Origin: a phage
Length of the DNA stretch: 64,000 nt
Sequence record: PZ674595.1
Strand: one strand, 5' to 3'
Shown: positions 1 to 64,000 of the stretch, piece after piece
Layout of the letters: every line of letters begins with the position of its first letter
Position numbering within the stretch: position 1 is the stretch's first letter
The notes under the pieces: generated by a model
Databases searched by the model: none
The model's input: only the letters and a program-made list of their open reading frames with translations
What the model was told of the DNA's origin: nothing
Translations under genes and position numbers: made by a program

Positions 1-18
1 ACCGAGGATTGTGTAAAG

Positions 19-1491
19 GTGGCTGCGACCATAGCTAAGATCCTCAAAGACACTGAAAGTGAAAGCAAAGGTAAGGAGTCAGCTCCGGGAAAAACTTCCG
101 ATCCTTCAGACGCTGACCAGACGGATGCCTCTGGAGAAAACAATGAAGACAACGAAGATCATGAGACACCCTCATCGTTAGATAATCACAAATCTATTAA
201 ATCAGAGTCACATAGTAAGCACAAACATGATAATAACGACAGTGATGATTCAGATAATCCTGAATCATCAGAAACAATATTCGATGATACAGAAAATGAT
301 AAAGCGGTATCAGATTCTGATGCTTCTGATAACGCGGCGTCAGAATCATTAACCGCTGACCACGAAAAAAGAAAAACGACAGAAGACGGCTCTTCAGACA
401 TTCCAACTCCGTCAAAAATGAGTCTGGAAGAGGCTTTAGAGGAGTTGGATAGCATGGAAGATGAAGTCGGAGGCATGACAGAAGATGCGCTATCCGAAAC
501 GATTAAAAGCGAGTTAACAGAAAGCTCGAAAAGCGAATACAGGCCATACAATCGCTCATACGACTTCATCGGCTCGATTGATCAGGCAGAAGCCCATATC
601 AAACGGCTTATTAAAACATTCTCCGATATTGATTTAGGTGGATATCCAATCAGCCGTTATCGCATCGTTCCTGAAGGCAACCAACTCTTCGACAAATATA
701 TTGAAAAGCACCTTTCGTCAGGTGTTTCGTCGACGCTGGCAAAAGACCTGGAACGTGCAATAGCAAGCAGAAACAGAGTTCAGTTTATACCTGGCCAGCG
801 TCGGGGGCGCATTCATGGTTCAAGTATCTACAGATTAACAATGAATGATGATCGCGTGTTTCGTAAAAAAGAAGAATCTAAAGCCGTTAACGCCTGTGTT
901 CAACAAGTGATTGATTTATCGGGTTCAATGAGTGGCGAAACGATAAAACTAGCTCTTGCAAGTGCATATACCATCGCCGATGCACTTGATCGAATAAATG
1001 TTCCCAACATTATCACCGGCTTCACTACATTTGGCAGTCATATGGCAGCAGGAGAACTTAAGGCTATCAAATATGAGTTCTCTCGCTTTGAATCTTTAAT
1101 GCTACCTATCATCAAAAATTGGGATGAAAAAGCAAATTCTCGCGAAGTTCGCTCACGTATGGGGTGCGTAGGCTACACATTCCCACTTCTTAATAACGTG
1201 GATGGTGAAAGCATAGCCAGCCTTGCATCGTTATTTTCCGGTCGCTTGGAGGACAGGAAGATCATGCTTGTTCTGAGCGATGGCGCGCCGTGGGCTGTTG
1301 GGAGAGGTTTTGACGCCCATTTGCGTTCGGTTACGAAGCAAATTGAAACGCAGACTGACATTGATTTGATGGCAATTGGCATCATGACTGATGCACCGGA
1401 GAGATTTTACGCAAATCATGCCCTGGTAACTAGTGTTGATAGTCTTGGTTCATCTGTAGTTACTGAACTATCTCGTATCATTTTGAAGTAA
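19..1491 (+). CDS. VWA-domain protein, CobT-like partner of a MoxR-type ATPase; 5' end uncertain and possibly outside the window
   Basis: 490-aa ORF; C-terminal von Willebrand A domain with MIDAS-type motif DLSGSMSG and LVLSDGAPW; N-terminal ~170 aa extremely acidic and Ser/Asp/Glu-rich; GTG at 19 with no in-frame stop upstream in the window. Confidence 0.7.
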   Translation: MAATIAKILKDTESESKGKESAPGKTSDPSDADQTDASGENNEDNEDHETPSSLDNHKSIKSESHSKHKHDNNDSDDSDNPESSETIFDDTENDKAVSDSDASDNAASESLTADHEKRKTTEDGSSDIPTPSKMSLEEALEELDSMEDEVGGMTEDALSETIKSELTESSKSEYRPYNRSYDFIGSIDQAEAHIKRLIKTFSDIDLGGYPISRYRIVPEGNQLFDKYIEKHLSSGVSSTLAKDLERAIASRNRVQFIPGQRRGRIHGSSIYRLTMNDDRVFRKKEESKAVNACVQQVIDLSGSMSGETIKLALASAYTIADALDRINVPNIITGFTTFGSHMAAGELKAIKYEFSRFESLMLPIIKNWDEKANSREVRSRMGCVGYTFPLLNNVDGESIASLASLFSGRLEDRKIMLVLSDGAPWAVGRGFDAHLRSVTKQIETQTDIDLMAIGIMTDAPERFYANHALVTSVDSLGSSVVTELSRIILK

Positions 1492-1586
1492 TTAAAACAG
1501 CCTTAATGATAAGTAACTACTTACCATAGTTAATGGTATATTTATATAAGAACTTGAACGCTCATTAGAGAACAAAGGAAAAGCGC

Positions 1587-2822
1587 ATGACTACTACTGC
1601 ACTGCAAAATGATAAAAATCCTTCTGATTACCTTGTTTGCAAGTGGTGCGGCAAATCATTTCACTATTTTAAGTCCCATGTAGCCAATGGTAATTGCGAG
1701 GGCATTCCTGAGTCAGTAAAAGATGCCGATCCTGACACCGTACTGAAAATGTACACAACGCAGTTTCCAGATGAACCAACGCTATCGAAAAAGGCACTTG
1801 ATGCAATTCAAGCTAAACGTGCCGAGCAAAAAAGCGAAATGGCGAAATCTTCTGGCTTGACCAGTAGCCCAGGCTACACAGGCACAGTTGAGTACAAGAC
1901 AGATCTGGTCGCAGCTCACGAACTGCTAAACGTAACGGTGGAAGAACTCGGAACAAAACGTGGGACGCCGCTCATGGTTAGCGTCAACGTCAATACGCCG
2001 TATCCAGAGTTCGTTCCAGAAGTGAAGAAGGGCTACGTATATGGCGACTTCGAACTGATCAAAGATATTTTCATGATGCTTGAACTTGGCATACCTGGCT
2101 ATTTGTGGGGTCATGCAGGAACAGGCAAATCGTCATTGCCTACACAGCTATGTGCTTTGCTCAATCGTCCGTTGATCCGTGCCCAACATACAGCATCAAT
2201 GGAAGAGGCACATGTTACGGGGCAAATTCTGGCGCGTGATGGCTCTACGTATTTCGAGCCTGGCTTGCTTGCGCTCGCAATGAAGCATGGCTGGGTTTAC
2301 CTCGCGGATGAATACGACTTTGCGTTTCCACAAATTCTTGGCGTGTATCAGCCAGTGCTGGAAGGTGAGGCGTTGGTCATCAAAGAGGCAACTCCAGAAT
2401 GGCGTCGCATTACTCCGCATGAACGGTTTGCTTTCATTGGCACTGGCAACACAAACGGTTCTGGTGATGAAACCGGCTTGTACCAGGGTACAAACATCCA
2501 GAACGCCGCGAACTTTTCACGTTTTGGCATCGTTTCGAATGTGAAATACATGAGCAAAGAGGCAGAGATCAACATGTTGATAAATGCCGGCATCGTGGAT
2601 GAATACGCTGAAAAGATGGTTAAGTTTGCCGGTATCGTTCGCGATGGATATGAAGAACACCTTATCAGCCAGCCAATTGGGCCTCGTGAGCTTTTGTTGT
2701 CGGCCAAGATTGGAATGATGCGAGGCGACTTTGTGACAGGTATTGAGCGTTCTTTCATTAACAAACTCCCTTCAGCTTCTGCGCAAGCGGCTCGTGAAGT
2801 TGTTCAAAAAATATTTGGTTAA
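1587..2822 (+). CDS. AAA+ ATPase of MoxR/CobS-like family
   Basis: Walker A GHAGTGKSS, Walker B-like VYLADEYD, N-terminal Cys/His cluster CKWCGKSFHYFKSH; RBS AAAGGAAAAG before ATG; immediately follows the VWA partner. Confidence 0.8.
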   Translation: MTTTALQNDKNPSDYLVCKWCGKSFHYFKSHVANGNCEGIPESVKDADPDTVLKMYTTQFPDEPTLSKKALDAIQAKRAEQKSEMAKSSGLTSSPGYTGTVEYKTDLVAAHELLNVTVEELGTKRGTPLMVSVNVNTPYPEFVPEVKKGYVYGDFELIKDIFMMLELGIPGYLWGHAGTGKSSLPTQLCALLNRPLIRAQHTASMEEAHVTGQILARDGSTYFEPGLLALAMKHGWVYLADEYDFAFPQILGVYQPVLEGEALVIKEATPEWRRITPHERFAFIGTGNTNGSGDETGLYQGTNIQNAANFSRFGIVSNVKYMSKEAEINMLINAGIVDEYAEKMVKFAGIVRDGYEEHLISQPIGPRELLLSAKIGMMRGDFVTGIERSFINKLPSASAQAAREVVQKIFG

Positions 2823-2824
2823 TC

Positions 2825-3028
2825 GTGCGTAAAGGATGTTTCGGCTCTCTTATCGCTGCTTCTGAAACTGGCAAGGCTTGTCTGGGGTGTCCAGACAAGC
2901 CCGATTGTCACCAATCAGCAAAAGAAGTTGCGATTTCGATGTATGGGAAGTTCGTAGGCTTCCCCAATGACAAAATCAAAAAAACCAGAAAGGTAAAAAC
3001 ACATGAAGGCACTGATGGTTCGAACTGA
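2825..3028 (+). CDS. small Cys-rich hypothetical protein (GTG start, overlaps dnaE-like start)
   Basis: 67-aa ORF with CLGCPDKPDC motif; no clear RBS; overlaps next gene out of frame. Confidence 0.25.
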   Translation: MRKGCFGSLIAASETGKACLGCPDKPDCHQSAKEVAISMYGKFVGFPNDKIKKTRKVKTHEGTDGSN

Positions 3029-6000
3029 CTTCTCACTTGGGGAGTCGGCTCTAAAAGCAGAAAACGCGGTGAAGATTGCCAGAGAAGCTGGCTACACCGC
3101 TGTAATTTCAGCAGATAGCATGAATATTGCAAGTGTTATTCCACTACAACGTGCCGCTGGTGACGACATGGCGGTTATTTGTGGTGTGAAACTAAACATT
3201 GTTGATGATCCCACATACGAGCACCGGGCTAAACTTGCTAAAGAATCTATGAGATGTATGGAATCATTAGAGCGGGGACGTAACTACTCGTTTACCGCTC
3301 TAATTAAAAATGAGCAAGGATATCGCGACATCTGCGAACTAATGACGGCGGCCAACACACGAGAACAGTTCTACTTTGTACCGCGTCTCTCGCTCGAACA
3401 GTTGGTTTCTACATATGCCAAAGGCAACATCATCCTGCTTACTTCCGACATCGGTAGCGTGTTCCAACGCAACGATTTTGCAAAAATCATAAGCACACTG
3501 ATTACAGCGGGTGGAAAAGACAACTTCTATAGTGTGGTTTATCCGCACCCTACCCCATTCTACGACCAGATTAACGTCCGGGCGATGAAAGTCGCCAGCG
3601 CATTGAAAATAGAGCCAGTGGCGTTCTATCCCGCTTATTACGAATCGATCGACGATGCAGACATTAAAGACATTGCGCACATGGTTACGAACAACATCAA
3701 AATCGACCAGCCGCATCGTCTGCGTATCCCCCACCAGCGAGATAACGCCGTCAATGGTCGCCGCCATCTCCTTGAGGCGCTTAAAGCCTTCTCCGTTCGC
3801 ATGGATGTGCCGGTAACAGCTGCAATGGCCTCAACAACGCAGGATACCATTATCGATGCCTGCACATGGCGCTGGCATGAATTGCCGCCAGCACTGCCAA
3901 AGATGGCAGACGACGAGCCTGCAACGCTTATGAAACTGGCTGTTGCAGGGCTGCGTAAACGTCTTACCACAAAAGAGTTTGGCTACACACCACCTGCTTC
4001 TGAGAACAGGGTTTATGTTGAGCGGCTAAAGTACGAAATGGACACGCTGACTCGCCTGGGATTCTGTGGTTACTTCCTGATGGTGCGCGATCTGATGAAT
4101 CATAGTCGTGAAACTGGCATTCCCGTTGGGCCTGGTCGTGGTTCCTCTGCCGGTTCTCTGGTGGCGTGGTGCATAGGCATAACCAACGTCGACCCAATCC
4201 GTCACGGTCTTCTGTTTGAGCGTTTCATCAACCCTGAGCGTCTCGACTTGCCAGATGCGGATTTGGACTTCAGCCAGGCACGTCGCCATGAGGTGATCGA
4301 GTATCTGAATGAACGCTACGGCGAAGATTACGTTGCAGGCATTCCGAACTTCACCTACCTGGGCGCAGCCTCTGCACTACGTGACACCGCTCGTATTTAT
4401 GGTGTGGAGTCCGCAGATATGGCGGTATCAAAAGAACTGAAGAACGCTGAGGATGATAGCCTTCCATTGGAAGAACTGCGCGAACAACTGGCAAGTCTCG
4501 ACAAATACGCAACAAAATATCCTGATGCATTCAATGCAGCCTGCAAGTTACAAAGCCTTATGCGTGGCTTTGGTAGACATGCGGCAGGGATGATCGTAGC
4601 AGGTGTTCCTCTGACAGAACGTACACCGGTTGAGCGCCGTGGTGACGCGCGTTGTATCGCATTTGACAAGCGTTACTGCGAGGCTATGGGCCTAATTAAG
4701 CTGGACGTGCTTGGCCTGGCAACTCTCGATTTGCTCGATAGTGCAAAACGCTACATAAAAGAGAACACAGGTGAAGATATCAATCTTGATGCCATTTCTC
4801 TTGAAGATCGCAAGGTGCTGGATGGTTTTGCTGCTGGGTACACTCAAGGTGTTTTCCAGCTTGAATCAGGCCCAATGCGCAAGCTGCTTAAAGATTTAGG
4901 TGGTGGAATTGAGCCAATGAGCTTTAAAACGGTCGTCGCTACAACTGCGCTCTTCCGGCCGGGGCCAATTCAATCAGGCATGTTGGATGACTATGTTTCT
5001 GTCGCCAAAGGCTTTATGACGCCGGAATCATTACACCCCGTTCTTGATGAACTTACCGCGGAAACAAATGGCGTGATTCTCTATCAGGAACAGACGATGA
5101 ACGCGACTCGATTGCTTGCCGGCTTCACAATGGCTGAAGCTGACGCTGTGCGTTCCGCAATCGGTAAGAAGAACATGGAAAAAATGAAGAGCATGGGCGA
5201 GAAGTTCATCGTTCAGGCTCAAGCTGGCTGGATAGACGTTGAGCTGGAAGATGGCACTACACAGCGCATTCACCGTGCGGAACATTTTAAATGCGAAGAC
5301 GGAACTCTGAAAACTGTCGAAGAGGCACTTGAGCACGGCGCAAAACTACCTATAAACGCAGTACGCGTTACAGCGTCACATCCAGGGCTATCAGAGATGA
5401 AAGCGAAGGAGATCTGGACCGCATTTGAGAAAAACGGAGCCTATCAGTTCAATAAATCACACTCCGTTGCTTATTCTTTAATCAGTTATCAGTCTATGTG
5501 GCTAAAGACGCACTACCCTGCTGAGTTCTTCGCAGCTGCGCTCACCATTCTGGGCGAGGATAAGCATCAGGGGCTGGTGAAGGATGCGCTGACCTATGGC
5601 ATTCGCGTATTGCCACCAGACGTTAATGTGTCATCTAACCGAATTGAGATCCGCACACTCGAAGACGGCAGTCAGGCACTGTATGCGCCATTCTCTGCTG
5701 TGAAAGGCTGTTCTGAAAATGGTTGTCAGGCAATTATGCGTGCGCGTGAGAAAGTTGGTGGCAAATTCGAGTCAGTGGCACAATTCGATGAAGCGGTCGA
5801 GAAGCGTGCATGTAACAGTCGTGTACGCGAGTCGCTTCATAAAGTAGGGGCTTTTGCGTCAATTGAGCCAGGCAGTCTGCCAGCAACTGATCCTGAACGA
5901 CTGCGCGACCAGGCTGAGCTGATGGGCAATCTCATCATTGACGCTGTTAAAGCATCACGTCCGTTCGAAATGAATCCTAAGCGTTCTGCCGAAATCAACG

Positions 6001-6521
6001 TACTCATGACACGTATGGCGGCTGAAATGGGCTTGGGTGAGGAGTTGATACGCCCGACTATTGGTATTAAACCCAAAATCATGATCATTCTGGACAATGC
6101 GAACGGCAATGACGCTCGTACCGGCTACTTCATGGAGAACGGATACGACGACTTTAAGGCAAAACTACTGACAGTTGGAGATCTGCGCATGGGCGATCTT
6201 TATGTCACGGGTGTTTGTAAGAAGGTTAAGGACAAAGAGAAAGACTATACCAAAGACGAGATAGGCCAGTTCACAGACTTTATGCGGGAAGAAATTAATC
6301 TTGTACGACCAACCTACATTTTGACGTGTGGTAGTCGTTCAACCGCACTATTTAACAATAAGAGTAAACCATCAGATCTGATTGGTCGTAAGGAGTACTT
6401 CCCAGAGCTTGATGCAACCGTCTTCTACGGATTTAACCCGAATATCCTGTACTTCCGACCGGAAGAAGGAGAGCGACTGGAGGCCATTCTGGCTGATATC
6501 GCGGAGACAATAAATAAGTAA
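3003..6521 (+). CDS. dnaE: DNA polymerase III alpha subunit homologue (DnaE-like)
   Basis: 1172-aa ORF; DnaE-type motifs GVFQLESGPMRKLL and FNKSHSVAYSLISYQSMWLKTHYPAEFFAAAL; N-terminal PHP-like region; RBS AAAGGTAAAAACAC before ATG. Confidence 0.9.
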   Translation: MKALMVRTDFSLGESALKAENAVKIAREAGYTAVISADSMNIASVIPLQRAAGDDMAVICGVKLNIVDDPTYEHRAKLAKESMRCMESLERGRNYSFTALIKNEQGYRDICELMTAANTREQFYFVPRLSLEQLVSTYAKGNIILLTSDIGSVFQRNDFAKIISTLITAGGKDNFYSVVYPHPTPFYDQINVRAMKVASALKIEPVAFYPAYYESIDDADIKDIAHMVTNNIKIDQPHRLRIPHQRDNAVNGRRHLLEALKAFSVRMDVPVTAAMASTTQDTIIDACTWRWHELPPALPKMADDEPATLMKLAVAGLRKRLTTKEFGYTPPASENRVYVERLKYEMDTLTRLGFCGYFLMVRDLMNHSRETGIPVGPGRGSSAGSLVAWCIGITNVDPIRHGLLFERFINPERLDLPDADLDFSQARRHEVIEYLNERYGEDYVAGIPNFTYLGAASALRDTARIYGVESADMAVSKELKNAEDDSLPLEELREQLASLDKYATKYPDAFNAACKLQSLMRGFGRHAAGMIVAGVPLTERTPVERRGDARCIAFDKRYCEAMGLIKLDVLGLATLDLLDSAKRYIKENTGEDINLDAISLEDRKVLDGFAAGYTQGVFQLESGPMRKLLKDLGGGIEPMSFKTVVATTALFRPGPIQSGMLDDYVSVAKGFMTPESLHPVLDELTAETNGVILYQEQTMNATRLLAGFTMAEADAVRSAIGKKNMEKMKSMGEKFIVQAQAGWIDVELEDGTTQRIHRAEHFKCEDGTLKTVEEALEHGAKLPINAVRVTASHPGLSEMKAKEIWTAFEKNGAYQFNKSHSVAYSLISYQSMWLKTHYPAEFFAAALTILGEDKHQGLVKDALTYGIRVLPPDVNVSSNRIEIRTLEDGSQALYAPFSAVKGCSENGCQAIMRAREKVGGKFESVAQFDEAVEKRACNSRVRESLHKVGAFASIEPGSLPATDPERLRDQAELMGNLIIDAVKASRPFEMNPKRSAEINVLMTRMAAEMGLGEELIRPTIGIKPKIMIILDNANGNDARTGYFMENGYDDFKAKLLTVGDLRMGDLYVTGVCKKVKDKEKDYTKDEIGQFTDFMREEINLVRPTYILTCGSRSTALFNNKSKPSDLIGRKEYFPELDATVFYGFNPNILYFRPEEGERLEAILADIAETINK

Positions 6522-6525
6522 TAAA

Positions 6526-6551
6526 GAAAACCCGCCTGTTGGCGGGTTTAT
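6526..6551. terminator. Rho-independent terminator hairpin, usable on both strands (after dnaE-like; downstream of csp on minus)
   Basis: AAAACCCGCC-TGTT-GGCGGGTTTAT; A-run before and T-run after the stem. Confidence 0.6.
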
Positions 6552-6824
6552 AAAGAATTATGGCGCTTGTTGAGGAAGTCACTCCTCTTACGCACTTTGT
6601 TTTGCCATGCCGGCAGTTAGCTTCTGCCTTTGACTATTCATGCGGCAACCCCGCATTTCGCCACAATGGGCAATTCACTTTTATGGAATAAACTGGCCGT
6701 TGTGTCGATTTAATTAGCATGGCCTTACCATGCTAATTTATTCAACTTGTACAATCCTACAAATCTATCCACTCAGGCTTACACCGTCTTCGTTATTGTA
6801 GAAATGAGGATCATCAGCGTTGAA

Positions 6825-7040
6825 TCAGCTTAGAGCAACGACATTTGCTGCTGCTGGGCCTTTAGCCCCATTCTCGATAGAGAATTCGACCTGCTGGCCT
6901 TCTTCCAAAGTGCGGAAATTATTACTCTGAATTGCCGAAAAATGTACAAAAACATCTTTACTGCCATCAGCAGGAGAAATAAAGCCAAAGCCTTTATCAG
7001 AGTTAAACCATTTTACTAAACCAGTCATTTTATTAGACAT
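6825..7040 (-). CDS. Cold-shock protein, CspA family (closest in my recollection to CspB/G/I)
   Basis: Translation [38 protein letters not shown]... with RNP motifs KGFGFI and VFVHF; ATG at 7040 is internal Met33 of the 103-aa track ORF, preceded by GAAGGT. Confidence 0.9.
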
Positions 7041-7369
7041 AGATATTACCTTCTTAATTTTGTGAGCCACATAGTGCGGCGAGAATTTGATCTGTATAGA
7101 TTGGGACTTACTTAGGCACTTAAGGAGGAGACTCACGAAGAAGGGAAATCAGAAGATAACACTGAACTGAGACTGCTTTACTAAAACTGCTTACATAAGG
7201 TCTGTCTTGCAAACCAACGATGCTATTAACGCATACCCCTTCTTTTCATGCAACCTTTATTTTTCAAAGATAACTAATTTTTGTCACCATTGGTTTAGTA
7301 AACGTTAACGAACCAGACGATGCCAGACACCTTTACAGAGAACAGATGCCCGCCAATTGGCGGGCATCA

Positions 7370-7933
7370 TTATGCGCATTTCGCAATATCTTTGCGGCGT
7401 TTAATCAGTTTCTCCGCAATTTGCTCTATTTCGTTGAAATCTTTCGAGACGCTGTTTCGAAGCGCCAGATTCCATTTACTCAAAGTTCGGGCATTTTGGA
7501 CAATTTGATCGCCCTCTTTAAGTCGTCCGTTATTCATGAGCCATTCAGCCACATCAGCCCAATCCCAGAGAGGAGACTGGCCTTTTATGCGTTGTACAGG
7601 GCAAGGGAAGTCGCCGCTTCCGCGCTTACCGTCTTTGAGCAACGCCACTGCCTGGCGAGACAGGTCTGTCAGTTCCGCGATATCGCTTAAGCCCACAAGA
7701 GCCGAGTCGACGGATTCAACAATTGCACCGATACCGGCTGATTCAATATTGTCGACCGCAGATGCGATAGCTGCATCAAGTGATTGTGCTTCGCGGTCAA
7801 ATTCTACATAGACGGAGTTTCCATATGCGCAAATTAGCGCATCGTCACAGCCGTTTTGGTACAGCGCGTCTTCCAGTCCTTCCGTCTCATACGATACGCC
7901 TGAGAGCGTCAGAGTGAAGTTATAAAGCGCCAT
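7370..7933 (-). CDS. DNA-binding protein with C-terminal AlpA/excisionase-like HTH; possible antitoxin partner of upstream small gene
   Basis: Track ORF begins with TTG at 7969; first ATG (Met13) at 7933 has RBS AAAGGAAAA; C-terminal LTDLSRQAVALLKDGKRGSGDFPCPVQRIKGQSPLWDWADVAEWL resembles AlpA-type HTH. Confidence 0.5.
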   Translation of the reverse strand: MALYNFTLTLSGVSYETEGLEDALYQNGCDDALICAYGNSVYVEFDREAQSLDAAIASAVDNIESAGIGAIVESVDSALVGLSDIAELTDLSRQAVALLKDGKRGSGDFPCPVQRIKGQSPLWDWADVAEWLMNNGRLKEGDQIVQNARTLSKWNLALRNSVSKDFNEIEQIAEKLIKRRKDIAKCA

Positions 7934-7993
7934 AGTTTTCCTTTGAAGATAGTTGGACAGTTTCTGCAAAAGGCGGCTAATGCCGCCTTGAAA

Positions 7994-8218
7994 TCATTTA
8001 CAACGATCAACCATTCGTTTGATCTGTTTGGCATGGTTTTCGGGATTACCCGGAGTCGACCATACGCTCATTTGGTGAGTTTTGTGTTCACCTTCTGGAT
8101 TACCGCATCGCAGTCTGCAAAAACAATGTGCAGCACCACCAGCTGCTACCCAGATCCAGCCTTTACTTAATGCATAGTCAATGGCTGCTTGAATATGCTT
8201 ATTCGGATGTTGCTTCAT
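7994..8218 (-). CDS. small Cys/His-rich protein, weakly HicA-like; first gene of a two-gene minus-strand module
   Basis: 74-aa ORF, strong RBS GGAGG 5 nt before ATG at 8218; followed by hairpin GGCGGC-ATTA-GCCGCC then the HTH gene. Confidence 0.5.
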   Translation of the reverse strand: MKQHPNKHIQAAIDYALSKGWIWVAAGGAAHCFCRLRCGNPEGEHKTHQMSVWSTPGNPENHAKQIKRMVDRCK

Positions 8219-8228
8219 TCGCCTCCGA

Positions 8229-8264
8229 TAATAGTATTCTATTCACAGTGTTGACATCTGTCAA
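8229..8264 (-). promoter_or_regulatory. sigma70-like promoter with -35 inside a perfect palindrome (TTGACAGATGTCAA), 17-bp spacer, -10 TAGAAT
   Basis: Minus-strand reading TTGACA-N17-TAGAAT about 10 nt upstream of the GGAGG RBS of gene 7994-8218. Confidence 0.55.
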
Positions 8265-8473
8265 CGGCGACTGAATTTCATCCGTTCATGCCACACCCCC
8301 ATCCATCTCATGTATGTGACCTAAAGATGGTCAGCACAGCTTACCAAAATAAGACAACTAATTATCTTCGGTGATCTCAATATTTTTCCCCTGAACAAAG
8401 TTGACATGACGCCATAAACCCGTTCTCTGTTTGATATAATTGATACAGATTTTATAAGTAGGAACCTATTAGA

Positions 8474-8905
8474 GTGAACACTGATATTTTTTCTAAAATC
8501 ATGGCCGATCTGGAGTTCGACCGCGACAACCTTGAGGAAGTATGGCGTAAACAGCCACGGCTTTTAATGGAGTATGGGTCAAAACTAGCGCAGGCAGATC
8601 GAGATGTCGCAGAGGCAAAACTTAACCTTGAAGCTGTTGAAGCAAAGCTATACGACACAGAGCGTAAGAACTTGAGTATGAACGGCATTAAGTTCAACGA
8701 GTCTGTACTGGACGCTAAGGTTAAAACAAACCCACAGTATCTGTCTAAACGGCAGAAGTTGGATGAAGCACGGCACATCGCAGACATATACAAACATGCT
8801 GTCGCCGCCTTTTCGCATCGCCGAGACATGATCGTTCAGGCGTCAAAGATGGCCATCGTAGAATTAGAGCGATTAGGCTCTGAACGCTTTATTACTCCCC
8901 GTTGA
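8474..8905 (+). CDS. hypothetical protein (predicted coiled coil)
   Basis: 143-aa ORF with GTG start; extended -10 TGATATAAT at 8432-8440 upstream. Confidence 0.4.
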   Translation: MNTDIFSKIMADLEFDRDNLEEVWRKQPRLLMEYGSKLAQADRDVAEAKLNLEAVEAKLYDTERKNLSMNGIKFNESVLDAKVKTNPQYLSKRQKLDEARHIADIYKHAVAAFSHRRDMIVQASKMAIVELERLGSERFITPR

Positions 8906-9022
8906 TTTTTGATAGATAATAAGTAAGTACTGATCTATCATTTAACAGCTCGAAAGAGCCACGAATGAACGAAAGCCCAACGCGCATAGCGCCATCGGCC
9001 AAATCACAACAAGGAGAAACAC

Positions 9023-10051
9023 ATGTCTAAGACATTACTTGATTTGCTTAACAAAACTCGTGAAGACATTGCCGCCAAACGTGGCAACAACGTTGATCTG
9101 ACTCGCTTAAAAGACGGCGTCAACTATATCCGCATCTTCCCGAATAAAGACGACCCAAACGGTAAGTTCTTCCAGACTTTCGGTATGCACTACGTTAAGT
9201 ATCAGAACGAGGAAGGTAAAGAAGCAACCAACGCTTATATTTGTGAGCAACATACTCACGGTCGCGCTTGTCAGCTATGCGAAATGGTTATGGAAGGTCG
9301 CGCTCGTCACAAGGGTAACAAAGCAATGGAAGAACGCATCGGTCAAATGCGTGCCACTCCTCGCTACCTGGTCAACGGCATTCTTTCTGCTCGTGAGGAT
9401 TTCGCAGATGCTGAGAAATGCCAGTTAATCGAGCTGCCGTCTACTGTATTCGATGATATCTGCAAAGCAATCACCGAAGACATCGCTGATGATATCGGCA
9501 ATCCACTGAGCAAAGAGGAAGGCTACGCATTCCTGATTAAACGTACTGGCTCTGGTCGCGATACCAAATATGACGTCTCGCCTAAGCGTAAAGTCTACAA
9601 AGGCGATATCGAAGATAAATTCTGGAACACCCAGCATGATCTGATCGCATACGCAAATCAGGCTGATGAAACTCGTCTTCTGTCGACAGTTCGCACTATG
9701 GGTCGTCTGATTGGCATCGCTGCACCAACTGCCGCAGCATCTGCACCAGCAATTTCCTCAACCGCGAAAACATCGGCTGCGGCACTACCTGGATTTGGCT
9801 CTGTCACTGGTCATACAGAAGGAGCGACGGCTGTAGCAACCGCGCACACACCGGCTTCTGAACCAACCAGTCTGGTTGATGAAGAAATCCTCCGTGCCGT
9901 TGAAACTGAATTTAAACCAGAAGCAAGTTCCGCTGCCGTTGCAGTATCAGTCAAAGAGTCTGAAGCAGTCGCAGCGACATCTGTAGCAGCCGCATCTGCG
10001 ACGGAAGATGAAGGTCTGGATGACCTACTGAGAGAGCTGGACTCTCTGTAA
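9023..10051 (+). CDS. single-stranded DNA-binding protein, T4 gp32-like
   Basis: Cys-x2-His-x5-Cys-x2-Cys cluster (CEQHTHGRACQLC) as in the gp32 zinc subdomain; Ala/Ser-rich acidic C-terminal tail ending DDLLRELDSL; RBS AAGGAGAAACAC. Confidence 0.6.
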   Translation: MSKTLLDLLNKTREDIAAKRGNNVDLTRLKDGVNYIRIFPNKDDPNGKFFQTFGMHYVKYQNEEGKEATNAYICEQHTHGRACQLCEMVMEGRARHKGNKAMEERIGQMRATPRYLVNGILSAREDFADAEKCQLIELPSTVFDDICKAITEDIADDIGNPLSKEEGYAFLIKRTGSGRDTKYDVSPKRKVYKGDIEDKFWNTQHDLIAYANQADETRLLSTVRTMGRLIGIAAPTAAASAPAISSTAKTSAAALPGFGSVTGHTEGATAVATAHTPASEPTSLVDEEILRAVETEFKPEASSAAVAVSVKESEAVAATSVAAASATEDEGLDDLLRELDSL

Positions 10052-10070
10052 TCCCATTACGTGACCAGTA

Positions 10071-10097
10071 AGGCGTCTACGGACGCCTTACTTTTTG
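10071..10097 (+). terminator. Rho-independent terminator
   Basis: AGGCGTC-TACG-GACGCCT followed by TTTTT; same stem sequence as terminators at 12404 and 13541. Confidence 0.7.
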
Positions 10098-10111
10098 GAA
10101 GGAATGTACCG

Positions 10112-11056
10112 GTGAATTATCTCTTCGTAGATGGCAATAGCCTGGGTTATTACCACCAACAATCTGACAAATTGCACAACGGCGAAATGGAAGTACAGGC
10201 TGCTTTCGGCTTTGTTAAGAACGTCCGTCGTTATGCCTCCATCCTCCATGCCCGACCTATGATTCTTTGGGATGGATTTAGTGACAAGCGTCGCGACTTT
10301 TACCCGGACTACAAAGCAAATCGCGACGACGATCCTGATATGAAAAAGATGAAGGAAGGCTTTGCTATCCAGAAGCCATACATCCTCAAAATGATGACCG
10401 CGCTTGGAGTTACCCAACTCATTGCAAAAGATGCAGAAGCGGATGATCTGGCCGGGCTGCTGGTATCCCGCATGGCACCGCAGCCAACCGTTGAACACAT
10501 CTATCTGTTAACAGGCGATAGCGACTGGCTTCAGTTAGTTCGTGAAAACGTAAGCTGGGTAAGCCTGCGTGAAGACGCCAAAAACAAGCAGGTTAATTTT
10601 GAGCAATTTGCGGAGCTGACAGGATTCGCCACGCCTCGCGCATTTTTGGAAGCAAAAGCATTACAAGGCGATAACTCGGACAACATTAGCGGTGTTGGAG
10701 GCATTGGTGCTGGCGGTGCGAAAGAGCTGCTGCATGAATGGGGAAGTGTCGCAACGATGGTACGCGGCATCAACGACGGCTCAATCGTGGTTAATAAAGG
10801 GCGTCATAAGACCGCCTTCAACAAACTAGCGAAGAATGCCTTCAACGAGAAAACAGGCTGTCGAATGCTCGAAGCGTTCAAGAGAAACATCACGCTAATG
10901 AACCTGATTGAGACGAAGTTTCCGCCTACCGAAATCGAAACAATCAAAGGCAATCGTGACGTGAAAGCATTCGAGCAACTGTGCTACGAGCTGAATTTCC
11001 GTTCGTTCCTTGAAGACCTTGAAGTGTTTGTTCTTCCATTCGAAAGGTATTGCTAA
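10112..11056 (+). CDS. 5'-3' exonuclease / flap endonuclease (T4 RNase H / Pol I 5'-nuclease family)
   Basis: VNYLFVDGNSLGYY N-terminus, acidic-cluster motifs ADDLAGLL and GDSDWLQL; GTG start at 10112 with RBS GGAAGGAA; the track ORF start at 10061 lies inside the upstream terminator. Confidence 0.8.
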   Translation: MNYLFVDGNSLGYYHQQSDKLHNGEMEVQAAFGFVKNVRRYASILHARPMILWDGFSDKRRDFYPDYKANRDDDPDMKKMKEGFAIQKPYILKMMTALGVTQLIAKDAEADDLAGLLVSRMAPQPTVEHIYLLTGDSDWLQLVRENVSWVSLREDAKNKQVNFEQFAELTGFATPRAFLEAKALQGDNSDNISGVGGIGAGGAKELLHEWGSVATMVRGINDGSIVVNKGRHKTAFNKLAKNAFNEKTGCRMLEAFKRNITLMNLIETKFPPTEIETIKGNRDVKAFEQLCYELNFRSFLEDLEVFVLPFERYC

Positions 11057-11322
11057 TGCTTAAATCGATTATCAATGGCGCTACAACCACCCCTGCCCAA
11101 CTAGCAAAAGAGATTGTCTTTTATCACGGTGAGTACGCTGTCATCGCACTGCCGTCAATTCTAGGCGCTGCCGGAATGAAAGCGACAGATCGCGAGTTTG
11201 GATTAGTCAGCGAGCAGGTCGTAAAAATCCTCGCTCGTGTATCCAGACTCCTTAACCACGATGCGATTGTATTCGATGAATCCGCCGCTTTAAAACGAAT
11301 CAACGAAACAAAAGGAGCCTGA
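11056..11322 (+). CDS. hypothetical protein
   Basis: ATG overlapping the stop of the upstream gene (TAATG); RBS GAAAGG. Confidence 0.35.
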   Translation: MLKSIINGATTTPAQLAKEIVFYHGEYAVIALPSILGAAGMKATDREFGLVSEQVVKILARVSRLLNHDAIVFDESAALKRINETKGA

Positions 11323-11324
11323 TC

Positions 11325-12398
11325 ATGGCAAAAGGAAAATCCGCACTGGCACTTGCTCTGAAAAAGAAAATCGGTAGCAACGACGAAATTCAGAAAGTAA
11401 CTCATTGGATTGATACAGGCTTTCCACCGTTAAACAAAGCTATTTCTGGTCGTTACGATGGCGGCTTCCCATGTGGTCGTATCGTCGAAGTATTCGGTCC
11501 TCCAAGTGCAGGGAAAACGTTCCTTGCAACAGCAGCGATGATCTCCGCTCAAAAACAAGATGGTCTGGCGGTATTCCTCGATCATGAAAACAGTTTTGAC
11601 GTTGGCCTGGCTGTCGCCAATGGCCTGAACGCAGATGAGGATGACGGTCAGTGGGTATACAAGCAGCCAGATACCTTCGAAGACTCTGTAGAGTTGATCG
11701 GCACAATACTTAAATTGGTTCGTGATGAAGAGCTTATCCCCGAATCAGCACCAATCTGTATCGTGGCTGACTCTCTTGCGTCTATGGTTCCGAACTCCAA
11801 AGCCGAGAAGTTCGAAAAGATGGCTGAAGGCACTGCCAAAGACAAAGATCAGCTAAACATGAACGACAATACGGCACTGGCTCGTGCGACGAGTGCGAAC
11901 TTCCCTACTCTGGCTTTGTGGGCACGCAAATACAACGCCTGCATCATCTTCTTGAATCAGGTTCGCACAAAAATCGGTGTAATGTTTGGCGACCCTACTA
12001 CGTCGCCAGGTGGAGATTCACCGAAGTTCTACGCTTCTGTACGTATCCGTCTTGGTGCATCGGTGATGAAGGATGGTAAAGAGAAGATCGGCCAGGACGT
12101 AGGCGCAGAATGCATCAAAAACAAAGTTGCACCACCGTATGGCAAATGCACCTGGAAATTCTACTTCGATCCTACTCGTGGCCTCGACGTTATCGAATCG
12201 CTCGTCGAGTACATGCTGGAAGAAGGATACCTGCCAAAGAACGCCAGCGGGCGAGTTGAAATTGGTGACAAGAAATACACCAAATCGCAGATCGTCGAGA
12301 TGTATCGGGAGAAGCCACTGGCTGAAATCATTGCGGCTTTGCAGGCAATCGACGACCGAAGAGCAAAAGACAACCCCACCGAGTCAGTAGAAGAGTAA
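11325..12398 (+). CDS. RecA-superfamily recombinase (UvsX/RecA-like)
   Basis: Walker A GPPSAGKTFLA, RecA-like core; RBS AAGGAG. Confidence 0.85.
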   Translation: MAKGKSALALALKKKIGSNDEIQKVTHWIDTGFPPLNKAISGRYDGGFPCGRIVEVFGPPSAGKTFLATAAMISAQKQDGLAVFLDHENSFDVGLAVANGLNADEDDGQWVYKQPDTFEDSVELIGTILKLVRDEELIPESAPICIVADSLASMVPNSKAEKFEKMAEGTAKDKDQLNMNDNTALARATSANFPTLALWARKYNACIIFLNQVRTKIGVMFGDPTTSPGGDSPKFYASVRIRLGASVMKDGKEKIGQDVGAECIKNKVAPPYGKCTWKFYFDPTRGLDVIESLVEYMLEEGYLPKNASGRVEIGDKKYTKSQIVEMYREKPLAEIIAALQAIDDRRAKDNPTESVEE

Positions 12399-12403
12399 AC
12401 ACA

Positions 12404-12428
12404 AGGCGTCCACAGGACGCCTTTTTTA
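12404..12428 (+). terminator. Rho-independent terminator
   Basis: AGGCGTCC-ACAG-GACGCCT followed by TTTTTT. Confidence 0.75.
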
Positions 12429-12490
12429 TCTCTTGAAAATATATAAGTACTTACTTATTATTTTCGCATAACAACCACATAGGAAAACAC

Positions 12491-12691
12491 ATGATCAAAA
12501 TCTATCTATTGGCAGTAGCCACAGGCCTTTCAGTGGCTCTCATCTACGGTTTACTGGTTCCGTCGCTGATTTCTACCAAGAGTGATTTAGCCGTCATGTT
12601 TGGAGTTATCGTTGGTTTTGGTGCTCCTGTAATCGGTCTTATTGCTGGTCGTAAGTTTATCAACTCATTAATCAAAGCAAAGGGGAAATAA
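12491..12691 (+). CDS. small membrane protein
   Basis: 66-aa hydrophobic ORF; RBS TAGGAAAACAC. Confidence 0.4.
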   Translation: MIKIYLLAVATGLSVALIYGLLVPSLISTKSDLAVMFGVIVGFGAPVIGLIAGRKFINSLIKAKGK

Positions 12692-12694
12692 GTA

Positions 12695-13525
12695 ATGAAG
12701 AAAGGTTTACTTGCAGTTGCTCTGGCGGCTATTTGCACAATGGGTCTTACTGGCTGTGATCGCGTGGAGCCTGGATACGTTGGCATCAAAGTAAACAAAT
12801 TAGGTGAAGACAAAGGGATTGGTGAAGTGGTTGGCGTTGGTCGCCAATGGACAGGTCTTAACACCGAACTTTACGTATTCCCGACCTTCAAACAAATGAA
12901 GACCTACGACGAGCCGTTCACATTCCAGATGAGTGACGGTACTGCTATTGGTCACAAAATTGGCGTTGCGTATCTGGTTAATCGTGACAAGGTAACGACG
13001 GTGTTCCAGACCTATCGCAAAGGCGTAGACGATATCACCGAATCAGATCTGCGTCAGAAAATTGCCGACTCTCTAAACCGTTTGGCCAGCCGTATGACCA
13101 CTGACTCATTTATCGACGGTGGTAAGGCACAATTGCTGGACAACGCACTGAAAGATATTCAGAAAGAGATGTCTCCGGTTGGTATTGAGGTACTGAGCCT
13201 GTCATGGGTTGGAAAGCCTGATTACCCAAAAACTGTCATTGAATCTATTAACGCCAAAGTAACGGCTAACCAGCGTACTCTGCAACGTCAGCAGGAAGTT
13301 GAACAACGTAAAGCTGAGGCGAATATGCTACGTGAACAGGCTAATGGTGAAGCTGATGCTATCCGTGCTCGTGCGCAAGCAGAAGCAGACGCCATTCGTC
13401 TGCGCGGTGAAGCTCTGCGTCAAAACCCGAACGTTATGGAACTGGAAGCCATCAATAAATGGAATGGCCAGTTACCGCAGTACATGACTCAAGGGGCTAA
13501 CACTCCTTTCATTACAGTGAAATAA
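12695..13525 (+). CDS. SPFH/band-7 (prohibitin-like) lipoprotein
   Basis: Signal peptide with lipobox LTGC; band-7 core; C-terminal coiled coil with repeated AEADAIR; RBS AAAGGGGAAA. Confidence 0.7.
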   Translation: MKKGLLAVALAAICTMGLTGCDRVEPGYVGIKVNKLGEDKGIGEVVGVGRQWTGLNTELYVFPTFKQMKTYDEPFTFQMSDGTAIGHKIGVAYLVNRDKVTTVFQTYRKGVDDITESDLRQKIADSLNRLASRMTTDSFIDGGKAQLLDNALKDIQKEMSPVGIEVLSLSWVGKPDYPKTVIESINAKVTANQRTLQRQQEVEQRKAEANMLREQANGEADAIRARAQAEADAIRLRGEALRQNPNVMELEAINKWNGQLPQYMTQGANTPFITVK

Positions 13526-13540
13526 CTCCCCTAAAAAGTT

Positions 13541-13567
13541 CAGGCGTCCAGTTGGACGCCTTTTTTA
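13541..13567 (+). terminator. Rho-independent terminator
   Basis: AGGCGTCC-AGTT-GGACGCCT followed by TTTTTT. Confidence 0.75.
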
Positions 13568-13616
13568 TCGCAATTATCTTATTAAGAAAACAATTTGTTT
13601 AAAAGGATAAGAAAAC

Positions 13617-14042
13617 ATGACAGCTATTAAGAAACTCTACGATGCCGCAAACGTGGCTCTGGATGTTATTGATGATGAAGTAGCAAAAGGCTTTCCTGAA
13701 CCTGATTGGGCGCATCAGCTACGAAACGCTATCGCAGAAATGACCCCACCAGATCCAACCCCCGACGAGACAGACTGGCAGCGATTCATCCGTATGTACG
13801 CTCAGGAAATAGGTCCAACGCCAACGGCAGAGCAGGCAATGCTGCTGAAATACTTCAAAGAGGCGGGAGAGGATTTACCAATTGATGACTCAGCATATTG
13901 GTTCCACTGCGCATGGCGTAAGTATGACGTGATATTCACACAAGGCATGGGAAGCAAAGATATGGTTGTGTGGCATCTACTCCATATAGACACAGCCGTT
14001 GACAGAGTTATTGAACAGTTTTTCCCTAAACAAGAAGATTGA
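13617..14042 (+). CDS. hypothetical protein
   Basis: 141-aa ORF preceded by AAACAATTTGTTT motif and RBS. Confidence 0.4.
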   Translation: MTAIKKLYDAANVALDVIDDEVAKGFPEPDWAHQLRNAIAEMTPPDPTPDETDWQRFIRMYAQEIGPTPTAEQAMLLKYFKEAGEDLPIDDSAYWFHCAWRKYDVIFTQGMGSKDMVVWHLLHIDTAVDRVIEQFFPKQED

Positions 14043-14097
14043 TCGCCTATTCATAACTAACAAAATAAGTAAACACTAACCACAAAAGGAAAAACAC

Positions 14098-14373
14098 ATG
14101 AGAGTTTTAGTTCGAATCGTTACCAGCACTGTCTATGACGTGTTTCCGCTTTTTATGGTCAAAGCCGATGGCCTTAACGACGAAGAAACTGACGCGCTGA
14201 TCCAGCGTATTCTCGTTGAATATACAGGTCATGACGCTGATTCAGTGATGGTTGATGATGATGGTGTTTGTTGGCATAACGGCAACTGTTGGTACGTAGA
14301 AGAGACTCAACAAATCAGTGATGAAGATGCCGAACATCTTGAGCGTATTTTAAGCATCAGCACTTTTGAGTGA
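14098..14373 (+). CDS. hypothetical protein
   Basis: 91-aa ORF; RBS AAAGGAAAAACAC identical in context to many genes of the element. Confidence 0.4.
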   Translation: MRVLVRIVTSTVYDVFPLFMVKADGLNDEETDALIQRILVEYTGHDADSVMVDDDGVCWHNGNCWYVEETQQISDEDAEHLERILSISTFE

Positions 14374-14412
14374 GTTTACAGTAAAATTTATATAAGTTAG
14401 TATCTACCTATC

Positions 14413-14592
14413 ATGAAGATTTTTATTGAATACTTGTTACTCATCGTTTCAATAGCTTTTGTCATCGACTGCATTTTCACTGGTGTCATTCGTAAAGTCT
14501 TTTCCCCGGTGCACGACGTAGTCATAAACGCTTTGGCTATCGTGCTCGTATTTAATTCAGCATTTGATGTAATCAAAGAGGTGGCAGCATGA
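14413..14592 (+). CDS. small hydrophobic peptide (59 aa), below the track cutoff
   Basis: ATG at 14413, stop overlaps start of next gene (ATGA); no obvious RBS. Confidence 0.3.
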   Translation: MKIFIEYLLLIVSIAFVIDCIFTGVIRKVFSPVHDVVINALAIVLVFNSAFDVIKEVAA

Positions 14593-14924
14593 AGGCCATC
14601 CCATTCGCGCTGTTGTTCCTTTCTTCGATCGTTGTGGCCGACACCACTGTTTATCAGTGTGAAATGTCTGTAGCCGACGTTAAGAATGGCGCTCTTACCG
14701 ACGTCATAAAAGCACCATATGGAGCGATGGTCGTAGACAGCGGCGACCAGTTCTATGTTGTGCGTGACGATCGAGTGTTGTCATCCCCATATCTCACAAA
14801 TCGTAATGGCAAATTAACCGGCGTCGGAGAAGACCACTTCGTATACAACAAATACAAGGGCTTCTATGGCGTTCACGCTTCTCAGCAAAGCTACCTTTTC
14901 GATGACTGCAAGGAGGTTGGATAA
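14589..14924 (+). CDS. secreted hypothetical protein
   Basis: N-terminal signal peptide MKAIPFALLFLSSIVVA; RBS AAAGAGGTGG. Confidence 0.4.
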   Translation: MKAIPFALLFLSSIVVADTTVYQCEMSVADVKNGALTDVIKAPYGAMVVDSGDQFYVVRDDRVLSSPYLTNRNGKLTGVGEDHFVYNKYKGFYGVHASQQSYLFDDCKEVG

Positions 14925-15136
14925 TGGCATTAACACTGGCAGGTCTGGAAATCGAGAAAACAAGCGGCTACTGGCGTGCTAAGGGTTTCAAGCAGCCTGG
15001 CATTCTTGAGCGTCTGGAACGTGAAGATGGGTATATCGTCCACCAGCGGCGTGAATGGCGTATGTACGATCCAGAAACAGGAAAACTGACTACAAAAGCC
15101 GGAACACTTTGGGGTCTGTTGAAGAAAATACACTAA
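14924..15136 (+). CDS. hypothetical protein
   Basis: 70-aa ORF overlapping the upstream stop (TAATG). Confidence 0.35.
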   Translation: MALTLAGLEIEKTSGYWRAKGFKQPGILERLEREDGYIVHQRREWRMYDPETGKLTTKAGTLWGLLKKIH

Positions 15137-15184
15137 TAGCACCAACCACTGCGGTGAGTAGTCTGCTCACCGCATTCGTATCCA

Positions 15185-15625
15185 GCTCATTATCCACTGT
15201 AGTCAGTAACAAAACCTTCCTACATATCTGCTAACCACTGTAGCGAGTAGACAGCCTTTCATTCGCATCAAACAACCACTATGGTGAGTATTGGAGTGAG
15301 ATGTCCAGCGGGTATCCACTATGGTGAGTAAGCCTTTGCTGTTTTCAGTGGATATCCACTCGCCACAGTGGATACGCTCAAAGATGAGGGCGACAACAAC
15401 CACTATAGACAGTAAATTTTCCAAGATACCCAGTGACCACTAACCTCGCAGCCCTTGTTTCATCAGTGTTAGTGATCACTAACATTTAATTCAGTATTTG
15501 CATTCTACTGCCTACAGTGGTTATCAACAGATAACGATACTCACTATAGTGGATAGCGAATTACAGATATAAGTAAGGCTCACTACAGTGGATAGTGAGC
15601 CTTACTACTAACTACAGTGGTTGGG
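15185..15625. repeat. iteron array downstream of repA (P1 incA-like copy-control repeats)
   Basis: About ten copies of CCACTATAGTGG-type motifs (e.g. ATCCACTATGGTGAGTA, TCACTATAGTGGATAG, CTACAGTGGTT) in both orientations. Confidence 0.7.
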
Positions 15626-16681
15626 CTATTTGCGAGTCTTTGCCTTGCGCAACTCTTCGAGAAGCGCCAGTTCTTCTTTACTCAACATGACCATTTTGCC
15701 TTCTTTTTCGTCAGGCACAACGTCGATAATGTCATCTTGATTCTCATCTGGGAGGCTATATTCCGTCTCATCATTATCGATTTTTGTTGATATTTGTGCC
15801 TGGCGTAACTTTGGCCGCCTATAGTGGATGACGAAGTAGACCGAGTTTCCGCGCTTAACTTCCGTGTAATCGAGATATCCTATCTCTCGCAGCTGTTCCA
15901 TAGCCTTTCTTACCGTCGCATTCTGAGTAATAGTGCGACTTGTCAGATTAAGTCTGGCGCGTAAACGGGCTAGTGATATTGGTGCCGGATCAGGCGGCAA
16001 ACTTTCAATAAAAGTATAAAGCGCCTGAGCGGATTCTTTTCTTGAGAGTTCGTTTATAGCCCGGAGTTGCAGAAGAACCTTTTTGTCGAACTGGTAGAGT
16101 TCGAAAATCTTGGGATCTGCTTTCAGTTCGACCGTATCGTGCTTGACACTATATTTTGCCGTTTGCACAAGATGCGTTACGTAAAACTCATCAGAGCCTT
16201 TGCTACGGAACGAGATGGTATTTGTGGCAATACGGCTTAGCGAACTGTCCAGGCGTTTGCGTAACTTCGCTGATGACCTGGCGGTCGGAATGCCACACAG
16301 CCTTACAAACTCAACGAACGGCAACGTGACAGTATCGCCAACGACCTTGTGTTTGGCAAACGCGTGGATTATTCCCACCCACGTTTTAAAGTCGTTATCC
16401 ATATCAAGCCGAAGGCCAGAGATCCTTATGTCTTCGTACCCTTCGGCTTTTGCCAGAGACAGCTGTTTGAGTTCAGCAGAGGCATCCATAGAGACCATTT
16501 GCCCCTTTCTTCCTCTGGATGTCGATTTCAGCGTCGGAACGAAGAGGCCCAGACGCATCAAAGCAACAGGCTGAACAGTGTTATTAGTGTTAGGAACCAA
16601 CGTAACAACTTCGCCTGTCTTTTTATCTGTTTCTGAAAATGCTTCAACGATCGCTATGTTTTTATTGCCGTTTTCGCTCAT
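15626..16681 (-). CDS. repA: plasmid replication initiator, P1 RepA-like
   Basis: 351-aa ORF; [45 protein letters not shown] and [16 protein letters not shown] match P1 RepA as I recall it; flanked on both sides by iterons. Confidence 0.75.
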
Positions 16682-16689
16682 TCCAAATG

Positions 16690-17345
16690 TCTCTTGTTAT
16701 TCGACGGCTTTGGTGGCCTTTGCTGATTACAGTGGATAGTAGCACTCATCACAGCGGTTATCCTACCGTCTATAGTGGTTTTTCTCCTCTCTATAGTGGT
16801 TGCTTTGCTCCCTATAGTGGATTATTCGCTCTCTATAGTGGATATCGATCATGTCTGAAGGCAGATGGCACAACGGTTTGAGGTGGGCGGGGATCTTATT
16901 GGGTCTTTATGGGTCTCTTTGGTTCTCTTTGTGATCTGAATTACTGGATCGGGCCTGTGGATAAAAATCAGAGGATTTCAAGAACAGGTAACTCTACTCT
17001 TCTGTGGATATTTAAGGACATAAGAATCATGACTAAGAGTAGAGTTTAAAATATATCTATGTATATCAGTATGTTAATGAAGAATTAAGTCATTAAGTTA
17101 TCCATAAAAGACAATGTGCTCTACTCTCTACAGTGGATATATACAGCTCTCCAGAGTGGTTGTTTTACTCTTCATAGCGGTTATTCAGCTCTCTACAGAG
17201 GTTTCTTTGCTCTCCATAGTGGATGGCAACACCCTTTCAGACCAGTAACCGCAACGGCTAGAGGCGATCGGGGATCTCTTTGGATCTTCTATTTGATCTT
17301 ACTTGGGATCTCTTATTTGGATCTATCCAGTGGATAACTGGGATA
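16690..17345. other. origin of plasmid replication (oriV): two iteron arrays, DnaA boxes, GATC cluster, AT-rich stretch
   Basis: 21-22-bp direct repeats CTCTATAGTGG at 16740-16860 and 17116-17235; DnaA box TGTGGATAA at 16956-16964 and near-match at 17003-17011; six GATC within 17266-17323 as TGGATCT repeats; AT-rich 17040-17110; overlapping track ORFs 16639-16881 and 17116-17337 judged non-coding. Confidence 0.7.
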
Positions 17346-17424
17346 AGTAAAACAGGCAAATGCAGATTAAGGTATGCCTAATGAGTTATCGTAGCATCGG
17401 CCAATAACTACTGAAAAAACGATT

Positions 17425-18069
17425 ATGGATCTAAAACGCACGCGCTGGGTTCGTCGTCTTGAGGACGGCTCCTACACTATCGAATCAAATTCCAACCTGA
17501 ATAAGCAGAAGTTACTTTGTGATATCTGCGGTATAGCGGCGAAGTGCCCGATCTACGAAACCAGAATTAAACTTGATAAGGCTGGTGTGAACTTTCATTT
17601 GAATAGTTGTATCAGGTACGTTCCATTGCTCGCATTTCGTAAACCGATCATCGGATTGGATGCGCCCTACTTCAACACACTCCGTTCAGGAGTAACGTGG
17701 CGAGATCGTTTATCACCAGACAAACTGATTTGCCTTGTATCCGCAGATACAGGAAAAATCATTCGTTTTGGGAAAGTAGACAAGGTTTACTCAGGCCCAG
17801 TTGACGAGATGTTGCGGAAACACAGCCGGTTTAATCACCTCTGCATGGGTGGTGAGAAAATCGAGAAGGTTGAAGAAGTGATCCGCAAATCCTACGGACA
17901 CTTCCTGACCAAAGATAGCCTGCTCACTGCAATCTACATCAGACATGTAAAACGTGAGTTCGACCTTGAATACCATAGCGAAGAAGAACTGAACCTTGTC
18001 GATCCACGTCCTAAAGCTGGCGTCATAAGCATAAATGCAGCGCGTAAAAAGCCCACTGACGCGCTGTAA
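17425..18069 (+). CDS. hypothetical protein adjacent to origin
   Basis: 214-aa ORF; several Cys; no family recognised. Confidence 0.4.
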   Translation: MDLKRTRWVRRLEDGSYTIESNSNLNKQKLLCDICGIAAKCPIYETRIKLDKAGVNFHLNSCIRYVPLLAFRKPIIGLDAPYFNTLRSGVTWRDRLSPDKLICLVSADTGKIIRFGKVDKVYSGPVDEMLRKHSRFNHLCMGGEKIEKVEEVIRKSYGHFLTKDSLLTAIYIRHVKREFDLEYHSEEELNLVDPRPKAGVISINAARKKPTDAL

Positions 18070-18323
18070 CCCTCCAGATCGTATATTGGCGTAGATAGAA
18101 TCTACGCCCCCTCAAAATAGCTCTCATAGCGTTCTACAGTGATCCTGTCTTATTTTTAGTCATACAGACAAGCAAAGTTGCGCCACGATAAATAGGTATA
18201 TACTTACTTATAAATTTTGTATATTAAGGCGCTCGTTTCATTCCTAACATACCGTTATGCATAGTTGTTTACCTCCTCATTGCTCTTAGAATTTGTATCA
18301 AAATAACCACAAAGGAAAAACAC

Positions 18324-19409
18324 ATGACTTTGCCATACGGCGTCATTTCTGACTGCCACTACCATAAATGGGATGCGTTCTCCACGACGAACGCTGAGGG
18401 GCTTAACTCCAGACTTGAAATACAGTTGGAAGCAACGAAAGAAGCAGCCATCGCCATGAAGAAGGCCGGTTGTAAGTACATGTTGGTTGCCGGTGATACA
18501 TTTCACGTCCGAGGAACTGTGTCCCCTTCTGTTTTGCATTACGTAACTGAAACGTACAAGTGGATTATCAACGAGCTTGATCTGACAGTAGTAATGCTGG
18601 CCGGTAATCACGATCTTGAAACCAACGATTCAGTATATAGCGCCAACGCAGCAGCATCGCTGAGTTCTATCGGCGTGGTAATCGTATGTGGCAAGCGCCC
18701 ACACTCAATAAAAATTGGTGATGTGACTGTCCACCTGATTAGCTGGCGTAACAATCATGCGGAGCTTATCAGCGATCTGAAAGCATTACGTAAGAGCGTA
18801 GAAGGTGATAATCATGACGTTGTTATCCATACATCCATTAACAAAGCCATTCCAACAATGCCTGACGTCGGTATCGATGCGCAGGAGTTAAAGGATATCG
18901 GCTTTCGTCTCGTGCTTAGTGGGCATTACCACAACCACAAAGAGGTCATTCCTGGAGTTATCAGTGTCGGTGCACTGACTCATCAAAATTGGGGAGATGT
19001 TGGATCTCTGGCTGGCTACATGATCGTAAACCCGGACGGCAGTTTCAGTCACTACGAAACCAGTGCGCCTAAATTCATTAACCTGGAAGATGATGTTGCT
19101 GATGACCAAATTCGCGGCAACTACGTGCGTTTCCGCGCCGTAATTGAGAACGATGAAGAAGGCATTAAGTACCAGAACATCCTCAAAACAATGGGTGCAA
19201 AAGGTGTCGTGTGCAACTTCATCCGTAAGTCATCAATGATGGAAGGTACAGCCAGCACAACTGAAACCAGCAAAATCGATAGCCTGGGAGAGTCGGTATC
19301 TGCTTATTGCAAGATTGTCCACGATACTGACGGCGGATTTGATCTGAGCAAATTGGATATTTTGTGTCAGGAAATCCTCACCGAAGCGGAGAGTTCGGAG
19401 GCTGTGTGA
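18324..19409 (+). CDS. sbcD: SbcD/Mre11-like nuclease (calcineurin-type phosphoesterase; T4 gp47-like)
   Basis: Phosphoesterase motifs ISDCHYH, VAGDTFH, AGNHD, SGHYH; RBS AAAGGAAAAACAC. Confidence 0.8.
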   Translation: MTLPYGVISDCHYHKWDAFSTTNAEGLNSRLEIQLEATKEAAIAMKKAGCKYMLVAGDTFHVRGTVSPSVLHYVTETYKWIINELDLTVVMLAGNHDLETNDSVYSANAAASLSSIGVVIVCGKRPHSIKIGDVTVHLISWRNNHAELISDLKALRKSVEGDNHDVVIHTSINKAIPTMPDVGIDAQELKDIGFRLVLSGHYHNHKEVIPGVISVGALTHQNWGDVGSLAGYMIVNPDGSFSHYETSAPKFINLEDDVADDQIRGNYVRFRAVIENDEEGIKYQNILKTMGAKGVVCNFIRKSSMMEGTASTTETSKIDSLGESVSAYCKIVHDTDGGFDLSKLDILCQEILTEAESSEAV

Positions 19410-19642
19410 AGCAAAGTCGTTATGGGAGCTTTCGAGACTTTGCCATCACGATGAAAAGACTTGAACGAGGCCAGACGGTGATGTTTCACAAGCCCTACCC
19501 GCCACAAGGAAATCCCGTAGCGTTTTATCTTGGAAGGTTAACAAGAAAAGGCGTATTGAGGCGCAGATCCTTCCCGGCGCATACGGAGTTCAGATTGAAA
19601 GAAGGCCAAAAGCTAACACACGGTATCAGAGGTGTTATATGA
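19406..19642 (+). CDS. small basic hypothetical protein between sbcD-like and sbcC-like
   Basis: GTG at 19406 preceded by GGAGG; overlaps sbcD-like stop and sbcC-like start (ATGA). Confidence 0.3.
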   Translation: MKQSRYGSFRDFAITMKRLERGQTVMFHKPYPPQGNPVAFYLGRLTRKGVLRRRSFPAHTEFRLKEGQKLTHGIRGVI

Positions 19643-21555
19643 AGTTTTTAAAGCTCCAGGTTGAGAATTTTATGGCTATCGCCAGCGCGGAGGTCGAGTT
19701 AGATCAGCGTGGTTTAGTGCTTATTCAGGGTGTTAATAGTGATGATAGTTCCGCATCAAGTAATGGCTCTGGAAAGTCAACTCTAATGAATAGCCTGATG
19801 TGGTGTCTTTATGGCGAAACAGCTCATGGTGTGAAGGGTGACGATGTGTTGTCTACCGACCATGAAAAGAACTGTCGTGTTGCAGTAACCATCGAGGATG
19901 AAGGCAAGAGATACGCAATCATTCGTCACCGTAAACACAAAGAGTTCAAAAATCGTCTTATCGTTCGTGGTGAAGATGGCGATATGACGAAAGGCAAAGA
20001 TGCGCTGACGCAGGAGTTCGTCGAGCGTCTGATCGGTGCATCTAAAGAGGTTTTCATGGCTTCCATCTATGCGAGCCAAGAAGCTATGCCAGATTTACCT
20101 GGAATGTCCGACAAAAACCTCAAAACCATCGTAGAAGAAGCCGCTGGCGTTGACAGACTGACACGCGCCTACGCTATTGCTCGTGAGCGAGCTAATGCAG
20201 CTGCCGCACGTATGGATGTGGTTAAAACCAAATTGGAGTCGACAATCTCGACCATTGAGGCAACACAGTCAGAAATTGAGTCAGCGAAAGCCTCCTCTGA
20301 ATCATGGGAGCAAGAGCGTTCTAAACGTTATGACGATGCCCTGGCTGGGCTGGCCAGTGCCGAAGTTGAGTTAACGGAAGTTGAACTTGAGATCCGCACT
20401 CTTCCCGAACAGATACGTGATACCGAGAAGGCAATCGAAAGTGAGCGCAAAAAGTTAGCCTCAAAAGAAGAACATGACGCCAAGTTGCTCAAAGTTCGTG
20501 GTGCGATAACTGATATTCGGGCAAGCATCAAAGCTACAGAAAATAGTCAGGCTGATGCAATGAGCCGCGCGCGTAATTTTAAGACCAAAGCAGAAGAGGT
20601 TGGTACTAAAGTGGGATCACCATGCCCTACTTGTGGCAAAGCCTACTGCGAAGAAGATCTATCAACGGTGAAGGAGAATTTCATTGAACAAGCACGTCAG
20701 GAAATTGGTCAGGCGAAGACACTTGCAGAGGCAATGGCTAAACACAAAACGAATCTTGAGAAAGCGTTAAGCATTGAGTCTGCCCTTGTTAAAACGACAC
20801 CTGATGTAACGGCTATCATTGCCCGGATTGAAGAGCTTACGAAACAACTCTCATCTTTGCGTCATCGTGAGAAGGAGGTTGTTGCTATTGAGTCTCTTGT
20901 GACTCGTGCTCGTACTGAGGTCGATCGTATATCAAAAGAGATTAATCCGTTTATTGCTCTTATCGCCAGACACGAAGATAACCTGGTATCCAGTAAGTCT
21001 ACCTTCAAGTCCTTAAAAGATGAGTTGAAGGCTATTCAGGAACAAACGTTGCTATTGGAAAAAGCTCGTCAGGTCTACTCTCCTGCCGGGGTGCGTTCTC
21101 ATATTTTGACGTCTGTTACGCCTTTCCTGAATACACGCACTGCCGAGTATCTCAATACGTTGTCTGACGGGAATATTACTGCTGAGTGGTCGACGATGGA
21201 TGTCACTAAAAAAGGTGAGTATCGCGACAAATTCAACATTAGTGTGCAGAAGAAAGGTTCAAGTAAGTCGTTCCAGACCCTCTCTGGTGGTGAGAAGCGG
21301 AAGGTTCGCATTGCGTGTTCTTTGGCATTGCAGGATCTGGTTAGTAACCGGGCGAGTAAAAACATCGATTTGTTTATCGGCGACGAAATTGACGATGCAC
21401 TCGATACAGCCGGTCTTGAACGCCTCATGGGTATTCTGGAGTCCAAAGCTCGCGAGCGAGGTACTGTGCTGATTATCTCCCATAAAGAGATGAAGTCATG
21501 GTTCCGGGAAACTATTACGCTGGAAGTTAAAGAGGGGCGCAGCTATGTCGTTTAA
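19639..21555 (+). CDS. sbcC: SbcC/Rad50-like ATPase (T4 gp46-like)
   Basis: Walker A NGSGKST, long coiled coil with CxxC hook (CPTCGKAYC), signature LSGGEKRKV, Walker B FIGDEIDDALD. Confidence 0.85.
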   Translation: MKFLKLQVENFMAIASAEVELDQRGLVLIQGVNSDDSSASSNGSGKSTLMNSLMWCLYGETAHGVKGDDVLSTDHEKNCRVAVTIEDEGKRYAIIRHRKHKEFKNRLIVRGEDGDMTKGKDALTQEFVERLIGASKEVFMASIYASQEAMPDLPGMSDKNLKTIVEEAAGVDRLTRAYAIARERANAAAARMDVVKTKLESTISTIEATQSEIESAKASSESWEQERSKRYDDALAGLASAEVELTEVELEIRTLPEQIRDTEKAIESERKKLASKEEHDAKLLKVRGAITDIRASIKATENSQADAMSRARNFKTKAEEVGTKVGSPCPTCGKAYCEEDLSTVKENFIEQARQEIGQAKTLAEAMAKHKTNLEKALSIESALVKTTPDVTAIIARIEELTKQLSSLRHREKEVVAIESLVTRARTEVDRISKEINPFIALIARHEDNLVSSKSTFKSLKDELKAIQEQTLLLEKARQVYSPAGVRSHILTSVTPFLNTRTAEYLNTLSDGNITAEWSTMDVTKKGEYRDKFNISVQKKGSSKSFQTLSGGEKRKVRIACSLALQDLVSNRASKNIDLFIGDEIDDALDTAGLERLMGILESKARERGTVLIISHKEMKSWFRETITLEVKEGRSYVV

Positions 21556-22288
21556 ATTAAGCCGCTCGCAGTTTTTGCAGGTATTTGCAGTGATGCAGTC
21601 GATAAAACTGATCAATGGGCATACTTCCAATGGTGCGGCTCCACGTATTCTGTGGGGCAGCAACAATATTGACGGAGTACAATTCGCCGCGTTGCTTGGT
21701 CTAATATCCGAGACGCCATTGATGCAAAGTTTGAAATCACTACCACCTGGATGTATTGCGCCGATCCTGATTAATCCTTTTGTTGAGGGGGGATATCTTC
21801 CCAACGTCGGGCCTGGGTTTATTGCATCCCATGAAACTGAAGATCTTAACATTAATAGCGAAGGGTTCTTTGGGGGAATGGGTGCGCATCACTGTATGGC
21901 TTTCACGAACCTTATTCGACTTGCCAATAAGCGGGTGGATAGTTTGGCATCGCCAGGTGATGCTTTTACTGGTTTCCTTATCCAAAGGAGGGATAAAAAG
22001 TACAGTGCGGACAAACTACAGTTTGTTGGTAAGTATGGAGAAATGGTAGAAATCGAACTTCAGCTCCCTCATGTTTTAGCAAACGATAGTGCAGACAGTC
22101 GGAGGCTATTGGGCATCATGCGTCATTTCATAGCAAGTGGTGTTAAACATGCCGCAGATAAACGTGTCACGCAGGAAAATGAGTATTCAGACTTTGCAAA
22201 CTATCCCCAACCAACGTTGCAAACGGCAATAGTAGCCAATTCGTTGGAGGCGAGATTATTGGAAAACCCTATATGGGGAACATGGTAA
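21545..22288 (+). CDS. hypothetical protein
   Basis: 247-aa ORF overlapping sbcC-like stop. Confidence 0.4.
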   Translation: MSFKLSRSQFLQVFAVMQSIKLINGHTSNGAAPRILWGSNNIDGVQFAALLGLISETPLMQSLKSLPPGCIAPILINPFVEGGYLPNVGPGFIASHETEDLNINSEGFFGGMGAHHCMAFTNLIRLANKRVDSLASPGDAFTGFLIQRRDKKYSADKLQFVGKYGEMVEIELQLPHVLANDSADSRRLLGIMRHFIASGVKHAADKRVTQENEYSDFANYPQPTLQTAIVANSLEARLLENPIWGTW

Positions 22289-22297
22289 GGAGACTAT

Positions 22298-22867
22298 ATG
22301 AGTAAAAAAATCAGCGTAGTTGGTGTTGATCCCTCAATGAGCAACTTTGGGCTTGCTGTGGGCACTTTAGACCTTGAGACGGACGAACTTGAGATTCACG
22401 GCCTTACTCTTGTTGAGACTAAAGCGGGGAGTAACAAAAAGACCGTTCGTGTGAACAGTGACGATCTGCGCCGCGCCAGTGAAATATGGCGTGTTGCGAA
22501 GCCAATCATTGATAAGGCAAATATGGTTTTTTGTGAGCTACCGGTTGGGAGCCAAAACTCTCGTTCGCAGACGTCTTACGGTATTTGTATCGGTGTACTT
22601 GCGTGTGTGGATAAGCCATTGATCCAGGTTACTCCAAACGAAATCAAGCATTTTGTCGGCAATAAACTTACTACATCGAAAGAAGAGATTATCCAGTGGG
22701 CTACGAAAAAACACCCTAAAGCACCGTGGCTGCGTCGTAAGCAATCTGGACAGGATGTTCTCGTGAACAAAAACGAACATTTGGCTGATGCGGTGGCTGC
22801 CATCCATACCGGTATGCAAACAGATCAGTTCCGCCAGGTGCGCGATGTTCTTAAGTCTCTCATTTGA
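22298..22867 (+). CDS. RuvC-like Holliday junction resolvase (putative)
   Basis: N-terminal VVGVDPSMSNFGLAV and C-terminal LADAVAAIHTG resemble RuvC catalytic motifs; RBS AAGGAG. Confidence 0.55.
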   Translation: MSKKISVVGVDPSMSNFGLAVGTLDLETDELEIHGLTLVETKAGSNKKTVRVNSDDLRRASEIWRVAKPIIDKANMVFCELPVGSQNSRSQTSYGICIGVLACVDKPLIQVTPNEIKHFVGNKLTTSKEEIIQWATKKHPKAPWLRRKQSGQDVLVNKNEHLADAVAAIHTGMQTDQFRQVRDVLKSLI

Positions 22868-22940
22868 TTTCATTGATAGGTAAGTGCTTATCTATTAACA
22901 TGGGCCACTATATTTAGTGGCCCTCTTTATTTGGTGATAC

Positions 22941-25256
22941 ATGATAAGCATCGTAAAACGTAACGGCCAAACAGAGCCGTTATCCGAAGAAAAATACAAC
23001 CGCGTCGTAATGTATGGCGTAGAAGGCATTCGTGGTGTAAGCGCATCCGCTGTAGCAATGGGAGCTGCGGCCAGCATTTTTGATGGGATTACCACCAGCC
23101 AGTTGCATGAGGCTTTGGTTAAATCTGCCGCTGATTTGATCTCACCAGAAGCACCAAATTACTCACAGGTGGCTGCCCGCCTGAACATTTTTAAAATCCG
23201 CAAAGATGCCTTCGGTCGTTACGACTATCCGAACTTCTACCAACACATTGTCAAGAACGTTAACAAGGGCGTTTATGACAAGGATTTGCTGACACATTAT
23301 TCGTTTGAAGAGATCGAAGAACTCGGCAATTACATTAAGCCGAAACGTGACGATCTTTTTGGCTATGCAGCTACGGTGCAGTTGCAAAGCAAATACCTCG
23401 TTCAAAACCGTGTTACTGGTGAGATTCATGAGGGGCCGCAACATATCTATATGCTGGTAGGCATGTGTCTGTTCCAGAATTGGGAAGACGACTGCGCTGG
23501 CAAAACACGTATGGAGATGGTCAAAGGTTTCTATGACGTTACAAGTACGTTCAAACTGTCTCTGCCCACACCAATCATGGCCGGCGTCCGTACTCCAACC
23601 CGTCAGTTCTCCAGTTGTGTGCTGATTGAGTCTGGCGATAGTCTGAAAGGGATTAGTGCAGCTTCAGCCGCAATTATCGACTACGTTTCACGTCGTGCTG
23701 GAATTGGTATTGGTTTTGGCCGTATCCGTGCGCTGGGCAGCGAGATCCGCAATGGTGAAGCCACCCATACTGGAGTTATTCCATTCCTGAAGCATTTCCA
23801 GACGGCTGTTAAATCTTGTTCGCAAGGTGGTGTTCGTGGTGGCGCAGCAACAGCGTTTTACCCGATCTGGCATCTTGAAGTTGAAAGTCTGCTGGTGGTG
23901 AAAAATAACCGTGGTATTGATGAAAACCGCGTTCGCCATCTTGATTACGGCGTCATGAGTAACCGTCTAATGTACCGTCGACTCGTCAGAAGCGAGAACA
24001 TCACTCTGTTCAGCCCGCATGATGTGCCTGATATGTACGAAGCCTTCTTCACAGACCAGGAGCTGTTTGAAAAGCTGTACCATAAATACGAAGCCGATGA
24101 TTCAATTCGCAAGAAGTCAGTACCTGCCATTGAGCTGTTCTCATCTCTGATGCAGGAACGAGCGTCCACGGGCCGAATTTATATTGCGAACGTCGATCAT
24201 ATTAACGAGCATGGCGCTTTCATTCCTGCTCTTGCACCTGTTCGCCAGTCAAACCTGTGCATGGAGATCACTCTACCCACTCGTCCACTGGCATTTACCG
24301 ACGACCCGAACGGTGAGATCGCGCTATGCACTTTATCCGCTTTTAACCTCGGAGCCATCCGTTCACTGGAGTCTCTTAAAGAGGTGGCGTTCTATGCCGT
24401 TGCTGCACTGGATTCGTTACTGGATTATCAAGACTATCCGATGGAGGCAGCCGAAGTGCCTGCCAAAGCTCGTCGTAGCTTGGGAATTGGTGTAACCAAC
24501 TTTGCTTATTACCTGGCAAAGAATGGCGTTCGTTATTCTGATACCGCTGGCAATAAACTGGTGCATGAAACGTTCGAAGCTATCCAGTATTACCTTCTTG
24601 ATGCCAGCTGCCGACTTGCTGAAGCAAAAGGTGAGTGTGACTGGTTTGAGCAGACCAAGTACGCAATTGGTCAGTTGCCGATCGACCATTACCGTTCTTC
24701 ATTAGACGAAAGTGGCGAAACCAACTTTGAGTTAAAGATGCCGTGGGAAGAACTGCGTGAACGTATTGCAAAATACGGCCTTCGCAACTCCACACTGACG
24801 GCACAAATGCCATGCGAGACTTCCAGCCAGATCACTAATTCCACCAACGGCATCGAACCGCCTCGTGGCCCGGTGTCGGTGAAATCTTCTAAGGACGGCA
24901 TCGTTAAGATGGTCGTGCCTGAGTTTGAAAAACTGAAGGAACAGTATGAATACCTGTGGGATATGCCGGACAACCGCGGCTATCTGACAAAGGTGGCGAT
25001 CATCCAGAAGTTCTTTGACCAGGCTATTTCAGCCAATACCAACTATGACCCTTCTCGCTTTGAAGGCGATAAAGTCCCAATGATGACGCTACTGTCAGAT
25101 TTGCTTCTCGCCTACAAGATGGGAGTTAAAACGCTTTACTACCACAACACCAGAGATGGGGCAGGAAAGCGTGATGACGACGAACCGCAGAATCCACTCA
25201 CGCAAGCTGTAGCCGTCGAGCCAGAAGATGAGTGCGACGGAGCCTGCAAAATCTGA
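22941..25256 (+). CDS. nrdA: ribonucleoside-diphosphate reductase class Ia alpha subunit
   Basis: 771 aa; long identical stretches to E. coli NrdA as recalled (YLVQNRVTGEI, PTPIMAGVRTPTRQFSSCVLIE, QGGVRGGAAT, PVRQSNLC). Confidence 0.95.
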   Translation: MISIVKRNGQTEPLSEEKYNRVVMYGVEGIRGVSASAVAMGAAASIFDGITTSQLHEALVKSAADLISPEAPNYSQVAARLNIFKIRKDAFGRYDYPNFYQHIVKNVNKGVYDKDLLTHYSFEEIEELGNYIKPKRDDLFGYAATVQLQSKYLVQNRVTGEIHEGPQHIYMLVGMCLFQNWEDDCAGKTRMEMVKGFYDVTSTFKLSLPTPIMAGVRTPTRQFSSCVLIESGDSLKGISAASAAIIDYVSRRAGIGIGFGRIRALGSEIRNGEATHTGVIPFLKHFQTAVKSCSQGGVRGGAATAFYPIWHLEVESLLVVKNNRGIDENRVRHLDYGVMSNRLMYRRLVRSENITLFSPHDVPDMYEAFFTDQELFEKLYHKYEADDSIRKKSVPAIELFSSLMQERASTGRIYIANVDHINEHGAFIPALAPVRQSNLCMEITLPTRPLAFTDDPNGEIALCTLSAFNLGAIRSLESLKEVAFYAVAALDSLLDYQDYPMEAAEVPAKARRSLGIGVTNFAYYLAKNGVRYSDTAGNKLVHETFEAIQYYLLDASCRLAEAKGECDWFEQTKYAIGQLPIDHYRSSLDESGETNFELKMPWEELRERIAKYGLRNSTLTAQMPCETSSQITNSTNGIEPPRGPVSVKSSKDGIVKMVVPEFEKLKEQYEYLWDMPDNRGYLTKVAIIQKFFDQAISANTNYDPSRFEGDKVPMMTLLSDLLLAYKMGVKTLYYHNTRDGAGKRDDDEPQNPLTQAVAVEPEDECDGACKI

Positions 25257-25362
25257 CATATGGTGGGGGATATCCCCACCTTCTCTTTGATTTGTAAACC
25301 TTGTTTAAACACATAAGATAACAACTTGTTTAAACGCACCAAAAAAGAAAAAGGAAAAACAC

Positions 25363-26505
25363 ATGTCATATTCAACGTTCCGTTTGGGTGCTAATGATGC
25401 AACCAAAGAGCCTATGTTCCTCGGACAATCTGTCAACGTGGCACGTTACGATCAGCAAAAATACCGTGATTTTGAAAAGTTGATTGAACGTCAATTGTCT
25501 TTCTTCTGGCGGCCGGAAGAAGTTGATATTTCGAGCGATCGTATCGACTTCAACACGAAGCTGCGGGACCACGAACGTCACATTTTTCTGAGCAATCTCC
25601 GTTATCAAACGTTACTCGATTCAGTTCAGGGACGTAGCCCAAATGCAACGCTGCTGCCGCTTATCTCTATTCCTGAACTGGAAACGTGGGTTGAAACATG
25701 GTCTTTCTCTGAGACTATCCATAGCCGCAGCTACACCCACATTATTCGTGGCATGGTGGACGATCCGAGCATTGTTTTTGACGGTATTGTTACGGATGAA
25801 GAAATCATCAACCGAGCGATCAGTATCTCTGCTGAATATGACAGGCTTTATGGGATGACCTGCGAGCGCCAGTCGTTAGGTGAGAAAGAGTTTGAACGTC
25901 TGTACGTAAATGAATATGGCTGGGAGCCATACCCTTTGCATCGTCAGCTTTTCCGCACGTTGGTGTCCATTAATGCGCTTGAGGCGATCCGTTTCTATGT
26001 AAGTTTTGCATGTACGTTTGCCTTTGGCGAACGGAAGTTGCTTGAGGGTAACACCAAAATTATGCGCTTTATTGCCCGTGATGAAGCTCTGCATTGCGAA
26101 GGAACTGAACGCATGATCCGCTTCATGCGTACCGGTCGCGAAGGTTTATTGTGGAAAGAGATTGCTGCTGATGAAGAAAACGTCATTTACGACACCATGA
26201 AATCAGTCGCCGAACAAGAAATGAACTGGGCAGACTATCTCTTCAAAGACGGTTCGATGATTGGTTTAAACGCGGATATTCTGAAGACCTATGTAAAATA
26301 CCGAACCAATCTGGCTATGAATCGTCTTGGCCTGAAGGCTTTATTTCCAGAAGTTACCACTGATCCGCTGGTCTGGATGAACAAGTGGTTGTTAACCGAC
26401 ACACTGCAAATTGCACCACAAGAGGCAGAGCAAAGCACATATCTGGTAGGTCAGATCGATTCTACCGTGGATAAGGCTTCTCTAAGCCAGTTTGCTGACC
26501 TGTAA
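25363..26505 (+). CDS. nrdB: ribonucleoside-diphosphate reductase class Ia beta subunit
   Basis: 380 aa; [32 protein letters not shown] and [13 protein letters not shown] as in E. coli NrdB; RBS AAAGGAAAAACAC. Confidence 0.95.
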
Positions 26506-26582
26506 ACCGATACAAAGCATTATGTGGCCTGGCAACGCTGGGCCACAATGGATCACAAGAATTAAGAAGGAACAAAACTAGC

Positions 26583-27452
26583 ATGAACTTTACCAAACTG
26601 ACTGACCACCTGAAACTTGCCACCGATCGACTCATTGGATTTAAGCCAGAACCATATGAGTTGCATGAAGGTCATGGTGTAGCTACTGAAAGTATTTACA
26701 AGATGGTGGATCAGTTTCATGAACTCTTCCAGCATCCGAGACGCGTTATGCCGACACCAGAGCTGCTTCGTCTCCGTGCAAGCCTGATTCATGAAGAAGC
26801 TGTAGTGGAAGGTATTCCAGCCGCAATGAATGGGGATATTGAGCAACTGCTGGATGCAATGGCCGACTTTTTATACGTTGGTGTTGGTACGATGGTCGCC
26901 ATCAAAGGTGGTATTTCTACCGGCATGACCTATTACACGCAGGAACAGAGCATTGATCGCTTTATGCAGACAATTTTTGTGCCCGGTAACACTGTTTTCG
27001 ATGATATGGCAATGCCATTTCAGGAAGCTCGTGAGGCGTCATGTATGCTCGAAGAGCTGGCAGATAAACTTGAGAACAAGACTGTTAAGGATTCTGAGCT
27101 GATTCAGGAACTGCGCCGTGTCATGAACAAAATCTATGTGGCGTGCATGATGACCTATCGACTGGCTGATTTCCTCGGTATCAATGTAGTCGAGCTGGTT
27201 GGCGAAATTCATCGGTCTAACATGACAAAATTATGGCCTGCTGATGTTGAGGAACGTCGCCAGGCTGTGGCCAACTGCAAATACGACTCTTCAGACCTGG
27301 GATTCCGCCATGCTGATGGCACCGATAAGATGATCGGTTTTCGAATTTCCGATGGAAAGATTCTGAAGTCTCCAACCTATAGTGATGTCGATTTATCCTC
27401 CTTTGTTGAGCAAGCTAAAGCCTCAGCAATGTACGGAATGATCAAAAAATAA
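26583..27452 (+). CDS. putative all-alpha NTP pyrophosphohydrolase (MazG/dimeric dUTPase-like)
   Basis: 289-aa ORF in the nucleotide-metabolism cluster; acidic helices HEEAVVEG and LLDAMADFLYV suggest MazG-like fold; assignment tentative. Confidence 0.35.
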   Translation: MNFTKLTDHLKLATDRLIGFKPEPYELHEGHGVATESIYKMVDQFHELFQHPRRVMPTPELLRLRASLIHEEAVVEGIPAAMNGDIEQLLDAMADFLYVGVGTMVAIKGGISTGMTYYTQEQSIDRFMQTIFVPGNTVFDDMAMPFQEAREASCMLEELADKLENKTVKDSELIQELRRVMNKIYVACMMTYRLADFLGINVVELVGEIHRSNMTKLWPADVEERRQAVANCKYDSSDLGFRHADGTDKMIGFRISDGKILKSPTYSDVDLSSFVEQAKASAMYGMIKK

Positions 27453-27519
27453 TTGTAGGTAGTTATCTATCTGTGTATATTGCGTTGGCGCGTTAAATTT
27501 CTGAAACAACTATTCGTTT

Positions 27520-27548
27520 TTGGTGGCCTATGGCCACCATTTTTTTAT
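27520..27548 (+). terminator. Rho-independent terminator
   Basis: TGGTGGCC-TA-TGGCCACCA followed by TTTTTTT. Confidence 0.7.
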
Positions 27549-27596
27549 CTGTCTGGTCTTGTTCTCTCAATAAATGTAAACTCACGCAATGAATAA

Positions 27597-28727
27597 GTGG
27601 TTACTTATCTTTGTGAGGTTTTTGTGTCACTCCTTTTGAATCGTGAGCATACGAACGGTCAGGTAACAAACGCATCGTATGCAAAAGTTATTGAGACGGT
27701 GCTTAAAAGCGGCGTGCAGGCTGATGATCGCACAGGCACTGGTACTTTAAGCACCTGCTACGTTCCCTCTTACTACATGCTTACTGGTGGGACTGTGCCG
27801 CTTATTTCTGGAAAGGCGGTAAATCTTAAGCCACTACTTGTCGAACTTGAGTGGTATCTGAAAGGCACGGGCAACATCCAATTTCTCAAGGATAACGGCG
27901 TTAAGATTTGGGATGCATGGGCCGATGAGAATGGCGATTTGGGGCCGGTTTACGGTAAGCAGTGGCGTCGATGGGAAGATACCCGCATCGTGAGCCATAG
28001 TGAATATCTGAGCAAGATCGATACTTTCCGTGAACGCGGGTACAAAGTCGAGGGATACCTGGGTATCAGTGAAGATCGCGTAGTGCTGTCCCGTGAAATC
28101 GATCAGCTACAGCGTATTGTCGATACACTGCGCACGAACCCTACCGATCGTCGCATCATGCTTAACGCATGGAACGTAGGCGAGCTTGAGGATATGAAAC
28201 TGCCACCTTGCCACTTTGTCTTCTCTTTGTGGAGTCGTGAGCTGGATTTTGAAACCCGTTTAACGATGGCAACTGACATTGGTCTTCAACACAGTCGCCT
28301 CGGTTACGAGTCTATCTACACCAAGATGCTATACGATCTGGAGATGGACGGCAGTGTTACTGAAGCTGAACTGGATGAACTTGGAATCCCCAAACGCATC
28401 CTCAACTCCTGCCTCGTACAGCGTAGCGTAGACACTTTTGTTGGTATGCCATTCAATATTGCTGGCTATGGCATTCTCACTCATTTTCTCGCGAAGATTA
28501 CGGGTCACATGGCCGGTGCATTTGTGCATTTTGGCTTTGACGTGCATTTGTACAACAACCACATGGAAGGTGTGTGTGAGCTAATGAAACGACAGGCTCC
28601 AGAGCATTCAGATCCGGTCGTTATTTTCCCTCATGAATGGTCAGAGTTGGATGATTTCAAATGGGACGAGGTTTTAATTCTTGGCTATGACCCTCTATCG
28701 TGGATCAAGGTTCCAGTGGCGGTGTGA
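27597..28727 (+). CDS. thyA: thymidylate synthase with internal insertion; start codon uncertain
   Basis: DRTGTGTLS, WADENGDLGPVYGKQWRRW, PPCH and SCLVQRSVDTFVGMPFNIAGYGILTHFLA motifs; alternative GTG start at 27624 behind GAGG. Confidence 0.85.
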   Translation: MVTYLCEVFVSLLLNREHTNGQVTNASYAKVIETVLKSGVQADDRTGTGTLSTCYVPSYYMLTGGTVPLISGKAVNLKPLLVELEWYLKGTGNIQFLKDNGVKIWDAWADENGDLGPVYGKQWRRWEDTRIVSHSEYLSKIDTFRERGYKVEGYLGISEDRVVLSREIDQLQRIVDTLRTNPTDRRIMLNAWNVGELEDMKLPPCHFVFSLWSRELDFETRLTMATDIGLQHSRLGYESIYTKMLYDLEMDGSVTEAELDELGIPKRILNSCLVQRSVDTFVGMPFNIAGYGILTHFLAKITGHMAGAFVHFGFDVHLYNNHMEGVCELMKRQAPEHSDPVVIFPHEWSELDDFKWDEVLILGYDPLSWIKVPVAV

Positions 28728-28728
28728 T

Positions 28729-29142
28729 ATGGCAAGAGGTATGTATGTCTTATGCGAAATTGAAGGTGTGCTGGCAAATGCCAGCCATCGTAAATCAGTA
28801 TCTGACGCGGATGCAGGCCAGCTCATTGCCGGTGATGAACTCATTTTCCCCACCAGCCGTATGTTGCGTGGTTTTGCTCGCTCAGGGGCTGAAGTGGTGC
28901 TTATCAGTAGCCGCTCTGAAACTCTTGAAGCGCCAACTAAACGATGGCTGAAAGATTTTGGCGTTGATTATGACTGGCTTCATCTCGTACCGAATGGCAC
29001 CAGTTATGAGAAGCATATTAAGCGCACATTAGCGGAGCATAAAGGCGATCTGCTTATCGCTGCGCTGGTGCACGATCCTCGACTCCGTGCCGCTTTAGCT
29101 GACTCTCATCATAGACCGGTCATCTATGAGGTGAGCAAATGA
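28729..29142 (+). CDS. hypothetical protein (possibly HAD-like hydrolase)
   Basis: ATG at 28729 overlaps thyA stop; stop overlaps DHFR start (ATGA); weak HAD-like N-terminus. Confidence 0.3.
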   Translation: MARGMYVLCEIEGVLANASHRKSVSDADAGQLIAGDELIFPTSRMLRGFARSGAEVVLISSRSETLEAPTKRWLKDFGVDYDWLHLVPNGTSYEKHIKRTLAEHKGDLLIAALVHDPRLRAALADSHHRPVIYEVSK

Positions 29143-29615
29143 AGATGATAGCTGCTGTTGGCCGTAACTATGAGATCGGCATAGCGAACGAACTGCCCTG
29201 GCGTTGTTCTACCGATCTGAAGCTATTTAAGAGACTCACCAAAAACGCCACTGTCGTTATGGGGCGTAAAACGATGGAAAGTCTCAAACGCCCTCTTCCA
29301 GAGCGTCATAACCTCGTTTTGACGCGCTCTCATGGCTTTGTACCAAATGGATTCTACCCTGCTGGTGTGGATGATGTGTTGCGATTACCAGAGCCTGTGT
29401 GGGTGATTGGCGGGGAACAAATTTACTCGCTATTCATGCCGCATGTTGAAGAGATTTGGCTCTCCCACATCGGCGTTGATGTGCCAAACGCCGATGCATT
29501 CTTCCCGGCAAGCATGATGCGTAATTTAGGCTTTGTGCCTGTTGAAACAGCTTATACCCAACGAGCCAGCGAGGAAGAGCCTGGCTTTTCGCAGATCGTA
29601 TACAGAAGGTCGTAA
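29139..29615 (+). CDS. folA: dihydrofolate reductase
   Basis: MKMIAAVGRNYEIGIANELPW, VVMGRKTMESLKRPLPERHNLVLT, VIGGEQIY match DHFR motifs; RBS GAGGTGAG. Confidence 0.85.
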   Translation: MKMIAAVGRNYEIGIANELPWRCSTDLKLFKRLTKNATVVMGRKTMESLKRPLPERHNLVLTRSHGFVPNGFYPAGVDDVLRLPEPVWVIGGEQIYSLFMPHVEEIWLSHIGVDVPNADAFFPASMMRNLGFVPVETAYTQRASEEEPGFSQIVYRRS

Positions 29616-30259
29616 TGGATTACCGGATTGGGATCACTGGTGCTCAGGGCAGTGGGAAAACAACCCTGGCTAAATATATCGACAAACATTACGGAATCCC
29701 TTACGTGGATGCTGGTGTCGGAAGTTTGATGAGCCGCCTCGGTGTTCGAGTAGGTGATTCTATGCCTCTATATGAGCGGCTTCAGATTCAAATGGAAATA
29801 GCAAAGCATATAGAGCTACTTACGCGTGGTGTTGAAGGCTTTGTTATCGATCGCACACCTGCTGATGTTATGGCCTACACGTTGGATTTGGTCGGCCATA
29901 CAAATGAAGATCGGTGTATTGAGTTAGCCCTCGATATCGAAAAGTTTTGCCACAAAACTGCTATTTCAAACTTTAACGCCATTGCTGGCTTACGCCCGGG
30001 AGTCGCTCTCTCAGAGCGAGATTACTTGCGATCACAACGAGCATCATTAGACCGTCTGTATGTCGCTCGTATTGATGCGTTGATGTGCGGGGAACTGACA
30101 AAAATTCACCTGCATCCGCAAAGGGGAGATCTGCAAACCTTCGTCGTTTCCAACCGATATCGCACGGTTGAAGCAAGAGCCAGATCAGTGATGAGAATGC
30201 TAGATAACGCTGTAGAAAAGATAGAAAACCGGTTCTGTGGCCGAGTGACCGTTCATTAG
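29615..30259 (+). CDS. P-loop nucleotide kinase (putative dNMP kinase)
   Basis: Walker A GITGAQGSGKTTLAKYI; follows thyA/DHFR; RBS GAAGG. Confidence 0.45.
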   Translation: MDYRIGITGAQGSGKTTLAKYIDKHYGIPYVDAGVGSLMSRLGVRVGDSMPLYERLQIQMEIAKHIELLTRGVEGFVIDRTPADVMAYTLDLVGHTNEDRCIELALDIEKFCHKTAISNFNAIAGLRPGVALSERDYLRSQRASLDRLYVARIDALMCGELTKIHLHPQRGDLQTFVVSNRYRTVEARARSVMRMLDNAVEKIENRFCGRVTVH

Positions 30260-30320
30260 AAATTGTTCGCCTCTTCGACATTGCGACAATAAAACTCTCA
30301 AAATGGGTTAAGGATAAAAA

Positions 30321-30740
30321 ATGTTTAGTGAAATGTTGCTTGAAGATGAACTGGATCGGAAAACAACAGAGGCTTTGATTCGTGTAGCGGACGAACATTC
30401 CCGGTCGCTTATGAGCGATCGAGAGGCTCGTCTGGCTATTCGTGCCATATTCGAAACTGCGCAGGGGCTTGTTGGTACACAAGTGGGTGAAGCCATTAAC
30501 ATCGCCATGTCTCAGTTCAGTGAAGGCAGTAAAAAGCCTCTGTTTCCTATGCATTTGATGCTGGCTGGTGGCACGGTGCTTTATATCTCTGTTTGTCTGG
30601 ATAGCAACCAAATCAATATTCTCAACACTGTGTCAGGTAAGTGGAAAGATCCGATTGTCTGTGAAACCAGTGAAGAAACTTTGAAAAAAGCGGCTCAATT
30701 TGTACGTAGCGCACTACTTAAGGGCGCTAAGAAGTTGTAA
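30321..30740 (+). CDS. hypothetical protein
   Basis: 139-aa ORF; RBS AAGGATAAAAA. Confidence 0.4.
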   Translation: MFSEMLLEDELDRKTTEALIRVADEHSRSLMSDREARLAIRAIFETAQGLVGTQVGEAINIAMSQFSEGSKKPLFPMHLMLAGGTVLYISVCLDSNQINILNTVSGKWKDPIVCETSEETLKKAAQFVRSALLKGAKKL

Positions 30741-30749
30741 GGAGTTCTG

Positions 30750-31307
30750 ATGACAACGATTGTTGCAGGCATCGATATCGAGTCTACGGGACTGGATTTC
30801 CTTGCTGGTCATAAAATTATTGAAATCGCAATTACCCGCTATGAACTGGAGACACAGAGACATATTGATAGTCTGGAGATGCGTTTTAACCCTCGCAGAA
30901 ACATAGATCCGAAAGCTCAAGCCGTTCATGGCATTTCATTGGAACAGCTCGCAGCTGAACCTTTGTTGTCAAATCATGCCAGCGAAATTGGCGCTTATAT
31001 GGGGGCATGTAGTGTGTGGGTTGCTCATAACGGCGAAGCATTTGATATACCATTTATTCGACACGAGTTTTCAGGGTATGGAGTAAGACTGCCAGAAGTT
31101 CCTGTTATAGATACTATGTTATCGGGATTGTGGGCCACAGAAGACGGTAAACGTCCCCGCCTTGAAGAGTTGGCCTTCTCTCTTGGCTTTATATACGATC
31201 ATGCCAAAGCACATAGTGCCTTATATGACACAAACTTAATGATGCAATGCTTCTTTAAGGCACGTAATAAGTACGGATTTTTTAAATTACCCTCTGAAAT
31301 TGTGTAA
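30750..31307 (+). CDS. dnaQ: DnaQ-like 3'-5' proofreading exonuclease (DEDDh)
   Basis: Exo I GIDIESTG, HKIIEIA, VHGI, Exo II HNGEAFDIPF, Exo III HSALYD; RBS AAGGAG. Confidence 0.8.
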   Translation: MTTIVAGIDIESTGLDFLAGHKIIEIAITRYELETQRHIDSLEMRFNPRRNIDPKAQAVHGISLEQLAAEPLLSNHASEIGAYMGACSVWVAHNGEAFDIPFIRHEFSGYGVRLPEVPVIDTMLSGLWATEDGKRPRLEELAFSLGFIYDHAKAHSALYDTNLMMQCFFKARNKYGFFKLPSEIV

Positions 31308-31310
31308 AAC

Positions 31311-31349
31311 AAAAGCCTACTTTAAAAAGTTTAAAGTAGGCTTTCTTTT
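31311..31349 (+). terminator. Rho-independent terminator (long stem)
   Basis: AAGCCTACTTTA-AAAAG-TTTAAAGTAGGCTT followed by TCTTTT. Confidence 0.65.
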
Positions 31350-31465
31350 AAAGAACAGTCGCCTTTCAATCATTTCCTGCCTGTATTTAATACTTTTCCG
31401 CCTGATAGGTTTAGTCAAAATGTAGCCATCGAAACGCAAATGTAACCAAACAGAAGGAGACTTAC

Positions 31466-32275
31466 ATGAGTTCGGTTGAAAATGTAATGACAAATGATGA
31501 TCTGGACGAGCTGACAGCCATGTTGCAATCACTTGATGAACCAGTAAAAAAAGCTGCACAGGTTGAAAATACTGATGATATTGACGATCTGCTGCTCGGC
31601 CTAGATGCTGGCGTAGCCATGAGTTCTGATGATGTTGCCGAAGAACTGTTCAATGAAGAAAAAGCAGGTGATTTCAGCTCTGCTTTAAATGAGTTGGAGT
31701 TAGCGCATGAGCCTATAAACGTAATTAACGCTGAAAGTGTTGAAGCTGCCGAAAACGAGCCAGAACAATTGGGATTTATTGAGGTTGAAGAGTGTGTTGA
31801 GGTTAATGATGAATTAAAAGTTCAACAGTCAAATGATAGCAATACAAATAAAAAAGCTCGTACTGCAAGAGGTCCTCGTTTTACTTTAAGTGATAAAGAT
31901 GATTCGTTTTTCAATAAAGCGGGCTTAGAAAAAGATATTTTCTTAGACGCTTACGATAACGCGCCTGTCAAAGCAAAGGATAAGATATTAAACCTTCTTA
32001 ATTGGTTTAGCGGAGGTCCAGATATTAGTGTTTACACGGTAATTTCCATGAGACACCTTCTCACAGAAAAGAAGGCTACAAGTAATAGTATTAAGATTGC
32101 TTTAATGAGCAATCCAGAAAAACCGTATCCGCTTAACACTGCGTCAACTCAGGCTGGGCAAATGATGGCTGTATTTCCAGCGACAGGAATTGCCGTTAGA
32201 GACGGTGGAAATCTAACATTGAACGAAGAATCACCGATCGTTAAGAAGTTTGTCGCGGAGTACACTATTGGATGA
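31466..32275 (+). CDS. acidic hypothetical protein
   Basis: 269-aa ORF; Asp/Glu-rich N-terminal half; RBS AAGGAGA. Confidence 0.4.
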   Translation: MSSVENVMTNDDLDELTAMLQSLDEPVKKAAQVENTDDIDDLLLGLDAGVAMSSDDVAEELFNEEKAGDFSSALNELELAHEPINVINAESVEAAENEPEQLGFIEVEECVEVNDELKVQQSNDSNTNKKARTARGPRFTLSDKDDSFFNKAGLEKDIFLDAYDNAPVKAKDKILNLLNWFSGGPDISVYTVISMRHLLTEKKATSNSIKIALMSNPEKPYPLNTASTQAGQMMAVFPATGIAVRDGGNLTLNEESPIVKKFVAEYTIG

Positions 32276-32458
32276 CGTTCCCCTACTGAAAATAAAGCCC
32301 ATAGAGAGCTTTATAGTGCTGGGCAAGCCAATCACATACCCAGCACCACAAAAACGCGCCAGAGAGCTTCTCGTTTGCATTTCTGGCGCGTTTTATTTGA
32401 TTGCCAGACATAAAATCAAATGCAAAAATAGGTATATACTTACCTATCGAGAAAGAAG

Positions 32459-33052
32459 ATGATTGCAGCCGAAAAAATCAAACAGCGAAAGCGCGACAAC
32501 TCTCTTCGTGACCTCTGGAGAACACCTGACTGGCTGTTTTCTGCCATTCAACGTTATCTTGGGGTGACATTTGATGTTGACGTTGCCTGCAACAAGGACA
32601 ATGCAAAGCTGCCTAATTTCATAGGCGTTGAGCGTGATGCTTTGAAATCTGAATGGGGACAGCCAGGTACAATTGCCTTCCTCAATCCCCCCTACTCCAA
32701 AATCTCCCCCTGGATTGATGCGGCTATACGTGAGCAGGCTCGCGGAGTTACAACAGTGATGCTAATTCCTCAATCCCTAGATACAAAGTGGTATGAGCGT
32801 GCAACAGAGTGTGCGAATGAGACGATTATTCTGTCTGGTGGCCGCGTAGCGTTTGTCGAGCCTGACGTCAATCTGGGTCAGGTAGAAGTAAACATCAACC
32901 CAGGTGGCAGTATGCTCGTTGTTTTTCGAGGATTCTGTCAGGACGCTGGGCACTCTATAAGCAAGATCCCTTTGGACGTCATGAAAAGTCTGGGAGGGTA
33001 TGATCCTGCGAATGTGATCAGGAAAAAAAGACCATCAAAGAAGGCTGCTTAG
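32459..33052 (+). CDS. phage-type DNA N6-adenine methyltransferase
   Basis: 197-aa ORF with FLNPPYS catalytic motif. Confidence 0.75.
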   Translation: MIAAEKIKQRKRDNSLRDLWRTPDWLFSAIQRYLGVTFDVDVACNKDNAKLPNFIGVERDALKSEWGQPGTIAFLNPPYSKISPWIDAAIREQARGVTTVMLIPQSLDTKWYERATECANETIILSGGRVAFVEPDVNLGQVEVNINPGGSMLVVFRGFCQDAGHSISKIPLDVMKSLGGYDPANVIRKKRPSKKAA

Positions 33053-33073
33053 TTTGTTCTGGCGTCTGTAATT

Positions 33074-33132
33074 AGCCTGCTTCTGTATATATAAATAACT
33101 ACATATTAATTATTAATATACGGAAGCAGGCT
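33074..33132. repeat. 59-bp inverted-repeat element (19-bp arms), copy 1 of 2
   Basis: AGCCTGCTTCTGTATATAT...ATATATACGGAAGCAGGCT; second copy at 63193-63253 shares an identical right arm. Confidence 0.6.
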
Positions 33133-33237
33133 GTTTTGTATCAGAGACTCCAGACCTGAACATCACTACAGAATCCACTAGAACCCCTTCCCAGACGCTT
33201 TAAAATCGATTTTATGAATCACTTTAAGGAAACTAAC

Positions 33238-33468
33238 ATGTCATACCCGACTAATGTCGTTGCGCTCGTAGAGAGCGATTTTCTGGCCCAGGCCCGTGAA
33301 ATGATGAAAGATCGCGAGCAGGCTTTCAACTTGTACGAATGGGCAATTAAGTGCTTGCATCTTGGGGAGCATCGCGAACTTGTTGAACAGCTTTTAGGTG
33401 AGTTGATCAACGAGGTGTTTGCCTTGAATGTTCAACTACATGGTCGAGAAAATAATCAATCGAAATGA
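33238..33468 (+). CDS. hypothetical protein
   Basis: Track ORF 33214-33468; likely start at second Met (MSYPTN) behind AAGGAAA. Confidence 0.35.
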   Translation: MSYPTNVVALVESDFLAQAREMMKDREQAFNLYEWAIKCLHLGEHRELVEQLLGELINEVFALNVQLHGRENNQSK

Positions 33469-33479
33469 TAGATAAGTAC

Positions 33480-34000
33480 AAACTATTCATAAAGTGAATT
33501 GTAAGTGCTAAGATCTGATAGTTTCCAGTCGTAGACTGGAGACTCGACCTGATGGGTGGGGGTAAGCGTCACTGGCGTCAGGTTTAAAAAAGCTCACTAC
33601 CAGCGTAGAACCGGTGCCGTTTAGGTGTCGGGGAAGGGGGAACCAAAGTGAGCGGAGACAAGGGTCACTTTATGATTGTCGAGTCTGGGGTGTTTCGAGA
33701 GGTTGAATCCAGTACTCCCCTTCATAAAGTGTGGGAAGATCTCGGTTCTGGGGTGCTGTCATCCATAACTTCCCAAGTCTAAGCTGGCAGTAGACTTAGG
33801 CCATAACTTTTCAGGTTATGAAACGACCAGGTTGGTGAGGGATTTTTATACTCACCTCCCTGGGAGAGTATTACCTGAAAAGACAACCTCTCACTTCGTT
33901 CGAGGTGAACTTCACTCACTTCGTTCGTTCAGTTCAGGTTTATAAAAACCTGTTCTGGGAAGTAATTTGTTTATTTTAATAATTATTAACACGCACGCGT
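33480..34000. other. ORF-free structured region (candidate ncRNA or cis-acting site)
   Basis: About 520 bp without any ORF on either strand in a densely packed genome; several hairpins (CCAGTC-GTAGA-CTGG, GGTGAGGGATTTTTATACTCACC, AGGTTTATAAAAACCT); ends with alternating Pu/Py palindrome CACGCACGCGTGTGCGCACGCGCG. Confidence 0.4.
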
Positions 34001-34054
34001 GTGCGCACGCGCGAGGAAAAAAAAATCGGCGCGGCGCTTGATTCAGGAGTTTAT

Positions 34055-34648
34055 ATGACGACGAAGACACCAGCCCGATCGCAAGAAAAAACTCGCAAAA
34101 AAGCCAAAAACAAAAATTCTCCCCGCACCAATTCCACAACGCCTGTCGTAGAGTTCAATCCCCAGCTTAAAACCGTGAAAATCTTCAGTGATGGCTCTTG
34201 CCTTAAAAATCCGGGTGGCCCGGGCGGTTACGGTATAGTTCTCCAGTATCGTGGTGAGGAACGCGAGTTCTCAGATGGTTTTCATAGCACCACCAATAAC
34301 CGCATGGAGATGATGGGGGCACTTATTGGGCTGGAGCGTTTGAAATATCCATGCAACGTTATTTTGCACTCTGATAGCCAGTATCTGAAAAACGGCATGA
34401 CACAGTGGATGAAATGGTGGAAACGCAATGGATGGGTGACTTCTGACAAAAAACCGGTAAAGAATGTTGATCTGTGGAAGCGTCTGGATGAGGCTGCAAG
34501 TCGACATAATGTTCGCTGGAAGTGGGTTAAAGGTCACGCCGGGCATCGTGAAAATGAAATATGTGATCGACTCGCGAAGATCGCAGCTTTTTCCGCAGCA
34601 GATATGCCTCACAAGAAAGATATTGGTTTTGTTTACAACAAGAAGTAA
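34055..34648 (+). CDS. rnhA: ribonuclease HI with basic N-terminal extension
   Basis: [74 protein letters not shown] as in E. coli RNase HI; ATG at 34055 behind CAGGAG. Confidence 0.85.
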
Positions 34649-34793
34649 GTAAGTGTTTACCTATCATTTTAAATCATGTATCTTATCAGCGTCAGGATGA
34701 CAATGTGTCGGTAAGACACAGTTCCAGGATGGAACGAGAAAGGCGGCTGGCAATCGCCAGCCGCAACTCTTTCTGACACTGGATGGAGTCCAC

Positions 34794-35288
34794 ATGGCAC
34801 GTCAAACCTATTTCACTTCTGCAACTAAACGTCCTCGTTCACTACGTCAAATTTTGGCCGAATTATTTAGCGGTCGTGTTCTGTCACGTCTTGATGAACT
34901 AGAGACTGCCGTTCGGTTGCTGAATGAACGTTTAGATAAGCAAGCGTCAGTTGTTGCGAACGTGGGGGCGATTGTTACCTCTGGTTCTTCACGCGAAGCG
35001 AAAAGTACACGGCCTTTAGTGAAGGAGAAAAACAACAAGGACAGTTCGAATGGAAAATTTTCAAAGAAAGAGGCTGAAACCAATGGCCTACGTTCTCATT
35101 ATAGTTTCACTGGCGACGGTAGCCGTTCCAGCCGGCCAGAGCCTTTTGATGCCGGGTTCATCCATCACCACACCTCCGTCGACGACAATTACCACCACTC
35201 CAGTAGAGCGTCCTGTCACTCTGGATGGGATGACGGTGGATGCGATACCTCAAGTTCATCCAGTTACTCAGGATCATGCTGTGACTAA
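34794..35288 (+). CDS. hypothetical protein; 3' end uncertain (low-complexity C-terminus overlaps an alternative frame)
   Basis: 164-aa ORF; N-terminal ~100 aa look protein-like, C-terminal ~60 aa are Ser/His/Asp low-complexity; overlaps ORF 35050-35301, which has a TM segment. Confidence 0.3.
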   Translation: MARQTYFTSATKRPRSLRQILAELFSGRVLSRLDELETAVRLLNERLDKQASVVANVGAIVTSGSSREAKSTRPLVKEKNNKDSSNGKFSKKEAETNGLRSHYSFTGDGSRSSRPEPFDAGFIHHHTSVDDNYHHSSRASCHSGWDDGGCDTSSSSSYSGSCCD

Positions 35289-35297
35289 GGCGGTTGT

Positions 35298-35495
35298 ATG
35301 AACTGGTTTTCAAATCACTTTGGAAAAACTTGGCTGGCGATTCTGGCTTTCATAGCTCTCATGGCCGCCGGTTGGGTATCGAACATTGTAAAACTCGTTT
35401 GCTCTGGTGATCTCCAGTTTCAGGCTGGTATGACCTTGGCTCGTGTTGTTGGGATTTTTGTTTTTCCAGTCGGTTCGGTACTTGGTTATTTCTGA
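35298..35495 (+). CDS. small membrane protein
   Basis: 65-aa ORF with two hydrophobic segments; ATGA overlap with upstream frame. Confidence 0.35.
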   Translation: MNWFSNHFGKTWLAILAFIALMAAGWVSNIVKLVCSGDLQFQAGMTLARVVGIFVFPVGSVLGYF

Positions 35496-35588
35496 CGGTT
35501 GTTAGTGCATATGCATTGACCGTCTTTTCGTAAGCAATTCATGTAACTAGAAAACAACTTGTTTTAACAAATAACAAAAGGAAAGCAC

Positions 35589-36014
35589 ATGTTAGGTTTA
35601 TTCAAAAAGAAAACTCGTAAAGCTGTTATCGAGGTCAAAAAAATGGAGAACCGAGATGCGGTTGAAGCCACCGTGTGGGGCGCGTACATGATCTCCTATG
35701 CCGATGGCACATGCGACGCAAAGGAAATTTCCATTCTTGAGAAAACAATTGCAGCTCTGCCTGCGTTTTCTCCGTTTGCTGGTGAGATTGCCCAAATGAG
35801 CGCCAATATCCGTGCTCAATACGAAGCCTCACCGCGCCGCGCTAATGCCCAGGCTTTACGTGAGCTGGCTGATGTGGCCGGGACTAATGATGCAGTAGAT
35901 GTACTGTGTCTGTGCCTTGATATTGCCGACCAAGACGGTATTGGCGAACAAGAAGAGCTGGCACTGAAAAAGATCGCACAGGCGCTTCAGTTGTCACTGG
36001 ATGCTTATCTCTAA
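35589..36014 (+). CDS. TerB-like domain protein
   Basis: YADGTCDAKEISILEK and DIADQDGIGEQEELALKKIAQAL repeats typical of TerB; preceded by AAACAACTTGTTT motif. Confidence 0.45.
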   Translation: MLGLFKKKTRKAVIEVKKMENRDAVEATVWGAYMISYADGTCDAKEISILEKTIAALPAFSPFAGEIAQMSANIRAQYEASPRRANAQALRELADVAGTNDAVDVLCLCLDIADQDGIGEQEELALKKIAQALQLSLDAYL

Positions 36015-36172
36015 TGCTTGAGAGATTCCGGCTTGTGACCGTCATTGCTCTTCTGGTGATGGCGGTGTTGGTGGATTTTACGGGAAAGATGATGTCTGTC
36101 ATTTCTGATGGCGTCCTCATTGGTCTGGCGATCTACTTCGCTTATCCGCTAGTCCGTAAAGCAACGTGTTAA
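36014..36172 (+). CDS. small hydrophobic peptide (52 aa), below track cutoff
   Basis: ATG overlaps upstream stop (TAATG); followed by terminator. Confidence 0.3.
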   Translation: MLERFRLVTVIALLVMAVLVDFTGKMMSVISDGVLIGLAIYFAYPLVRKATC

Positions 36173-36173
36173 T

Positions 36174-36202
36174 GACAAGGGCCAAATGGCCCTTGTGTTT
36201 CG
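36174..36202 (+). terminator. Rho-independent terminator
   Basis: ACAAGGGCC-AAAT-GGCCCTTGT followed by GTTTCG. Confidence 0.6.
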
Positions 36203-36311
36203 TTGACCGAAATAGAGAGTTTGCACCTTTACGTTTAGCTTGCTCCCCTTTTATGCCACATCACAATAAAGCCAATAAGAAAACAACTTGTTTAAGCATT
36301 AGGAAAAACAC

Positions 36312-36881
36312 ATGTGCAAGAAATGCAAAGCGATAGCTGATGAACAAAACGCCTTATTCGAAGAAATGGATGCTAATGAACTGGTCAAAATGTTAGCCAT
36401 TCTTCGAGGAATAGAAGACGTTTCCATATTTGAGAGAGTGGTTACAGCACTTAATTTTGAGTCCACCTTTGAAGAGCCAACTCAGGTTGTAGCTTTAGCA
36501 CATCATTTCGGTGTTCATTATCTTGCTGAAAAAGAGCGCGCTGATAAGTTGCAGGCGACTTTGGATATGGTGAGCGAGACTCAACGAACTGATGACACTA
36601 ACAAGAGTGAGGCGATTATTGCCAGCAAAGATCGTGAAATTGCTGGGTTTAAATCCTCTCTAACGATGTTGATGTCTGCGTTCAATCTTATGTCTTCTCA
36701 GGCGGGTTATAAAATGCCATCACTAAACAGCGATGATCCGATGGCCGTTCGTCAGCTTTTGGGAGCAATGGCCGACCAACTCGACGACACAAAGAGTCGG
36801 TTTGAAGACATGATGCGTGAGTTAAGCCATCGACATAACCTCGCAACACAGCCACACAAAGCCTTTCAAAGCTCTAATTGA
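36312..36881 (+). CDS. hypothetical protein
   Basis: 189-aa ORF preceded by AAACAACTTGTTT motif and RBS TAGGAAAAACAC. Confidence 0.4.
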   Translation: MCKKCKAIADEQNALFEEMDANELVKMLAILRGIEDVSIFERVVTALNFESTFEEPTQVVALAHHFGVHYLAEKERADKLQATLDMVSETQRTDDTNKSEAIIASKDREIAGFKSSLTMLMSAFNLMSSQAGYKMPSLNSDDPMAVRQLLGAMADQLDDTKSRFEDMMRELSHRHNLATQPHKAFQSSN

Positions 36882-36936
36882 TCTGATATGGCCGCATGAT
36901 CGGCCATATTGTGTTGATAAAAAACAAGGATGAAAA

Positions 36937-37218
36937 ATGGCATACGGTACAGGGATTTACAACAATAAAGGAATTAACGTTACTGGCTTCCTTACTCCTA
37001 TTTTTTTTCTTGATCGATTTACTGCGTCATCAGGCTCTAAGACGTACTCCAATCCGCCACCGGGTAAATCGCTACATGCCGTGTGGTCATTGATGCCTCT
37101 TAACAACGACAACTACATTAATTTACCTGTTCCAACAGTTACTATTAATGGAAATACGGTTAGTTGGTCAAATTTATATACGGGGCTTGGTTCTTACATA
37201 TACACATACTGGGGATAA
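36937..37218 (+). CDS. hypothetical protein (low G+C)
   Basis: 93-aa ORF; RBS AAGGATGAAAA; AT-rich codon usage unlike neighbours. Confidence 0.3.
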   Translation: MAYGTGIYNNKGINVTGFLTPIFFLDRFTASSGSKTYSNPPPGKSLHAVWSLMPLNNDNYINLPVPTVTINGNTVSWSNLYTGLGSYIYTYWG

Positions 37219-37220
37219 TT

Positions 37221-37835
37221 ATGTTCGGGATGTCAATTACACAATCAGATGGAAGTTTGTGGATGAGTCCAGAATTTACTCCGCAAAATCTGATTAATAA
37301 AGGGACAATGTCTACATCTAAAGGTTCTGTTTTTCAAACATCAATCCCATCAAACAAATCATGCTTTTTCTTCATAAAAAGCAGTAATAAGGCGAACATG
37401 ATGTTTATTCATGAGCATAGTAACGGATACAATGCTCTCAGATTGCATCAGGTAAATGGTAACCCCGGAACAATAACAGTTTATGCTTTTTCTGATATGG
37501 TGTTACCACATTCTGGCTATGGCATTGCCATGTATAACAGCGCAGGCGCAATGGTGTATCACGGTGAGATGATGCCCCTTGATGCGAAACTTATCACTAT
37601 TTCTGACCCTCAATTTACAATAGATATGGGGTATCCATGTGCGGTAATGCCTGCTATGGTTGGGGTATATAACTATAGACGAACCGATTACGACAGACCT
37701 GTCTATGTAACAATGACAGGTGCAACTGGAAACCAAGTATATAACGGTCAATGGTATTCCGGTAATGTCACATGGGATATTAAGAAGATTTATACAAACA
37801 AAATTCTGGTGATAAATACCTCCAAGTATGATTAG
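37221..37835 (+). CDS. hypothetical protein (low G+C)
   Basis: ATG at 37221, 2 nt after upstream stop; Gly/Tyr/Asn-rich; track ORF starts earlier at 37164. Confidence 0.35.
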   Translation: MFGMSITQSDGSLWMSPEFTPQNLINKGTMSTSKGSVFQTSIPSNKSCFFFIKSSNKANMMFIHEHSNGYNALRLHQVNGNPGTITVYAFSDMVLPHSGYGIAMYNSAGAMVYHGEMMPLDAKLITISDPQFTIDMGYPCAVMPAMVGVYNYRRTDYDRPVYVTMTGATGNQVYNGQWYSGNVTWDIKKIYTNKILVINTSKYD

Positions 37836-37938
37836 CCAATGCCTTTATTTGAAGGATTGCCTGTTTATTTCTATTTAGTACCTTTTCATTTTTGAAATAA
37901 TTGCACCATTAAACAAATCACTTCTTAATGGTGCAATT

Positions 37939-39624
37939 ATGAATACAGCCCTTTCCATCATCGACGATGCCAACTCAAACACTGCTATCGACTATCGGCA
38001 GGAAATGAACGTCATCCACGAAATTGTGGCCGAGTGCGAGAAAGAGATCGCCTTCATGTATCAGGTACACGACTTCGTTTATGGCGACGAACGCCACAAC
38101 ATGATTAATCGCCTGCTGAGACTAAACCATCGACCAGATGAAGATCGCTCGCGTTTAAATCGAGGTTGGTTGGATAAAGTCGATCTGGAATGGGTGAAAC
38201 AGAATATTTGGGCCGAGTACTGGAGGAAGGTCACGGACATGACTAACGTTTTGCTGATCATGCCAGCTTCCCGTCGAGATGAGTGGCGCGAGCAGTTTAT
38301 AGAGGGCAAACAGGAAGTCATCAAAACTGACAGAACCGGCTACCAGATGAAGGTTAAAGAGTTCGTTGGTGTACCGGAGTTCAAAGCAGAAACGGTCATA
38401 CCCACGATGCTTAATTTGCTGAATGACAGGCACAAATATCTCTCTGAGCGCGTGTATGGCTTGTTTAAGGCGCTGAGTCCTGCGCACAAGACAAATAAGA
38501 CAAACGGTTTCAGCGAACGTCTGATAATCGCTGACTGCATTTCTGATTTCTGGCGGGACAGCGTTAGTGTGAACTATCGCAAAGAGGACTATATCGACGA
38601 TCTGCGTGTCTTGCTTCATTTCTTCGCGCACAAAGAATTTATTACCATCAACCGCACTGCTGAGGTGCTATCAGCTGCGTATCGGGCAAACGACTGCCAG
38701 ACCGGTGACTGGATGAATGTCGATGGAAATCTAATGCGCGTGAAGATGTTCAAGAACGGCAACGTTCACTTTGAAATACATCCTGACGTGGCCTGGAAGT
38801 TGAATGAGGTGCTGGCTTACAGTATGCCTGCTGCAATCCCCGCGCCATGTCGCACCGCGCCAAAAACACGGGCACCAAAGCAGTTCGGGTTAATCCAGAA
38901 GACGATCTCCGTGCCGGTTCGCACTGCGCTTCGTGACGGGCGATTAAGCAAAGACAAAGGCGTATGGTACTTCTCTGATTCAGCTCTCCAGAAGTCGCAG
39001 GTGGAAGAGCTTGAGCGCACACTGAGCTTCATTGGCGGCGTGCAGGAGAAAAAGCACTGGCAGTTCCCGTATGACATCGGCCATACGCTAAATACGATTG
39101 TGGCTACCGGTTTAATACCGGATACAAAATCACACCAGTTCTACCCTACCCCACGCTTGATTGCTGAGTACGTTGCCAGAGCCACTGAATTGAAGCCTGG
39201 TGAGAAGCTGTTGGAGCCTCAAGCCGGACGTGGGGATCTTCTGGCCTATATTAACGCCGATCTGGAAGATGTTACTTGCATAGAAATCGCACCTCTCTTC
39301 GCTGATATCCTGCGTGGAAAAGGGTATACGAACACGATTTGCTGCGACTTCATAAAGTGGTCTGAGGACAACGCAGGTTATCAGTTCGACAAAATCGTTA
39401 TGAACCCGCCGTACTCGCTTGGTCGTCATAGAGAACACACGCTTGCTGCGCTGGGGCATCTGAAAGTCGGCGGGCGTCTTGTAGCAGTATTGCCGGGCAC
39501 TGCGCCAATACTGGACTGGATGACGATGGATAATTACGTTTATGCCAGAGGGAAGTCGTTTACCAACGAGTTTGAAGACACAGGGATCACAGTCAGCGTA
39601 TACGTTTTCAAACGCGTTAAATGA
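37939..39624 (+). CDS. N6-adenine DNA methyltransferase with large N-terminal domain of unknown function
   Basis: C-terminal motifs FYPTP, LEPQAGRGDL (AdoMet binding) and VMNPPYS (catalytic); 561 aa. Confidence 0.7.
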   Translation: MNTALSIIDDANSNTAIDYRQEMNVIHEIVAECEKEIAFMYQVHDFVYGDERHNMINRLLRLNHRPDEDRSRLNRGWLDKVDLEWVKQNIWAEYWRKVTDMTNVLLIMPASRRDEWREQFIEGKQEVIKTDRTGYQMKVKEFVGVPEFKAETVIPTMLNLLNDRHKYLSERVYGLFKALSPAHKTNKTNGFSERLIIADCISDFWRDSVSVNYRKEDYIDDLRVLLHFFAHKEFITINRTAEVLSAAYRANDCQTGDWMNVDGNLMRVKMFKNGNVHFEIHPDVAWKLNEVLAYSMPAAIPAPCRTAPKTRAPKQFGLIQKTISVPVRTALRDGRLSKDKGVWYFSDSALQKSQVEELERTLSFIGGVQEKKHWQFPYDIGHTLNTIVATGLIPDTKSHQFYPTPRLIAEYVARATELKPGEKLLEPQAGRGDLLAYINADLEDVTCIEIAPLFADILRGKGYTNTICCDFIKWSEDNAGYQFDKIVMNPPYSLGRHREHTLAALGHLKVGGRLVAVLPGTAPILDWMTMDNYVYARGKSFTNEFEDTGITVSVYVFKRVK

Positions 39625-39684
39625 TAGGTAAATACTTACTTAATTTTTGTAAGAATGTAGTTACTAAACGATAAGAGAAAACAC

Positions 39685-40389
39685 ATGAACAACCTCCAGT
39701 TAGAGCATTTTAACGTCACAGGCCATTCTGATTTTCCTTTCAAGTTTACATTGAAAGGTTATGCAGAGGATGCGGTAGGCCAGATCATTATTGATAAAGG
39801 CATCGTTAAGTTTGAGGGGAATTTTGATGAATCCGCGAAAACATTCATAGACTTCGTTGCCAAACGTTGGAGCGAGCAATGGAAAGACCTGGAAAAGCGC
39901 GCTAGTGAGTTTGATCGGTTCATGGATGCAATGGATACAGCAAAAGAGGCTCTTGCTGCCGGTACTCCGTTAGATCTGGAGTCACTTTTCAACGGCGAAG
40001 TGGCCTCTGCGATGTTCGCCACCATGTTCGCGGGTGAGTTCGTCCGCAGCGGTGCCAAAAATTACCTTGAGCTGGATTACAACGTCCCGGAAATTGGCGA
40101 TTTCGTCGTTACCATCCAACGCAAAGAAGGTAAGACGCCAGGTGAACGCGTCGCAGAACTTGAGGCTGTTGTGGATCAGCGTAACGGAGAGTGTGACCGT
40201 TTGATCAACGAGCTTCATGCACTTCGAGAAGAAAGAATATGCGCGGGTAGCAATACACGTAATGCAGCGGATATCTACTTCCAGTTAGTTGAGGAATGCC
40301 AGATTCCACCAGGCGGCTCTCTTGTCGATTACGTCAGACATTTAATGACGGAAGTTAACTCCAGCCATAAAGATGGTGAGGTGCGCTGA
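39685..40389 (+). CDS. hypothetical protein
   Basis: 234-aa ORF; RBS AAGAGAAAACAC; preceded by palindrome 39624-39645. Confidence 0.4.
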   Translation: MNNLQLEHFNVTGHSDFPFKFTLKGYAEDAVGQIIIDKGIVKFEGNFDESAKTFIDFVAKRWSEQWKDLEKRASEFDRFMDAMDTAKEALAAGTPLDLESLFNGEVASAMFATMFAGEFVRSGAKNYLELDYNVPEIGDFVVTIQRKEGKTPGERVAELEAVVDQRNGECDRLINELHALREERICAGSNTRNAADIYFQLVEECQIPPGGSLVDYVRHLMTEVNSSHKDGEVR

Positions 40390-40769
40390 TGTTTGGCATT
40401 GATGCACAGCGTATAGCAGCTTTTGCAAAAAGCCCTCTTGATAATCCCTTGTCTCGTAGTGAGCAAATGGAGCTGGCAAGGCTTTTTCTTCACATTCAAA
40501 AACAGGCAGACGTTTTCAATAACATGCCTGATCAACCTATTCTGGATGGTCACATCCAGATGGTCATTAACAGTCATGAGAAAGGCTGGGCTGCAATCGT
40601 CCCCTGCACAATTACATACAAGTTGGCGAAAGAGGTTCAAGAGTTTCGAAAAGTCAGCGTCGAATCAGAGTCTACCAAAGCCGCAATAAACACTCTTATT
40701 CGCATGGGGTTCACATGGGACGGTGGAGCTTACTGGCAAGCACCTCAACCCATTTTATACGGCAATTAG
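40389..40769 (+). CDS. hypothetical protein
   Basis: 126-aa ORF overlapping upstream stop. Confidence 0.4.
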   Translation: MFGIDAQRIAAFAKSPLDNPLSRSEQMELARLFLHIQKQADVFNNMPDQPILDGHIQMVINSHEKGWAAIVPCTITYKLAKEVQEFRKVSVESESTKAAINTLIRMGFTWDGGAYWQAPQPILYGN

Positions 40770-40907
40770 GCGCTACAAATCCTTCTGCATGAATAAATAA
40801 AGGCCATAACTTATGGCCTTAAATAAATTGTTTTCTACCTTTTCTTATTTGTGAAAATAAACCAGCACTTGGTAGTGCTTATGTAACAGCAAAGAAGAGA
40901 AAAACAC

Positions 40908-41636
40908 ATGAGTAACAAAATCGAAAATCCCGTAGTTCTCATTCACAAGCGCGAGAACCACGACTCCTATGCGGTGGCGATCACCAATGGGAGTCACGAT
41001 TTTTACGATGGCCTGCTAATGGCCTCAGTGTCGCCTGATGAGGCAGACAACTCTTTTGCCGTCTTCGCTATGGTTGGTTACTACATGGCTGCTGAAATTG
41101 AGAAGTTGCGGGCGCAGAGAGACGCATTAGCGGCGGAGAATGCAGCCCTGAAAGAATCTGAGCGAGCATTCGATGCGATGTGTGCCGAGGAACACGGAGA
41201 TAAGAGTGATGACGGATATTTTAAGATAGGGCGTACTTTTGCAGATGAACATTATGAAAAATCACGCGTAACAGTAGTTGATGATAGTGATCCCGATGTG
41301 ATTGCACTGCTGGACGAACTGGATAAAAGACAGCAACACATCCGACGTCTTGAGCAGGAGAACGTAGAGATGGCCCTAACGCTTGAGAAACTGCGTGTTG
41401 AGCTGGAGACCGTTAAACAGCGGGAAAAGGATCTGTTTATGGAAAATGTTCGACTTAAGTCAGGTATAGCAGGTCTGATACACCTCGGTATTCGATATGC
41501 GAATGTCGAAGTCATGAAAATAGCTGGAGATGTCCAGCTTTCTACTCCCTGTACTGACAGCATCATAAACAGTATTGCATCAGGCGTTTTCACCAAAGAG
41601 GGTCAGCATTATGAGAACAGTAGAAGTTCGCGCTGA
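40908..41636 (+). CDS. hypothetical coiled-coil protein
   Basis: 242-aa ORF; RBS AGAGAAAAACAC. Confidence 0.4.
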   Translation: MSNKIENPVVLIHKRENHDSYAVAITNGSHDFYDGLLMASVSPDEADNSFAVFAMVGYYMAAEIEKLRAQRDALAAENAALKESERAFDAMCAEEHGDKSDDGYFKIGRTFADEHYEKSRVTVVDDSDPDVIALLDELDKRQQHIRRLEQENVEMALTLEKLRVELETVKQREKDLFMENVRLKSGIAGLIHLGIRYANVEVMKIAGDVQLSTPCTDSIINSIASGVFTKEGQHYENSRSSR

Positions 41637-41796
41637 AGATGTAACCCCAGGTGATGTGGTCATAACATCTAAAGGCAAACGATGTGCGGTTAAATCTTTC
41701 TGGATGGAAGGTGACAAAGTGACTCTGTTCGGTACGGATGGTTCCGAAACGGATTATGACTACGACGAATTGCTTGTTGTTGAGAGAGCTGCCTAA
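41611..41796 (+). CDS. small hypothetical protein
   Basis: ATG at 41611 (MRTVEV...), overlapping upstream gene end. Confidence 0.3.
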   Translation: MRTVEVRAEDVTPGDVVITSKGKRCAVKSFWMEGDKVTLFGTDGSETDYDYDELLVVERAA

Positions 41797-42554
41797 TGAC
41801 CACCTTAACCAAAGAACAGTTAATCTCCCATGAACGCGAAAGCGTTAGTTATCTGGAAGACTTGAAAGGACGTGTTAGTAAAGAAGGTGCGGACTGCAAA
41901 GTTGTTATTGAGATGGTTGCACGAGATCTAAAACTGGCACGAATTGCACTGGCCTCGCTTGAGGCAAAACCAATAGGTGCATTCCACATTGCAGAACAGC
42001 AAGTTGACGGCACAAGTGACTACCTCAAGGATGGAGAATGGCCTATTGATAATGGGACAATTGAAGTATACGCCGCCCCTCCAGTGCCAGTAGTACCGGA
42101 AGAAAAACCAATGCCTAACGCTCTAAGCATGCTTGAAAGAGAGATCACACAACTGATTGGTGATGCGCAGGAAGCCACTGTTACTGGCTATGAGTTAATC
42201 GCTGAAGCTTGGCGTTTGATGGATGGACAAGACCCTAAAACCAGCGATTGGCATAGCAAGGCTTCGAAGTATTTAAATTCCAATATTGTAGAAAAAGTTG
42301 ATGATGACCGTATTGAGGCTGTTAAGGCCGTTTTGCGTAGACTGGCTGGCAACCATCCGGATTTTCCGGATAGTTCCCAACAATCGCCCAAGAAAAGCGT
42401 AAAAACCACTCTGGAAAGAGGCTATCTTGAGGCCGCATTAAAGATTAAGCCGGGCCATACGCTAGGCGTCATTGATGCCATGTTGGTTCATGAAATGGCG
42501 AAGGCTTTATTGCCGCTGGTGGCTGATAAAATTCCGAATAAGGCCGATATCTGA
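41796..42554 (+). CDS. hypothetical protein
   Basis: 252-aa ORF overlapping upstream stop (TAATG). Confidence 0.4.
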   Translation: MTTLTKEQLISHERESVSYLEDLKGRVSKEGADCKVVIEMVARDLKLARIALASLEAKPIGAFHIAEQQVDGTSDYLKDGEWPIDNGTIEVYAAPPVPVVPEEKPMPNALSMLEREITQLIGDAQEATVTGYELIAEAWRLMDGQDPKTSDWHSKASKYLNSNIVEKVDDDRIEAVKAVLRRLAGNHPDFPDSSQQSPKKSVKTTLERGYLEAALKIKPGHTLGVIDAMLVHEMAKALLPLVADKIPNKADI

Positions 42555-42565
42555 TCACCATGCTA

Positions 42566-42596
42566 AAATCCCCTCAATTCACAGAGGGGATTTTTG
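42566..42596 (+). terminator. Rho-independent terminator
   Basis: AATCCCCTC-AATTCACA-GAGGGGATT followed by TTTTG. Confidence 0.7.
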
Positions 42597-42866
42597 TATA
42601 TGTTGCATAGAGTTTTATGGAAAAGCGTTATTGTCGGCGCGATACTGGCTATATCTGGGTGTGCAATGGTGCAATACAACGACGGTGAAAAGGTAAGCAT
42701 ACAGTCAGATGGTTGGTATGGTCTGGATAGCCTGCAAAAAACCGCAGATAAAGCCTGTCAGCAATATGGGAAGTCTAAAGCAGTATATCAGCATAGCGCG
42801 AACGCTAACCCTAATCTTGCGCCCGGTTCGGGTGTTCAGAATACCATCTGGAAATGTGAGCCTTAA
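42594..42866 (+). CDS. small lipoprotein
   Basis: Signal peptide with lipobox ISGC; start could be ATG 42594 or 42600. Confidence 0.45.
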
Positions 42867-42868
42867 AT

Positions 42869-43120
42869 ATGAGCGACTGGAATATTGCAGCTAAAAGTCA
42901 GGAAGAACGGGATAAGGTTAACGTTGATCTGGCTGCCAGCGGTGTGGCGTACAAAGAGCGATTGAACATACCTGTCATAGCTGAACAGGTAGCCCGCGAG
43001 CAACCAGAGAACCTGCGCACCTATTTCATGGAACGGTTACGGCACTACCGGCAGTTAAGCCTCCAGTTGCCAAAAGGGAGCCATCCGGTGTATCAGAACG
43101 AGGATGCACCAAGAAAATAA
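42869..43120 (+). CDS. hot: DNA polymerase III theta-subunit homologue (HolE-like; P1 Hot-like)
   Basis: [43 protein letters not shown] closely parallels E. coli HolE as recalled. Confidence 0.75.
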
Positions 43121-43145
43121 CGGCAAGATGGGGAAGACATTAAAC

Positions 43146-43496
43146 ATGCTTAACTATCACGACAACACGCGTTCTATGCAGACAATCCGCACCAATACAG
43201 CGGTGGTCGATAGCTTTCCTGTACATACTCAAGGCCGTGAAGATACCGTGGAAGTGCGACGCATGTTGTGTCGCCGGTCACCAGGCCACCAGCACTTCAT
43301 CGTAACGTTTAAAAGCGATGTAGAGCGCGCCGAGAAAATCTCTAACTCCACATCTCTGGTTAGTCCGTTGGCGGAGGTTATTGTGCGCAACAATAAGGCG
43401 CGCTTTGTCCTTGAGGAGCATCATTCTGATTTTAATGAAAAAATTAAGTCAAGCATTTTGCAATATATGAATGGCAAGTTCACGCCACCAATGTGA
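43146..43496 (+). CDS. hypothetical protein between hot-like and humD-like (position of P1 lxr)
   Basis: Track ORF 43104-43496; internal ATG 43146 has the best RBS (GGGGAAG). Confidence 0.35.
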   Translation: MLNYHDNTRSMQTIRTNTAVVDSFPVHTQGREDTVEVRRMLCRRSPGHQHFIVTFKSDVERAEKISNSTSLVSPLAEVIVRNNKARFVLEEHHSDFNEKIKSSILQYMNGKFTPPM

Positions 43497-43557
43497 TTAG
43501 CCCCCAGCGTGGCGCGCCTGCAAACCCCGCTTTCACAAACTATGCCTTTTCAATGTA

Positions 43558-43577
43558 TACTGTATGAATAAACAGTA
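43558..43577 (+). promoter_or_regulatory. LexA (SOS) box upstream of umuD'-like gene
   Basis: TACTGTATGAATAAACAGTA fits CTGT-N8-ACAG consensus, 19 bp before the ATG. Confidence 0.8.
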
Positions 43578-43595
43578 TCATTGAGGTAAAACGCT

Positions 43596-43985
43596 ATGGG
43601 CTTCCCTTCTCCTGCGGCGGATTATGCAGAGAGCCGTATTTCTCTTGATCAGCAACTAATCAGACATCCTTCAGCGACCTACTTCATGCGGGCGGCAGAC
43701 AGCCATCACCGTGAGGGAATATTGCAAGGTGCTTTGCTGGTGGTTGATTCCTCACTTACCCCGGTTGATGGTTCTCTGCTTGTATGCGCTCTGGATGGGG
43801 AATATCGCGTAAAAAGATACCGGAAGTATCCACGTCAGCATCTGGAGGATTTAAGAACCGGTAAGAAGGAAGAATTGCCAAAGGATGACGATGGATGCAC
43901 GGGCAGCAATGCCGTGTTTGGTGTGATCACTCACATTATCAACGACGCAAGAAGTGGCGAGTTTGATGATTGTCCCGTGATGTAG
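43596..43985 (+). CDS. humD: UmuD'-like protein lacking the N-terminal cleavable tail (P1 HumD-like)
   Basis: MGFPSPAADYAESRISLDQQLIRHPSATYFMRA aligns with UmuD residues after the Cys-Gly cleavage site; S24 peptidase-like C-terminus; RBS GAGG. Confidence 0.8.
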   Translation: MGFPSPAADYAESRISLDQQLIRHPSATYFMRAADSHHREGILQGALLVVDSSLTPVDGSLLVCALDGEYRVKRYRKYPRQHLEDLRTGKKEELPKDDDGCTGSNAVFGVITHIINDARSGEFDDCPVM

Positions 43986-43995
43986 GAGAACTGAT

Positions 43996-44020
43996 TAGGC
44001 GGTGCAATGCACCGCCTTTT
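43996..44020. terminator. bidirectional terminator between humD-like (+) and mrp (-)
   Basis: AGGCGGTGC-AA-TGCACCGCCT followed by TTTTTAT; A/T-rich flank on the other side. Confidence 0.7.
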
Positions 44021-44022
44021 TA

Positions 44023-45123
44023 TCACACTGCGCGGAATGCGATTTCGCCAGGTATTACTTCACCTTGCCAATACATTTGGGCAGCAACGCGATCTGCGAG
44101 GTCACGATAAATAGCCGTAAATTCGCTATCTGGACGACTAATAACGGTTGGTGTTCCGTTATCCAGATCTTCACGAAGAGAGATATGAAGTGGCATTTGG
44201 CCTAACAACTGCGTGTTGTATTTCTCGGCCAGTTTCTGTGCGCCACCGGTGCCAAAAATTGGCTCGTGATGACCGCAGTTACTGCAAATATGCACACTCA
44301 TGTTTTCGACGATACCCAGTACCGGCACTTCGACTTTTTCGAACATCACAATGCCTTTCTTCGCATCGATCAGCGCGATGTCTTGCGGCGTAGTTACCAC
44401 AACCGCACCAGTTACAGGAATGTTCTGCGCCAGCGTCAACTGAATATCACCAGTGCCCGGCGGCATATCGAGAACGAGATAGTCCAGATCAGGCCATAGA
44501 GTTTCCTGCAACATCTGCATCAGCGCCTTGCTGGCCATCGGTCCACGCCACACCATTGCATTGTCGTCGGTGACCAGATAACCAATAGAGTTGGTTGCCA
44601 GGCCATGAGACATGATAGGTGCCATGTGAGTACCGTCAGGTGAGGTTGGACGTTGGTTTTCCGCGCCCAGCATGGTTGGAATTGATGGACCATAGATATC
44701 GGCATCCAAAATACCAACTTTCGCACCTTCAGCAGCCAACGCCAGTGCCAGGTTTACCGCCGTGGAGGATTTACCCACGCCGCCCTTGCCTGAGCTGACG
44801 GCGATAATGTTCTTAACGCCATTAATGCCTGGTTGGTTTTTGACGCGCTTAAGCGTGGCAATGTTGTACGACAGCTTCCAGTCAATAGCCTTTGCGCCAG
44901 TGATACGGAGCAGATCACCACTACATTGCTCTTTCAGGTCTTCAAAAGGCTTATTCCACACGAAAGGCATGATTAGTTCGACATGCAGTGTGTCATCCAT
45001 CAACGCAACATGGTGTAACGCTTTAAGCGTAGTCAGGTTGTGTTTCAGGGTTGGGTGCTGAAAATTAGCCAGCGTACCGGCTACCATTGCTCTCAGGGCA
45101 TCCGGCGATTTGGACTCGCTCAT
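44023..45123 (-). CDS. mrp: iron-sulfur cluster carrier ATPase Mrp/ApbC
   Basis: 366 aa; IIAVSSGKGGVGKSSTAVNLALALAAEGAKVGILDADIYGPSIP and C-terminal ICSNCGHHEPIFG...GEIAFRAV essentially as in E. coli Mrp as recalled. Confidence 0.95.
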   Translation of the reverse strand: MSESKSPDALRAMVAGTLANFQHPTLKHNLTTLKALHHVALMDDTLHVELIMPFVWNKPFEDLKEQCSGDLLRITGAKAIDWKLSYNIATLKRVKNQPGINGVKNIIAVSSGKGGVGKSSTAVNLALALAAEGAKVGILDADIYGPSIPTMLGAENQRPTSPDGTHMAPIMSHGLATNSIGYLVTDDNAMVWRGPMASKALMQMLQETLWPDLDYLVLDMPPGTGDIQLTLAQNIPVTGAVVVTTPQDIALIDAKKGIVMFEKVEVPVLGIVENMSVHICSNCGHHEPIFGTGGAQKLAEKYNTQLLGQMPLHISLREDLDNGTPTVISRPDSEFTAIYRDLADRVAAQMYWQGEVIPGEIAFRAV

Positions 45124-45280
45124 CCCGTCTCCTTTATTTTAATTTGCGCAATTGTCGCCTTGTAGTGTACTCCAGCTACGACATTTAATCATTTATGAGA
45201 AATGCTGTTATCACATGGCAGACATAAGGCCATTTTGTTACTATCAAGCCCCTTTTCACTACAAAGAAGTAATGCCTACT

Positions 45281-47314
45281 ATGACCCAAGTCGCGAAGAA
45301 AATTCTGGTGACGTGCGCGCTGCCGTACGCTAACGGCTCAATCCACCTCGGCCATATGCTGGAGCACATCCAGGCTGATGTCTGGGTTCGTTACCAGCGA
45401 ATGCGCGGCCACGAGGTTAATTTCATCTGTGCCGACGATGCCCACGGTACGCCGATCATGCTGAAAGCACAGCAGCTTGGTATCACACCGGAGCAGATGA
45501 TTGGCGAAATGAGTCAGGAACACCAGACTGATTTCGCAGGCTTTAACATCAGCTATGACAACTATCACTCGACGCACAGCGAAGAGAACCGTCAGTTGTC
45601 TGAGCTTATCTATACTCGCCTGAAAGAGAACGGTTTTATTAAAAACCGCACTATCTCTCAGTTGTACGACCCGGAAAAAGGCATGTTCCTGCCGGATCGT
45701 TTTGTAAAAGGCACCTGCCCGAAATGTAAAGCGCCAGATCAATACGGCGATAACTGTGAAGTCTGCGGCGCAACATATAGCCCGACTGAATTGATCGAGC
45801 CGAAATCGGTGGTTTCTGGCGCTACCCCGGTAATGCGTGATTCCGAACACTTCTTCTTTGATCTGCCTTCTTTCAGCGAAATGTTGCAGGCATGGACCCG
45901 CAGCGGCGCGTTGCAGGAGCAGGTGGCGAACAAAATGCAGGAATGGTTTGAATCCGGCCTGCAACAGTGGGATATCTCCCGAGATGCGCCTTACTTCGGT
46001 TTTGAAATTCCGAACGCGCCGGGCAAATATTTCTACGTCTGGCTGGACGCGCCGATTGGCTACATGGGTTCCTTCAAGAATCTGTGCGACAAGCGCGGCG
46101 ATACCACCAGCTTCGATGAATACTGGAAGAAAGACTCCACCGCCGAGCTGTACCACTTCATCGGTAAAGATATTGTTTACTTCCACAGCCTGTTCTGGCC
46201 TGCCATGCTGGAAGGCAGCAACTTCCGCAAGCCGACCAACCTGTTTGTTCACGGCTATGTGACGGTGAACGGCGCGAAGATGTCCAAGTCTCGCGGCACC
46301 TTTGTTAAAGCCAGCACCTGGCTGAATCATTTTGACGCCGACAGCCTGCGTTACTACTACACTGCGAAACTCTCTTCGCGCATTGATGATATCGATCTCA
46401 ACCTGGAGGATTTCGTTCAGCGCGTGAATGCCGATATCGTGAACAAAGTGGTTAACCTGGCCTCCCGTAATGCAGGCTTTATCAACAAGCGTTTTGACGG
46501 CGTGCTGGCAAGCGAACTGGCTGACCCGCAACTGTACAAAACCTTTACTGATGCCGCTGAAGTGATTGGCGAAGCATGGGAAAGCCGCGAATTTGGTAAA
46601 GCTATCCGTGAAATCATGGCATTGGCTGACCTGGCTAACCGCTATGTCGATGAACAGGCTCCGTGGGTGGTGGCGAAGCAGGAAGGACGCGATGCCGATC
46701 TGCAGGCGATTTGCTCTATGGGCATTAACCTGTTCCGCGTGCTGATGACGTACCTGAAGCCGGTACTGCCGAAACTGACTGAACGTGCAGAAGCATTCCT
46801 GAATACAGAACTGACCTGGGATGGTATCCAGCAACCGCTGCTGGGCCATAAAGTAAATCCGTTCAAGGCACTGTATAACCGCATCGATATGAAGCAGGTT
46901 GAAGCACTGGTGGAAGCATCCAAAGAAGAAGTGAAAGCCACAGCCGCACCGGTAACTGGCCCACTGGCTGACGACCCGATTCAGGAAACTATCACCTTTG
47001 ACGACTTCGCCAAAGTTGACCTGCGCGTGGCGCTGATTGAAAACGCAGAGTTTGTAGAAGGTTCTGACAAACTGCTTCACCTGACGCTGGATCTCGGTGG
47101 TGAAAAGCGTAATGTCTTCTCAGGCATCCGTTCCGCTTATCCAGATCCACAGGCACTGATTGGTCGTCACACCATTATGGTGGCTAACCTGGCACCACGT
47201 AAAATGCGCTTCGGTATCTCTGAAGGCATGGTGATGGCTGCTGGCCCCGGCGGGAAAGATATCTTCCTGTTAAGCCCGGATGCTGGTGCTAAACCTGGCC
47301 ACCAGGTTAAGTAA
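45281..47314 (+). CDS. metG: methionyl-tRNA synthetase
   Basis: 677-aa product from ATG 45281 ([29 protein letters not shown]...KMSKS...); near-identical to E. coli MetG as recalled; track ORF begins upstream at 45152. Confidence 0.97.
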
Positions 47315-47335
47315 TTAAACAACCTCTCTTCGCAA

Positions 47336-47361
47336 TGCCCGGCAACACGCCGGGCATTTTC
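47336..47361 (+). terminator. Rho-independent terminator after metG
   Basis: GCCCGGC-AACAC-GCCGGGC followed by ATTTT. Confidence 0.75.
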
Positions 47362-47475
47362 ATATAGACACAATCCCTTCTGATTTACACAGTACCTAAA
47401 ACAATTTGTTTTCTGCCTTTTGTTGATGGAGATAATAAACCACATAAGAAAACAACTTGTTTTGGAGTGGTTGAA

Positions 47476-47775
47476 ATGTTGAACATTACCCAAGCCTACC
47501 AGGTGGCATTGATCAGCTCATCTCATACATCAGAGGAAGATGCTCGCCGATTCATGATCGCAAGCAATGAGCTGGATTGGGTTTCACAAATTGAGTACGG
47601 TTGCATTGTCCACGCAGGGTTACAGGACGATGACTGGAAAGATGAGTTGCGTCGATATGGTATATCCGAGGGCGCGATTGCGAACATTCAGAAAGTACTT
47701 GATGTAGGCTTTGACTCTGTACATTTTGATTGTGGTGCACCGGTCGTTGAAGGGCTAGAGTGCTGGCAATGGTAA
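47476..47775 (+). CDS. hypothetical protein
   Basis: ATG 47476 behind GGAG; two AAACAAnnTGTTT motifs upstream (47398-47411, 47448-47463). Confidence 0.4.
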   Translation: MLNITQAYQVALISSSHTSEEDARRFMIASNELDWVSQIEYGCIVHAGLQDDDWKDELRRYGISEGAIANIQKVLDVGFDSVHFDCGAPVVEGLECWQW

Positions 47776-47811
47776 TCCGGCAATCGCTTCATACTAGACA
47801 ACGGAGAATTT

Positions 47812-47997
47812 ATGCTTAAAGAAGACTCATATCTACTAAAGGCGCTTGAAATGCGTGGCGTTGAACCTACAGTGAAAAACGCTCACGATATCTACCTTCA
47901 GTTTTCACCGGAGCTGAAACGGTTCATAAATCAATACGGGGTTAATGACTCAAGTGTTAAAGCAATGATAGATGATGAATTAGACCATCTCATCTAA
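47812..47997 (+). CDS. small hypothetical protein
   Basis: 61-aa ORF; RBS AACGGAGAA. Confidence 0.3.
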   Translation: MLKEDSYLLKALEMRGVEPTVKNAHDIYLQFSPELKRFINQYGVNDSSVKAMIDDELDHLI

Positions 47998-48149
47998 TCG
48001 TTTCCTATGATAATGGTTTTCACTTTGAGATTGTTATTTTTCATAGCTAAAGCTGATGTTTGTGGAAGGTGGATTGATAAACGGATGCGTATTTAGGTTA
48101 TACAAGTGAGAAAATTGATAATATATAAACGCGATTTTTATGTGATGGA

Positions 48150-48719
48150 ATGGATGTGATGGAAACCCAGAACCAACAAACAAAACCTCTGAATAACATT
48201 TATGCGTGGATTCTAGCGTTCATGCCTTTCTTCTTTGGAGTATCGCCGGAAGAGTATACCAATTACGCTATTATAATTGGGGGTGTAACTACCATCGGTT
48301 TGTTAGTAGCTGACAGAATGGCTCTATCGGAGTCTGGCTGTGAACCACCTTCAATTCTATGGGGGGTATTCCTCCTGCCTGTCTATCTCTGGAAGCGCGC
48401 GACTATTACAAAAGGCAGCAGAGTGCCATTTATCATAATCGTTGCGTCGCTGGCTTGGATTATCTTCATCGGCATCCCACACAAGGACGAGGTTGCTCTT
48501 GAAGAAGCAGCCTGCCCTCTCGTGACAACTATTCTGAAAGAGAATAACGGTTCGACTGCACCAAAATGTATGAAGGTGACAATAGAGGACAAGGTGACGG
48601 ATAAGTTCTATAGAGCAACGGCTACACTAGACAATGGTAATGACATTAACATTACTCTGGAACTTACCGGCGACAGGAACTTCTACGTCCGTGTTCCAAA
48701 TGTTTATCTGAACAACTAA
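48150..48719 (+). CDS. membrane protein (AT-rich gene)
   Basis: Three predicted N-terminal TM segments; low G+C. Confidence 0.4.
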   Translation: MDVMETQNQQTKPLNNIYAWILAFMPFFFGVSPEEYTNYAIIIGGVTTIGLLVADRMALSESGCEPPSILWGVFLLPVYLWKRATITKGSRVPFIIIVASLAWIIFIGIPHKDEVALEEAACPLVTTILKENNGSTAPKCMKVTIEDKVTDKFYRATATLDNGNDINITLELTGDRNFYVRVPNVYLNN

Positions 48720-48839
48720 CGGTTGCAACTTATTGATAATGGCGGTCACAATTTGATTCTTTTCTATAAGAACCCGTTGATCGCCACTACTCCCCTCCCA
48801 TACCAGCAATCACATCATTAAATATCAATAGGTTATGGT

Positions 48840-49700
48840 TGTTTATACAAATAAGAAAACAACTAAATAACAGATCAACGAAACGTCAACGCTTTCACCC
48901 GATTTGGTCTAAAAAATTGACGTTTTCACACATCACTTCTTATACCCGTAACTCTACGCAGCAGACAGCGCCACAGCGTCCAATTTTCACCACAGACGAC
49001 CCAACACACTACCAACAAAAACACACGCTCAAAATCGCTCCCGTTGCGTTACACAACCATATAAACAACTTATTTTCAGGCATAACAAAACAACTAAATA
49101 ACACACATGCCATTTCCAAAAACAACCAACCTCTTTATGGCAGGCTACCGAAAAGACCCACCTCTTCTCCCCAGTCTACCGAAAAGACCCACCTCTTCTC
49201 CCCAGGCTACCGGACAACCAACCTAACTTTCACAGGCAATCCGAAAACATTCATACGCGCGATACCCACGACACGCCATTCCCCAAACAGCGAAGAAACA
49301 CCAGAATCACTGAAACCCCAACGAAGCCTGTAACCGCAAGGATTCTCTCAATCCCAAAAGACACGAAACAGAACAATCACGGGAAACGCCATTACCCAAT
49401 ACACGAATAACTACAAAAGCCTTTCACACACTCCAGACAAACAACTCAAACACAACAACGAAAGGAATCGCCCACCTGCCATTACTCCATACACGGAGAA
49501 GAACAATCACCAAAACGACGAGAACACCCCATAGAAGAACCACCGCAAAACGAACGAAACCACATACACCGACAGAGAAAACAACACACCCAATTCACCA
49601 ACAGAAATAGTCGCCGTATAGAACATTCTGGAAGGAGTGAGCATTAACGCCTATAGAGAGGTTGAGACAGATAAAACACAACATGTATAGCGAAGAAGCC
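48840..49700. repeat. strand-asymmetric C/A-rich, G-poor tract with tandem 29-bp repeats
   Basis: Plus strand almost devoid of G over ~860 bp; perfect tandem copies of CTACCGAAAAGACCCACCTCTTCTCCCCA at 49155-49183 and 49186-49214 plus a degenerate third; track ORF 48839-49333 judged a composition artefact. Confidence 0.6.
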
Positions 49701-49810
49701 AGGTATGTATAAGTGGGGAGAGAAGGAGGGGTGTCGCCTCCTTTTTCGTATTTATTCAACTCCTGATTTTACCCCCCCGTAACACCCCTACGGTCAGCCT
49801 TCGGTCCATA

Positions 49811-49945
49811 CAGGGAAAAGGCTGCATCCCGCTACAGAAACGGCTGGGTTGCCTTCGGGGAACGGCTGGAGGTTTTCAGGGAAACGGTCGAGTTGCCTGT
49901 GTGGATTTCGGGAAAAGGCTCGATGCCGGTTCAGGAACGGTGGCG
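49811..49945. repeat. array of six ~14-bp direct repeats, consensus CRGGGAAAMGGCYG, spaced 21-24 bp
   Basis: Copies starting near 49811, 49835, 49856, 49877, 49909, 49932. Confidence 0.6.
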
Positions 49946-50324
49946 TACCGGTATAGCGTGAGGGAGAGTTGCGGCTGTCCACCTGTAATGTGCGGGAAGA
50001 AGAGAGGCGCTCACGTGCAGGCGAACTTACTTACCGCTGGATTCCCTCTGAATGCCCAGCTACAGCGTAATTGTGCCAGACAGTCAGCGGGTCACAATCG
50101 ATTTCAGTAGGTTTTCGGGGAGAGGATTATTCTGCCCACCAGCCCCGCGGCGCGCGTAGAGCAGAATATCGTAAATACTGGCTCTCGTGTCGTTCCCGGA
50201 TATTCACTGCCAAGCCTGGCTTTCCCGACATAAAATCCTTTTTCGCCTTTGTCTTATTTCGATAATAACACCAACAAGTAAACAACATATTTAGACGTTA
50301 TAGAAACGAAGTGAGGATGAAGAG

Positions 50325-50543
50325 ATGATTAAGATGCCTGTGACGGTTGAGGTGTGGGGCGTGGATTCCCTGGCTGAGTGTCTGGATGCAGTGGGGCCGG
50401 AGTTGTACCGCAAGTTGTGGTCGTTCGTCCCGGCAGAAGGGGAATCGCCCAAAGGGAAGGATATCTGGCACCTGCTGAGTGAAGATGAAAAGCGGGAGCT
50501 GGTGGGCGCGGTACACAGCGAGTTCCCGGGCGACGAAGATTAA
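50325..50543 (+). CDS. hypothetical small protein
   Basis: 72-aa acidic ORF; RBS GAGGATGAAGAG; terminator follows. Confidence 0.4.
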   Translation: MIKMPVTVEVWGVDSLAECLDAVGPELYRKLWSFVPAEGESPKGKDIWHLLSEDEKRELVGAVHSEFPGDED

Positions 50544-50548
50544 GAGTG

Positions 50549-50573
50549 AGGCCACCAGCACGGTGGCTTTTGT
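50549..50573 (+). terminator. terminator hairpin
   Basis: GCCACC-AGCAC-GGTGGC followed by TTTTGT. Confidence 0.6.
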
Positions 50574-50681
50574 CGCTATTAACCTCCGGGCAGCGCAGCA
50601 CCGTAACGATATACTTTGTGGCCGTTTTCTTACTGGTATTGTTTACGCAATTCAGAAAACAACATGTTTAAGGATTGCGTT

Positions 50682-51011
50682 ATGTTTGCAAATATCGACA
50701 TCAACCAAATCAAGAAAATGACTCAAAAAGAGTTTGACCAGTTTTATGAGTTAGAAGGTTGGTCTTCCACTCTGATCAATTCGCGGTGGGTGCTTGAGCT
50801 GATGACTCGTGATGACGCACCTGCTTTGATGATTTGCGACATGGGTGAAGATGCTGACTTTATGGATATGAGCGAATTTTGTGTGGACACATACAACCGC
50901 AGCCAGAAGTACTACTTCACATGCGATAGCGAAAATGACGTGATTTCTAAGATCTATCTTCACCTCGTCCAGCATTGGGACGTTCAGGAGTTTCTTGAGG
51001 TATTCGCGTAA
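50682..51011 (+). CDS. hypothetical small protein
   Basis: ATG 50682 behind AAGGA, 11 nt after motif GAAAACAACATGTTTA; track ORF starts at 50616. Confidence 0.4.
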   Translation: MFANIDINQIKKMTQKEFDQFYELEGWSSTLINSRWVLELMTRDDAPALMICDMGEDADFMDMSEFCVDTYNRSQKYYFTCDSENDVISKIYLHLVQHWDVQEFLEVFA

Positions 51012-51165
51012 TCACAATCAAAGCCAGCATTGCTGGCTTAACTTAATCTGTAGCCGCAGGGAAGAACCTGCATATCGCTCATGCGCCTGATCAATATGCT
51101 TTGTAGCCGTTTTCTTACTGGTATTATTTACGCCATTGAGAAAACAAGTTGTTTACGGAGTTGTG

Positions 51166-51477
51166 ATGAAAAAATCATTGGTTCTTGGTCTGGACAAAGA
51201 CCAGAAGAGAAAAGAGAAGCCTGCGCTGGTTGCTCAATTAACTTTGCTGGACATCGTTGCCAATGGAACCTCTATTCGTCTGTTCCGTGAAACAGCGGTG
51301 TCTTTCGATAAAAACACCTTTACTCGTTATGTAATGAATGTTCGTCGCCAGCGTGGAAAAGGCTGGGTGGCATTTCAAAGAATGTGGCCGGAACATCAGC
51401 TCGAACTGGCTTTGATGGAAGTTAACCGCGTGGCCCAGCAAGAGATTCAGAGAGCATCAGTGATGGCAATAGCCTGA
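51166..51477 (+). CDS. hypothetical small basic protein
   Basis: ATG 51166 behind ACGGAG, 10 nt after motif GAAAACAAGTTGTTTA; upstream 50 bp nearly identical to the region before gene 50682. Confidence 0.4.
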   Translation: MKKSLVLGLDKDQKRKEKPALVAQLTLLDIVANGTSIRLFRETAVSFDKNTFTRYVMNVRRQRGKGWVAFQRMWPEHQLELALMEVNRVAQQEIQRASVMAIA

Positions 51478-51603
51478 TAATGTGCAAGTGGTAATTAGTC
51501 GACCGTACGACAGCCCCGCCATCCTTACGGGGCTTTTTTGTATTGTAAGTACATACTTACGATCATAGAATAGAAAAATAACCAATACACTACGGAGAGT
51601 GAA

Positions 51604-51999
51604 ATGACCGTTAAACGCGAAAAACTGACAGTTGATGTTTACTATGCCTCTGAAACCGCCGAAGGTAAGAATGTGGCAAAAATCACCGTTGTTACGTACA
51701 ACACCGAAACTGGTGCCGAAGTCCAGGCCAGTACGATCGTGCGTAAAGGTGATGCCTCCGGCGGCGAGTACGCGACTCAATACCAGTCTATTTTCGATGC
51801 AACTGACCCGCTGCTGCTGAAAATCGAGAACTACTTCCGCCAGGTTGATGAAGAGGTGTTTGAAACCATGATGAATATGGTTAACACCGTATTCGCCTCC
51901 AGCCTGAATACCAACACTACCTGGATTGGTCAGTACGGCCTGCGCATTACCTCTGGCATTCCTGCCGACACCTTAATCCCTGAAAGCGTATTCGCTTAA
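51604..51999 (+). CDS. hypothetical protein
   Basis: 131-aa ORF; RBS ACGGAGAG; palindrome GTAAGTACATACTTAC with TTGTAA-N17-TAGAAT upstream. Confidence 0.45.
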   Translation: MTVKREKLTVDVYYASETAEGKNVAKITVVTYNTETGAEVQASTIVRKGDASGGEYATQYQSIFDATDPLLLKIENYFRQVDEEVFETMMNMVNTVFASSLNTNTTWIGQYGLRITSGIPADTLIPESVFA

Positions 52000-52009
52000 T
52001 CCTCTTTAA

Positions 52010-52036
52010 GTGGCGCGTAAACCGCGCCATTTTATT
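52010..52036 (+). terminator. Rho-independent terminator
   Basis: TGGCGCG-TAAAC-CGCGCCA followed by TTTTATT. Confidence 0.7.
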
Positions 52037-52116
52037 AAGCCCGATAACAATTTGTTTTCTGCCTTATCTGATTTGTGAAAATGATTTCACTGAAGCAACT
52101 TAATAAGGAAACCATC

Positions 52117-52491
52117 ATGGGACTTGATATCTATATCGAGACACAGCCTAAAAACGATCTGAATAACGAGGCATCCAGAAAGCGGGTTGCTTACTTCCGT
52201 AAGTTCAATGCGCTCGTTGGGTGGATGGAGCGCAACGTAGGTGAAGTCGAAAATTGTGAGCTTTTAGAATTAACGATGAATGACATTTGTTTTCTGAAGG
52301 CTCATTTGATGCACATAAACGAAAGTAATTGCGAAGAGTACTTGCCTACCCGGGAAGGTTTTTTCTTCGGCAGTCAGGAGTACGATGAAGGTTACTGGCA
52401 TGATGTGGGGCAGTTGAAAGAGCTTGTGGAAGATCTGATTAAGAACCACGACTTTCACAATAACAGACTGACCTTCTGCGCCTGGTGGTAA
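52117..52491 (+). CDS. hypothetical protein
   Basis: ATG 52117 behind AGGAAA; track ORF starts at 52075. Confidence 0.4.
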   Translation: MGLDIYIETQPKNDLNNEASRKRVAYFRKFNALVGWMERNVGEVENCELLELTMNDICFLKAHLMHINESNCEEYLPTREGFFFGSQEYDEGYWHDVGQLKELVEDLIKNHDFHNNRLTFCAWW

Positions 52492-52493
52492 AT

Positions 52494-52637
52494 ATGGGCG
52501 ATTTCAAGAAACGCCTGAAGGAAAGAGCCGAGATGGTCAGAAAGCAAAACGCCTCTTCTGTCATCAGATACGCAAGGCAGTTTAGTCGCAACAACAAATC
52601 AGTTGAGGAAAAGATCCTTAGCGTAATCGGGCGATAA
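52494..52637 (+). CDS. small basic peptide (47 aa), below track cutoff
   Basis: ATG 2 nt after upstream stop; followed by GGCCACCAGCGTTGGTGG hairpin. Confidence 0.25.
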   Translation: MGDFKKRLKERAEMVRKQNASSVIRYARQFSRNNKSVEEKILSVIGR

Positions 52638-52826
52638 TTATTAAGGCCACCAGCGTTGGTGGTCTTAAATAACTTTTAATAACCGAAGGTTAGTTTGAAA
52701 CCTGGCTATCAACTTCCAGAACCTTTCTTGTGTATTCAGCCTGTATTAACTTCTTTTATGCCTTATCTACACTGCGATAATTACACCAACAAGAAAACAA
52801 CATGTTTACGCAGTGAGGATATGCTC

Positions 52827-53108
52827 ATGACTGATTTCACCATTACCCCTAAAGCACAAAATGTATTCCTTGAATCATGGCTGGACTTGCCGGAAACAGA
52901 ACAGCAAGAAATGGATCATGTGGATTATGACGAGCAGGTAAGCACGCGATTCTTCCACTTTGAGGGCTGCGTTTACGACATTGCCGACTTCATGCGAGAT
53001 GACCGCTTCCCTGAATGGCACGCAAGCTATCCACTAAACGCCTTTGCCATGCTGATGATCCGTGTGGATGATTCAGGGGATACCATCGACATCGGTCTGC
53101 TCCACTAA
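52827..53108 (+). CDS. hypothetical small acidic protein
   Basis: ATG 52827 seven nt after GAGGA; 20 nt after motif GAAAACAACATGTTTA; track ORF starts at 52695. Confidence 0.4.
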   Translation: MTDFTITPKAQNVFLESWLDLPETEQQEMDHVDYDEQVSTRFFHFEGCVYDIADFMRDDRFPEWHASYPLNAFAMLMIRVDDSGDTIDIGLLH

Positions 53109-53159
53109 AGATTAAGGCCACCAATGCTGGTGGCCTTAAATGACCATCCTGTTTCCCGC

Positions 53160-53240
53160 AGGCTAAAAACACCAACCTCTTACCTCCAGGCAACCGACAA
53201 ACCCACCTGTTCCCGTCCGGCTACCGCAACTTTCCACTTT
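53160..53240. repeat. three ~30-bp C-rich direct repeats related to the 49155-49245 repeats
   Basis: GCAGGCTAAAAACACCAACCTCTTACCTC / CAGGCAACCGACAAACCCACCTGTTCCCG / CGGCTACCGCAACTTTCCAC. Confidence 0.5.
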
Positions 53241-53312
53241 GACGCCTTATTCGTACAACGATAATTAACACCAACAAGAAAACAATTTGTTATTTACGAT
53301 AAGGAATTAATC

Positions 53313-53795
53313 ATGAATTTTATCGCTACTGTAAACGCACCCGCACATGGCAATATCGCTGTAACGTTCTCTGACATTGAAAAACGAGTACTTGGTGCAT
53401 GGCGCGACAATGAGACGGTAGAACTGTCAGCACAAGAAAAATGCATTATTGCACGCGACATCATTGGCAATCGTCGTTACTCGCGGGTATTTGAGAAAGC
53501 GTATGTGGTAAATTCTGGGTTCGGAACGTTCGTCTTTCCGGTGCGCTCAGGGCGATTCTGCCAGTCCAAGCTGATTGAGTTCGCTACGCAGATTTCTGTC
53601 TGGATTAAAACTCAATCGTCGTTCAAATTTTCCGACGATGAAGCAGTATCGCAGGGGATGCGGATCGCCAACAATGCGATTAAATGCAAAAACATTACGT
53701 ATACCGCTGGCGTTGACACATGGAAACTGTTTTGCGCTAACTTTATGCTGAATGTATACGCAAGCAACCGCATCCACATCCTTGATGGCGTGTAA
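53313..53795 (+). CDS. hypothetical protein
   Basis: 160-aa ORF; RBS AAGGAA; promoter motif GAAAACAATTTGTTA 21 nt upstream. Confidence 0.4.
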   Translation: MNFIATVNAPAHGNIAVTFSDIEKRVLGAWRDNETVELSAQEKCIIARDIIGNRRYSRVFEKAYVVNSGFGTFVFPVRSGRFCQSKLIEFATQISVWIKTQSSFKFSDDEAVSQGMRIANNAIKCKNITYTAGVDTWKLFCANFMLNVYASNRIHILDGV

Positions 53796-53835
53796 CTGAG
53801 AAGAGGGCCAGAAACGGCCCTTTCTCTATAGCCAC

Positions 53836-53930
53836 CAGCTGCCGCAGGGAAATTTTCAGAAACGGCGAGGAACGTATTCATGAGCCGACGGGAAACGGCC
53901 AGGATTTTTTCGGGAAACGGCTGCATTCGC
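53836..53930. repeat. second array of CRGGGAAAMGGCYG-type direct repeats
   Basis: CAGGGAAATTTTCAG, CAGAAACGGCGAGG, CGGGAAACGGCCAGG, CGGGAAACGGCTGC. Confidence 0.5.
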
Positions 53931-54382
53931 CTTTATGTAGAAAAAACATCGGGAAGCTGGTGGAATCCAACCAGCGGTTGTCGGACAGGCGAGCGGGGAA
54001 AATTATGATGACTTTCGTCGCCTGAGACATCCAGATTTCTTTCGTAGCGTAATCACATACGTGATTAAGTGGTGTGATTATGTGAAAAATCACGCGCACA
54101 TAATACGCGAGCGGATACAGAACAACACAAAATGCCGATCCGCGCCGACAAATAAACGCGGATCACATAGCAAGAATAAAAGCCAATGATTAGCCATACG
54201 TTATAGCGCAATATAACGCATTTTAAGCGCGTTAATGTGCTAAGTAATGGGTATGTACTGGTAAGGATATAAAAGCGCGTCTATGGCGTTATTTTGGCGC
54301 TTATTTTTATGTTGTTGGAGTGAGTTAAAGACAATAAAAAACGCGCCAATGATGGCGCGCTATGGTGGGAGTATTGGAAACG

Positions 54383-54418
54383 AAAAAAGCGCCCATAGTG
54401 GGCGCTCGATTTTATTTG
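54383..54418. terminator. bidirectional terminator hairpin (also one of a pair of 24-bp direct repeats)
   Basis: AAAAAAGCGCCCATAGTGGGCGCTCGATTTTATTTG; near-identical hairpin at 54658-54685. Confidence 0.65.
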
Positions 54419-54642
54419 TGTAAACTGATTTTAAATCCCATTTCTACAAACGCTTTTAACATTAAAAATATATCAGCGTCGTTGATTCCAATATCCGAAC
54501 GCTCAATATCATTTAATAAATCAATTTTACGCGTTGTTTCATCGATAAACTCGACTGAGCGCCCAGCGTAACCAGCGATCCCAGCGATGCGATTAACAAA
54601 ATATTCATTGCGCACGTTAACGCCAGCGATAAGAACAAACAT
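54412..54642 (-). CDS. hypothetical small protein bracketed by 24-bp direct-repeat hairpins
   Basis: 76-aa ORF; RBS AAGGAG 7 nt before ATG; terminator immediately after stop. Confidence 0.45.
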   Translation of the reverse strand: MFVLIAGVNVRNEYFVNRIAGIAGYAGRSVEFIDETTRKIDLLNDIERSDIGINDADIFLMLKAFVEMGFKISLHK

Positions 54643-54689
54643 GATAAAGCTCCTTTAAAGCGCCCATAGTGGGCGCTTGATTCCATTAA

Positions 54690-55340
54690 TTACGCTTTAA
54701 AAGCATCAGCCAGATAGTTATAAAAATCATTTTTAACGAAGCGATATTGCTGAGTACCAGCTTTCGCGCTCCCAGCTCCTTTGACTTTTTCAACAAGTCC
54801 GAGACGTTCGCAAAGATTGATCAACTGGTTGGCTTGAGTATAGCCAGCGTCCAATTTAATTTCGTTGGCTTTTTTCGCTTCATTCATTAAATCGAAAACA
54901 GCGCCATTAGTGAACGTGTCGATCTCGTCGTTAATCATATCGATTAAAGCAAATACACGAGATCCTGACATATCAGCGACGGAATAAACGCATTTACCAG
55001 ATTTAATTGATTTGACCAGATAAACCAGTTTTTCCAGAGAGTAACTATTAGCCATTGCATCACGGAAAAATACTTCTGGCGCTTGTTTGCTTGCTTTGAT
55101 CGCATAGTAGAAAACAGAGCATAATTTTTCGTCTTCCACAGCGTTTACGACGTTGTTGATGAAGTAAGCAAGTTTAGTGGTCGCAGCTTGCATATTTGCT
55201 TTGTCTGCTTTAGTGTGCGTACCATTTTTATAATGTTCGTTATATGTTTGAGTTGCCAGATCTGCTTTTTCGCGCAGTTCATCGGATACAATGGAAGCAG
55301 CTTCAACGATGGATTTTTTAGAAATGATAACGTTAGCCAT
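54690..55340 (-). CDS. hypothetical protein (AT-rich block)
   Basis: ATG at 55340 (MANVIISKK...) behind AAGGA; track ORF starts at 55415. Confidence 0.45.
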   Translation of the reverse strand: MANVIISKKSIVEAASIVSDELREKADLATQTYNEHYKNGTHTKADKANMQAATTKLAYFINNVVNAVEDEKLCSVFYYAIKASKQAPEVFFRDAMANSYSLEKLVYLVKSIKSGKCVYSVADMSGSRVFALIDMINDEIDTFTNGAVFDLMNEAKKANEIKLDAGYTQANQLINLCERLGLVEKVKGAGSAKAGTQQYRFVKNDFYNYLADAFKA

Positions 55341-55634
55341 GATAATATCCTTACGAAAAATTAAAATGAATTTATTTTTTACTGTCGTTAGCCAGCTCGC
55401 TTTCGACGAGTTCAATTATCGATACGTGAAAAAAGATTGCAAGTGTTTTTTTTAAATTTTTTGCAGGGGTGAAAGTCCTAGAAATAAAAGAGAGAGCGTC
55501 GAAGGTGTTCCCTAAATAAATAATCAATTCAGGCTTTTAACCTTATATATTTATACAGAGTGGCATTGAAAGAGTTTTAAATGAATGGCATGTAAAATAA
55601 TAACCGGACTTAGCCGGTTATTACCCTTATAGAT

Positions 55635-56156
55635 TTAAAATGGAAGGATTCGTTCAACCCAATCGAAGAAAACAAGTATTTTTCTGCCGTCTTCTAACTT
55701 AAGAGTGACCTGACAAGCATCAACGCCTCTTGACACCCCTTCTATTTCACGACCGTCTGCCATGTAGACCCTTATAGATTGGTCGTTTTGATAAGCCTTG
55801 CGACATATCGCAAAAAAGTCACGGCGTGATGGCTGATTGTCAACATAGTCTGGATGTATTGTTAGCCTACCTTTGAACTCGCGAGCAATGCCATCGATTA
55901 CACCTGATTCAATTGTGCTAATGCGCTCAAGTGGGAGTCTTATACGATTTTCTTTATCATATGGAAGCGGGCATAAATCTAGCTTATTGCGGGAAGGCAT
56001 TGTCCCCTGAACGTACATGCAAAACACCTGACCGTCTTCAAGCGTGACTCTTACAGGAATGTTGTTCTTCCGCCAGAACATAAGTATGTTTTCAGCATGT
56101 TCGTAGTCTCGCGGCCAGACTTCAGCCGGTATGCCGTAGGTGATGTCTTTAACCAT
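55635..56156 (-). CDS. hypothetical protein with internal sequence duplication (AT-rich block)
   Basis: 173 aa; two similar segments (VRVTLEDGQVFCMYVQG and IRVYMADGREIEG...VTLKLEDGRKILVFF). Confidence 0.45.
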   Translation of the reverse strand: MVKDITYGIPAEVWPRDYEHAENILMFWRKNNIPVRVTLEDGQVFCMYVQGTMPSRNKLDLCPLPYDKENRIRLPLERISTIESGVIDGIAREFKGRLTIHPDYVDNQPSRRDFFAICRKAYQNDQSIRVYMADGREIEGVSRGVDACQVTLKLEDGRKILVFFDWVERILPF

Positions 56157-56258
56157 AGTCTACCTTTTTAAGTCTTTTTTGGTCATTATATACATCTCTA
56201 TGATGCGTAGACAGACTAACCGTACATTCCACCAAAAATTGATTATGGAATAAGTTTC

Positions 56259-57059
56259 ATGAAGAATGGGGTGAATAAAAAATACTCATTAGCATTGTTA
56301 ATAGCGGCTTTACTATTAACAGGTTGTGATTCTGATGAAGAGCGAGCCATAAATCTAGTTGAAAAGGATATTCGCTCTACACTGCTAGATCCTGATGCTG
56401 GTCGGTTCACGAATATGCGAGCTATTCAGTTAGGTGAAAATAGCTATTCATATATGGTATGTGGAGAGGTGAATGGCAAAAACGTCTTGAACGCCTATAC
56501 AGGTGCGACCGCATTCAATGCACACATCTTTGATGTTCGTGAACGTAACCCGATTGTATTCGTTACAATGGATAAAAGTACCAACTCGGCAAGAGAACGA
56601 TTACGTTTTGAACGCCAAAATCTAGCATGTAAAGAAAATGGTGTGAAACTTTATCTGGAAAACGAATCTAAAATCAGGAAGGAAAAAGAGAAAATAGATG
56701 ATTTAAAAAAAACTCCATTAGGTCAGGCTGTGTTTGATGCTGCAAGTGATTCGACATATGTGAGTAGAGAGTTGGGCGAATCGAGAGGTGTTAGTGAAGT
56801 GTATGCAAGAGAAAATGATAAATATGCTCTTGTTAGCGTCACCAATTATGACACTCCTGACTTTTACAAATTTAGGAAAAAAGACAACGGTGAATTAGAA
56901 CCTGTTAGAGGGCTGTCTTACACCGGCTATCCATTCGCAGTTGCGCTGTGCCATTCTGAACAAACAGATTATGACAAATGCATAACAGAAGAAGAAATCA
57001 GGTTGCTTCGAGACGAAAAGAATAAGCTCGACGATTTTGTCGTACCACCAGAAGAATAA
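56259..57059 (+). CDS. lipoprotein of unknown function (AT-rich block)
   Basis: Signal peptide with lipobox LLTGC; 266 aa; Lys/Glu-rich middle. Confidence 0.5.
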   Translation: MKNGVNKKYSLALLIAALLLTGCDSDEERAINLVEKDIRSTLLDPDAGRFTNMRAIQLGENSYSYMVCGEVNGKNVLNAYTGATAFNAHIFDVRERNPIVFVTMDKSTNSARERLRFERQNLACKENGVKLYLENESKIRKEKEKIDDLKKTPLGQAVFDAASDSTYVSRELGESRGVSEVYARENDKYALVSVTNYDTPDFYKFRKKDNGELEPVRGLSYTGYPFAVALCHSEQTDYDKCITEEEIRLLRDEKNKLDDFVVPPEE

Positions 57060-57444
57060 CATATACAAAATATTTAATTGCTGTAAAATTTAATCGTTCA
57101 GACATAGGGAAAGCCCGACGCCCTCGACAAATCTTTTTGGTATCGTCGAGGGCGTGTTTCAGATATGCATCCTATTGAACTCTTCAGATTTATAGGTAGA
57201 TAGCGTTAATTGGCGTTTTTGTTCTTCTCTTTTTTGCTAATTTCATCACATGCAATATCATCTACTATATTTCTTAGGTCACACGTTTTTATAAATTGTC
57301 GCATATATCCTCCGAATTTCTTCGGAGGCGAAGCCTACAAATATCATTCAGCCTATCAAGATCTTTTTTCAGCCGAAGGTATATACATTCAAAAATGTGA
57401 TGAGTGTCACATGCAGGTGCTCTCATACACCTGCATGTAGACTA

Positions 57445-58010
57445 TTAATCATTCAATAATCTATATTTTCTTTTGATTAAATCTTCACCTTTTTTGGTGA
57501 ACACAAAACCAAATTGCGATTTTTTGTTCAGCCTAAGGACTCTGTTATCCAACGCATCGGTTGATGGAATCAATGTTTGATCATCTATCCAATTAAGTAG
57601 CGTAAGAAAGTTCAGCAGCCTCAACGTTGTTGTGCGAAGCTCTTTCGATATATTTTCAATGCTGGCAATTCGTCTTTCTTTTTTCTCAGGTGGTACAGAT
57701 AATTGTTCTTGAGGTTTCGTGGGTAGATAATCAATTTCGTTTGCTGAATCGAATGATATGTGTGGCGTAATTTTGCTAAAAAAGCCTTTCGCTGACTCAC
57801 TTGATAATAAACCAGACCTATTCATATCGTTTGTTATTCTGTACAGGAGTGGACTGTGTTTCATTTCAGGATAACGTTGATAAAAGTTAAGCAATTCAAA
57901 AGCAGCATTAGCACCAACAAGAAAATCGGAAGGATCGCTGACTTTCCAGAAAGAATGATTTTTCTTAGCGCCAGTGGTGTCAACAAATGATAATTCTTTT
58001 AACCAACTCA
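57445..58010 (-). CDS. hypothetical protein (AT-rich block)
   Basis: ATG at 58010 (MSWLKEL...) behind GGAG; track ORF starts at 58044. Confidence 0.4.
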
Positions 58011-58076
58011 TGATGTGCTCCTTTCTAACAAGTGAGCACATCATAGAATTAGTAGATAGGGGGTAAATATGAAATG

Positions 58077-58355
58077 TTACGGCAACCTGCTCAGTATTTC
58101 CTCTAGATCTTTTTTTGTCATATTGGAGTTCTCATAGATGCGCATGATTTTCTCACGCGTCTTAGCGGAAACCCCAACGGCAGATGTGACTTTGTCAAAT
58201 TCAGCCATAGTCATCGTCTCCAGAATGGCATTGATAACTTCAGCCTTAGACATCTTGATTTTTTTCTCTTTGAGTTTTATTTGAAATTTTCCAAGTTTTT
58301 CATTGGCCTTATCAGACAATGCCACTTGGCAATAAGTTGTTTTCTTTTCGCTCAT
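58077..58355 (-). CDS. small protein downstream of helicase (possible UvsW.1-like)
   Basis: 92-aa Lys-rich ORF; start 2 nt after helicase stop. Confidence 0.35.
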   Translation of the reverse strand: MSEKKTTYCQVALSDKANEKLGKFQIKLKEKKIKMSKAEVINAILETMTMAEFDKVTSAVGVSAKTREKIMRIYENSNMTKKDLEEILSRLP

Positions 58356-58357
58356 AA

Positions 58358-59917
58358 CTAATCTCGTTTCAGAACTCCAAAATCGAATGCGCCATCAATA
58401 GGCAATACACCTTCTGCAAAGCCAGGTGTGGTGTCGATGATGTGTTTTCGCTCATAAGAGTGAGACAACAGGTATTTGTTGCTAATGTCAATGAAATCAG
58501 TGATAAAACACACGTTTGCCTGATTTTTTTTTGCTCGTAAGCCACGACCGACACGCTGTCTCATTTCAACTTCTGCTTTCCCACCACCAGCAAGAATGAC
58601 CGCGCCCACGCTTGGCACATCAACACCGACATCCAGAATAGTCGAGCCTATTAAAACATCTATTTCGCCAGACGCTAAACTGTTCAGCTTTGCTTGCCTT
58701 GTCGCCTGGTTCGATTCCCCATAAATGAAGTCAACTCTAAGGCCGGACTCCTTCATCATCTCCATCAGGATTTGCCCGTGGCGTTTAAGACGAACCAGAG
58801 TCATACAATTGAGAGAATGTTGCTTATAGAGCAATGCTTCGCGCACAATGGCCTCGTTACGTCCCAAATTATACACGATCCCCAACTGATAAGCCTTTTG
58901 GTAGGCAGTGCTCATACCTACTCTAAAATTAAGGTGTTTGTTGGCAAGTTCCGCCTTGATTCTGACCTCGTCTGGCTTGTAAGCAACTTTATGATAAAGG
59001 AAGTACGGTTTTGCCAGAATACCTCGATCAATCAGGTACTTTTCTGTGACTTTAATTTCAATTCGCCCGGCCACAGCCATCAGACGCATGTTGGCTTCTG
59101 TAGAATCCTTCATGAACGGCGTGGCTGTAAGCGCCAGACGATAGTCTGCGTTCACACATAATCTGGCGATGTCATAGAAATTAGAGCCTGAAGACTCATG
59201 CGCCTCTTCCAGAATAAGCAGAGACACACTTGAAAGGAAGCGTTTCACCAAGTCCCGACGTTTGAGGTGGTAGCTCTTCTTATCTGGTGTTGCATCGCGT
59301 GGTGGTTCTTCAAGGAAACTTGCCAGAGTTTGAACTGTAGCGACGTTGATATGTCGTGATACCTGGAACTCACCCGAGCCAATGACTCCAACCTTTTGGT
59401 CTTTTAACCACGGTTCGCCATTTTTGGCGCGGTAGTCGATGGATCTCTGGAAGTTTTCGGCCATTTGAAACATCAGAACAGAGCGGGTTGTTAAAAATAA
59501 TGTCATTCGACCGATACGTGCAGCTGCTTTGCAGGCAACATTAGATTTCCCGCCACCAGTAGCGATCTGCGCAATCATCATTCCCTCGCGAACTAGTGTT
59601 TCCACAGTCTGATCCTGATACGCATAATCAGGATTGTATGGGAATGGGTTAACCGCCGGATTTGGCTTTCCAAGCGCCGGGGCTTTGTCTTTGCGGATAT
59701 GAACACATTTGATGCCCGCCTTGTTCAAGTTCGCCGCTACAGGCTTGGCAAAGCCAGCAGGGAACGAGTTTTTACTCCAGTTGAACATCGTGCTTGTGCC
59801 CTTCCAGTCGCCAGTCTCGACTTCGTAGCTCAACATTTGCTGCACCAGTTGCTTTACCTTGTCATCTGCGCCAGAAATAAGCGCATTTACTGCGTTAGAT
59901 ACAATCCGAACAGTCAT
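58358..59917 (-). CDS. superfamily-2 DNA helicase (UvsW-like)
   Basis: Walker A ATGGGKS, DExH-type box LILEEAHE, LTATPF, helicase C-terminal motifs GSTILDVGVDVP and QRVGRGLR; RBS AAGGAAAGAGG. Confidence 0.8.
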   Translation of the reverse strand: MTVRIVSNAVNALISGADDKVKQLVQQMLSYEVETGDWKGTSTMFNWSKNSFPAGFAKPVAANLNKAGIKCVHIRKDKAPALGKPNPAVNPFPYNPDYAYQDQTVETLVREGMMIAQIATGGGKSNVACKAAARIGRMTLFLTTRSVLMFQMAENFQRSIDYRAKNGEPWLKDQKVGVIGSGEFQVSRHINVATVQTLASFLEEPPRDATPDKKSYHLKRRDLVKRFLSSVSLLILEEAHESSGSNFYDIARLCVNADYRLALTATPFMKDSTEANMRLMAVAGRIEIKVTEKYLIDRGILAKPYFLYHKVAYKPDEVRIKAELANKHLNFRVGMSTAYQKAYQLGIVYNLGRNEAIVREALLYKQHSLNCMTLVRLKRHGQILMEMMKESGLRVDFIYGESNQATRQAKLNSLASGEIDVLIGSTILDVGVDVPSVGAVILAGGGKAEVEMRQRVGRGLRAKKNQANVCFITDFIDISNKYLLSHSYERKHIIDTTPGFAEGVLPIDGAFDFGVLKRD

Positions 59918-59999
59918 AAACCTCTTTCCTTAGTGCCTTTTGTATGTTATTTGGCTATTATAATAAGTAAGTGATTACTTAGTGGATTGTAGCAATAAA

Positions 60000-60680
60000 A
60001 TGGATGTAAAAATCACGATTTTGCAGGTTGATGTTGCCAACCTTCGCCCGAATACCTGGAACACCAATTCGGTTGGTGCGCAGAATTTTGAAAAACTGAA
60101 AGGTTCTATCGAAAAATTGGGCTTTTTTAAGCCAATTTTGGCTCGTGAACTTGAAGATGGATTTTTTGAAATCCTCGGCGGCGAACATCGCTGGCGTGCC
60201 GCTATTGAGCAAGGAATTTCAACGGTTCCGGTGCTTTCTGTGGGCAAAATTAGCGATGTCGTAGCTAAACAGATGTCACTGGTGGACAACGAGCGATACG
60301 GTGAAGACGACCAAATCGCATTGCAACGCTTCATTGAAGAAATTCAGTCAGAACTTGACTATCAGCTGTCTGAAATCGCCCCGTATGACGACGAAATCTC
60401 GATGGTTTTAGCAAAAGAGGCGGCAATCGACCTTGAAGCACTGGAGGCGTTGTCTCGTGGTAGTGATGAGCCTGTCGATACCGACAAACGAGAGAAAACC
60501 GAACGTGTGGGTGCGGAACATCAGACCATGCGCTTCAAAGTAACTTTCGATGCGTCAGATCGTGTTGCAGAAACCATAAAAAACATCATCAAAGAGCAGG
60601 CTATTAACACCGGTAATGAAATGGAGAACGCTGGTGAGGCTCTGGTGTGGCTGGTCGACTACTACAAGGAGCGTATGTAA
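60000..60680 (+). CDS. ParB N-terminal-domain (ParB/Srx fold) protein 1
   Basis: ILGGEHRWRAA arginine-finger motif of ParB-type NTP-binding domains; track ORF starts with GTG at 59982; start choice uncertain (no clear RBS). Confidence 0.6.
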   Translation: MDVKITILQVDVANLRPNTWNTNSVGAQNFEKLKGSIEKLGFFKPILARELEDGFFEILGGEHRWRAAIEQGISTVPVLSVGKISDVVAKQMSLVDNERYGEDDQIALQRFIEEIQSELDYQLSEIAPYDDEISMVLAKEAAIDLEALEALSRGSDEPVDTDKREKTERVGAEHQTMRFKVTFDASDRVAETIKNIIKEQAINTGNEMENAGEALVWLVDYYKERM

Positions 60681-61348
60681 TGACCAAAAAGTTTGAAATC
60701 GTATATCGCGACCCGGCAGATCTTATTCCCTATGAGATGAATGCCAAAAAGCATGATGAACAGCAGATCCGAGATCTAGCCGCAGCCATTAAAAAGCGCG
60801 GATTTGACCAGCCAATTACGGTCGATAAGAACGACGTAATTATTACTGGCCACGGCCGCCGTGAGGCTGCAATTTTTGCTGGACTTGAGCGCGTACCGGT
60901 TATTGTTCGCGATGATCTCAGTGATGACGAGGTTCGTGCGAAGCGCCTTGAAGATAACCGACTTGCCAGCATTGATTACGATGCAATTAAGCTACAGAAA
61001 GAGCTTGAGTCGCTTGTTCTGGACGATATCGAGGTTTTCGGCTTTGAAGAGCGTGAGTTGAATGTTCTCGTTGGCAGCATGACAGAAGAAATGGACACCG
61101 ACTCGCTAGTTATCGATCTTGGCGAAGAAACTAAACGACAGAAGGATGAACACACCGAGATCAGTCGTGAAGTTGCAGCGGAAGAAGTACGTGTTGTCGA
61201 CGTATTGGGCTTTAAAACGCTTCCTGCTGGCTCTGCCATTGTTGTTGGTGATTTGCTTGCCCACATGGAAGAAATGACGGGAGAAAGCGGGGTAGACGCA
61301 TTTGTGGCATATGCGGAGAAGATCTCTTCCGGGGAGATGGCTGCATGA
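60680..61348 (+). CDS. ParB N-terminal-domain protein 2 (paralogue)
   Basis: IITGHGRREAA motif; ATG overlaps upstream stop (TAATG); acidic C-terminus. Confidence 0.6.
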   Translation: MTKKFEIVYRDPADLIPYEMNAKKHDEQQIRDLAAAIKKRGFDQPITVDKNDVIITGHGRREAAIFAGLERVPVIVRDDLSDDEVRAKRLEDNRLASIDYDAIKLQKELESLVLDDIEVFGFEERELNVLVGSMTEEMDTDSLVIDLGEETKRQKDEHTEISREVAAEEVRVVDVLGFKTLPAGSAIVVGDLLAHMEEMTGESGVDAFVAYAEKISSGEMAA

Positions 61349-62010
61349 ACAAATACATCATCAACGTATCGTTTCAGACACGCGTAAATAAAACCACGCG
61401 CACGTTGGAAATCGCTGAGTCGTTCGGGCTTGGCCTGGACGAAAAAGAGTGGACGCTTTACGACAATCTGGAGCTGGAAGTGAAGCAGGGCGATGTGGTG
61501 TACATCACCGGCCAATCCGGTTCCGGCAAATCCGTTGTGCTGCGCGAGTTGCAACGACAGATGAAGGATGAAGGGCTGTCTGTAGCCTCCATCGATGATT
61601 TTACCTTCGATAATGAGGTTAACGTCATCGATCAGTTGGGCAAAACGACCAGCGATGCGCTTGGGTTGTTATCTATGGCTGGTCTGAACGATGCATATCT
61701 GTTTGTTCGCAAGCCTTCTGAAATGTCAGACGGTCAGAAATATCGTCTCAAGATTGCCAAACTGATTGAGTCAGGCGCTAAAGTGTGGGCTGCTGACGAG
61801 TTCGGTGCTGTTCTAGACCGTGTAACCGCTCAGGTTGTGGCATCTAACCTCCAGCGTGCCGCTCGAAAGGTTGGTGCGACGGTAATGGTGGCGACGACTC
61901 ACGAAGACCTGAAGAACGCGCTGCGCCCGGATATGCAGATCACCAAGCACTACAAAGAACGCGTGAAGGTGGAATATCACAATGGTAGTCATGATGAGGT
62001 TCATTTATGA
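61345..62010 (+). CDS. stand-alone ABC-type ATPase (nucleotide-binding domain only)
   Basis: Walker A GQSGSGKS, signature-like SDGQKYRL, Walker B VWAADEFGAVLD, H-loop ATTHED; ATGA overlap with upstream gene. Confidence 0.6.
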   Translation: MNKYIINVSFQTRVNKTTRTLEIAESFGLGLDEKEWTLYDNLELEVKQGDVVYITGQSGSGKSVVLRELQRQMKDEGLSVASIDDFTFDNEVNVIDQLGKTTSDALGLLSMAGLNDAYLFVRKPSEMSDGQKYRLKIAKLIESGAKVWAADEFGAVLDRVTAQVVASNLQRAARKVGATVMVATTHEDLKNALRPDMQITKHYKERVKVEYHNGSHDEVHL

Positions 62011-62897
62011 CGGACATCATCATTAAACGCTACCGCCCTGAAGAGTTTCCGCGTCATCTGGACTTTCTGGAGCGAATGACTGTCACAAAGGGAACTGTAG
62101 AGGACTGGCACGCTCTTAAGTCGCTTCACTACAAAACAGACGGCAAACCTTTCGCGCCAACTTACTATCGCTGCGAACTTGATGACCGTCTGGTGGGCGT
62201 CGTGGTTATGGCTTACCCGAAACTACTGCTGGCACCTCGCCACCGCATGTTTCCTAAGTTGAAACCAACCACTAATACCACCGTGGCTAACCAGTACTGG
62301 GGTCGGTACGTGAATAACAACTTTGCGGTGATCAGTCGCTCAGTTGTGGATACTCAGTATCGTGGCGTAGGCGTCTCTTATCGAATGATTAACCTGGTTA
62401 GCAGGATGCATGACCGGCCAATCATTGAGATCCAGTCCTCGATGAGCAAATACAATCCCTTCGCCATGAAAGCAGGGTTTAAGTTCATCCGCCCTGAGCG
62501 ACCGAAGAGCTATGAAAGTGCACTGCGTGTATTCCAGCGCCATTTCCGTTCCGACCCGGGTGATAACGAGGCGATCGTCAAAGAGTTGTTCGCAATGAGC
62601 GAGTCTCGTCGTCGCCGTGCACTGCGTGATCTGGTGGCGGACTACCACAAGAACAGTTCCCTGGCAAAAGCTGGGCGGAATCGTGGCACGACGATTCAGG
62701 ACATTGCCGACAGTCTGGTGGACGAGGCCAGCATTGTGAAGCTGCTCAAGGACATTCACAACCTGAGCTTTACGTCTCCGTTGTATGGTGTGTACCGAAA
62801 CCCTGACTTTGGCCGTCGACTGCCTGACACGCTGCCACTGCTGGCATTCGACAAACAACCTTTGGATAAACCGTTAGAAATTGCTTTACCGGCATAA
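62007..62897 (+). CDS. GNAT-like acyltransferase-fold protein with C-terminal extension
   Basis: Motif-A-like VDTQYRGVGVSYRMI preceded by hydrophobic strand LVGVVVMAY; ATGA overlap with ATPase gene. Confidence 0.5.
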   Translation: MTDIIIKRYRPEEFPRHLDFLERMTVTKGTVEDWHALKSLHYKTDGKPFAPTYYRCELDDRLVGVVVMAYPKLLLAPRHRMFPKLKPTTNTTVANQYWGRYVNNNFAVISRSVVDTQYRGVGVSYRMINLVSRMHDRPIIEIQSSMSKYNPFAMKAGFKFIRPERPKSYESALRVFQRHFRSDPGDNEAIVKELFAMSESRRRRALRDLVADYHKNSSLAKAGRNRGTTIQDIADSLVDEASIVKLLKDIHNLSFTSPLYGVYRNPDFGRRLPDTLPLLAFDKQPLDKPLEIALPA

Positions 62898-62906
62898 GGA
62901 TTTGCC

Positions 62907-63173
62907 ATGACGTTAACCGATAAACAAAAGGACATCATCAAAACGCTCAATCTCGGTTATGAGCGAGGTCATCTACTTGACCTGGACGAATTGCTTGAAG
63001 TTTTGCCGTACAAGACAACCAAGCAAAGTATCCAGTTCTCAATTCGCGCTCTGATAAAAAAGGGGCTGGTGGAGAAAGGGCATACGCGCCAACGCAGTGA
63101 CAATCGCTATCACCGCCGAACTCTTGGGTTAACCACTTTAGGTCGAGCCAAAGCGAAGTTACTGGTGATGTAA
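62907..63173 (+). CDS. small putative winged-helix DNA-binding protein
   Basis: 88-aa basic ORF 10 nt after the GNAT-like gene; RBS AAGGA. Confidence 0.4.
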   Translation: MTLTDKQKDIIKTLNLGYERGHLLDLDELLEVLPYKTTKQSIQFSIRALIKKGLVEKGHTRQRSDNRYHRRTLGLTTLGRAKAKLLVM

Positions 63174-63192
63174 TCGGTCTGGGAGCTTATTT

Positions 63193-63253
63193 AAAGACCT
63201 GCATCTGTATATATAAATAATAAGTAACTTATTAAATATATACGGAAGCAGGC
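63193..63253. repeat. copy 2 of the conserved inverted-repeat element
   Basis: Right arm ATATACGGAAGCAGGCT identical to copy at 33074-33132; left arm diverged; loop carries AATAAGTAACTTATT palindrome. Confidence 0.55.
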
Positions 63254-63368
63254 TTCGTAAGACATGCCAGACCTAATTAAACACCTCAGAAAACAAGTTG
63301 GTTAGCAGATGCAGTAAACAAGTTGTTTTAGAGCGCATGGACGCGCTCTGTGTGTTTTAGAGGGATCT

Positions 63369-64000
63369 ATGACGGTCGAAAAAGACGAGGTAAAAACTCG
63401 CCTGACACCAGCGGAGTGGGCCGAAGCTGAAGCCAAATGGACGTCAGGCGAATATACACTCTCAAAGCTGGAGGAAGAGTACGGCATTCGTCGTGAAACA
63501 CTCTCCAGACATTTCAAAAAGCGAGGATTAGAGAAAGGCGCGGACTCTGTTGGGAAGATGGTTCGTGAGTCTCTTAAATCTGACGCAGAGCTTCGCGCTA
63601 AAGCCCGTGCGGAAAAGATAGAAGAACGTCGTACACGTTATGACGGCTGGGCGTATGCGTTGGGGCAGATGGTGATGGTCGAAGTCACTACGGCCAAACG
63701 TGAGGGTAAGCCTTTAGGGGCGATTGAGGATTCTCTCAAGAGCTTACAGAGAGCCAGTAATACCCTTGCAAAATGCTTTGAAGTTTCGTCCAAAGCATTG
63801 GGCATGGATCATGCGGAAAATGACGAGGAAGAAATTCCGAACCTGGTATTTGGTGAGCTTACGCCTTCCCAGGTGGCGAAATTACGTCAGGAAGACGACG
63901 AGCCTGAAATCATCGATGACGAATTGCTTGAGACGTTGGAAGAAGAAGCTCTAAGCGAATTTGATGCGACAGATGATGGAAGTGAAGGGGAGGACGAATA
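63369..64000 (+). CDS. putative terminase small subunit, 3'-truncated by window end
   Basis: ORF open to window edge, so absent from the track; N-terminal HTH-like LTPAEWAEAEAKWTSGEYTLSKLEEEYGIRRETLSRHF, very acidic C-terminal region; RBS GAGGG; two AAACAAGTTGKTT motifs upstream. Confidence 0.55.
   Translation, partial: MTVEKDEVKTRLTPAEWAEAEAKWTSGEYTLSKLEEEYGIRRETLSRHFKKRGLEKGADSVGKMVRESLKSDAELRAKARAEKIEERRTRYDGWAYALGQMVMVEVTTAKREGKPLGAIEDSLKSLQRASNTLAKCFEVSSKALGMDHAENDEEEIPNLVFGELTPSQVAKLRQEDDEPEIIDDELLETLEEEALSEFDATDDGSEGEDE

Follow-up and report, generated by a model that had tools for sequence, protein, structure and literature searches.

Dispersed 18-bp palindromes in an SSU5-group phage-plasmid: candidate operators of a plasmid-prophage HTH repressor

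The window analysed here, 64,000 nucleotides of phage DNA (PZ674595.1) with 98.6% identity to the E. coli phage-plasmid Cyrano/pLF82 of the SSU5 group, contains a real and functional family of 18-bp AT-rich palindromes, for which no description was found in the literature. The palindromes are best read as dispersed operators of the HTH repressor of the plasmid-prophage, most likely CYRAN_45, resembling the operators of P1 C1 or the stoperators of L5; we assign this reading a probability of roughly 0.58, and within it proteins of the CYRAN_45 family would bind the palindromes and repress by doing so.

The consensus, TA(G/A)GTAAGTACTTAC(C/T)TA (TArGTAAGTACTTACyTA), is composed of the 7-bp half-sites TArGTAA and TTACyTA with 4 bp between them, set in AT-rich flanks. 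Twelve good copies were identified in 12 gaps, of which ten were strong (symmetrised matrix score ≥19; 1510, 8920, 12440, 14393, 18193, 22877, 32429, 34646, 39625 and 59964) and two moderate (27590 and 51542), together with around five weak copies (14066, 33469, 39650, 27452 and 179). The first-pass annotation had described such a family in at least 13 intergenic regions; almost every position it gave coincides with a palindrome to within a few bases, and its count stands when weak sites are added to the 12 gaps with good ones. Seven 18-mers with three or fewer mismatches were detected against 0.02 expected, a number reached in none of 100 shuffles. Scanning the window with the matrix gave 28 positions above 9 bits, compared with 2.2 in dinucleotide shuffles (maximum 6), although the former count is inflated because the matrix was trained on the same sites. 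All but one of 21 non-overlapping matrix matches were intergenic, while intergenic DNA represents 16% of the window (binomial p ~3e-15). The palindromes and the AAACAAnTTGTTT family occupy different gaps, which upholds the earlier view that they mark distinct regulons. A copy previously placed at ~63216 and a matrix match at 33092 were rejected as members of the family; both are AT-rich loops belonging to another inverted repeat, ~57 bp long, CCTGCnTCTGTATATA...TATATACGGAAGCAGG.

Three sigma70-like promoters reported to carry a palindrome in the spacer were confirmed, all on the + strand. TTGAAA-N17-TATTAT (12433..12461) is near consensus, with 10/12 hexamer matches, holds the palindrome at 12440-12457 (matrix score 23.0) in its spacer, and lies directly 3' of an intrinsic terminator (12403-12423). 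In the nrdA promoter, TTGATA-N17-TAACAT (22873..22901), the palindrome (22877-22894) extends from the last bases of the -35 hexamer across the spacer, and a conserved leader hairpin follows at 22902-22923; an alignment of four lineages demonstrated conservation of the -35, palindrome, -10 and hairpin, with diverged DNA upstream. The promoter-like TTGTAA-N17-TAGAAT (51543..51571), with a terminator-like hairpin and T-run directly 5' of it, holds a variant palindrome (51542-51559) in which the right half is displaced by 2 bp, whereas the orthologue in Klebsiella pJN2-26 (28032) has standard spacing. Another promoter-like sequence, TAGATA-N17-TATCAT (8913-8941, + strand), encloses the palindrome TAAGTAAGTACTGATCTA (8920..8937) 5' of a gp32-like SSB gene, and the same 18-mer is found unchanged at SSU5 52176 and pJN2-26 99982. 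The order of terminator then palindrome, seen at 12403 and ~51500, recurs at 27521, where a terminator (27521-27539) precedes TGAATAAGTGGTTACTTA (27590..27607), located 16 nt 5' of the thyX start and with orthologues at SSU5 72512, pJN2-26 9790 and pKSB 87800; a weak, shortened 14-bp palindrome (27456-27469, given as 27452 in the first-pass annotation) lies near this site.

Palindromes are found in front of replication genes, nucleotide-metabolism genes and structural genes. TAAGTAACTACTTACCAT (1510..1527; matrix 19.7) lies in the gap between cobT-like and cobS/MoxR-like genes, 59 nt 5' of the ATG at 1587 (orthologues SSU5 45125, pJN2-26 93369, pKSB1_9A_3 63878), and TAGGTATATACTTACTTA (18193..18210; 22.7) lies upstream of an SbcD-like gene at 18324 (SSU5 63081, pJN2-26 344, pKSB 78250). 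TAAGTAAGTGTTTACCTA (34646..34663; 22.7) overlaps the RNase H stop codon, the next gene starting 130 nt further on (SSU5 79905, pJN2-26 16843, pKSB 95306). The highest score, 24.9, belongs to TAGGTAAATACTTACTTA (39625..39642), immediately 3' of the stop of a DUF4942 gene; an extended -10-like sequence, TGTAAGAAT, is conserved in the alignment 7 nt 3' of it, and a weak second copy lies beside it (39650-39667). TAAGTAAGTGATTACTTA (59964..59981; 21.6) is situated in the divergent gap between uvsW (- strand) and a ParB-like operon (+ strand), with orthologues at pJN2-26 34780, pKSB 1880, Acinetobacter 14851 and Pararhizobium 48991. Here a TATAAT hexamer ends at the first base of the palindrome, so that an occupied site would cover the transcription start. 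TAAGTTAGTATCTACCTA (14393..14410, identical at SSU5 58075) is 2 nt 5' of the annotated ATG at 14413 of the CYRAN_60 orthologue, and TAGGTATATACTTACCTA (32429..32446; 22.6) is 12 nt 5' of the adenine methyltransferase ATG at 32459 (SSU5 77652, pJN2-26 14622, pKSB 93108). These two sites and that of thyX, 2-16 nt from start codons, would need a promoter farther upstream or a role as a roadblock, and they count against the operator reading. Several weak copies have stronger counterparts elsewhere: TAAGTAAACACTAACCAC (14066..14083) at SSU5 57747 (score 21.2), TAGATAAGTACAAACTAT (33469..33486, directly 3' of the CYRAN_80 orthologue) at SSU5 78710, which has a perfect core, and TAGATAATCACAAATCTA (179..196, within the cobT-like gene) at SSU5 43662 and pJN2-26 91933.

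The best sigma70-like promoter near each site scored 8.35 bits on the + strand and 5.47 on the - strand (p = 4e-10), and between 8 and 28 kb five of eight + strand promoter-like matches fell on palindromes, compared with one on the - strand. These data support the earlier proposal of sites for an element-encoded regulator overlapping promoters, the promoters being aimed at + strand genes and the regulator presumably binding there. The -10 register relative to the palindrome depended on the site (position -4, 17, 20-21 or 27-34) and was spread over more than 30 bp. The TATcAT flank was mirrored, with T at position 22 in 61% of sites and A at position -4 in 58%; against operators at promoters, the logo contained no -35 consensus and promoter-like sequence was weak at many sites.

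The same observations bear on whether the sites serve for activation. A phage-encoded activator, similar in function to P1 Lpa or T4 MotA, could bind the palindrome at about -20 to -30, replace the missing -35 element and turn on all lytic genes. Most sites lack a -35 consensus, around half have TAnnnT beginning at palindrome position 17, and the inner core AAGT|ACTT resembles the -22 box of P1, AAGTgACTT. We nevertheless consider activation unlikely, as the spread of registers is incompatible with a fixed-geometry contact with RNA polymerase, the -10-like flank is repeated on the other side, and some sites coincide with or follow the predicted start (59964) or lie too near the Shine-Dalgarno. 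Furthermore, several near-consensus -35/-10 pairs at 17 bp enclose the palindrome, and at such promoters an activator would not be needed. CYRAN_123 (62907-63173), the sole other small DNA-binding candidate common to all lineages, has a syntenic counterpart, identified by inspection and not by tblastn, in Pseudomonas phage nickie, which is motif-less over the 50 kb examined.

P1 late promoters had been offered as the model for these sites. In P1 (NC_005856) all 11 annotated late promoters have the 9-bp box AAGTgACTT, exactly 4 bp and then TAnAAT, with invariant spacing. The likeness comprises an AAGT..ACTT inverted-repeat core just 5' of a -10-like hexamer, a -35 that is mostly absent and a position before many phage operons; the differences are the 18-bp palindrome, the variable registers, the mirrored flank and the presence of sites at genes other than late ones. 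No homologue of Lpa (E ~1) or of P1 C1 (E >6) was detected by tblastn. The analogy was not supported, and a P1-type late promoter, with its fixed geometry, was rejected; of the suggested operator or activator sites, operators fit better and activators worse.

The logo, with symmetric flanks and a variable centre, points to a site for a dimeric DNA-binding protein. The half-sites vary independently (positions 3 and 16: p = 0.45, 26/66 unpaired; positions 7 and 12: 23/66 unpaired), which argues for such a protein and against an RNA hairpin. If transcribed, the palindromes could instead form hairpins through which the downstream cistron is processed, stabilised or translationally controlled; the FljA-like protein (gene at 55635-56156) is a possible ligand. 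The window does encode this member of a family of post-transcriptional repressors, palindromes are found near start codons, the variable centre is loop-like, and folding exceeded that of shuffles at 22877 (z = -3.4) and 32429 (z = -4.2). A role in RNA is highly improbable all the same: compensatory changes were absent, pairs 3/16 and 7/12 being broken in 35-40% of sites, and base identity itself is conserved in both halves. The hairpins have little stability (-2 to -8 kcal/mol), the fully conserved 8920 palindrome has no RNA fold (z = 0.14), there was no Rfam match, and the motif-bearing Acinetobacter element has no FljA-like gene.

The palindrome is kept at orthologous gaps in Cyrano, SSU5 and the Klebsiella elements pJN2-26 and pKSB1_9A_3 with diverging flanks, at ~25 per genome and genome-wide, late structural genes included; the loss of conservation in close relatives that would have told against the earlier proposal was thus not observed. 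SSU5, isolated as a virulent phage, has 23 high-quality, near-consensus sites. Acinetobacter pAYP-A2, with a portal 52% identical, retains the core GTAAG-NN-CTTAC at 32 sites, and in Pararhizobium plasmid p5 the corresponding gaps are occupied by another palindrome, GTCAATCAATATTGATTGAC, in 41 copies. No palindrome was present within the 50 kb examined of nickie, a virulent relative. Immunity specificity does not usually go with a motif shared between genera, which counts against repressor operators; conservation across very distant lineages is often seen for promoter motifs, as an activator would predict. One conserved site separates the capsid gene from its terminator, and in relatives another, likewise 2-16 nt from a start codon, falls at the terL-portal junction.

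The candidate repressor, CYRAN_45 in Cyrano, is the product of an XRE-type HTH gene that adjoins the integrase and lies ~1.2 kb before the window begins. Homologues were found in all five palindrome-bearing lineages, and none in the 50 kb read of nickie, syntenic position included, where the motif is absent too. The gene is present in ~865 plasmids compared with ~966 carrying the portal, and counts per genus agree for enterobacterial genera but differ in Acinetobacter (27 against 145), probably owing to divergence. Each lineage has its own version of the motif upstream of the HTH gene (Cyrano 42604; pJN2-26 90500; pKSB 61273 and 61304; Acinetobacter 73437 and 73531; Pararhizobium 94596), and the only perfect GTAAGNNCTTAC in the whole of Cyrano is located there. 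Such a copy would also be expected if another regulator controlled the HTH gene. The best PDB matches of the family profile were the 'Immunity repressor protein' entry (E = 6e-4, confined to the HTH, with no kinship to the L5 repressor implied) and dimeric restriction-modification controller proteins. SSU5 has no integrase-HTH module yet retains its near-consensus palindromes, which counts against a repressor and suits an activator.

With CYRAN_45 as repressor, palindromes would lie on or just 3' of lytic-cycle gene promoters, and the bound protein would block RNA polymerase at ~25 promoters simultaneously in the plasmid-prophage state. Should the repressor lose its activity, as might happen upon DNA damage, these promoters would be freed jointly, and the weaker copy upstream of the repressor gene could provide autoregulation. 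The nearest parallel is gp71 of L5 and Cluster A, with an operator and ~24 'stoperators' (PMC5712189, PMC9283540, PMC6550527). In both, at least two dozen copies of one short site are distributed genome-wide, mostly in short intergenic gaps and in late regions too, with one copy at a key early promoter and a consensus that shifts among sub-lineages. Lytic D29 has lost the repressor and kept L5-type stoperators (PMC5712189), paralleling SSU5 as a lytic relative with sites but without the gene. The L5 sites are 13-bp, asymmetric, monomer-bound and oriented with transcription, in contrast to the 18-26-bp palindromes here, which imply a dimer; elongation block, demonstrated for L5, would be a hypothetical role for the present sites, and the hosts here are Gram-negative and the elements plasmid-prophages. 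P1 C1 is likewise a master repressor of a plasmid-prophage with many scattered operators (annotated in NC_005856), which overlap sigma70 promoters in varying registers before replication, recombination and morphogenesis genes. The C1 operators are asymmetric 17-mers, however, and P1 late genes belong mostly to a separate Lpa-dependent class, whereas here structural-gene gaps share the palindrome. The phiC31 repressor reportedly has a palindrome of ~17 bp in its own control region, and that phage is said to carry many highly conserved, intergenic inverted-repeat copies genome-wide. This arrangement matches the one described here, but the Streptomyces host, the phage type and the repressor family are all unrelated.

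The palindromes could alternatively be bound away from promoter control, for an elongation roadblock or silencing, a ParB-like or nucleoid-organising function, replication or packaging. Sites occur in very short gaps within the late operon, the one separating the capsid gene from its terminator would again need an upstream promoter or a roadblock role, two ParB-like genes adjoin the 59964 palindrome, and ~25-40 sites per genome recall the L5 stoperators (PMC5712189). This is improbable, given that nickie, free of palindromes in the 50 kb examined, keeps the ParB-like genes and all of the adjoining operon, and that the + strand-specific promoter signal links the sites to promoters. RNA-seq of LF82 (PMC9928086, table S1) gave no specific signature of blocking, nor a general drop or rise across palindrome gaps when gap size and upstream expression were controlled, a result that counts against the operator reading as well.

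In favour of a repressor, expression of the HTH gene in LF82 lysogens reached 96, the background being 9.8, and genes 3' of palindromes, except CYRAN_34, were near background (PMC9928086). After 6 h in macrophages expression stepped up 6- to 12-fold at some palindrome gaps, including CYRAN_55 to CYRAN_56 (+3.6 log2; orthologue of the 12433 promoter) and CYRAN_59 to CYRAN_60 (+3.65 log2; orthologue of the 14393 palindrome) (PMC9928086); such steps under stress would also favour an activator.

Over its full length the window was 98.6-98.7% identical to Escherichia phage Cyrano, the phage-plasmid pLF82 of E. coli LF82, and to CMS-2020a, and ~78% identical to Salmonella phage SSU5 and Klebsiella phage-plasmids (megablast of 20-40 kb). 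Base 1 corresponds approximately to position 43,755 of Cyrano, within a cobT-like gene, and the window carries replication, recombination and nucleotide-metabolism genes, its 3' end lying within the small terminase gene. The RecA-like gene encodes 357 aa in the window (11325-12398) and 779 aa in Cyrano (55065-57404), which suggests an insertion in Cyrano, possibly an intein or homing element, that is absent from the window.

The palindrome was defined by searching with TAGGTAAGTA, allowing mismatches; paired matches on the plus and minus strands were offset by 8 bp and together form an 18-bp palindrome. The full 18-mer was matched seven times in the window with three or fewer mismatches, against 0.02 expected, and 20 of 21 weight-matrix matches lay between genes although coding sequence makes up 84% of the window (p ~3e-15). 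The family of AT-rich intergenic palindromes described in the first-pass annotation is therefore real. An iterated, symmetrised weight matrix located ten strong sites, starting at 1510, 8920, 12440, 14393, 18193, 22877, 32429, 34646, 39625 and 59964, two moderate sites at 27590 and 51542, and several weak ones. In total, 28 positions scored above 9 bits compared with 2.2 in shuffled sequence, a count that is inflated because the matrix was trained on these sites. The site at 63216, previously listed as a member, was withdrawn, as it forms the loop of a different, long inverted repeat; the same applies to a matrix match at 33092.

A logo of 66 palindromes from three genomes gave TA(G/A)GTAA and TTAC(C/T)TA half-sites around a 4-bp centre, which is variable in more distant relatives, with AT-rich and symmetric flanks (a-w-r-A on the left and T-y-w-t on the right). 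The -10-like TATcAT flank was mirrored, with T at position 22 in 61% and A at position -4 in 58% of the palindromes, and TAnnnT at position 17 was no commoner than its mirror image. The half-sites varied independently (positions 3 versus 16, Fisher p = 0.45), and the pairs 3/16 and 7/12 were unpaired in 35-40% of the palindromes. As RNA the palindromes folded weakly, and the perfectly conserved site at 8920 does not fold. A function as RNA elements was considered very improbable, since tests of pair covariation and folding gave it no support; nothing at the sites was found in Rfam. Symmetric flanks, independent change of the half-sites and weak RNA folding together are the signature of a dimeric protein that would read double-stranded DNA.

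The earlier proposal that palindromes lie within the spacers of sigma70-like promoters proved correct at 12433, 22873 and 51543, where near-consensus promoters hold a palindrome in a 17-bp spacer. In a consensus scan of 8-28 kb, five of eight promoter-like matches on the plus strand fell on palindromes, as did only one on the minus strand. Around 81 sites from four genomes, the best sigma70-like promoter scored 8.35 bits on the coding strand, compared with 5.47 bits on the other (Wilcoxon p = 4e-10). The -10 element started at palindrome position -4 in 13 of these sites, at 17 in 16, at 20 in nine, at 34 in seven and elsewhere in the rest, with 21 and 30 also among the registers. The logo of 66 sites showed no -35 consensus at a fixed distance from the palindrome, and an offset scan found no fixed -10 in the Pararhizobium element p5. 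The palindrome at 59964 would cover the transcription start, as its first base is also the last of a TATAAT hexamer, and terminators lie directly upstream of the palindromes at 12440, 27590 and 51542. Upstream of nrdA, the promoter (TTGATA-N17-TAACAT or TACTAT), the palindrome and a leader hairpin are conserved in four lineages, while the DNA further upstream has diverged. This hairpin, GGGCCACTATATTTAGTGGCCC followed by a T-run (22902-22923), separates the promoter from the nrdA start; an attenuator or a leader structure is a possible role.

Steric repressors act from sites in variable registers over the core promoter, whereas an activator that contacts RNA polymerase needs a single register. 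The variable registers fit a steric repressor, and activator-dependent promoters were judged an unlikely explanation. A DNA-binding role unconnected with promoters was thought slightly less likely still. The favoured reading, with a probability of about 0.6, is that the palindromes are dispersed putative operators of a plasmid-prophage repressor, resembling the C1 operators of P1 and the stoperators of mycobacteriophage L5 but symmetric.

The analogy with P1 late promoters and their activator Lpa, drawn in the first-pass annotation, did not hold: there is no Lpa homologue and no fixed geometry, and the palindromes are not confined to late genes. The P1 record contains 11 annotated late promoters, all with a 9-bp box (consensus AAGTGACTT), 4 bp and TAnAAT. 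The likeness of the AAGT/ACTT inner core to the palindrome is real, but size, symmetry, spacing and gene classes differ; the P1 box at -22 stands a fixed 4 bp from the -10, while the register of the palindromes varies by site, and P1 late promoters serve morphogenesis and lysis operons, while the palindromes precede replication, nucleotide and structural genes. Searches by tblastn found no homologue of Lpa (gp10) in the window, Cyrano, SSU5 or pJN2-26 (best E = 0.94), and a Lpa-dependent promoter was rejected on these grounds. No homologue of C1 was found by tblastn. C1 operators are asymmetric 17-bp sites, unlike the symmetric palindromes, but both are scattered over a plasmid-prophage genome and overlap promoters in varying registers. 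L5 stoperators comprise at least 20 mostly intergenic sites in early and late regions, as do the palindromes (23-41 per genome); they are asymmetric, arranged in one orientation relative to transcription and bound by a monomer, whereas the palindromes and their flanks are symmetric.

A phage sigma factor was also considered. A sigma-70-family factor and a small gene are encoded between cobS/MoxR and dnaE in the Acinetobacter (L017:18800-19465) and Pararhizobium (L020:9365-10000) relatives; the enterobacterial elements have no homologue of the factor, which therefore cannot explain the motif. The corresponding enterobacterial gap (window 2823-3002) holds only a ~70-aa remnant of the small gene, and this lineage seems to have lost the sigma factor.

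The palindromes are retained in relatives. Each complete genome of Cyrano, SSU5 and the Klebsiella element pJN2-26 contained ~25 at orthologous gaps (~24, 23 and 25, respectively, scoring above 16), including those between terL and portal, at the portal 3' end, after the capsid gene, and at tail genes and holin. In the window the palindromes precede SSB, nrdA, thyX, sbcD, methylase and parB-like genes, and in Cyrano also portal, tail and holin genes. The 18-mer at 8920-8937 recurs without change in Cyrano, SSU5 and pJN2-26, suggesting extra constraint at the SSB promoter; its asymmetric right half, CTGATCTA, holds a GATC Dam site. In a second Klebsiella lineage, pKSB1_9A_3 (portal 72% identical), the form TAAGTAAG-n-A-tTTACTTA occupies the same places, and in Acinetobacter pAYP-A2 (portal 52%) TTAGTAAGCGCTTACTAA, which shares the GTAAG-NN-CTTAC core, occurs 32 times. 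Pararhizobium p5 (portal 52%, 57% G+C) has another AT-rich palindrome, GTCAATCAATATTGATTGAC, 20 bp long and present 41 times, in the same kinds of gaps, including a palindrome followed by a terminator after the capsid gene. The virulent Pseudomonas phage nickie, with a 50% identical portal and an unchanged gene order, had no shared palindrome in the 50 kb read, where the gaps contain simple -10-like sequences, often next to inverted repeats that differ from gap to gap. The different palindrome of p5 at the same gaps and the lack of a shared palindrome in the nickie region offer a natural comparative system for specificity change in many-site regulons.

The candidate repressor is CYRAN_45, a 128-aa HTH protein of Cyrano whose gene, outside the window, adjoins the integrase and is divergent from the cobT-dnaE operon. 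Homologues were found in pJN2-26 (56% identity), pKSB1_9A_3, Acinetobacter (38% over the HTH) and Pararhizobium (phmmer E = 1e-12 to the pJN2-26 homologue), and none in the nickie region read, syntenic position included. By tblastn the family was present in 865 plasmids; counts per genus match those of the portal in enterobacterial genera, while Acinetobacter had 27 plasmids against 145 with the portal. Upstream of the HTH gene, all five lineages carry their own version of the motif, and the Cyrano copy (42604-42621) is the only perfect GTAAGNNCTTAC in 108 kb. Pfam matches among the five family members were to HTH_3, HTH_19 and HTH_31; a search of solved structures with CYRAN_45 alone found no match, and only the family profile gave PDB matches, weak ones, the best of them to an 'Immunity repressor protein' and to C.BclI and C.AhdI, both dimeric controller proteins. 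Three other candidate binders were rejected: an FljA-like protein (PF03614) is absent from Acinetobacter; nickie, which lacks the motif, encodes a syntenic counterpart of the winged-helix-like CYRAN_123 that was identified by eye, tblastn having found none; and ParB-like proteins also occur in nickie. SSU5 lacks the whole integrase-HTH segment and was isolated as a virulent phage (PMC5427195). D29, a lytic relative of L5, keeps its stoperators after loss of the repressor (PMC5712189), a parallel to the retention of palindromes in SSU5.

In LF82 lysogens the HTH gene was expressed at ~10 times background, and genes following palindromes were near background except CYRAN_34 (PMC9928086, table S1). 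The element encodes an XRE-type HTH protein that is expressed in the lysogen. After 6 h in macrophages, the orthologues of the gaps at 12440 and 14393 and a tail-gene gap showed upward steps of +3.6, +3.65 and +2.5 log2 (PMC9928086). In the L5 system, RNA polymerase is halted during elongation by repressor bound at stoperators. In lysogen RNA-seq near the detection floor, steps across palindrome gaps did not differ from those across other gaps of at least 40 nt once upstream expression was controlled, and a drop that seemed present in one condition (p = 0.0035) disappeared after control for gap size and upstream expression. These data are compatible with repressible promoters, without proof.

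The portal gene was present in 966 PLSDB plasmids, and in clinical Klebsiella, E. coli, Enterobacter, Salmonella and Yersinia the SSU5-like phage-plasmids rank with the most frequent plasmid-prophages; they carry resistance genes (PMC9600943). The literature searched (motif; SSU5 or pHCM2 regulation) yielded no description of the palindrome, and no published account of lysogeny maintenance in these elements was found. A defined putative operator, a map of ~25 candidate regulated gaps per genome and a named candidate repressor make the lysogeny switch directly testable, predict cross-immunity among motif-sharing elements and would account for SSU5 as a derivative from which the repressor has been deleted, the counterpart of D29 in the L5 system. 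More tentatively, and with the odds against it, the palindromes may constitute a silencing network, stoperator-like but symmetric, that was already present in the ancestor of the entire SSU5 supercluster (Enterobacteriaceae, Acinetobacter and Rhizobiaceae). Given the single operator sequence common to the enterobacterial members examined, the ~800 enterobacterial portal plasmids, pHCM2- and pMT1-type included, may be one cross-repressing immunity group. If so, the repressor of one element would silence incoming relatives, and repressor-less members such as SSU5 would stay sensitive.

Several other elements were observed. A ~57-bp inverted repeat, (G)CCTGCnTCTGTATATA - AT-rich loop - TATATAC(G/A)GAAGCAGG(C), lies at 33076-33132 and 63198-63254 of the window and 31157-31212 of Cyrano; the withdrawn site at 63216 is part of its loop. 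The three copies per genome follow the ParA operon, follow the adenine methylase and separate a small winged-helix-like gene from terS; a bidirectional terminator, a centromere or a packaging-related site are possibilities. Another palindrome family, AAACAAnTTGTTT, had 20 matches with two or fewer mismatches against 6.6 expected (13588, 25319, 35552, 36281, 47399, 47450, 51142, 63291, 63316 and others), in gaps devoid of the 18-bp palindrome and with two copies just before terS; enterobacterial relatives have ~18-20 copies each and the Acinetobacter element essentially none.

The Rfam cspA thermoregulator RF01766 was matched at 185.7 bits between dnaE and hicB (6800-7218, minus strand), and a cold-shock-protein-like C-terminus was read just downstream. 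The locus looks like a csp gene, so far unannotated, together with its 5' UTR, and a weak matrix match within it, at 7097, is probably due to chance. A perfect LexA box, TACTGTATGAATAAACAGTA (43558-43577), lies 18 nt before a UmuD-like gene (43596-43985). Lysogens express the Cyrano orthologue of this gene, and its level increases strongly in macrophages (PMC9928086, table S1). The FljA-family protein (55635-56156, minus strand) gave a full-length match to PF03614, 'Repressor of phase-1 flagellin' (E = 5e-81). SSU5 and the Klebsiella relatives retain it, whereas Acinetobacter does not, and it could serve in lysogenic conversion by acting on the flagellin of the host.

What the first reader, a model, noticed from the sequence alone, without database searches (positions are those of the whole stretch)
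3003..6521. Element encodes its own Pol III core trio (alpha, epsilon-like, theta-like) dispersed over 40 kb, alongside T4-type recombination proteins
Seen in sequence: DnaE-like alpha (3003-6521), DnaQ-like DEDDh exonuclease (30750-31307) and theta homologue (42869-43120), plus gp32-like SSB, UvsX/RecA-like, UvsW-like helicase, SbcCD (gp46/47-like), RNase H and flap nuclease, but no obvious replicative helicase, primase or clamp in this window. Inference: a hybrid replication strategy (host-type polymerase core with phage-type recombination-dependent initiation) in addition to the RepA plasmid origin. Whether the three Pol III-like subunits form a dedicated core is unknown.
Basis: partly seen in the sequence, partly recalled or inferred. 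Interest (0 to 1): 0.4.

Follow-up and report, generated by a model that had tools for sequence, protein, structure and literature searches.

The report
Phage-plasmid polymerase genes, not a trio
The three Pol III-like genes are real, but they sit in a well-known SSU5/pHCM2-type phage-plasmid and do not look like one dedicated enzyme core: the polymerase and exonuclease are old phage replication genes, while the theta-like gene is phage P1's Hot, an optional cargo gene known to bind the host's own proofreader.

Summary
All three ORFs are intact at the stated coordinates and each homology is highly significant. The window is an E. coli SSU5/pHCM2-type phage-plasmid, 100% identical at these loci to plasmid pM-64-1161.

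- **Alpha.** It has the PHP-Pol3-(HhH)2 core, but the OB fold and tau-binding domain are replaced by a family-4 UDG-fold domain with degenerate catalytic motifs. This variant was already noted in 2014 for Y. pestis and S. enterica plasmids.
- **Epsilon-like protein.** It is only the 185-aa DnaQ-type catalytic domain. It lacks the C-terminal segment through which E. coli epsilon binds alpha, and so do all 120 listed homologues (102-204 aa).
- **Theta-like protein.** It is P1 Hot (76/83 residues identical). Its region is missing from a sibling plasmid that is otherwise 99.1-99.98% identical. By genus counts it is rare or absent in the Klebsiella and Yersinia relatives that carry dnaE.

Alpha and the exonuclease are co-inherited as far out as Nickievirus phage phiK7B1. 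A DnaB-like helicase, a primase and a ligase lie just outside the window; no clamp or clamp loader was found.

Verdict: observation confirmed, "dedicated core trio" not supported. The system is known and of low to moderate interest.

The parts
3003..6521 (+). dnaE-type C-family DNA polymerase (1172 aa) with architecture PHP-Pol3-(HhH)2-UDG-like. It has no OB fold and no tau-binding domain.
   Evidence: Pfam domains. NCBIfam DnaE scores 675 bits, below the equivalog cut-off of 1002, with a UDG_fam4 hit at residues 1053-1168. It aligns to Taq alpha only as far as residue 953. The acidic residues D420, D422 and D555 are conserved. It is 100% identical to dnaE of plasmids pCTX and pM-64-1161 and 84% identical in DNA to phage SSU5.
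5220..5375 (+). Insertion of about 50 aa in the fingers domain (residues 740-791), absent from E. coli and Taq alpha. It marks the site where a relative's dnaE is split.
   Evidence: Gap in the alignments to E. coli and Taq alpha. In locus L006 the gene is split into 787-aa and 389-aa ORFs by a free-standing NUMOD4/HNH homing endonuclease gene at this point.
5910..5924 (+). Conserved Q-A-E-L-M motif (residues 970-974; family consensus D-Q-x-E-L-[ML]-[PG]-G-L) in the linker between (HhH)2 and the UDG-like domain. It is a candidate beta-clamp-binding motif.
   Evidence: Among 111 aligned sequences (the query plus 110 diverse relatives), Q is kept in 99 and L in 89. The motif fits the known pentapeptide consensus and lies in the same relative position as E. 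coli QADMF. This is an inference and was not tested.
5955..6518 (+). C-terminal UDG-fold domain of alpha (residues 985-1172), probably not a glycosylase.
   Evidence: AF2 model with pLDDT 96.7. The best Foldseek match is family-4 UDG 4zbx (TM 0.82, E 9e-12). Motif A GEAPG reads LDNANG, the uracil Asn is replaced by Gly, and motif B HP reads NP; this protein has no Fe-S cysteines. The domain is found at the C-terminus of DnaE in most of 133 protein clusters.
30750..31307 (+). Stand-alone DnaQ-type DEDDh 3'-5' exonuclease (185 aa). It corresponds to the epsilon catalytic domain only.
   Evidence: Pfam RNase_T 6e-22. Its NCBIfam epsilon score of 71 is below the 196 cut-off. It aligns to epsilon residues 11-176. 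The model has pLDDT 96.3 and matches epsilon186 and the DinG exonuclease domain with TM about 0.8. Of 155 homologues, the 120 listed are 102-204 aa long. PHROG 192 is annotated 'DNA polymerase exonuclease subunit'.
42869..43120 (+). hot, the homologue of theta from phage P1. It is accessory cargo here.
   Evidence: 76 of 83 residues are identical to P1 Hot (PDB 1SE7/2IDO, E 1.3e-46). DNA is 96-97% identical to P1 hot, over the ORF only. The region is absent from the colinear sibling plasmid pCTX.
43596..43985 (+). humD-like gene (UmuD'-type S24 peptidase), with upstream DNA that aligns to the P1 region holding the LexA box. It is the second P1-related segment next to hot.
   Evidence: 87% DNA identity to P1 humD plus its upstream region (window 43548-43975). 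P1 annotation. Annotated as an S24 peptidase in sibling plasmids.
9023..12398 (+). Cluster of gp32-like ssDNA-binding protein (9023-10051), 5'-3' flap exonuclease (10061-11056) and RecA-family recombinase (11325-12398).
   Evidence: Pfam gp32 1.7e-66, 5_3_exonuc_N 2.2e-24 and RecA 2.2e-42. The recombinase is closer to bacterial RecA (6e-35) than to T4 UvsX (1e-5).
15335..17245 (-). Plasmid replicon: repA (15626-16681, minus strand) flanked by iteron arrays at 15335-15622, 16719-16848 and 17120-17245.
   Evidence: Pfam Rep3_N and Rep3_C. Sibling plasmids are typed IncFIB. Repeats of about 20-21 bp share the core CTCTATAGTGGAT.
18324..21555 (+). SbcD-like metallophosphoesterase (18324-19409) and SbcC/Rad50-like ATPase (19639-21555).
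   Evidence: NCBIfam Rad50/SbcC hits at 4e-26 for the ATPase. The phosphoesterase has only a weak PdeM hit at 3.6e-5 and takes its name from the sibling annotation.
22941..30259 (+). dNTP-supply cluster immediately upstream of the exonuclease: nrdA, nrdB, a MazG-like protein, thyA, DHFR and a nucleotide kinase.
   Evidence: Annotation of the colinear sibling pCTX. PRA-PH/MazG hit and kinase hits.
34001..34648 (+). RNase HI.
   Evidence: Pfam RNase_H 1.6e-44.
58358..59917 (-). SF2 DEAD/DEAH helicase, XPB/UvsW-like.
   Evidence: Pfam ResIII, DEAD and Helicase_C. PDB matches: XPBII 3e-12, T4 UvsW 5e-8.

Best explanation
The window belongs to an SSU5/pHCM2-type phage-plasmid of E. coli. It keeps two replication systems: an iteron/RepA plasmid replicon for the prophage state, and a large phage replication and dNTP-supply module, presumably for lytic growth.

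In that module the polymerase is a phage lineage of DnaE. It keeps the PHP-Pol3-(HhH)2 core and the catalytic aspartates. It has lost the PHP metal site, the OB fold and the tau-binding domain, and it carries a catalytically degenerate UDG-fold domain instead.

Inferences about how the polymerase works:
- It cannot plug into the host clamp loader through tau.
- It probably gains processivity from the host beta clamp, through the conserved Q-x-E-L-M linker motif, and/or from the UDG-fold domain acting as a DNA-binding module.
- The separately encoded 185-aa DnaQ-type exonuclease is most likely its trans-acting proofreader. If so, it cannot attach the E. coli way, because it has no epsilon C-terminal segment.

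The theta-like gene is not part of this machine. It is P1 hot, a small cargo gene acquired in a variable region next to humD. Its product is known to bind and stabilise the host's own epsilon.

Shown here: gene identities, domain architecture, absence of the epsilon tail, and the accessory status of hot. Inferred: use in lytic replication, the proofreading role, clamp use, and the target of Hot in this element.
For: **Family identity.** dnaE is 100% identical to plasmids pCTX and pM-64-1161 and 84% identical to phage SSU5. 745 plasmid records carry it, almost all about 110 kb, non-mobilizable and IncFIB.

**RepA origin.** RepA plus flanking iterons.

**Alpha architecture.** Pfam and NCBIfam hits, no alignment past residue 953, and a UDG fold at TM 0.82. 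The literature already notes this variant (PMC3919608) and proposes UDG domains as intrinsic processivity factors in SPO1/T5 polymerases (PMC3201878). The PHP H-x-H motif reads M-V-R. The Q-x-E-L-M motif is conserved across 111 aligned sequences.

**Exonuclease.** It is the catalytic domain only and every listed homologue is 102-204 aa. Its fold is closest to epsilon186 and the DinG exonuclease domain. PHROG 192 is annotated 'DNA polymerase exonuclease subunit'. epsilon186 alone does not bind alpha (PMC2528190, PMC3664792).

**Co-inheritance of alpha and the exonuclease.**
- Their genus distributions in plasmids are similar: 745 and 707 records.
- In phage phiK7B1 (Nickievirus) both are present in the same gene order.
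- Exonuclease homologues at 39-45% identity also occur in about 106-122-kb Rhizobium, Stenotrophomonas and Xanthomonas phages.

**Hot.**
- 76 of 83 residues are identical to P1 Hot.
- Similarity to P1 is confined to the ORF.
- It is missing from pCTX, which is otherwise 99.1-99.98% identical in the flanking blocks.
- Matches among plasmid records: 6 Klebsiella and 0 Yersinia for hot, against 277 and 63 for dnaE.

**Rest of the replisome.** Helicase, primase and ligase lie outside the window.
Against: - No interaction was tested.
- The exonuclease lies 24 kb from dnaE, inside the nrdAB-thyA-DHFR-kinase cluster. That position would equally suit a nucleotide-salvage nuclease.
- The Q-x-E-L-M motif could be a structural element rather than a clamp-binding site.
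- The conserved G-F-F-x-L-P tail of the exonuclease is modelled with high confidence, so it may be part of the fold rather than a free docking peptide.
- Hot might also bind the element's exonuclease, which is 30% identical to epsilon186. The interface residues could not be compared because the structure papers are not held.
- Whether this polymerase serves lytic replication, plasmid replication or both is unknown.
Confidence: 0.65

Rival explanations
1. One reading: the three proteins assemble into a dedicated, element-encoded alpha-epsilon-theta core. Hot would bind the element's exonuclease, and the exonuclease would bind the element's alpha through some non-canonical contact.
For: All three genes are intact and co-resident. 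The exonuclease has the epsilon186 fold at 30% identity, and epsilon186 is the domain that Hot and theta bind (PMC3664792). The PHP metal site of alpha is degenerate, so an external proofreader is plausible.
Against: The exonuclease lacks the epsilon C-terminal segment. hot is absent from a near-identical sibling plasmid. By genus counts it is near-absent from the Klebsiella and Yersinia relatives that carry dnaE, and none of the SSU5-type phage records that match dnaE matches hot. The hot sequence is essentially P1's, and P1 encodes no polymerase or exonuclease and uses host Pol III.
Confidence: 0.07
2. The exonuclease is not a proofreader. It would be a DexA-like nuclease that degrades host DNA or oligonucleotides to feed the adjacent dNTP-synthesis genes, or it would serve recombination. 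The polymerase would then work without proofreading.
For: The gene sits directly after nrdA, nrdB, thyA, DHFR and a nucleotide kinase, 24 kb from dnaE, and the same placement after a thymidylate kinase is seen in phiK7B1. No alpha-binding element was identified. Some DnaE groups are thought to lack proofreading (PMC3919608).
Against: Its closest folds are replicative epsilon and the DinG exonuclease domain rather than oligoribonuclease-type enzymes. The PHROG annotation is polymerase exonuclease subunit. It is retained together with this DnaE lineage. A genome of about 110 kb replicated by a polymerase without proofreading would carry a high mutation load.
Confidence: 0.2
3. The polymerase is a damage-tolerance or mutagenic enzyme of the DnaE2 kind, working with HumD and Hot under SOS control rather than as the element's replicase.
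For: It lacks the tau-binding domain, as DnaE2 does. HumD, with upstream DNA that aligns to the P1 LexA-box region, and Hot are in the same element.
Against: It scores higher on replicative DnaE models than on the error-prone model (675 vs 403 bits). It lies 37 kb from humD. No imuA or imuB was seen. It is embedded in a conserved replication module with helicase, primase, ligase, SSB and FEN, and that module is also present in a Nickievirus phage.
Confidence: 0.05

Closest known systems
SSU5/pHCM2 supergroup of phage-plasmids (Salmonella phage SSU5, S. Typhi pHCM2, Y. pestis pMT1, E. coli pECOH89-like CTX-M plasmids)
   Same: The DNA is near-identical to E. coli members: 100% at dnaE and at the hot region to pM-64-1161, and 99.1-99.98% colinear with pCTX over most of the first 49 kb. 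It shares the IncFIB RepA with iterons, the same replication and dNTP module, and 84% DNA identity of dnaE to SSU5 (PMC7969092).
   Different: Only the cargo differs. This member carries P1-type hot in a variable region that pCTX lacks.
E. coli DNA polymerase III core (alpha-epsilon-theta)
   Same: Alpha shares the PHP, palm/thumb/fingers and (HhH)2 domains, with 33% identity over the whole alignment and the catalytic aspartates kept. The exonuclease shares the epsilon186 fold and the DEDDh residues. Hot is a true theta homologue that binds E. coli epsilon.
   Different: There is no OB fold or tau-binding domain in alpha, and no epsilon C-terminal segment or QTSMAF motif in the exonuclease. 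Alpha and the exonuclease score below the NCBIfam equivalog cut-offs. The three genes have different evolutionary histories.
DnaE variant with a UDG domain in place of OB and CTD ('DnaEX', Timinskas et al. 2014, PMC3919608)
   Same: It is exactly this architecture, reported as an extra polymerase in some Y. pestis and S. enterica strains, which are the pMT1/pHCM2 relatives. It is confirmed here by profile hit, model and fold search.
   Different: Added here: the domain's glycosylase motifs are degenerate. The domain is widespread at the C-terminus of phage DnaE (133 clusters), some relatives have the gene split by a homing endonuclease, and a conserved Q-x-E-L-M motif precedes it.
Phage P1 Hot (homologue of theta)
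   Same: 76 of 83 residues and 96-97% of the DNA are identical, and as in P1 it lies close to humD.
   Different: In P1 it follows a late promoter and is followed by lxr on the other strand. Here only the ORF is shared, and it abuts the preceding small ORF, whose stop is 3 bases upstream. P1 has no polymerase of its own.
SPO1/T5-type family A phage polymerases with an N-terminal UDG-like domain followed by a 3'-5' exonuclease domain
   Same: They combine a UDG-fold module, a DEDD exonuclease and a polymerase. The PHROG 17 profile hits both the alpha C-terminal domain (profile positions 469-629) and the stand-alone exonuclease (672-786). The UDG domain has been proposed as an intrinsic processivity factor (PMC3201878).
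   Different: There all three modules sit in one family A polypeptide. Here the polymerase is family C, the UDG module is C-terminal, and the exonuclease is a separate protein.

Membership tests
E. coli-type Pol III core (alpha-epsilon-theta) | Epsilon carries a C-terminal segment (residues about 181-243) that tethers it to the PHP domain of alpha. | tested here: not met
   The 185-aa protein aligns to epsilon 11-176 and ends there. The 120 listed homologues are 102-204 aa. epsilon186 alone does not bind alpha (PMC2528190).
E. coli-type Pol III core (alpha-epsilon-theta) | Alpha has an OB fold and a C-terminal tau-binding domain. | tested here: not met
   There is no alignment to Taq or E. coli alpha beyond residue about 953. 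The C-terminus is a UDG fold.
E. coli-type Pol III core (alpha-epsilon-theta) | Each subunit scores above the curated NCBIfam cut-off. | tested here: not met
   Alpha 675 vs 1002; epsilon 71 vs 196; theta 104.7 vs 97, which is met, on a model of 'subfamily' type.
E. coli-type Pol III core (alpha-epsilon-theta) | The three subunits associate physically. | not testable with these tools
No multimer tool is available.
E. coli-type Pol III core (alpha-epsilon-theta) | The three genes are co-inherited. | tested here: not met
   Alpha and the exonuclease co-occur. hot is missing from the colinear sibling pCTX, and by genus counts it is rare or absent in Klebsiella and Yersinia plasmids.
C-family (DnaE) DNA polymerase | PHP, Pol3 core and (HhH)2 domains, with catalytic acidic residues. 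| tested here: met
   Four Pfam domains. D420, D422 and D555 align with the E. coli active-site aspartates.
DnaE-UDG variant (Timinskas et al. 2014) | A UDG-superfamily domain replaces OB and CTD. | tested here: met
   TIGR00758 5e-7, model pLDDT 96.7, 4zbx TM 0.82. Description in PMC3919608.
Family 4 uracil-DNA glycosylase (as an enzyme) | Motif A GE[AG]PG, uracil-specific Asn, motif B HP, and four Fe-S cysteines. | tested here: not met
   The motifs read LDNANG, Gly and NP, and this protein has no conserved cysteines. The fold is shared but enzymatic membership is not supported.
DnaQ-like DEDDh 3'-5' exonuclease | Exo I (DxE), Exo II (D) and Exo III (Hx4D) residues, and an RNase H-like fold. 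| tested here: met
   D9, E11, D99, H155 and D160 are invariant. Fold match to epsilon186 and DinG.
Theta/Hot family | Theta fold and sequence; binds the epsilon N-terminal domain. | tested here: met
   Sequence: Pfam 4.5e-34 and 92% identity to crystallised P1 Hot. Binding is inferred from P1 Hot (PMC3664792) and was not tested here.
SSU5/pHCM2 phage-plasmids | About 100-120-kb non-mobilizable IncFIB replicon with siphovirus structural genes and this replication module. | tested here: met
   Colinear at 99.1-99.98% with pCTX, which carries terminase, portal, capsid and tail genes. RepA plus iterons.
Beta-clamp client (alpha and exonuclease) | An exposed clamp-binding motif of the Qxx(L/M)(F/L) type. 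| tested here: inconclusive
   Alpha: Q970-A-E-L-M is conserved in the family. Exonuclease: a G-F-F-K-L-P tail lies at the same offset as epsilon QTSMAF but is modelled with high pLDDT. No binding test was possible.

The most novel reading that the evidence does not exclude
In the subset of SSU5-type elements that picked up P1 hot, Hot would bind not only host epsilon but also the element's own epsilon186-like exonuclease. That exonuclease would dock on the element's alpha through a non-canonical route: either the UDG-fold C-terminal domain, or side-by-side binding of both proteins to the two pockets of the host beta clamp. The result would be a tau-independent three-protein replicase assembled from parts of different origin.
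Probability: 0.08. Interest if true: 0.5.

Novelty: already known. Interest (0 to 1): 0.25.

Why it matters
The result mainly corrects a tempting reading: three Pol III-like names in one element do not make a Pol III core.

What remains open is how a DnaE that lacks the OB fold and the tau-binding domain, and carries a dead UDG-fold domain, achieves processive and accurate synthesis of a 110-kb genome. It would have to do so with a proofreader that has no known tether, in elements that now spread CTX-M beta-lactamases in E. coli and Klebsiella.

A second question is why elements that rely on host Pol III (P1), and elements with their own polymerase, both carry Hot. Both questions can be tested with standard biochemistry. 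Neither would overturn current understanding.

Tried and rejected
- **Complex prediction by fused chain.** I built alpha 940-1172, a GS linker and the exonuclease, with a rank-paired alignment. An earlier block alignment misaligned the two halves and was discarded.
- **Epsilon-theta/Hot interface.** The structure papers (PMC1876720, PMC1482953) and the Hot genetics paper (PMC1196078) are not held. The HADDOCK paper gives no residue list. The theta-binding surface of the exonuclease could therefore not be compared.
- **Aligning the alpha linker to E. coli alpha.** A profile of the family's 940-1025 region aligns only to E. coli 877-893. The equivalence of Q-A-E-L-M to QADMF therefore rests on position and consensus. 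A pairwise MAFFT alignment instead pairs it with E. coli 'RAALM'.
- **Exonuclease tail as a free clamp-binding peptide.** This idea was weakened by high model confidence over residues 171-180.
- **Clamp and clamp-loader search.** Pfam, NCBIfam and PHROGs scans of the larger unassigned ORFs in the window, and of the helicase/primase neighbourhood, found none. Not every small ORF of the element was scanned.
- **Phage-plasmid literature.** The survey papers searched do not mention the polymerase.
- **DnaE2-type error-prone polymerase.** Considered and rejected on score and gene context.

Full report
**1.

The three ORFs are intact at the stated coordinates: 3003-6521 (1172 aa), 30750-31307 (185 aa) and 42869-43120 (83 aa).
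- Pfam finds PHP, DNA_pol3_alpha (8.9e-74), finger and HHH_6 domains in the first, RNase_T (6e-22) in the second and DNA_pol3_theta (4.5e-34) in the third.
- The SbcD-like metallophosphoesterase rests only on the sibling annotation and a weak PdeM hit.
- The recombinase is much closer to bacterial RecA (6e-35) than to T4 UvsX (1e-5). The helicase is XPB-like (3e-12) at least as much as UvsW-like (5e-8).

**2. What the element is**

- The dnaE gene is 100% identical to that of E. coli plasmids pCTX (NZ_CP047004) and pM-64-1161 (NZ_MT773673).
- It is found in 745 plasmid records, almost all non-mobilizable, mostly from Klebsiella, Escherichia, Enterobacter, Yersinia and Salmonella. It is 84% identical to Salmonella phage SSU5.
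- pCTX is colinear with the window at 99.1-99.98% over most of its first 49 kb. It carries terminase, portal, capsid and tail genes plus an IncFIB RepA.
- repA in the window is flanked by iteron arrays with the core CTCTATAGTGGAT.
- This is therefore a member of the well-described SSU5/pHCM2 phage-plasmid supergroup (PMC7969092).

**3. The alpha subunit**

- It aligns with Taq and E. coli alpha through PHP, palm, thumb, fingers and (HhH)2 up to residue about 953, and no further.
- The aspartates matching the E. coli active site are kept (D420, D422, D555).
- The PHP H-x-H motif reads M-V-R, so an intrinsic PHP exonuclease is unlikely. This is an inference from a pairwise alignment.
- It scores 675 bits on the NCBIfam DnaE equivalog, whose cut-off is 1002. 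Its last 120 residues hit family-4 uracil-DNA glycosylase.
- A whole-library HMMER search with the last 188 residues found 133 clusters. Most are the C-termini of 1080-1140-aa DnaE proteins or of about 390-aa C-terminal halves, with a few genuine stand-alone UDGs at the weak end.
- An AlphaFold model of the domain is very confident (pLDDT 96.7). Its best PDB match is Sulfolobus family-4 UDG (TM 0.82, E 9e-12).
- The glycosylase signatures are gone. GEAPG reads LDNANG, the uracil-reading Asn is Gly, HP reads NP, and the Fe-S cysteines that some distant relatives keep are absent here.
- The architecture is not new. [quoted passage not shown] Kazlauskas and Venclovas proposed such UDG domains as intrinsic processivity factors in SPO1/T5 polymerases (PMC3201878).
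- In the linker before the domain, the motif D-Q-x-E-L-[ML]-[PG]-G-L is conserved in 111 aligned sequences. It fits the beta-clamp pentapeptide consensus and sits where E. coli alpha has QADMF. This is a lead, not a test.

**4. The epsilon-like protein**

- It has all DEDDh residues and the epsilon186 fold (TM about 0.8, 30% identity).
- It consists of that domain alone. E. coli epsilon needs its extra 57 C-terminal residues to bind alpha, and epsilon186 does not bind alpha even weakly (PMC2528190, PMC3664792).
- The 120 listed homologues (of 155) are 102-204 aa stand-alone proteins, many on roughly 100-118-kb contigs from Enterobacterales, Halomonas and Acinetobacter.
- A short tail motif, G-[FLY]-[FY]-x-[LIV]-P, is conserved at the same offset from the last catalytic Asp as the epsilon clamp-binding motif QTSMAF. 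The model places it with high confidence, so it may simply be part of the fold.
- The gene follows nrdA, nrdB, thyA, DHFR and a nucleotide kinase. A DexA-like salvage role is therefore a real rival to proofreading.

**5. Alpha and the exonuclease travel together**

- The exonuclease is in 707 plasmid records with a similar genus spread to dnaE.
- Both genes recur in Pseudomonas phage phiK7B1 (Nickievirus): alpha at 34% identity over its full length including the UDG-like domain, and the exonuclease at about 40%. The local gene order is the same.
- Exonuclease homologues at 39-45% identity are also found in about 106-122-kb Rhizobium, Stenotrophomonas and Xanthomonas phages.
- This shows long joint retention within one phage replication module. 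It does not prove physical contact.

**6. The theta-like protein is P1 Hot and is cargo**

- 76 of 83 residues are identical to the crystallised Hot protein.
- The DNA is 96-97% identical to P1 hot, but only across the ORF. A second P1-like stretch covers humD and its upstream LexA-box region.
- pCTX lacks the window's 41817-43594 segment, hot included, although its dnaE is 100% identical and the flanking blocks are 99.1-99.4% identical.
- Only 11 plasmid records hold this region in the same context.
- hot matches 6 Klebsiella and no Yersinia plasmids, against 277 and 63 for dnaE. It matches none of the SSU5-type phage records that match dnaE.
- P1 itself has no polymerase and uses host Pol III, and Hot can substitute for theta in stabilising host epsilon. 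The simplest reading is that Hot acts on the host enzyme here too.

**7. The rest of the replisome**

- In pM-64-1161 and pCTX, a DnaB-like helicase (DnaB_C 3e-13), a Toprim/DnaG-like primase (PHROG 47, 7e-65) and an ATP-dependent ligase lie 14-18 kb beyond the window's start.
- No clamp or clamp loader turned up among the larger unassigned ORFs scanned. This fits reliance on the host clamp and/or on the UDG-fold domain.

**8. Verdict**

- The reading as a dedicated alpha-epsilon-theta core fails three of its defining features that could be tested: the epsilon tail, the alpha C-terminal domains, and co-inheritance of theta.
- The most likely picture is a phage DnaE plus a trans-acting DnaQ-type exonuclease in the phage replication module, a separate RepA replicon for plasmid maintenance, and Hot as optional cargo aimed at host epsilon.
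- The element and its unusual DnaE are already in the literature and databases, so novelty is low.
- The mechanistic questions are testable but of specialist interest: how this tau-less DnaE is made processive, and how, or whether, the exonuclease is coupled to it.

Noticed in passing
L006:2918-7170 (Logan ERR6938400 contig), corresponding to window 5220-5375: In a close relative, dnaE is split into 787-aa and 389-aa ORFs by a free-standing NUMOD4/HNH homing endonuclease gene. The split falls exactly at the roughly 50-aa fingers-domain insertion that the window's intact gene carries. The 389-aa C-terminal half stands for 1459 member sequences, so the split form may be common. Another relative (P0002) has an HNH endonuclease fused in frame near residue 945.
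   Followed up: partly
window 19-2822 (and L009:1-3374 in phage phiK7B1): A CobT-like VWA protein and an AAA_5 (CobS/MoxR-like) ATPase lie upstream of dnaE, separated from it only by a small overlapping ORF (2825-3028). The same order, with one small ORF between, is kept in the distant Pseudomonas phage phiK7B1. Their role next to the polymerase is unknown.
   Followed up: no
window 44023-47314: Host-type genes apbC (minus strand) and metG (methionyl-tRNA synthetase) are carried by the phage-plasmid directly after humD. No tRNA genes are in the window.
   Followed up: no
window 41817-43594: A variable region that differs between otherwise near-identical plasmids. Here it holds two unassigned ORFs, hot and a 130-aa ORF. 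pCTX has other small ORFs and an ISKox3 insertion at the same place.
   Followed up: partly
window 15335-15622, 16719-16848, 17120-17245: Three arrays of about 20-21-bp iterons (core CTCTATAGTGGAT) lie on both sides of repA, typical of an iteron-controlled IncFIB-type origin.
   Followed up: partly
window 30750-31307 (residues 175-181): The exonuclease family has a conserved G-F-F-x-L-P motif just after the last helix, at the same offset as the clamp-binding motif of E. coli epsilon. Whether it is a docking peptide or part of the fold is unresolved.
   Followed up: partly
plasmid collection, Yersinia records: 63 Yersinia plasmids match dnaE by megablast, but no Yersinia genus count is listed among the exonuclease matches by blastn. 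pMT1-type elements may therefore keep the polymerase without the exonuclease, or carry a very diverged copy.
   Followed up: no
window 26583-27452: A 289-aa protein with a MazG/PRA-PH-like NTP pyrophosphohydrolase domain lies between nrdB and thyA, as part of the dNTP-supply cluster.
   Followed up: no

What the first reader, a model, noticed from the sequence alone, without database searches (positions are those of the whole stretch)
7370..8264. Two-gene minus-strand module with palindromic promoter: candidate toxin-antitoxin (HicA/HicB-like) addiction cassette
Seen in sequence: a 74-aa Cys/His-containing protein with strong RBS, followed after a short hairpin by a 187-aa protein whose C-terminus is an AlpA/excisionase-type HTH; upstream sits a sigma70-like promoter whose -35 is embedded in the perfect palindrome TTGACAGATGTCAA. 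Inference: small protein first, DNA-binding protein second, autoregulatory operator-like promoter, and location on a plasmid-like element fit a type II toxin-antitoxin or similar maintenance module. The HicA assignment is weak; the pair lies next to a cold-shock gene in a convergent arrangement.
Basis: partly seen in the sequence, partly recalled or inferred. Interest (0 to 1): 0.45.

Follow-up and report, generated by a model that had tools for sequence, protein, structure and literature searches.

The report
Autoregulated two-gene toxin–antitoxin-like cassette
A small zinc-type protein and its acidic DNA-binding partner form a self-repressing two-gene cassette carried by a phage-plasmid and many other mobile elements; it looks like an untested toxin–antitoxin or phage-defence module, but is not a provable member of the HicA/HicB family.

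Summary
On the minus strand there is a near-consensus sigma-70 promoter (TTGACA-17-TAGAAT) inside a palindrome, a 74-aa Cys/His protein (A), a hairpin, a 187-aa protein with an AlpA-like winged helix (B), and a terminator. One detail is wrong: the cold-shock gene is co-directional, not convergent. The window is an SSU5-like E. coli phage-plasmid, 99.7% identical to phage Cyrano, whose authors labelled the pair HicA/HicB.

Best reading (about 0.5): a toxin–antitoxin-like addiction or defence module of a new family that resembles HicAB in layout. Toxicity is untested.

The parts
8250..8265 (-). Operator: the 16-bp palindrome GTTGACAGATGTCAAC (GTTGAC-N4-GTCAAC). Its left arm is the -35 hexamer.
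   Evidence: The same palindrome class lies 38-56 nt upstream of A in 48/65 loci with an HTH-bearing B and in 0/14 loci with an HTH-less B. Only 51 such palindromes occur in 642.5 kb of fetched loci.
8236..8264 (-). Sigma-70-type promoter: TTGACA, 17-nt spacer, TAGAAT.
   Evidence: 11 of 12 matches. In the near-identical phage-plasmid Cyrano, both genes are transcribed in lysogens at 30x and 14x the prophage background (PMC9928086).
8222..8226 (-). Shine-Dalgarno sequence GGAGG of gene A.
   Evidence: Read from the sequence.
7994..8218 (-). Gene A: a 74-aa basic Cys/His protein (putative toxin) with an α-β-β-β-α fold and a probable Zn site (C38, H45, H48, C73). H31 is conserved before β2.
   Evidence: Matches PADLOC PDC-M06A at 1.2e-19 and phrog_5923.
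7970..7989 (-). GC-rich stem-loop directly after A's stop codon, followed by TTTG. Likely a partial terminator or attenuator, or an mRNA-stabilising structure.
   Evidence: Stem-loops with different sequences occupy the same place in most Enterobacterales, SSU5 and pMT1 loci, often followed by a T-run. The terminator scan did not call it.
7700..7933 (-). Gene B, N-terminal domain (aa 1-78): acidic, ferredoxin-like β-α-β-β-α-β. Putative A-binding and neutralising domain.
   Evidence: It is the only part of B present in all loci, and it is fused to A in L078.
7526..7699 (-). Gene B, AlpA/MerR-like winged helix-turn-helix (aa ~79-136).
7370..7525 (-). Gene B, C-terminal pair of long helices (aa ~137-187) plus the stop codon. 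Presumed dimerisation element.
   Evidence: for the secondary structure. The role is inferred.
7345..7368 (-). Intrinsic-terminator-like hairpin GATGCCCGCCAATTGGCGGGCATC that ends the A-B unit.

Best explanation
This is a self-contained, autoregulated, two-gene toxin–antitoxin-like module. It equals the untested PADLOC candidate PDC-M06 and is carried in the backbone of an SSU5-type phage-plasmid.

Proposed mechanism:
1. A strong sigma-70 promoter transcribes A then B during lysogeny. This step is shown for the 99.7%-identical element Cyrano.
2. B, probably as a dimer, binds the palindrome GTTGAC-N4-GTCAAC that overlaps the -35 box through its AlpA-like winged helix, and so represses its own operon. 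This is inferred from strong comparative evidence.
3. A is a small basic protein held together by a Cys/His zinc site, with the same α-β-β-β-α layout as HicA RNases and a conserved His at the start of β2. It is the harmful partner, most likely acting on RNA. This is inferred.
4. B's very acidic N-terminal ferredoxin-like domain binds and neutralises A. This is inferred from obligate pairing, a natural fusion and charge complementarity.
5. A stem-loop after A tunes the A:B ratio.
6. Loss of the element, or a shut-off of B supply (for example during infection by another phage), would free A and arrest the cell. That would stabilise the phage-plasmid and/or give abortive-infection defence.
For: Identity and pairing:
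- A and B match PDC-M06A (1.2e-19) and PDC-M06B (1.3e-32).
- PDC-M06 is an untested cassette found embedded in BREX/DISARM/RM-I loci, with 497 RefSeq instances.
- A is immediately followed by B on the same strand in 81/83 loci, from Enterobacterales to Planctomycetes.
- The third gene in these loci varies.

B's modular structure:
- HTH-less B proteins of 82-92 aa keep only the N-domain.
- A and the B N-domain are fused in L078.

Operator:
- The palindrome is present in 48/65 loci with an HTH-bearing B versus 0/14 without, Fisher p = 2e-7. The N4 spacer varies and the half-sites shift by lineage.

Protein properties:
- A has a median pI of 9.4; the B N-domain has a median pI of 4.2, with net charge -13.5 in the window copy.
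- A's AlphaFold model has pLDDT 88.8 and an α-β-β-β-α layout.
- H31 is conserved in 91/95 members, directly before β2.

Asymmetric decay:
- A is pseudogenised while B's N-terminal domain stays intact in L019, L061, L070, L065 and L047. The reverse never occurs.

Context and expression:
- The cassette sits next to YefM/YoeB and RelE/MqsA-like pairs, in prophages and islands.
- It is conserved at the same slot in SSU5, pMT1 and 299 plasmids.
- It is expressed in lysogens (PMC9928086).
Against: - No toxicity, binding or RNase data exist for any member.
- No A-family member hits Pfam HicA_toxin, even at E<=1.
- HHalign against genuine HicA alignments gives only a 19-column local match (Prob 77%) and a collinear match at Prob 12%.
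- Foldseek against the PDB finds nothing significant.
- A terminator-like hairpin between the putative toxin and antitoxin, together with twofold higher A than B RNA in lysogens, is the opposite of the antitoxin excess expected for type II TA.
- An A-B fusion is unusual for a TA pair.
- The HTH/palindrome correlation is partly confounded by phylogeny, because HTH-less B proteins cluster in Planctomycetes and related phyla.
Confidence: 0.5

Rival explanations
1. It is a genuine, merely divergent member of the HicA/HicB type II toxin–antitoxin family. A would be a HicA mRNA interferase and B a HicB antitoxin, as annotated in phage Cyrano.
For: - The Cyrano annotation names them 'HicA toxin protein' and 'putative antitoxin HicB' (PMC9928086).
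- Gene order is toxin first, then antitoxin with a C-terminal DNA-binding domain.
- A has HicA's secondary-structure order.
- A conserved His sits before β2, where HicA's catalytic His lies.
Against: - Pfam HicA_toxin is not hit by any of 95 family members.
- HHalign gives no convincing collinear alignment, and Foldseek is negative.
- A carries an invariant Cys/His zinc-type site that is absent from the five HicA sequences examined.
- B's DNA-binding domain is AlpA/MerR-like, not RHH or Xre.
Confidence: 0.12
2. It is primarily an anti-phage (abortive infection) defence system rather than a plasmid addiction module. B would sense infection and release or activate A.
For: - Both proteins match PADLOC's phage-defence candidate PDC-M06.
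- That candidate was defined because homologous cassettes sit embedded inside BREX, DISARM or type I RM loci.
- The Providencia copy lies near RM genes and a reverse-transcriptase gene.
- Prophages and phage-plasmids commonly carry defence genes as morons, and the pair is expressed in lysogeny.
Against: - PDC-M06 is one of 145 untested candidates.
- Most copies seen here are not in recognisable defence islands.
- This reading overlaps the best explanation mechanistically and is not exclusive of it.
Confidence: 0.2
3. It is not a toxin system. B would be a transcriptional regulator or excisionase-like factor of the phage-plasmid, and A a small zinc-binding co-regulator or anti-repressor. Together they would control neighbouring replication and recombination genes or the lysis-lysogeny decision.
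For: - PHROGs and GenBank call B 'excisionase and transcriptional regulator' or 'AlpA-like'.
- The pair sits between the uvsY-gp32-FEN-recA block and dnaE at a fixed position in SSU5-like elements.
- A second GTCAAC half-site lies 150 nt upstream, towards the divergent uvsY-like gene.
- A RNA exceeds B RNA.
Against: - The same pair occurs in chromosomes and islands with unrelated neighbours.
- Many lineages keep A with an HTH-less B, so DNA binding is not the core function.
- The palindrome is unique in the 64-kb window, so there is no regulon of sites.
- No integrase is adjacent.
Confidence: 0.13

Closest known systems
HicA/HicB type II toxin–antitoxin systems (E. coli HicAB 6HPB; B. pseudomallei 6G26; S. 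pneumoniae 5YRZ; Y. pestis HicA3B3 4P78)
   Same: - The toxin gene lies upstream of the antitoxin gene.
- The toxin is small and basic, with α-β-β-β-α order and a conserved His at the start of β2.
- The antitoxin combines an N-terminal toxin-binding domain with a C-terminal DNA-binding domain.
- The promoter carries a palindromic operator.
   Different: - There is no detectable sequence homology.
- A is about 15 residues longer and has an invariant Cys/His zinc-type site bridging the β2-β3 loop and the C-terminus.
- B's N-domain is ferredoxin-like rather than the HicB fold.
- The DNA-binding domain is an AlpA/MerR-like winged helix.
- A stem-loop separates the two genes.
PADLOC phage defence candidate PDC-M06 (Payne et al., bioRxiv 10.1101/2024.01.29.577857)
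   Same: Both proteins hit the PDC-M06A and PDC-M06B HMMs, and they are adjacent in the defined A>>B order.
   Different: PDC-M06 is only a guilt-by-embedding candidate, with no tested function, mechanism or domain description. This copy sits in a phage-plasmid backbone, not inside a BREX, DISARM or RM locus.
MqsR/MqsA and HigB/HigA 'reverse-order' type II TA systems
   Same: The toxin comes first. The antitoxin has a separate toxin-binding domain and an HTH, and it represses through a palindrome in the promoter. A structural zinc site is present in one partner (in MqsA; from my own knowledge).
   Different: Here the zinc-type site is in the putative toxin, not the antitoxin. The folds differ, since MqsR and HigB are RelE-like. 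No sequence similarity was found.
AlpA / MerR-type excisionase-like regulators (e.g. 8C3T GIsul2 excisionase)
   Different: B has an extra N-terminal ferredoxin-like domain and a C-terminal helical hairpin. No integrase partner or att sites are nearby. Pfam Phage_AlpA is not hit at E<=1.

Membership tests
HicA toxin (Pfam PF07927) | Significant match to the HicA_toxin profile | tested here: not met
   hmmscan of the window protein and of 95 diverse family members found no PF07927 hit, even at E<=1. Genuine HicAs do carry PF07927.
HicA toxin (Pfam PF07927) | Profile-profile similarity to bona fide HicA alignments | tested here: inconclusive
   HHalign of A4 against the E. coli HicA family and against a mixed PDB HicA alignment. 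The best result is a 19-column local match (Prob 77%) that pairs A's N-terminus with the segment before HicA helix 2. The collinear alignment reaches Prob 12%.
HicA toxin (Pfam PF07927) | dsRBD-like α1-β1-β2-β3-α2 fold | tested here: inconclusive
HicA toxin (Pfam PF07927) | Catalytic His at the start of β2 after a Gly-containing turn | tested here: met
   H31 is conserved in 91/95 members. It sits directly before β2 (E32-37) and follows G-x-S/A-x, which compares with the GSH motif of HicA. Equivalence is judged by secondary-structure register, not by superposition.
HicA toxin (Pfam PF07927) | mRNA interferase activity and toxicity neutralised by the partner | not testable with these tools
   Needs expression and RNase assays.
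HicB antitoxin | N-terminal HicB/UPF0150-type (partial RNase H-like) toxin-binding domain | tested here: not met
HicB antitoxin | C-terminal RHH or Xre-type DNA-binding domain | tested here: not met
   A DNA-binding domain is present, but it is of the AlpA/MerR winged-helix type.
Type II toxin–antitoxin module (generic) | Two small adjacent co-directional genes inherited as a unit on mobile elements | tested here: met
   A-B adjacency holds in 81/83 loci. The pair occurs in phage-plasmids, prophages, islands and chromosomes.
Type II toxin–antitoxin module (generic) | Autoregulation by the antitoxin through an operator in the promoter | tested here: met
   In silico only. The palindrome overlaps the -35 box and co-occurs with B's HTH (48/65 vs 0/14). 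Binding itself was not tested.
Type II toxin–antitoxin module (generic) | Toxin is growth-inhibitory and is neutralised by direct protein binding | not testable with these tools
   Indirect evidence only: charge complementarity, the natural fusion in L078, and A pseudogenes with B intact but never the reverse.
PADLOC PDC-M06 | Adjacent genes matching the PDC-M06A and PDC-M06B HMMs in A>>B order | tested here: met
   A hits six PDC-M06A models, the best at 1.2e-19. B hits PDC-M06B at 1.3e-32. The cassette definition is FAM_01986>>FAM_01364.
PADLOC PDC-M06 | Protects against phage infection | not testable with these tools
   It was untested in the source paper as well.
AlpA/excisionase-type HTH | Winged helix of the AlpA/MerR superfamily | tested here: met

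The most novel reading that the evidence does not exclude
A-B founds a new, widespread toxin–antitoxin/defence family (more than 700 clusters at 50% identity, from Proteobacteria to Planctomycetes and Bacteroidota relatives). In this reading a zinc-knuckle-stabilised small nuclease-like toxin, either a very remote or a convergent look-alike of HicA, is neutralised by a previously undescribed acidic ferredoxin-like antitoxin domain. That domain may or may not carry an AlpA-type HTH recognising GTTGAC-N4-GTCAAC. The module would be a conserved backbone feature of the SSU5/pMT1 phage-plasmid lineage, including the Yersinia pestis pMT1 plasmid.
Probability: 0.4. Interest if true: 0.55.

Novelty: new variant of a known kind. 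Interest (0 to 1): 0.45.

Why it matters
If A is a toxin, this pair defines a large uncharacterised TA or abortive-infection family. It has no Pfam model for either core domain. The toxin would carry a metal site of a kind not seen in the HicA sequences examined, and the antitoxin domain would be new.

The pair sits at a fixed position in the backbone of SSU5-like phage-plasmids. These are common in clinical Enterobacteriaceae and include Y. pestis pMT1. It could therefore help explain how these low-copy elements persist, or how they exclude competing phages.

The predicted operator (GTTGAC-N4-GTCAAC), the domain boundaries and the candidate catalytic and zinc residues (H4, K7, H31, H62; C38, H45, H48, C73) make the hypothesis directly testable.

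It also corrects database labels ('HicA/HicB', 'excisionase', 'RuBisCO small subunit').

Tried and rejected
- **Pfam, NCBIfam and PDB sequence searches** for A, B, the broad A family and the B N-domain gave nothing meaningful.
- **Weak RuBisCO_small hits** appeared in 17/95 A members (best 1.2e-4, below the cut-off). I rejected them as spurious.
- **HHalign of the A family against real HicA alignments** was not convincing.
- **Foldseek of the A model against the PDB** gave no significant hit.
- **B as excisionase** was rejected. No integrase is adjacent, the pair occurs with unrelated neighbours, and HTH-less B proteins exist.
- **The search for related loci with the broad alignment A4** failed because no stretch was conserved enough. 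It was rerun with A1.
- **A literature search for 'PDC-M06'** found no paper text. Only a supplementary table lists it.
- **A separate sigma-70 promoter for B** was not found inside A or the A-B spacer by the consensus scan.
- **The first hairpin-statistics script** timed out and was rerun.

Full report
**What is in the sequence**

On the minus strand, reading 5' to 3', the region holds the following features.
- A promoter TTGACA (8264-8259), 17-nt spacer, TAGAAT (8241-8236) matches 11 of 12 consensus positions. It is the best site in the scanned 6500-9000 region.
- The -35 hexamer is the left arm of a perfect 16-bp palindrome, GTTGACAGATGTCAAC (8250-8265).
- GGAGG precedes the ATG of gene A (7994-8218, 74 aa) by 3 nt.
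- Four bases after A's TGA stop codon lies the stem-loop AAGGCGGC-ATTA-GCCGCCTT (7970-7989), followed by TTTG.
- Gene B runs from the ATG at 7933 to 7370 (187 aa). The longer TTG-initiated ORF is an over-extension, because all homologues start at MALYNF.
- A strong hairpin at 7345-7368 ends the unit.
- The cold-shock gene (6825-7040) is also on the minus strand. It has a complete cspA-thermoregulator 5'UTR (Rfam RF01766, 185.7 bits, 6800-7218).

**Where the window comes from**

The region is 99.7% identical to Escherichia phage Cyrano, the SSU5-like phage-plasmid pLF82. It is 100% identical to many E. coli plasmids of about 110 kb. Cyrano's annotators named the two genes 'HicA toxin protein' and 'putative antitoxin HicB'. 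Their lysogen transcriptomes show the genes at 30x (A) and 14x (B) above the prophage background (PMC9928086). The promoter is therefore active in lysogeny, and A RNA exceeds B RNA about twofold.

**Database identity**

Neither protein hits Pfam or NCBIfam. PHROGs place A in phrog_5923 (unknown function) and B in phrog_2620 ('excisionase and transcriptional regulator'). Both match PADLOC's PDC-M06A (1.2e-19) and PDC-M06B (1.3e-32). PDC systems are cassettes found embedded inside BREX, DISARM, type I RM or Hma loci. All 145 are untested candidates (bioRxiv 10.1101/2024.01.29.577857). PDC-M06 is cassette FAM_01986>>FAM_01364, with 497 RefSeq instances.

**Protein A**

- *Family size.* A profile search of 1.84 billion representative proteins found 708 clusters at E<=1e-3 and 262 at E<=1e-10.
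- *Conservation.* Across 95 diverse members, C38 and P56 are invariant. H4, K7, W21, H31, T55, A63 and C73 are conserved in at least 90%.
- *Probable zinc site.* Position 48 is Cys in 75 members and His in 17. Forty-two members end in C73-x-His. Many of the rest lack that His and have extra Cys in a longer β2-β3 loop (CPYND..CRCG.FC). The window's subfamily has H45 and H48 and no C-terminal His. Four Cys/His ligands supplied from alternative positions is the signature of a structural zinc site. This is an inference; no metal data exist.
- *Fold.* The AlphaFold model (pLDDT 88.8) is α(7-18)-β(22-25)-β(32-37)-short helix-β(49-53)-α(59-72).
- *Sequence comparison with HicA.* None of the 95 members hits Pfam HicA_toxin at E<=1. 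I built genuine HicA alignments from the E. coli HicA family (all PF07927) and from PDB HicA sequences. HHalign gave only a 19-column local match (Prob 77%), between A's N-terminal HPNKxI-helix motif and the PRHPxxEI segment before HicA's second helix. The collinear alignment reached Prob 12%.
- *Conclusion for A.* A has HicA's topology and a conserved His (H31) where HicA's catalytic His sits. Homology is unproven, and the zinc-type site is absent from the HicA sequences I examined.

**Protein B**

The model (pLDDT 84.8) has three parts:
- an N-terminal β-α-β-β-α-β domain (residues 1-75)
- a winged helix-turn-helix (about residues 80-135)
- two long C-terminal helices (143-186)

**Comparative genomics**

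- *Spread.* A pattern scan of one genome per 185,579 species found 303 loci. The 80 loci kept come from Enterobacterales, Pasteurellaceae, Neisseriaceae, Acinetobacter, Alteromonadaceae, Idiomarina, Planctomycetes, Balneolales, Verrucomicrobia, Latescibacterota and others.
- *Pairing.* In 81 of 83 loci, a B homologue follows A immediately on the same strand. The two exceptions are a contig end and a fusion.
- *Variable neighbours.* The next gene differs between loci.
- *Core of B.* In Planctomycetes and relatives, B is 82-92 aa and consists only of the N-domain (profile positions 1-77). In the Rhodothermales MAG locus L078, A is fused in frame to that domain. The conserved core is thus A plus the B N-domain, and the HTH is an optional add-on.
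- *Charge.* A is basic (median pI 9.4, net charge +5). The B N-domain is strongly acidic (median pI 4.2; net charge -13.5 in the window copy).
- *Asymmetric decay.* A is disrupted while B's N-terminal domain remains intact in five loci: L019 (W53stop), L061 and L070 (frameshifts), L065 (frameshift) and L047 (Q65stop). In L047, B has also lost its HTH. No locus has an intact A with a broken B N-domain. This asymmetry is what one expects if A is harmful without B.
- *Contexts.* The pair occurs in the following settings:
  - a P2-like prophage beside YefM/YoeB
  - an integrative island beside a RelE/MqsA-like pair
  - an integrase/IS110 islet
  - plain chromosome
  - the same slot between the uvsY-gp32-FEN-recA block and dnaE in SSU5, Y. 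pestis pMT1 and Enterobacter, Citrobacter and Cronobacter phage-plasmids
- *Plasmid count.* 299 PLSDB plasmids encode A, of which 273 are non-mobilizable.

**The operator**

A perfect palindrome of the class T[TA][GT]AC-N4-GT[CA][AT]A lies within 150 nt upstream of A in 48 of 65 loci whose B has the HTH. It lies upstream in 0 of 14 loci whose B lacks the HTH (Fisher p = 2e-7). Only 51 such palindromes exist in all 642.5 kb of fetched loci, so nearly all of them are these sites. Most sit 38-56 nt before the start codon.

The half-sites shift by lineage:
- GTTGAC/GTCAAC in Enterobacterales, Acinetobacter and Idiomarina
- GTTTAC/GTAAAC in Pasteurellaceae, Neisseria, Moraxellaceae and Balneolales
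- GTAGAC/GTCTAC in Alteromonadaceae

The central N4 is free. SSU5 keeps the site with one mismatch, and pMT1's copy has decayed. The right arm is not needed for promoter function. Its conservation, together with its link to the HTH, argues for a B-binding operator that occludes the -35 box. One caveat applies: HTH-less B proteins are phylogenetically clustered, so the test is not fully independent.

**The intergenic stem-loop**

Of 80 loci, 37 have A and B overlapping or less than 20 nt apart, and 43 have a spacer of at least 20 nt. In most Enterobacterales, Alteromonadaceae, SSU5 and pMT1 loci, the spacer begins with a GC-rich hairpin. Its sequence differs between loci, and it is often followed by a T-run. 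It probably attenuates read-through into B or stabilises the A message. That is consistent with the twofold A:B RNA ratio. It is also an oddity for a toxin–antitoxin pair, where antitoxin excess is expected.

**Interpretation**

The best-supported model (about 0.5) is an autoregulated toxin–antitoxin-like module. A would be a zinc-stabilised, HicA-shaped, probably RNA-targeting toxin. B's acidic N-domain would neutralise it, and B's AlpA-like HTH would repress the promoter. The module would serve phage-plasmid maintenance and/or abortive-infection defence.

The following are shown:
- the anatomy
- expression in lysogeny (in a near-identical element)
- the pairing of A with B
- the domain modularity of B
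- the statistical link between operator and HTH

The following are inferred:
- toxicity of A
- A-B binding
- zinc binding
- DNA binding by B
- the biological role

Rivals, with my confidence in each:
- a true but divergent HicAB (0.12; fails sequence tests for both partners and the fold test for B)
- a dedicated defence system (0.2; overlaps the main model)
- a non-toxic regulatory pair (0.13; hard to reconcile with HTH-less B proteins and varied contexts)

**Novelty and score**

The cassette is already flagged as an untested candidate (PDC-M06) and has been loosely labelled HicAB. It is therefore not categorically new. New here are the zinc-type site in A, the non-HicB antitoxin domain, the defined operator and the backbone conservation in SSU5/pMT1 elements. 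I rate it a new variant of a known kind, with interest 0.45.

Noticed in passing
window 6800-7218 (-), csp CDS 6825-7040: The phage-plasmid carries a CspA-family cold-shock gene with a full-length cspA thermoregulator 5'UTR (Rfam RF01766, 185.7 bits against a gathering score of 78). It lies on the same strand as A and B, directly after their terminator. Enterobacter relatives have an unrelated 214-aa gene in this slot.
   Followed up: partly
window 8395-8407: A second copy of the operator half-site (ATGTCAAC on the minus strand) lies 150 nt upstream of the palindrome, in the divergent intergenic region towards the uvsY-like gene (8474-8905). It could be an auxiliary B site or chance.
   Followed up: no
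A-family proteins (alignment A4); P0039: 17 of 95 A-family members give weak sub-threshold Pfam RuBisCO_small hits (best E 1.2e-4). One NCBI record (Shewanella, P0039) is actually named 'ribulose bisphosphate carboxylase small subunit', which is probably a mis-annotation.
   Followed up: partly
L002:6001, L036:4001, L079:1609, L065:4001: In several marine gammaproteobacterial loci, the conserved Met position of A is an Ile codon (Leu in L065), and in L002 the nearest ATG upstream is out of frame. This could be a non-canonical weak start codon that limits A translation, or it could be early pseudogenisation.
   Followed up: partly
L019, L061, L070 (Providencia), L065, L047: A is disrupted by a nonsense or frameshift mutation while the B N-terminal domain downstream stays intact. 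The reverse was not seen in 83 loci.
   Followed up: yes
L078:3923-4477 (Rhodothermales MAG): A single ORF fuses A to the B N-terminal domain. It is either a natural Rosetta-stone fusion or an assembly frameshift.
   Followed up: partly
L085-L087 versus window 3003-6521: In Enterobacter SSU5-like plasmids, the DnaE-like polymerase is split into 787-aa and 389-aa parts by an HNH/NUMOD4 homing-endonuclease gene, and RecA carries an intein with LAGLIDADG. The window's DnaE (1172 aa) is uninterrupted.
   Followed up: no
L095:1440-1500 (Y. pestis pMT1) and L094:1440-1495 (SSU5): SSU5 keeps the operator with one mismatch (GTTGACTCAAGTTAAC). In Y. pestis pMT1 the right arm has decayed (TTGACACGCGCTCAC), although A and B are intact, which suggests relaxed autoregulation there.
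   Followed up: partly
window 8474-11056 (+): Divergent from A-B is a T4-like recombination block: a UvsY-like mediator (phrog_2058; weak hit to phrog_231), a gp32-like SSB (Pfam gp32, 1.7e-66) and an ORF (10061-11056) that Cyrano's annotators call an exonuclease. This fits the SSU5 backbone.
   Followed up: no
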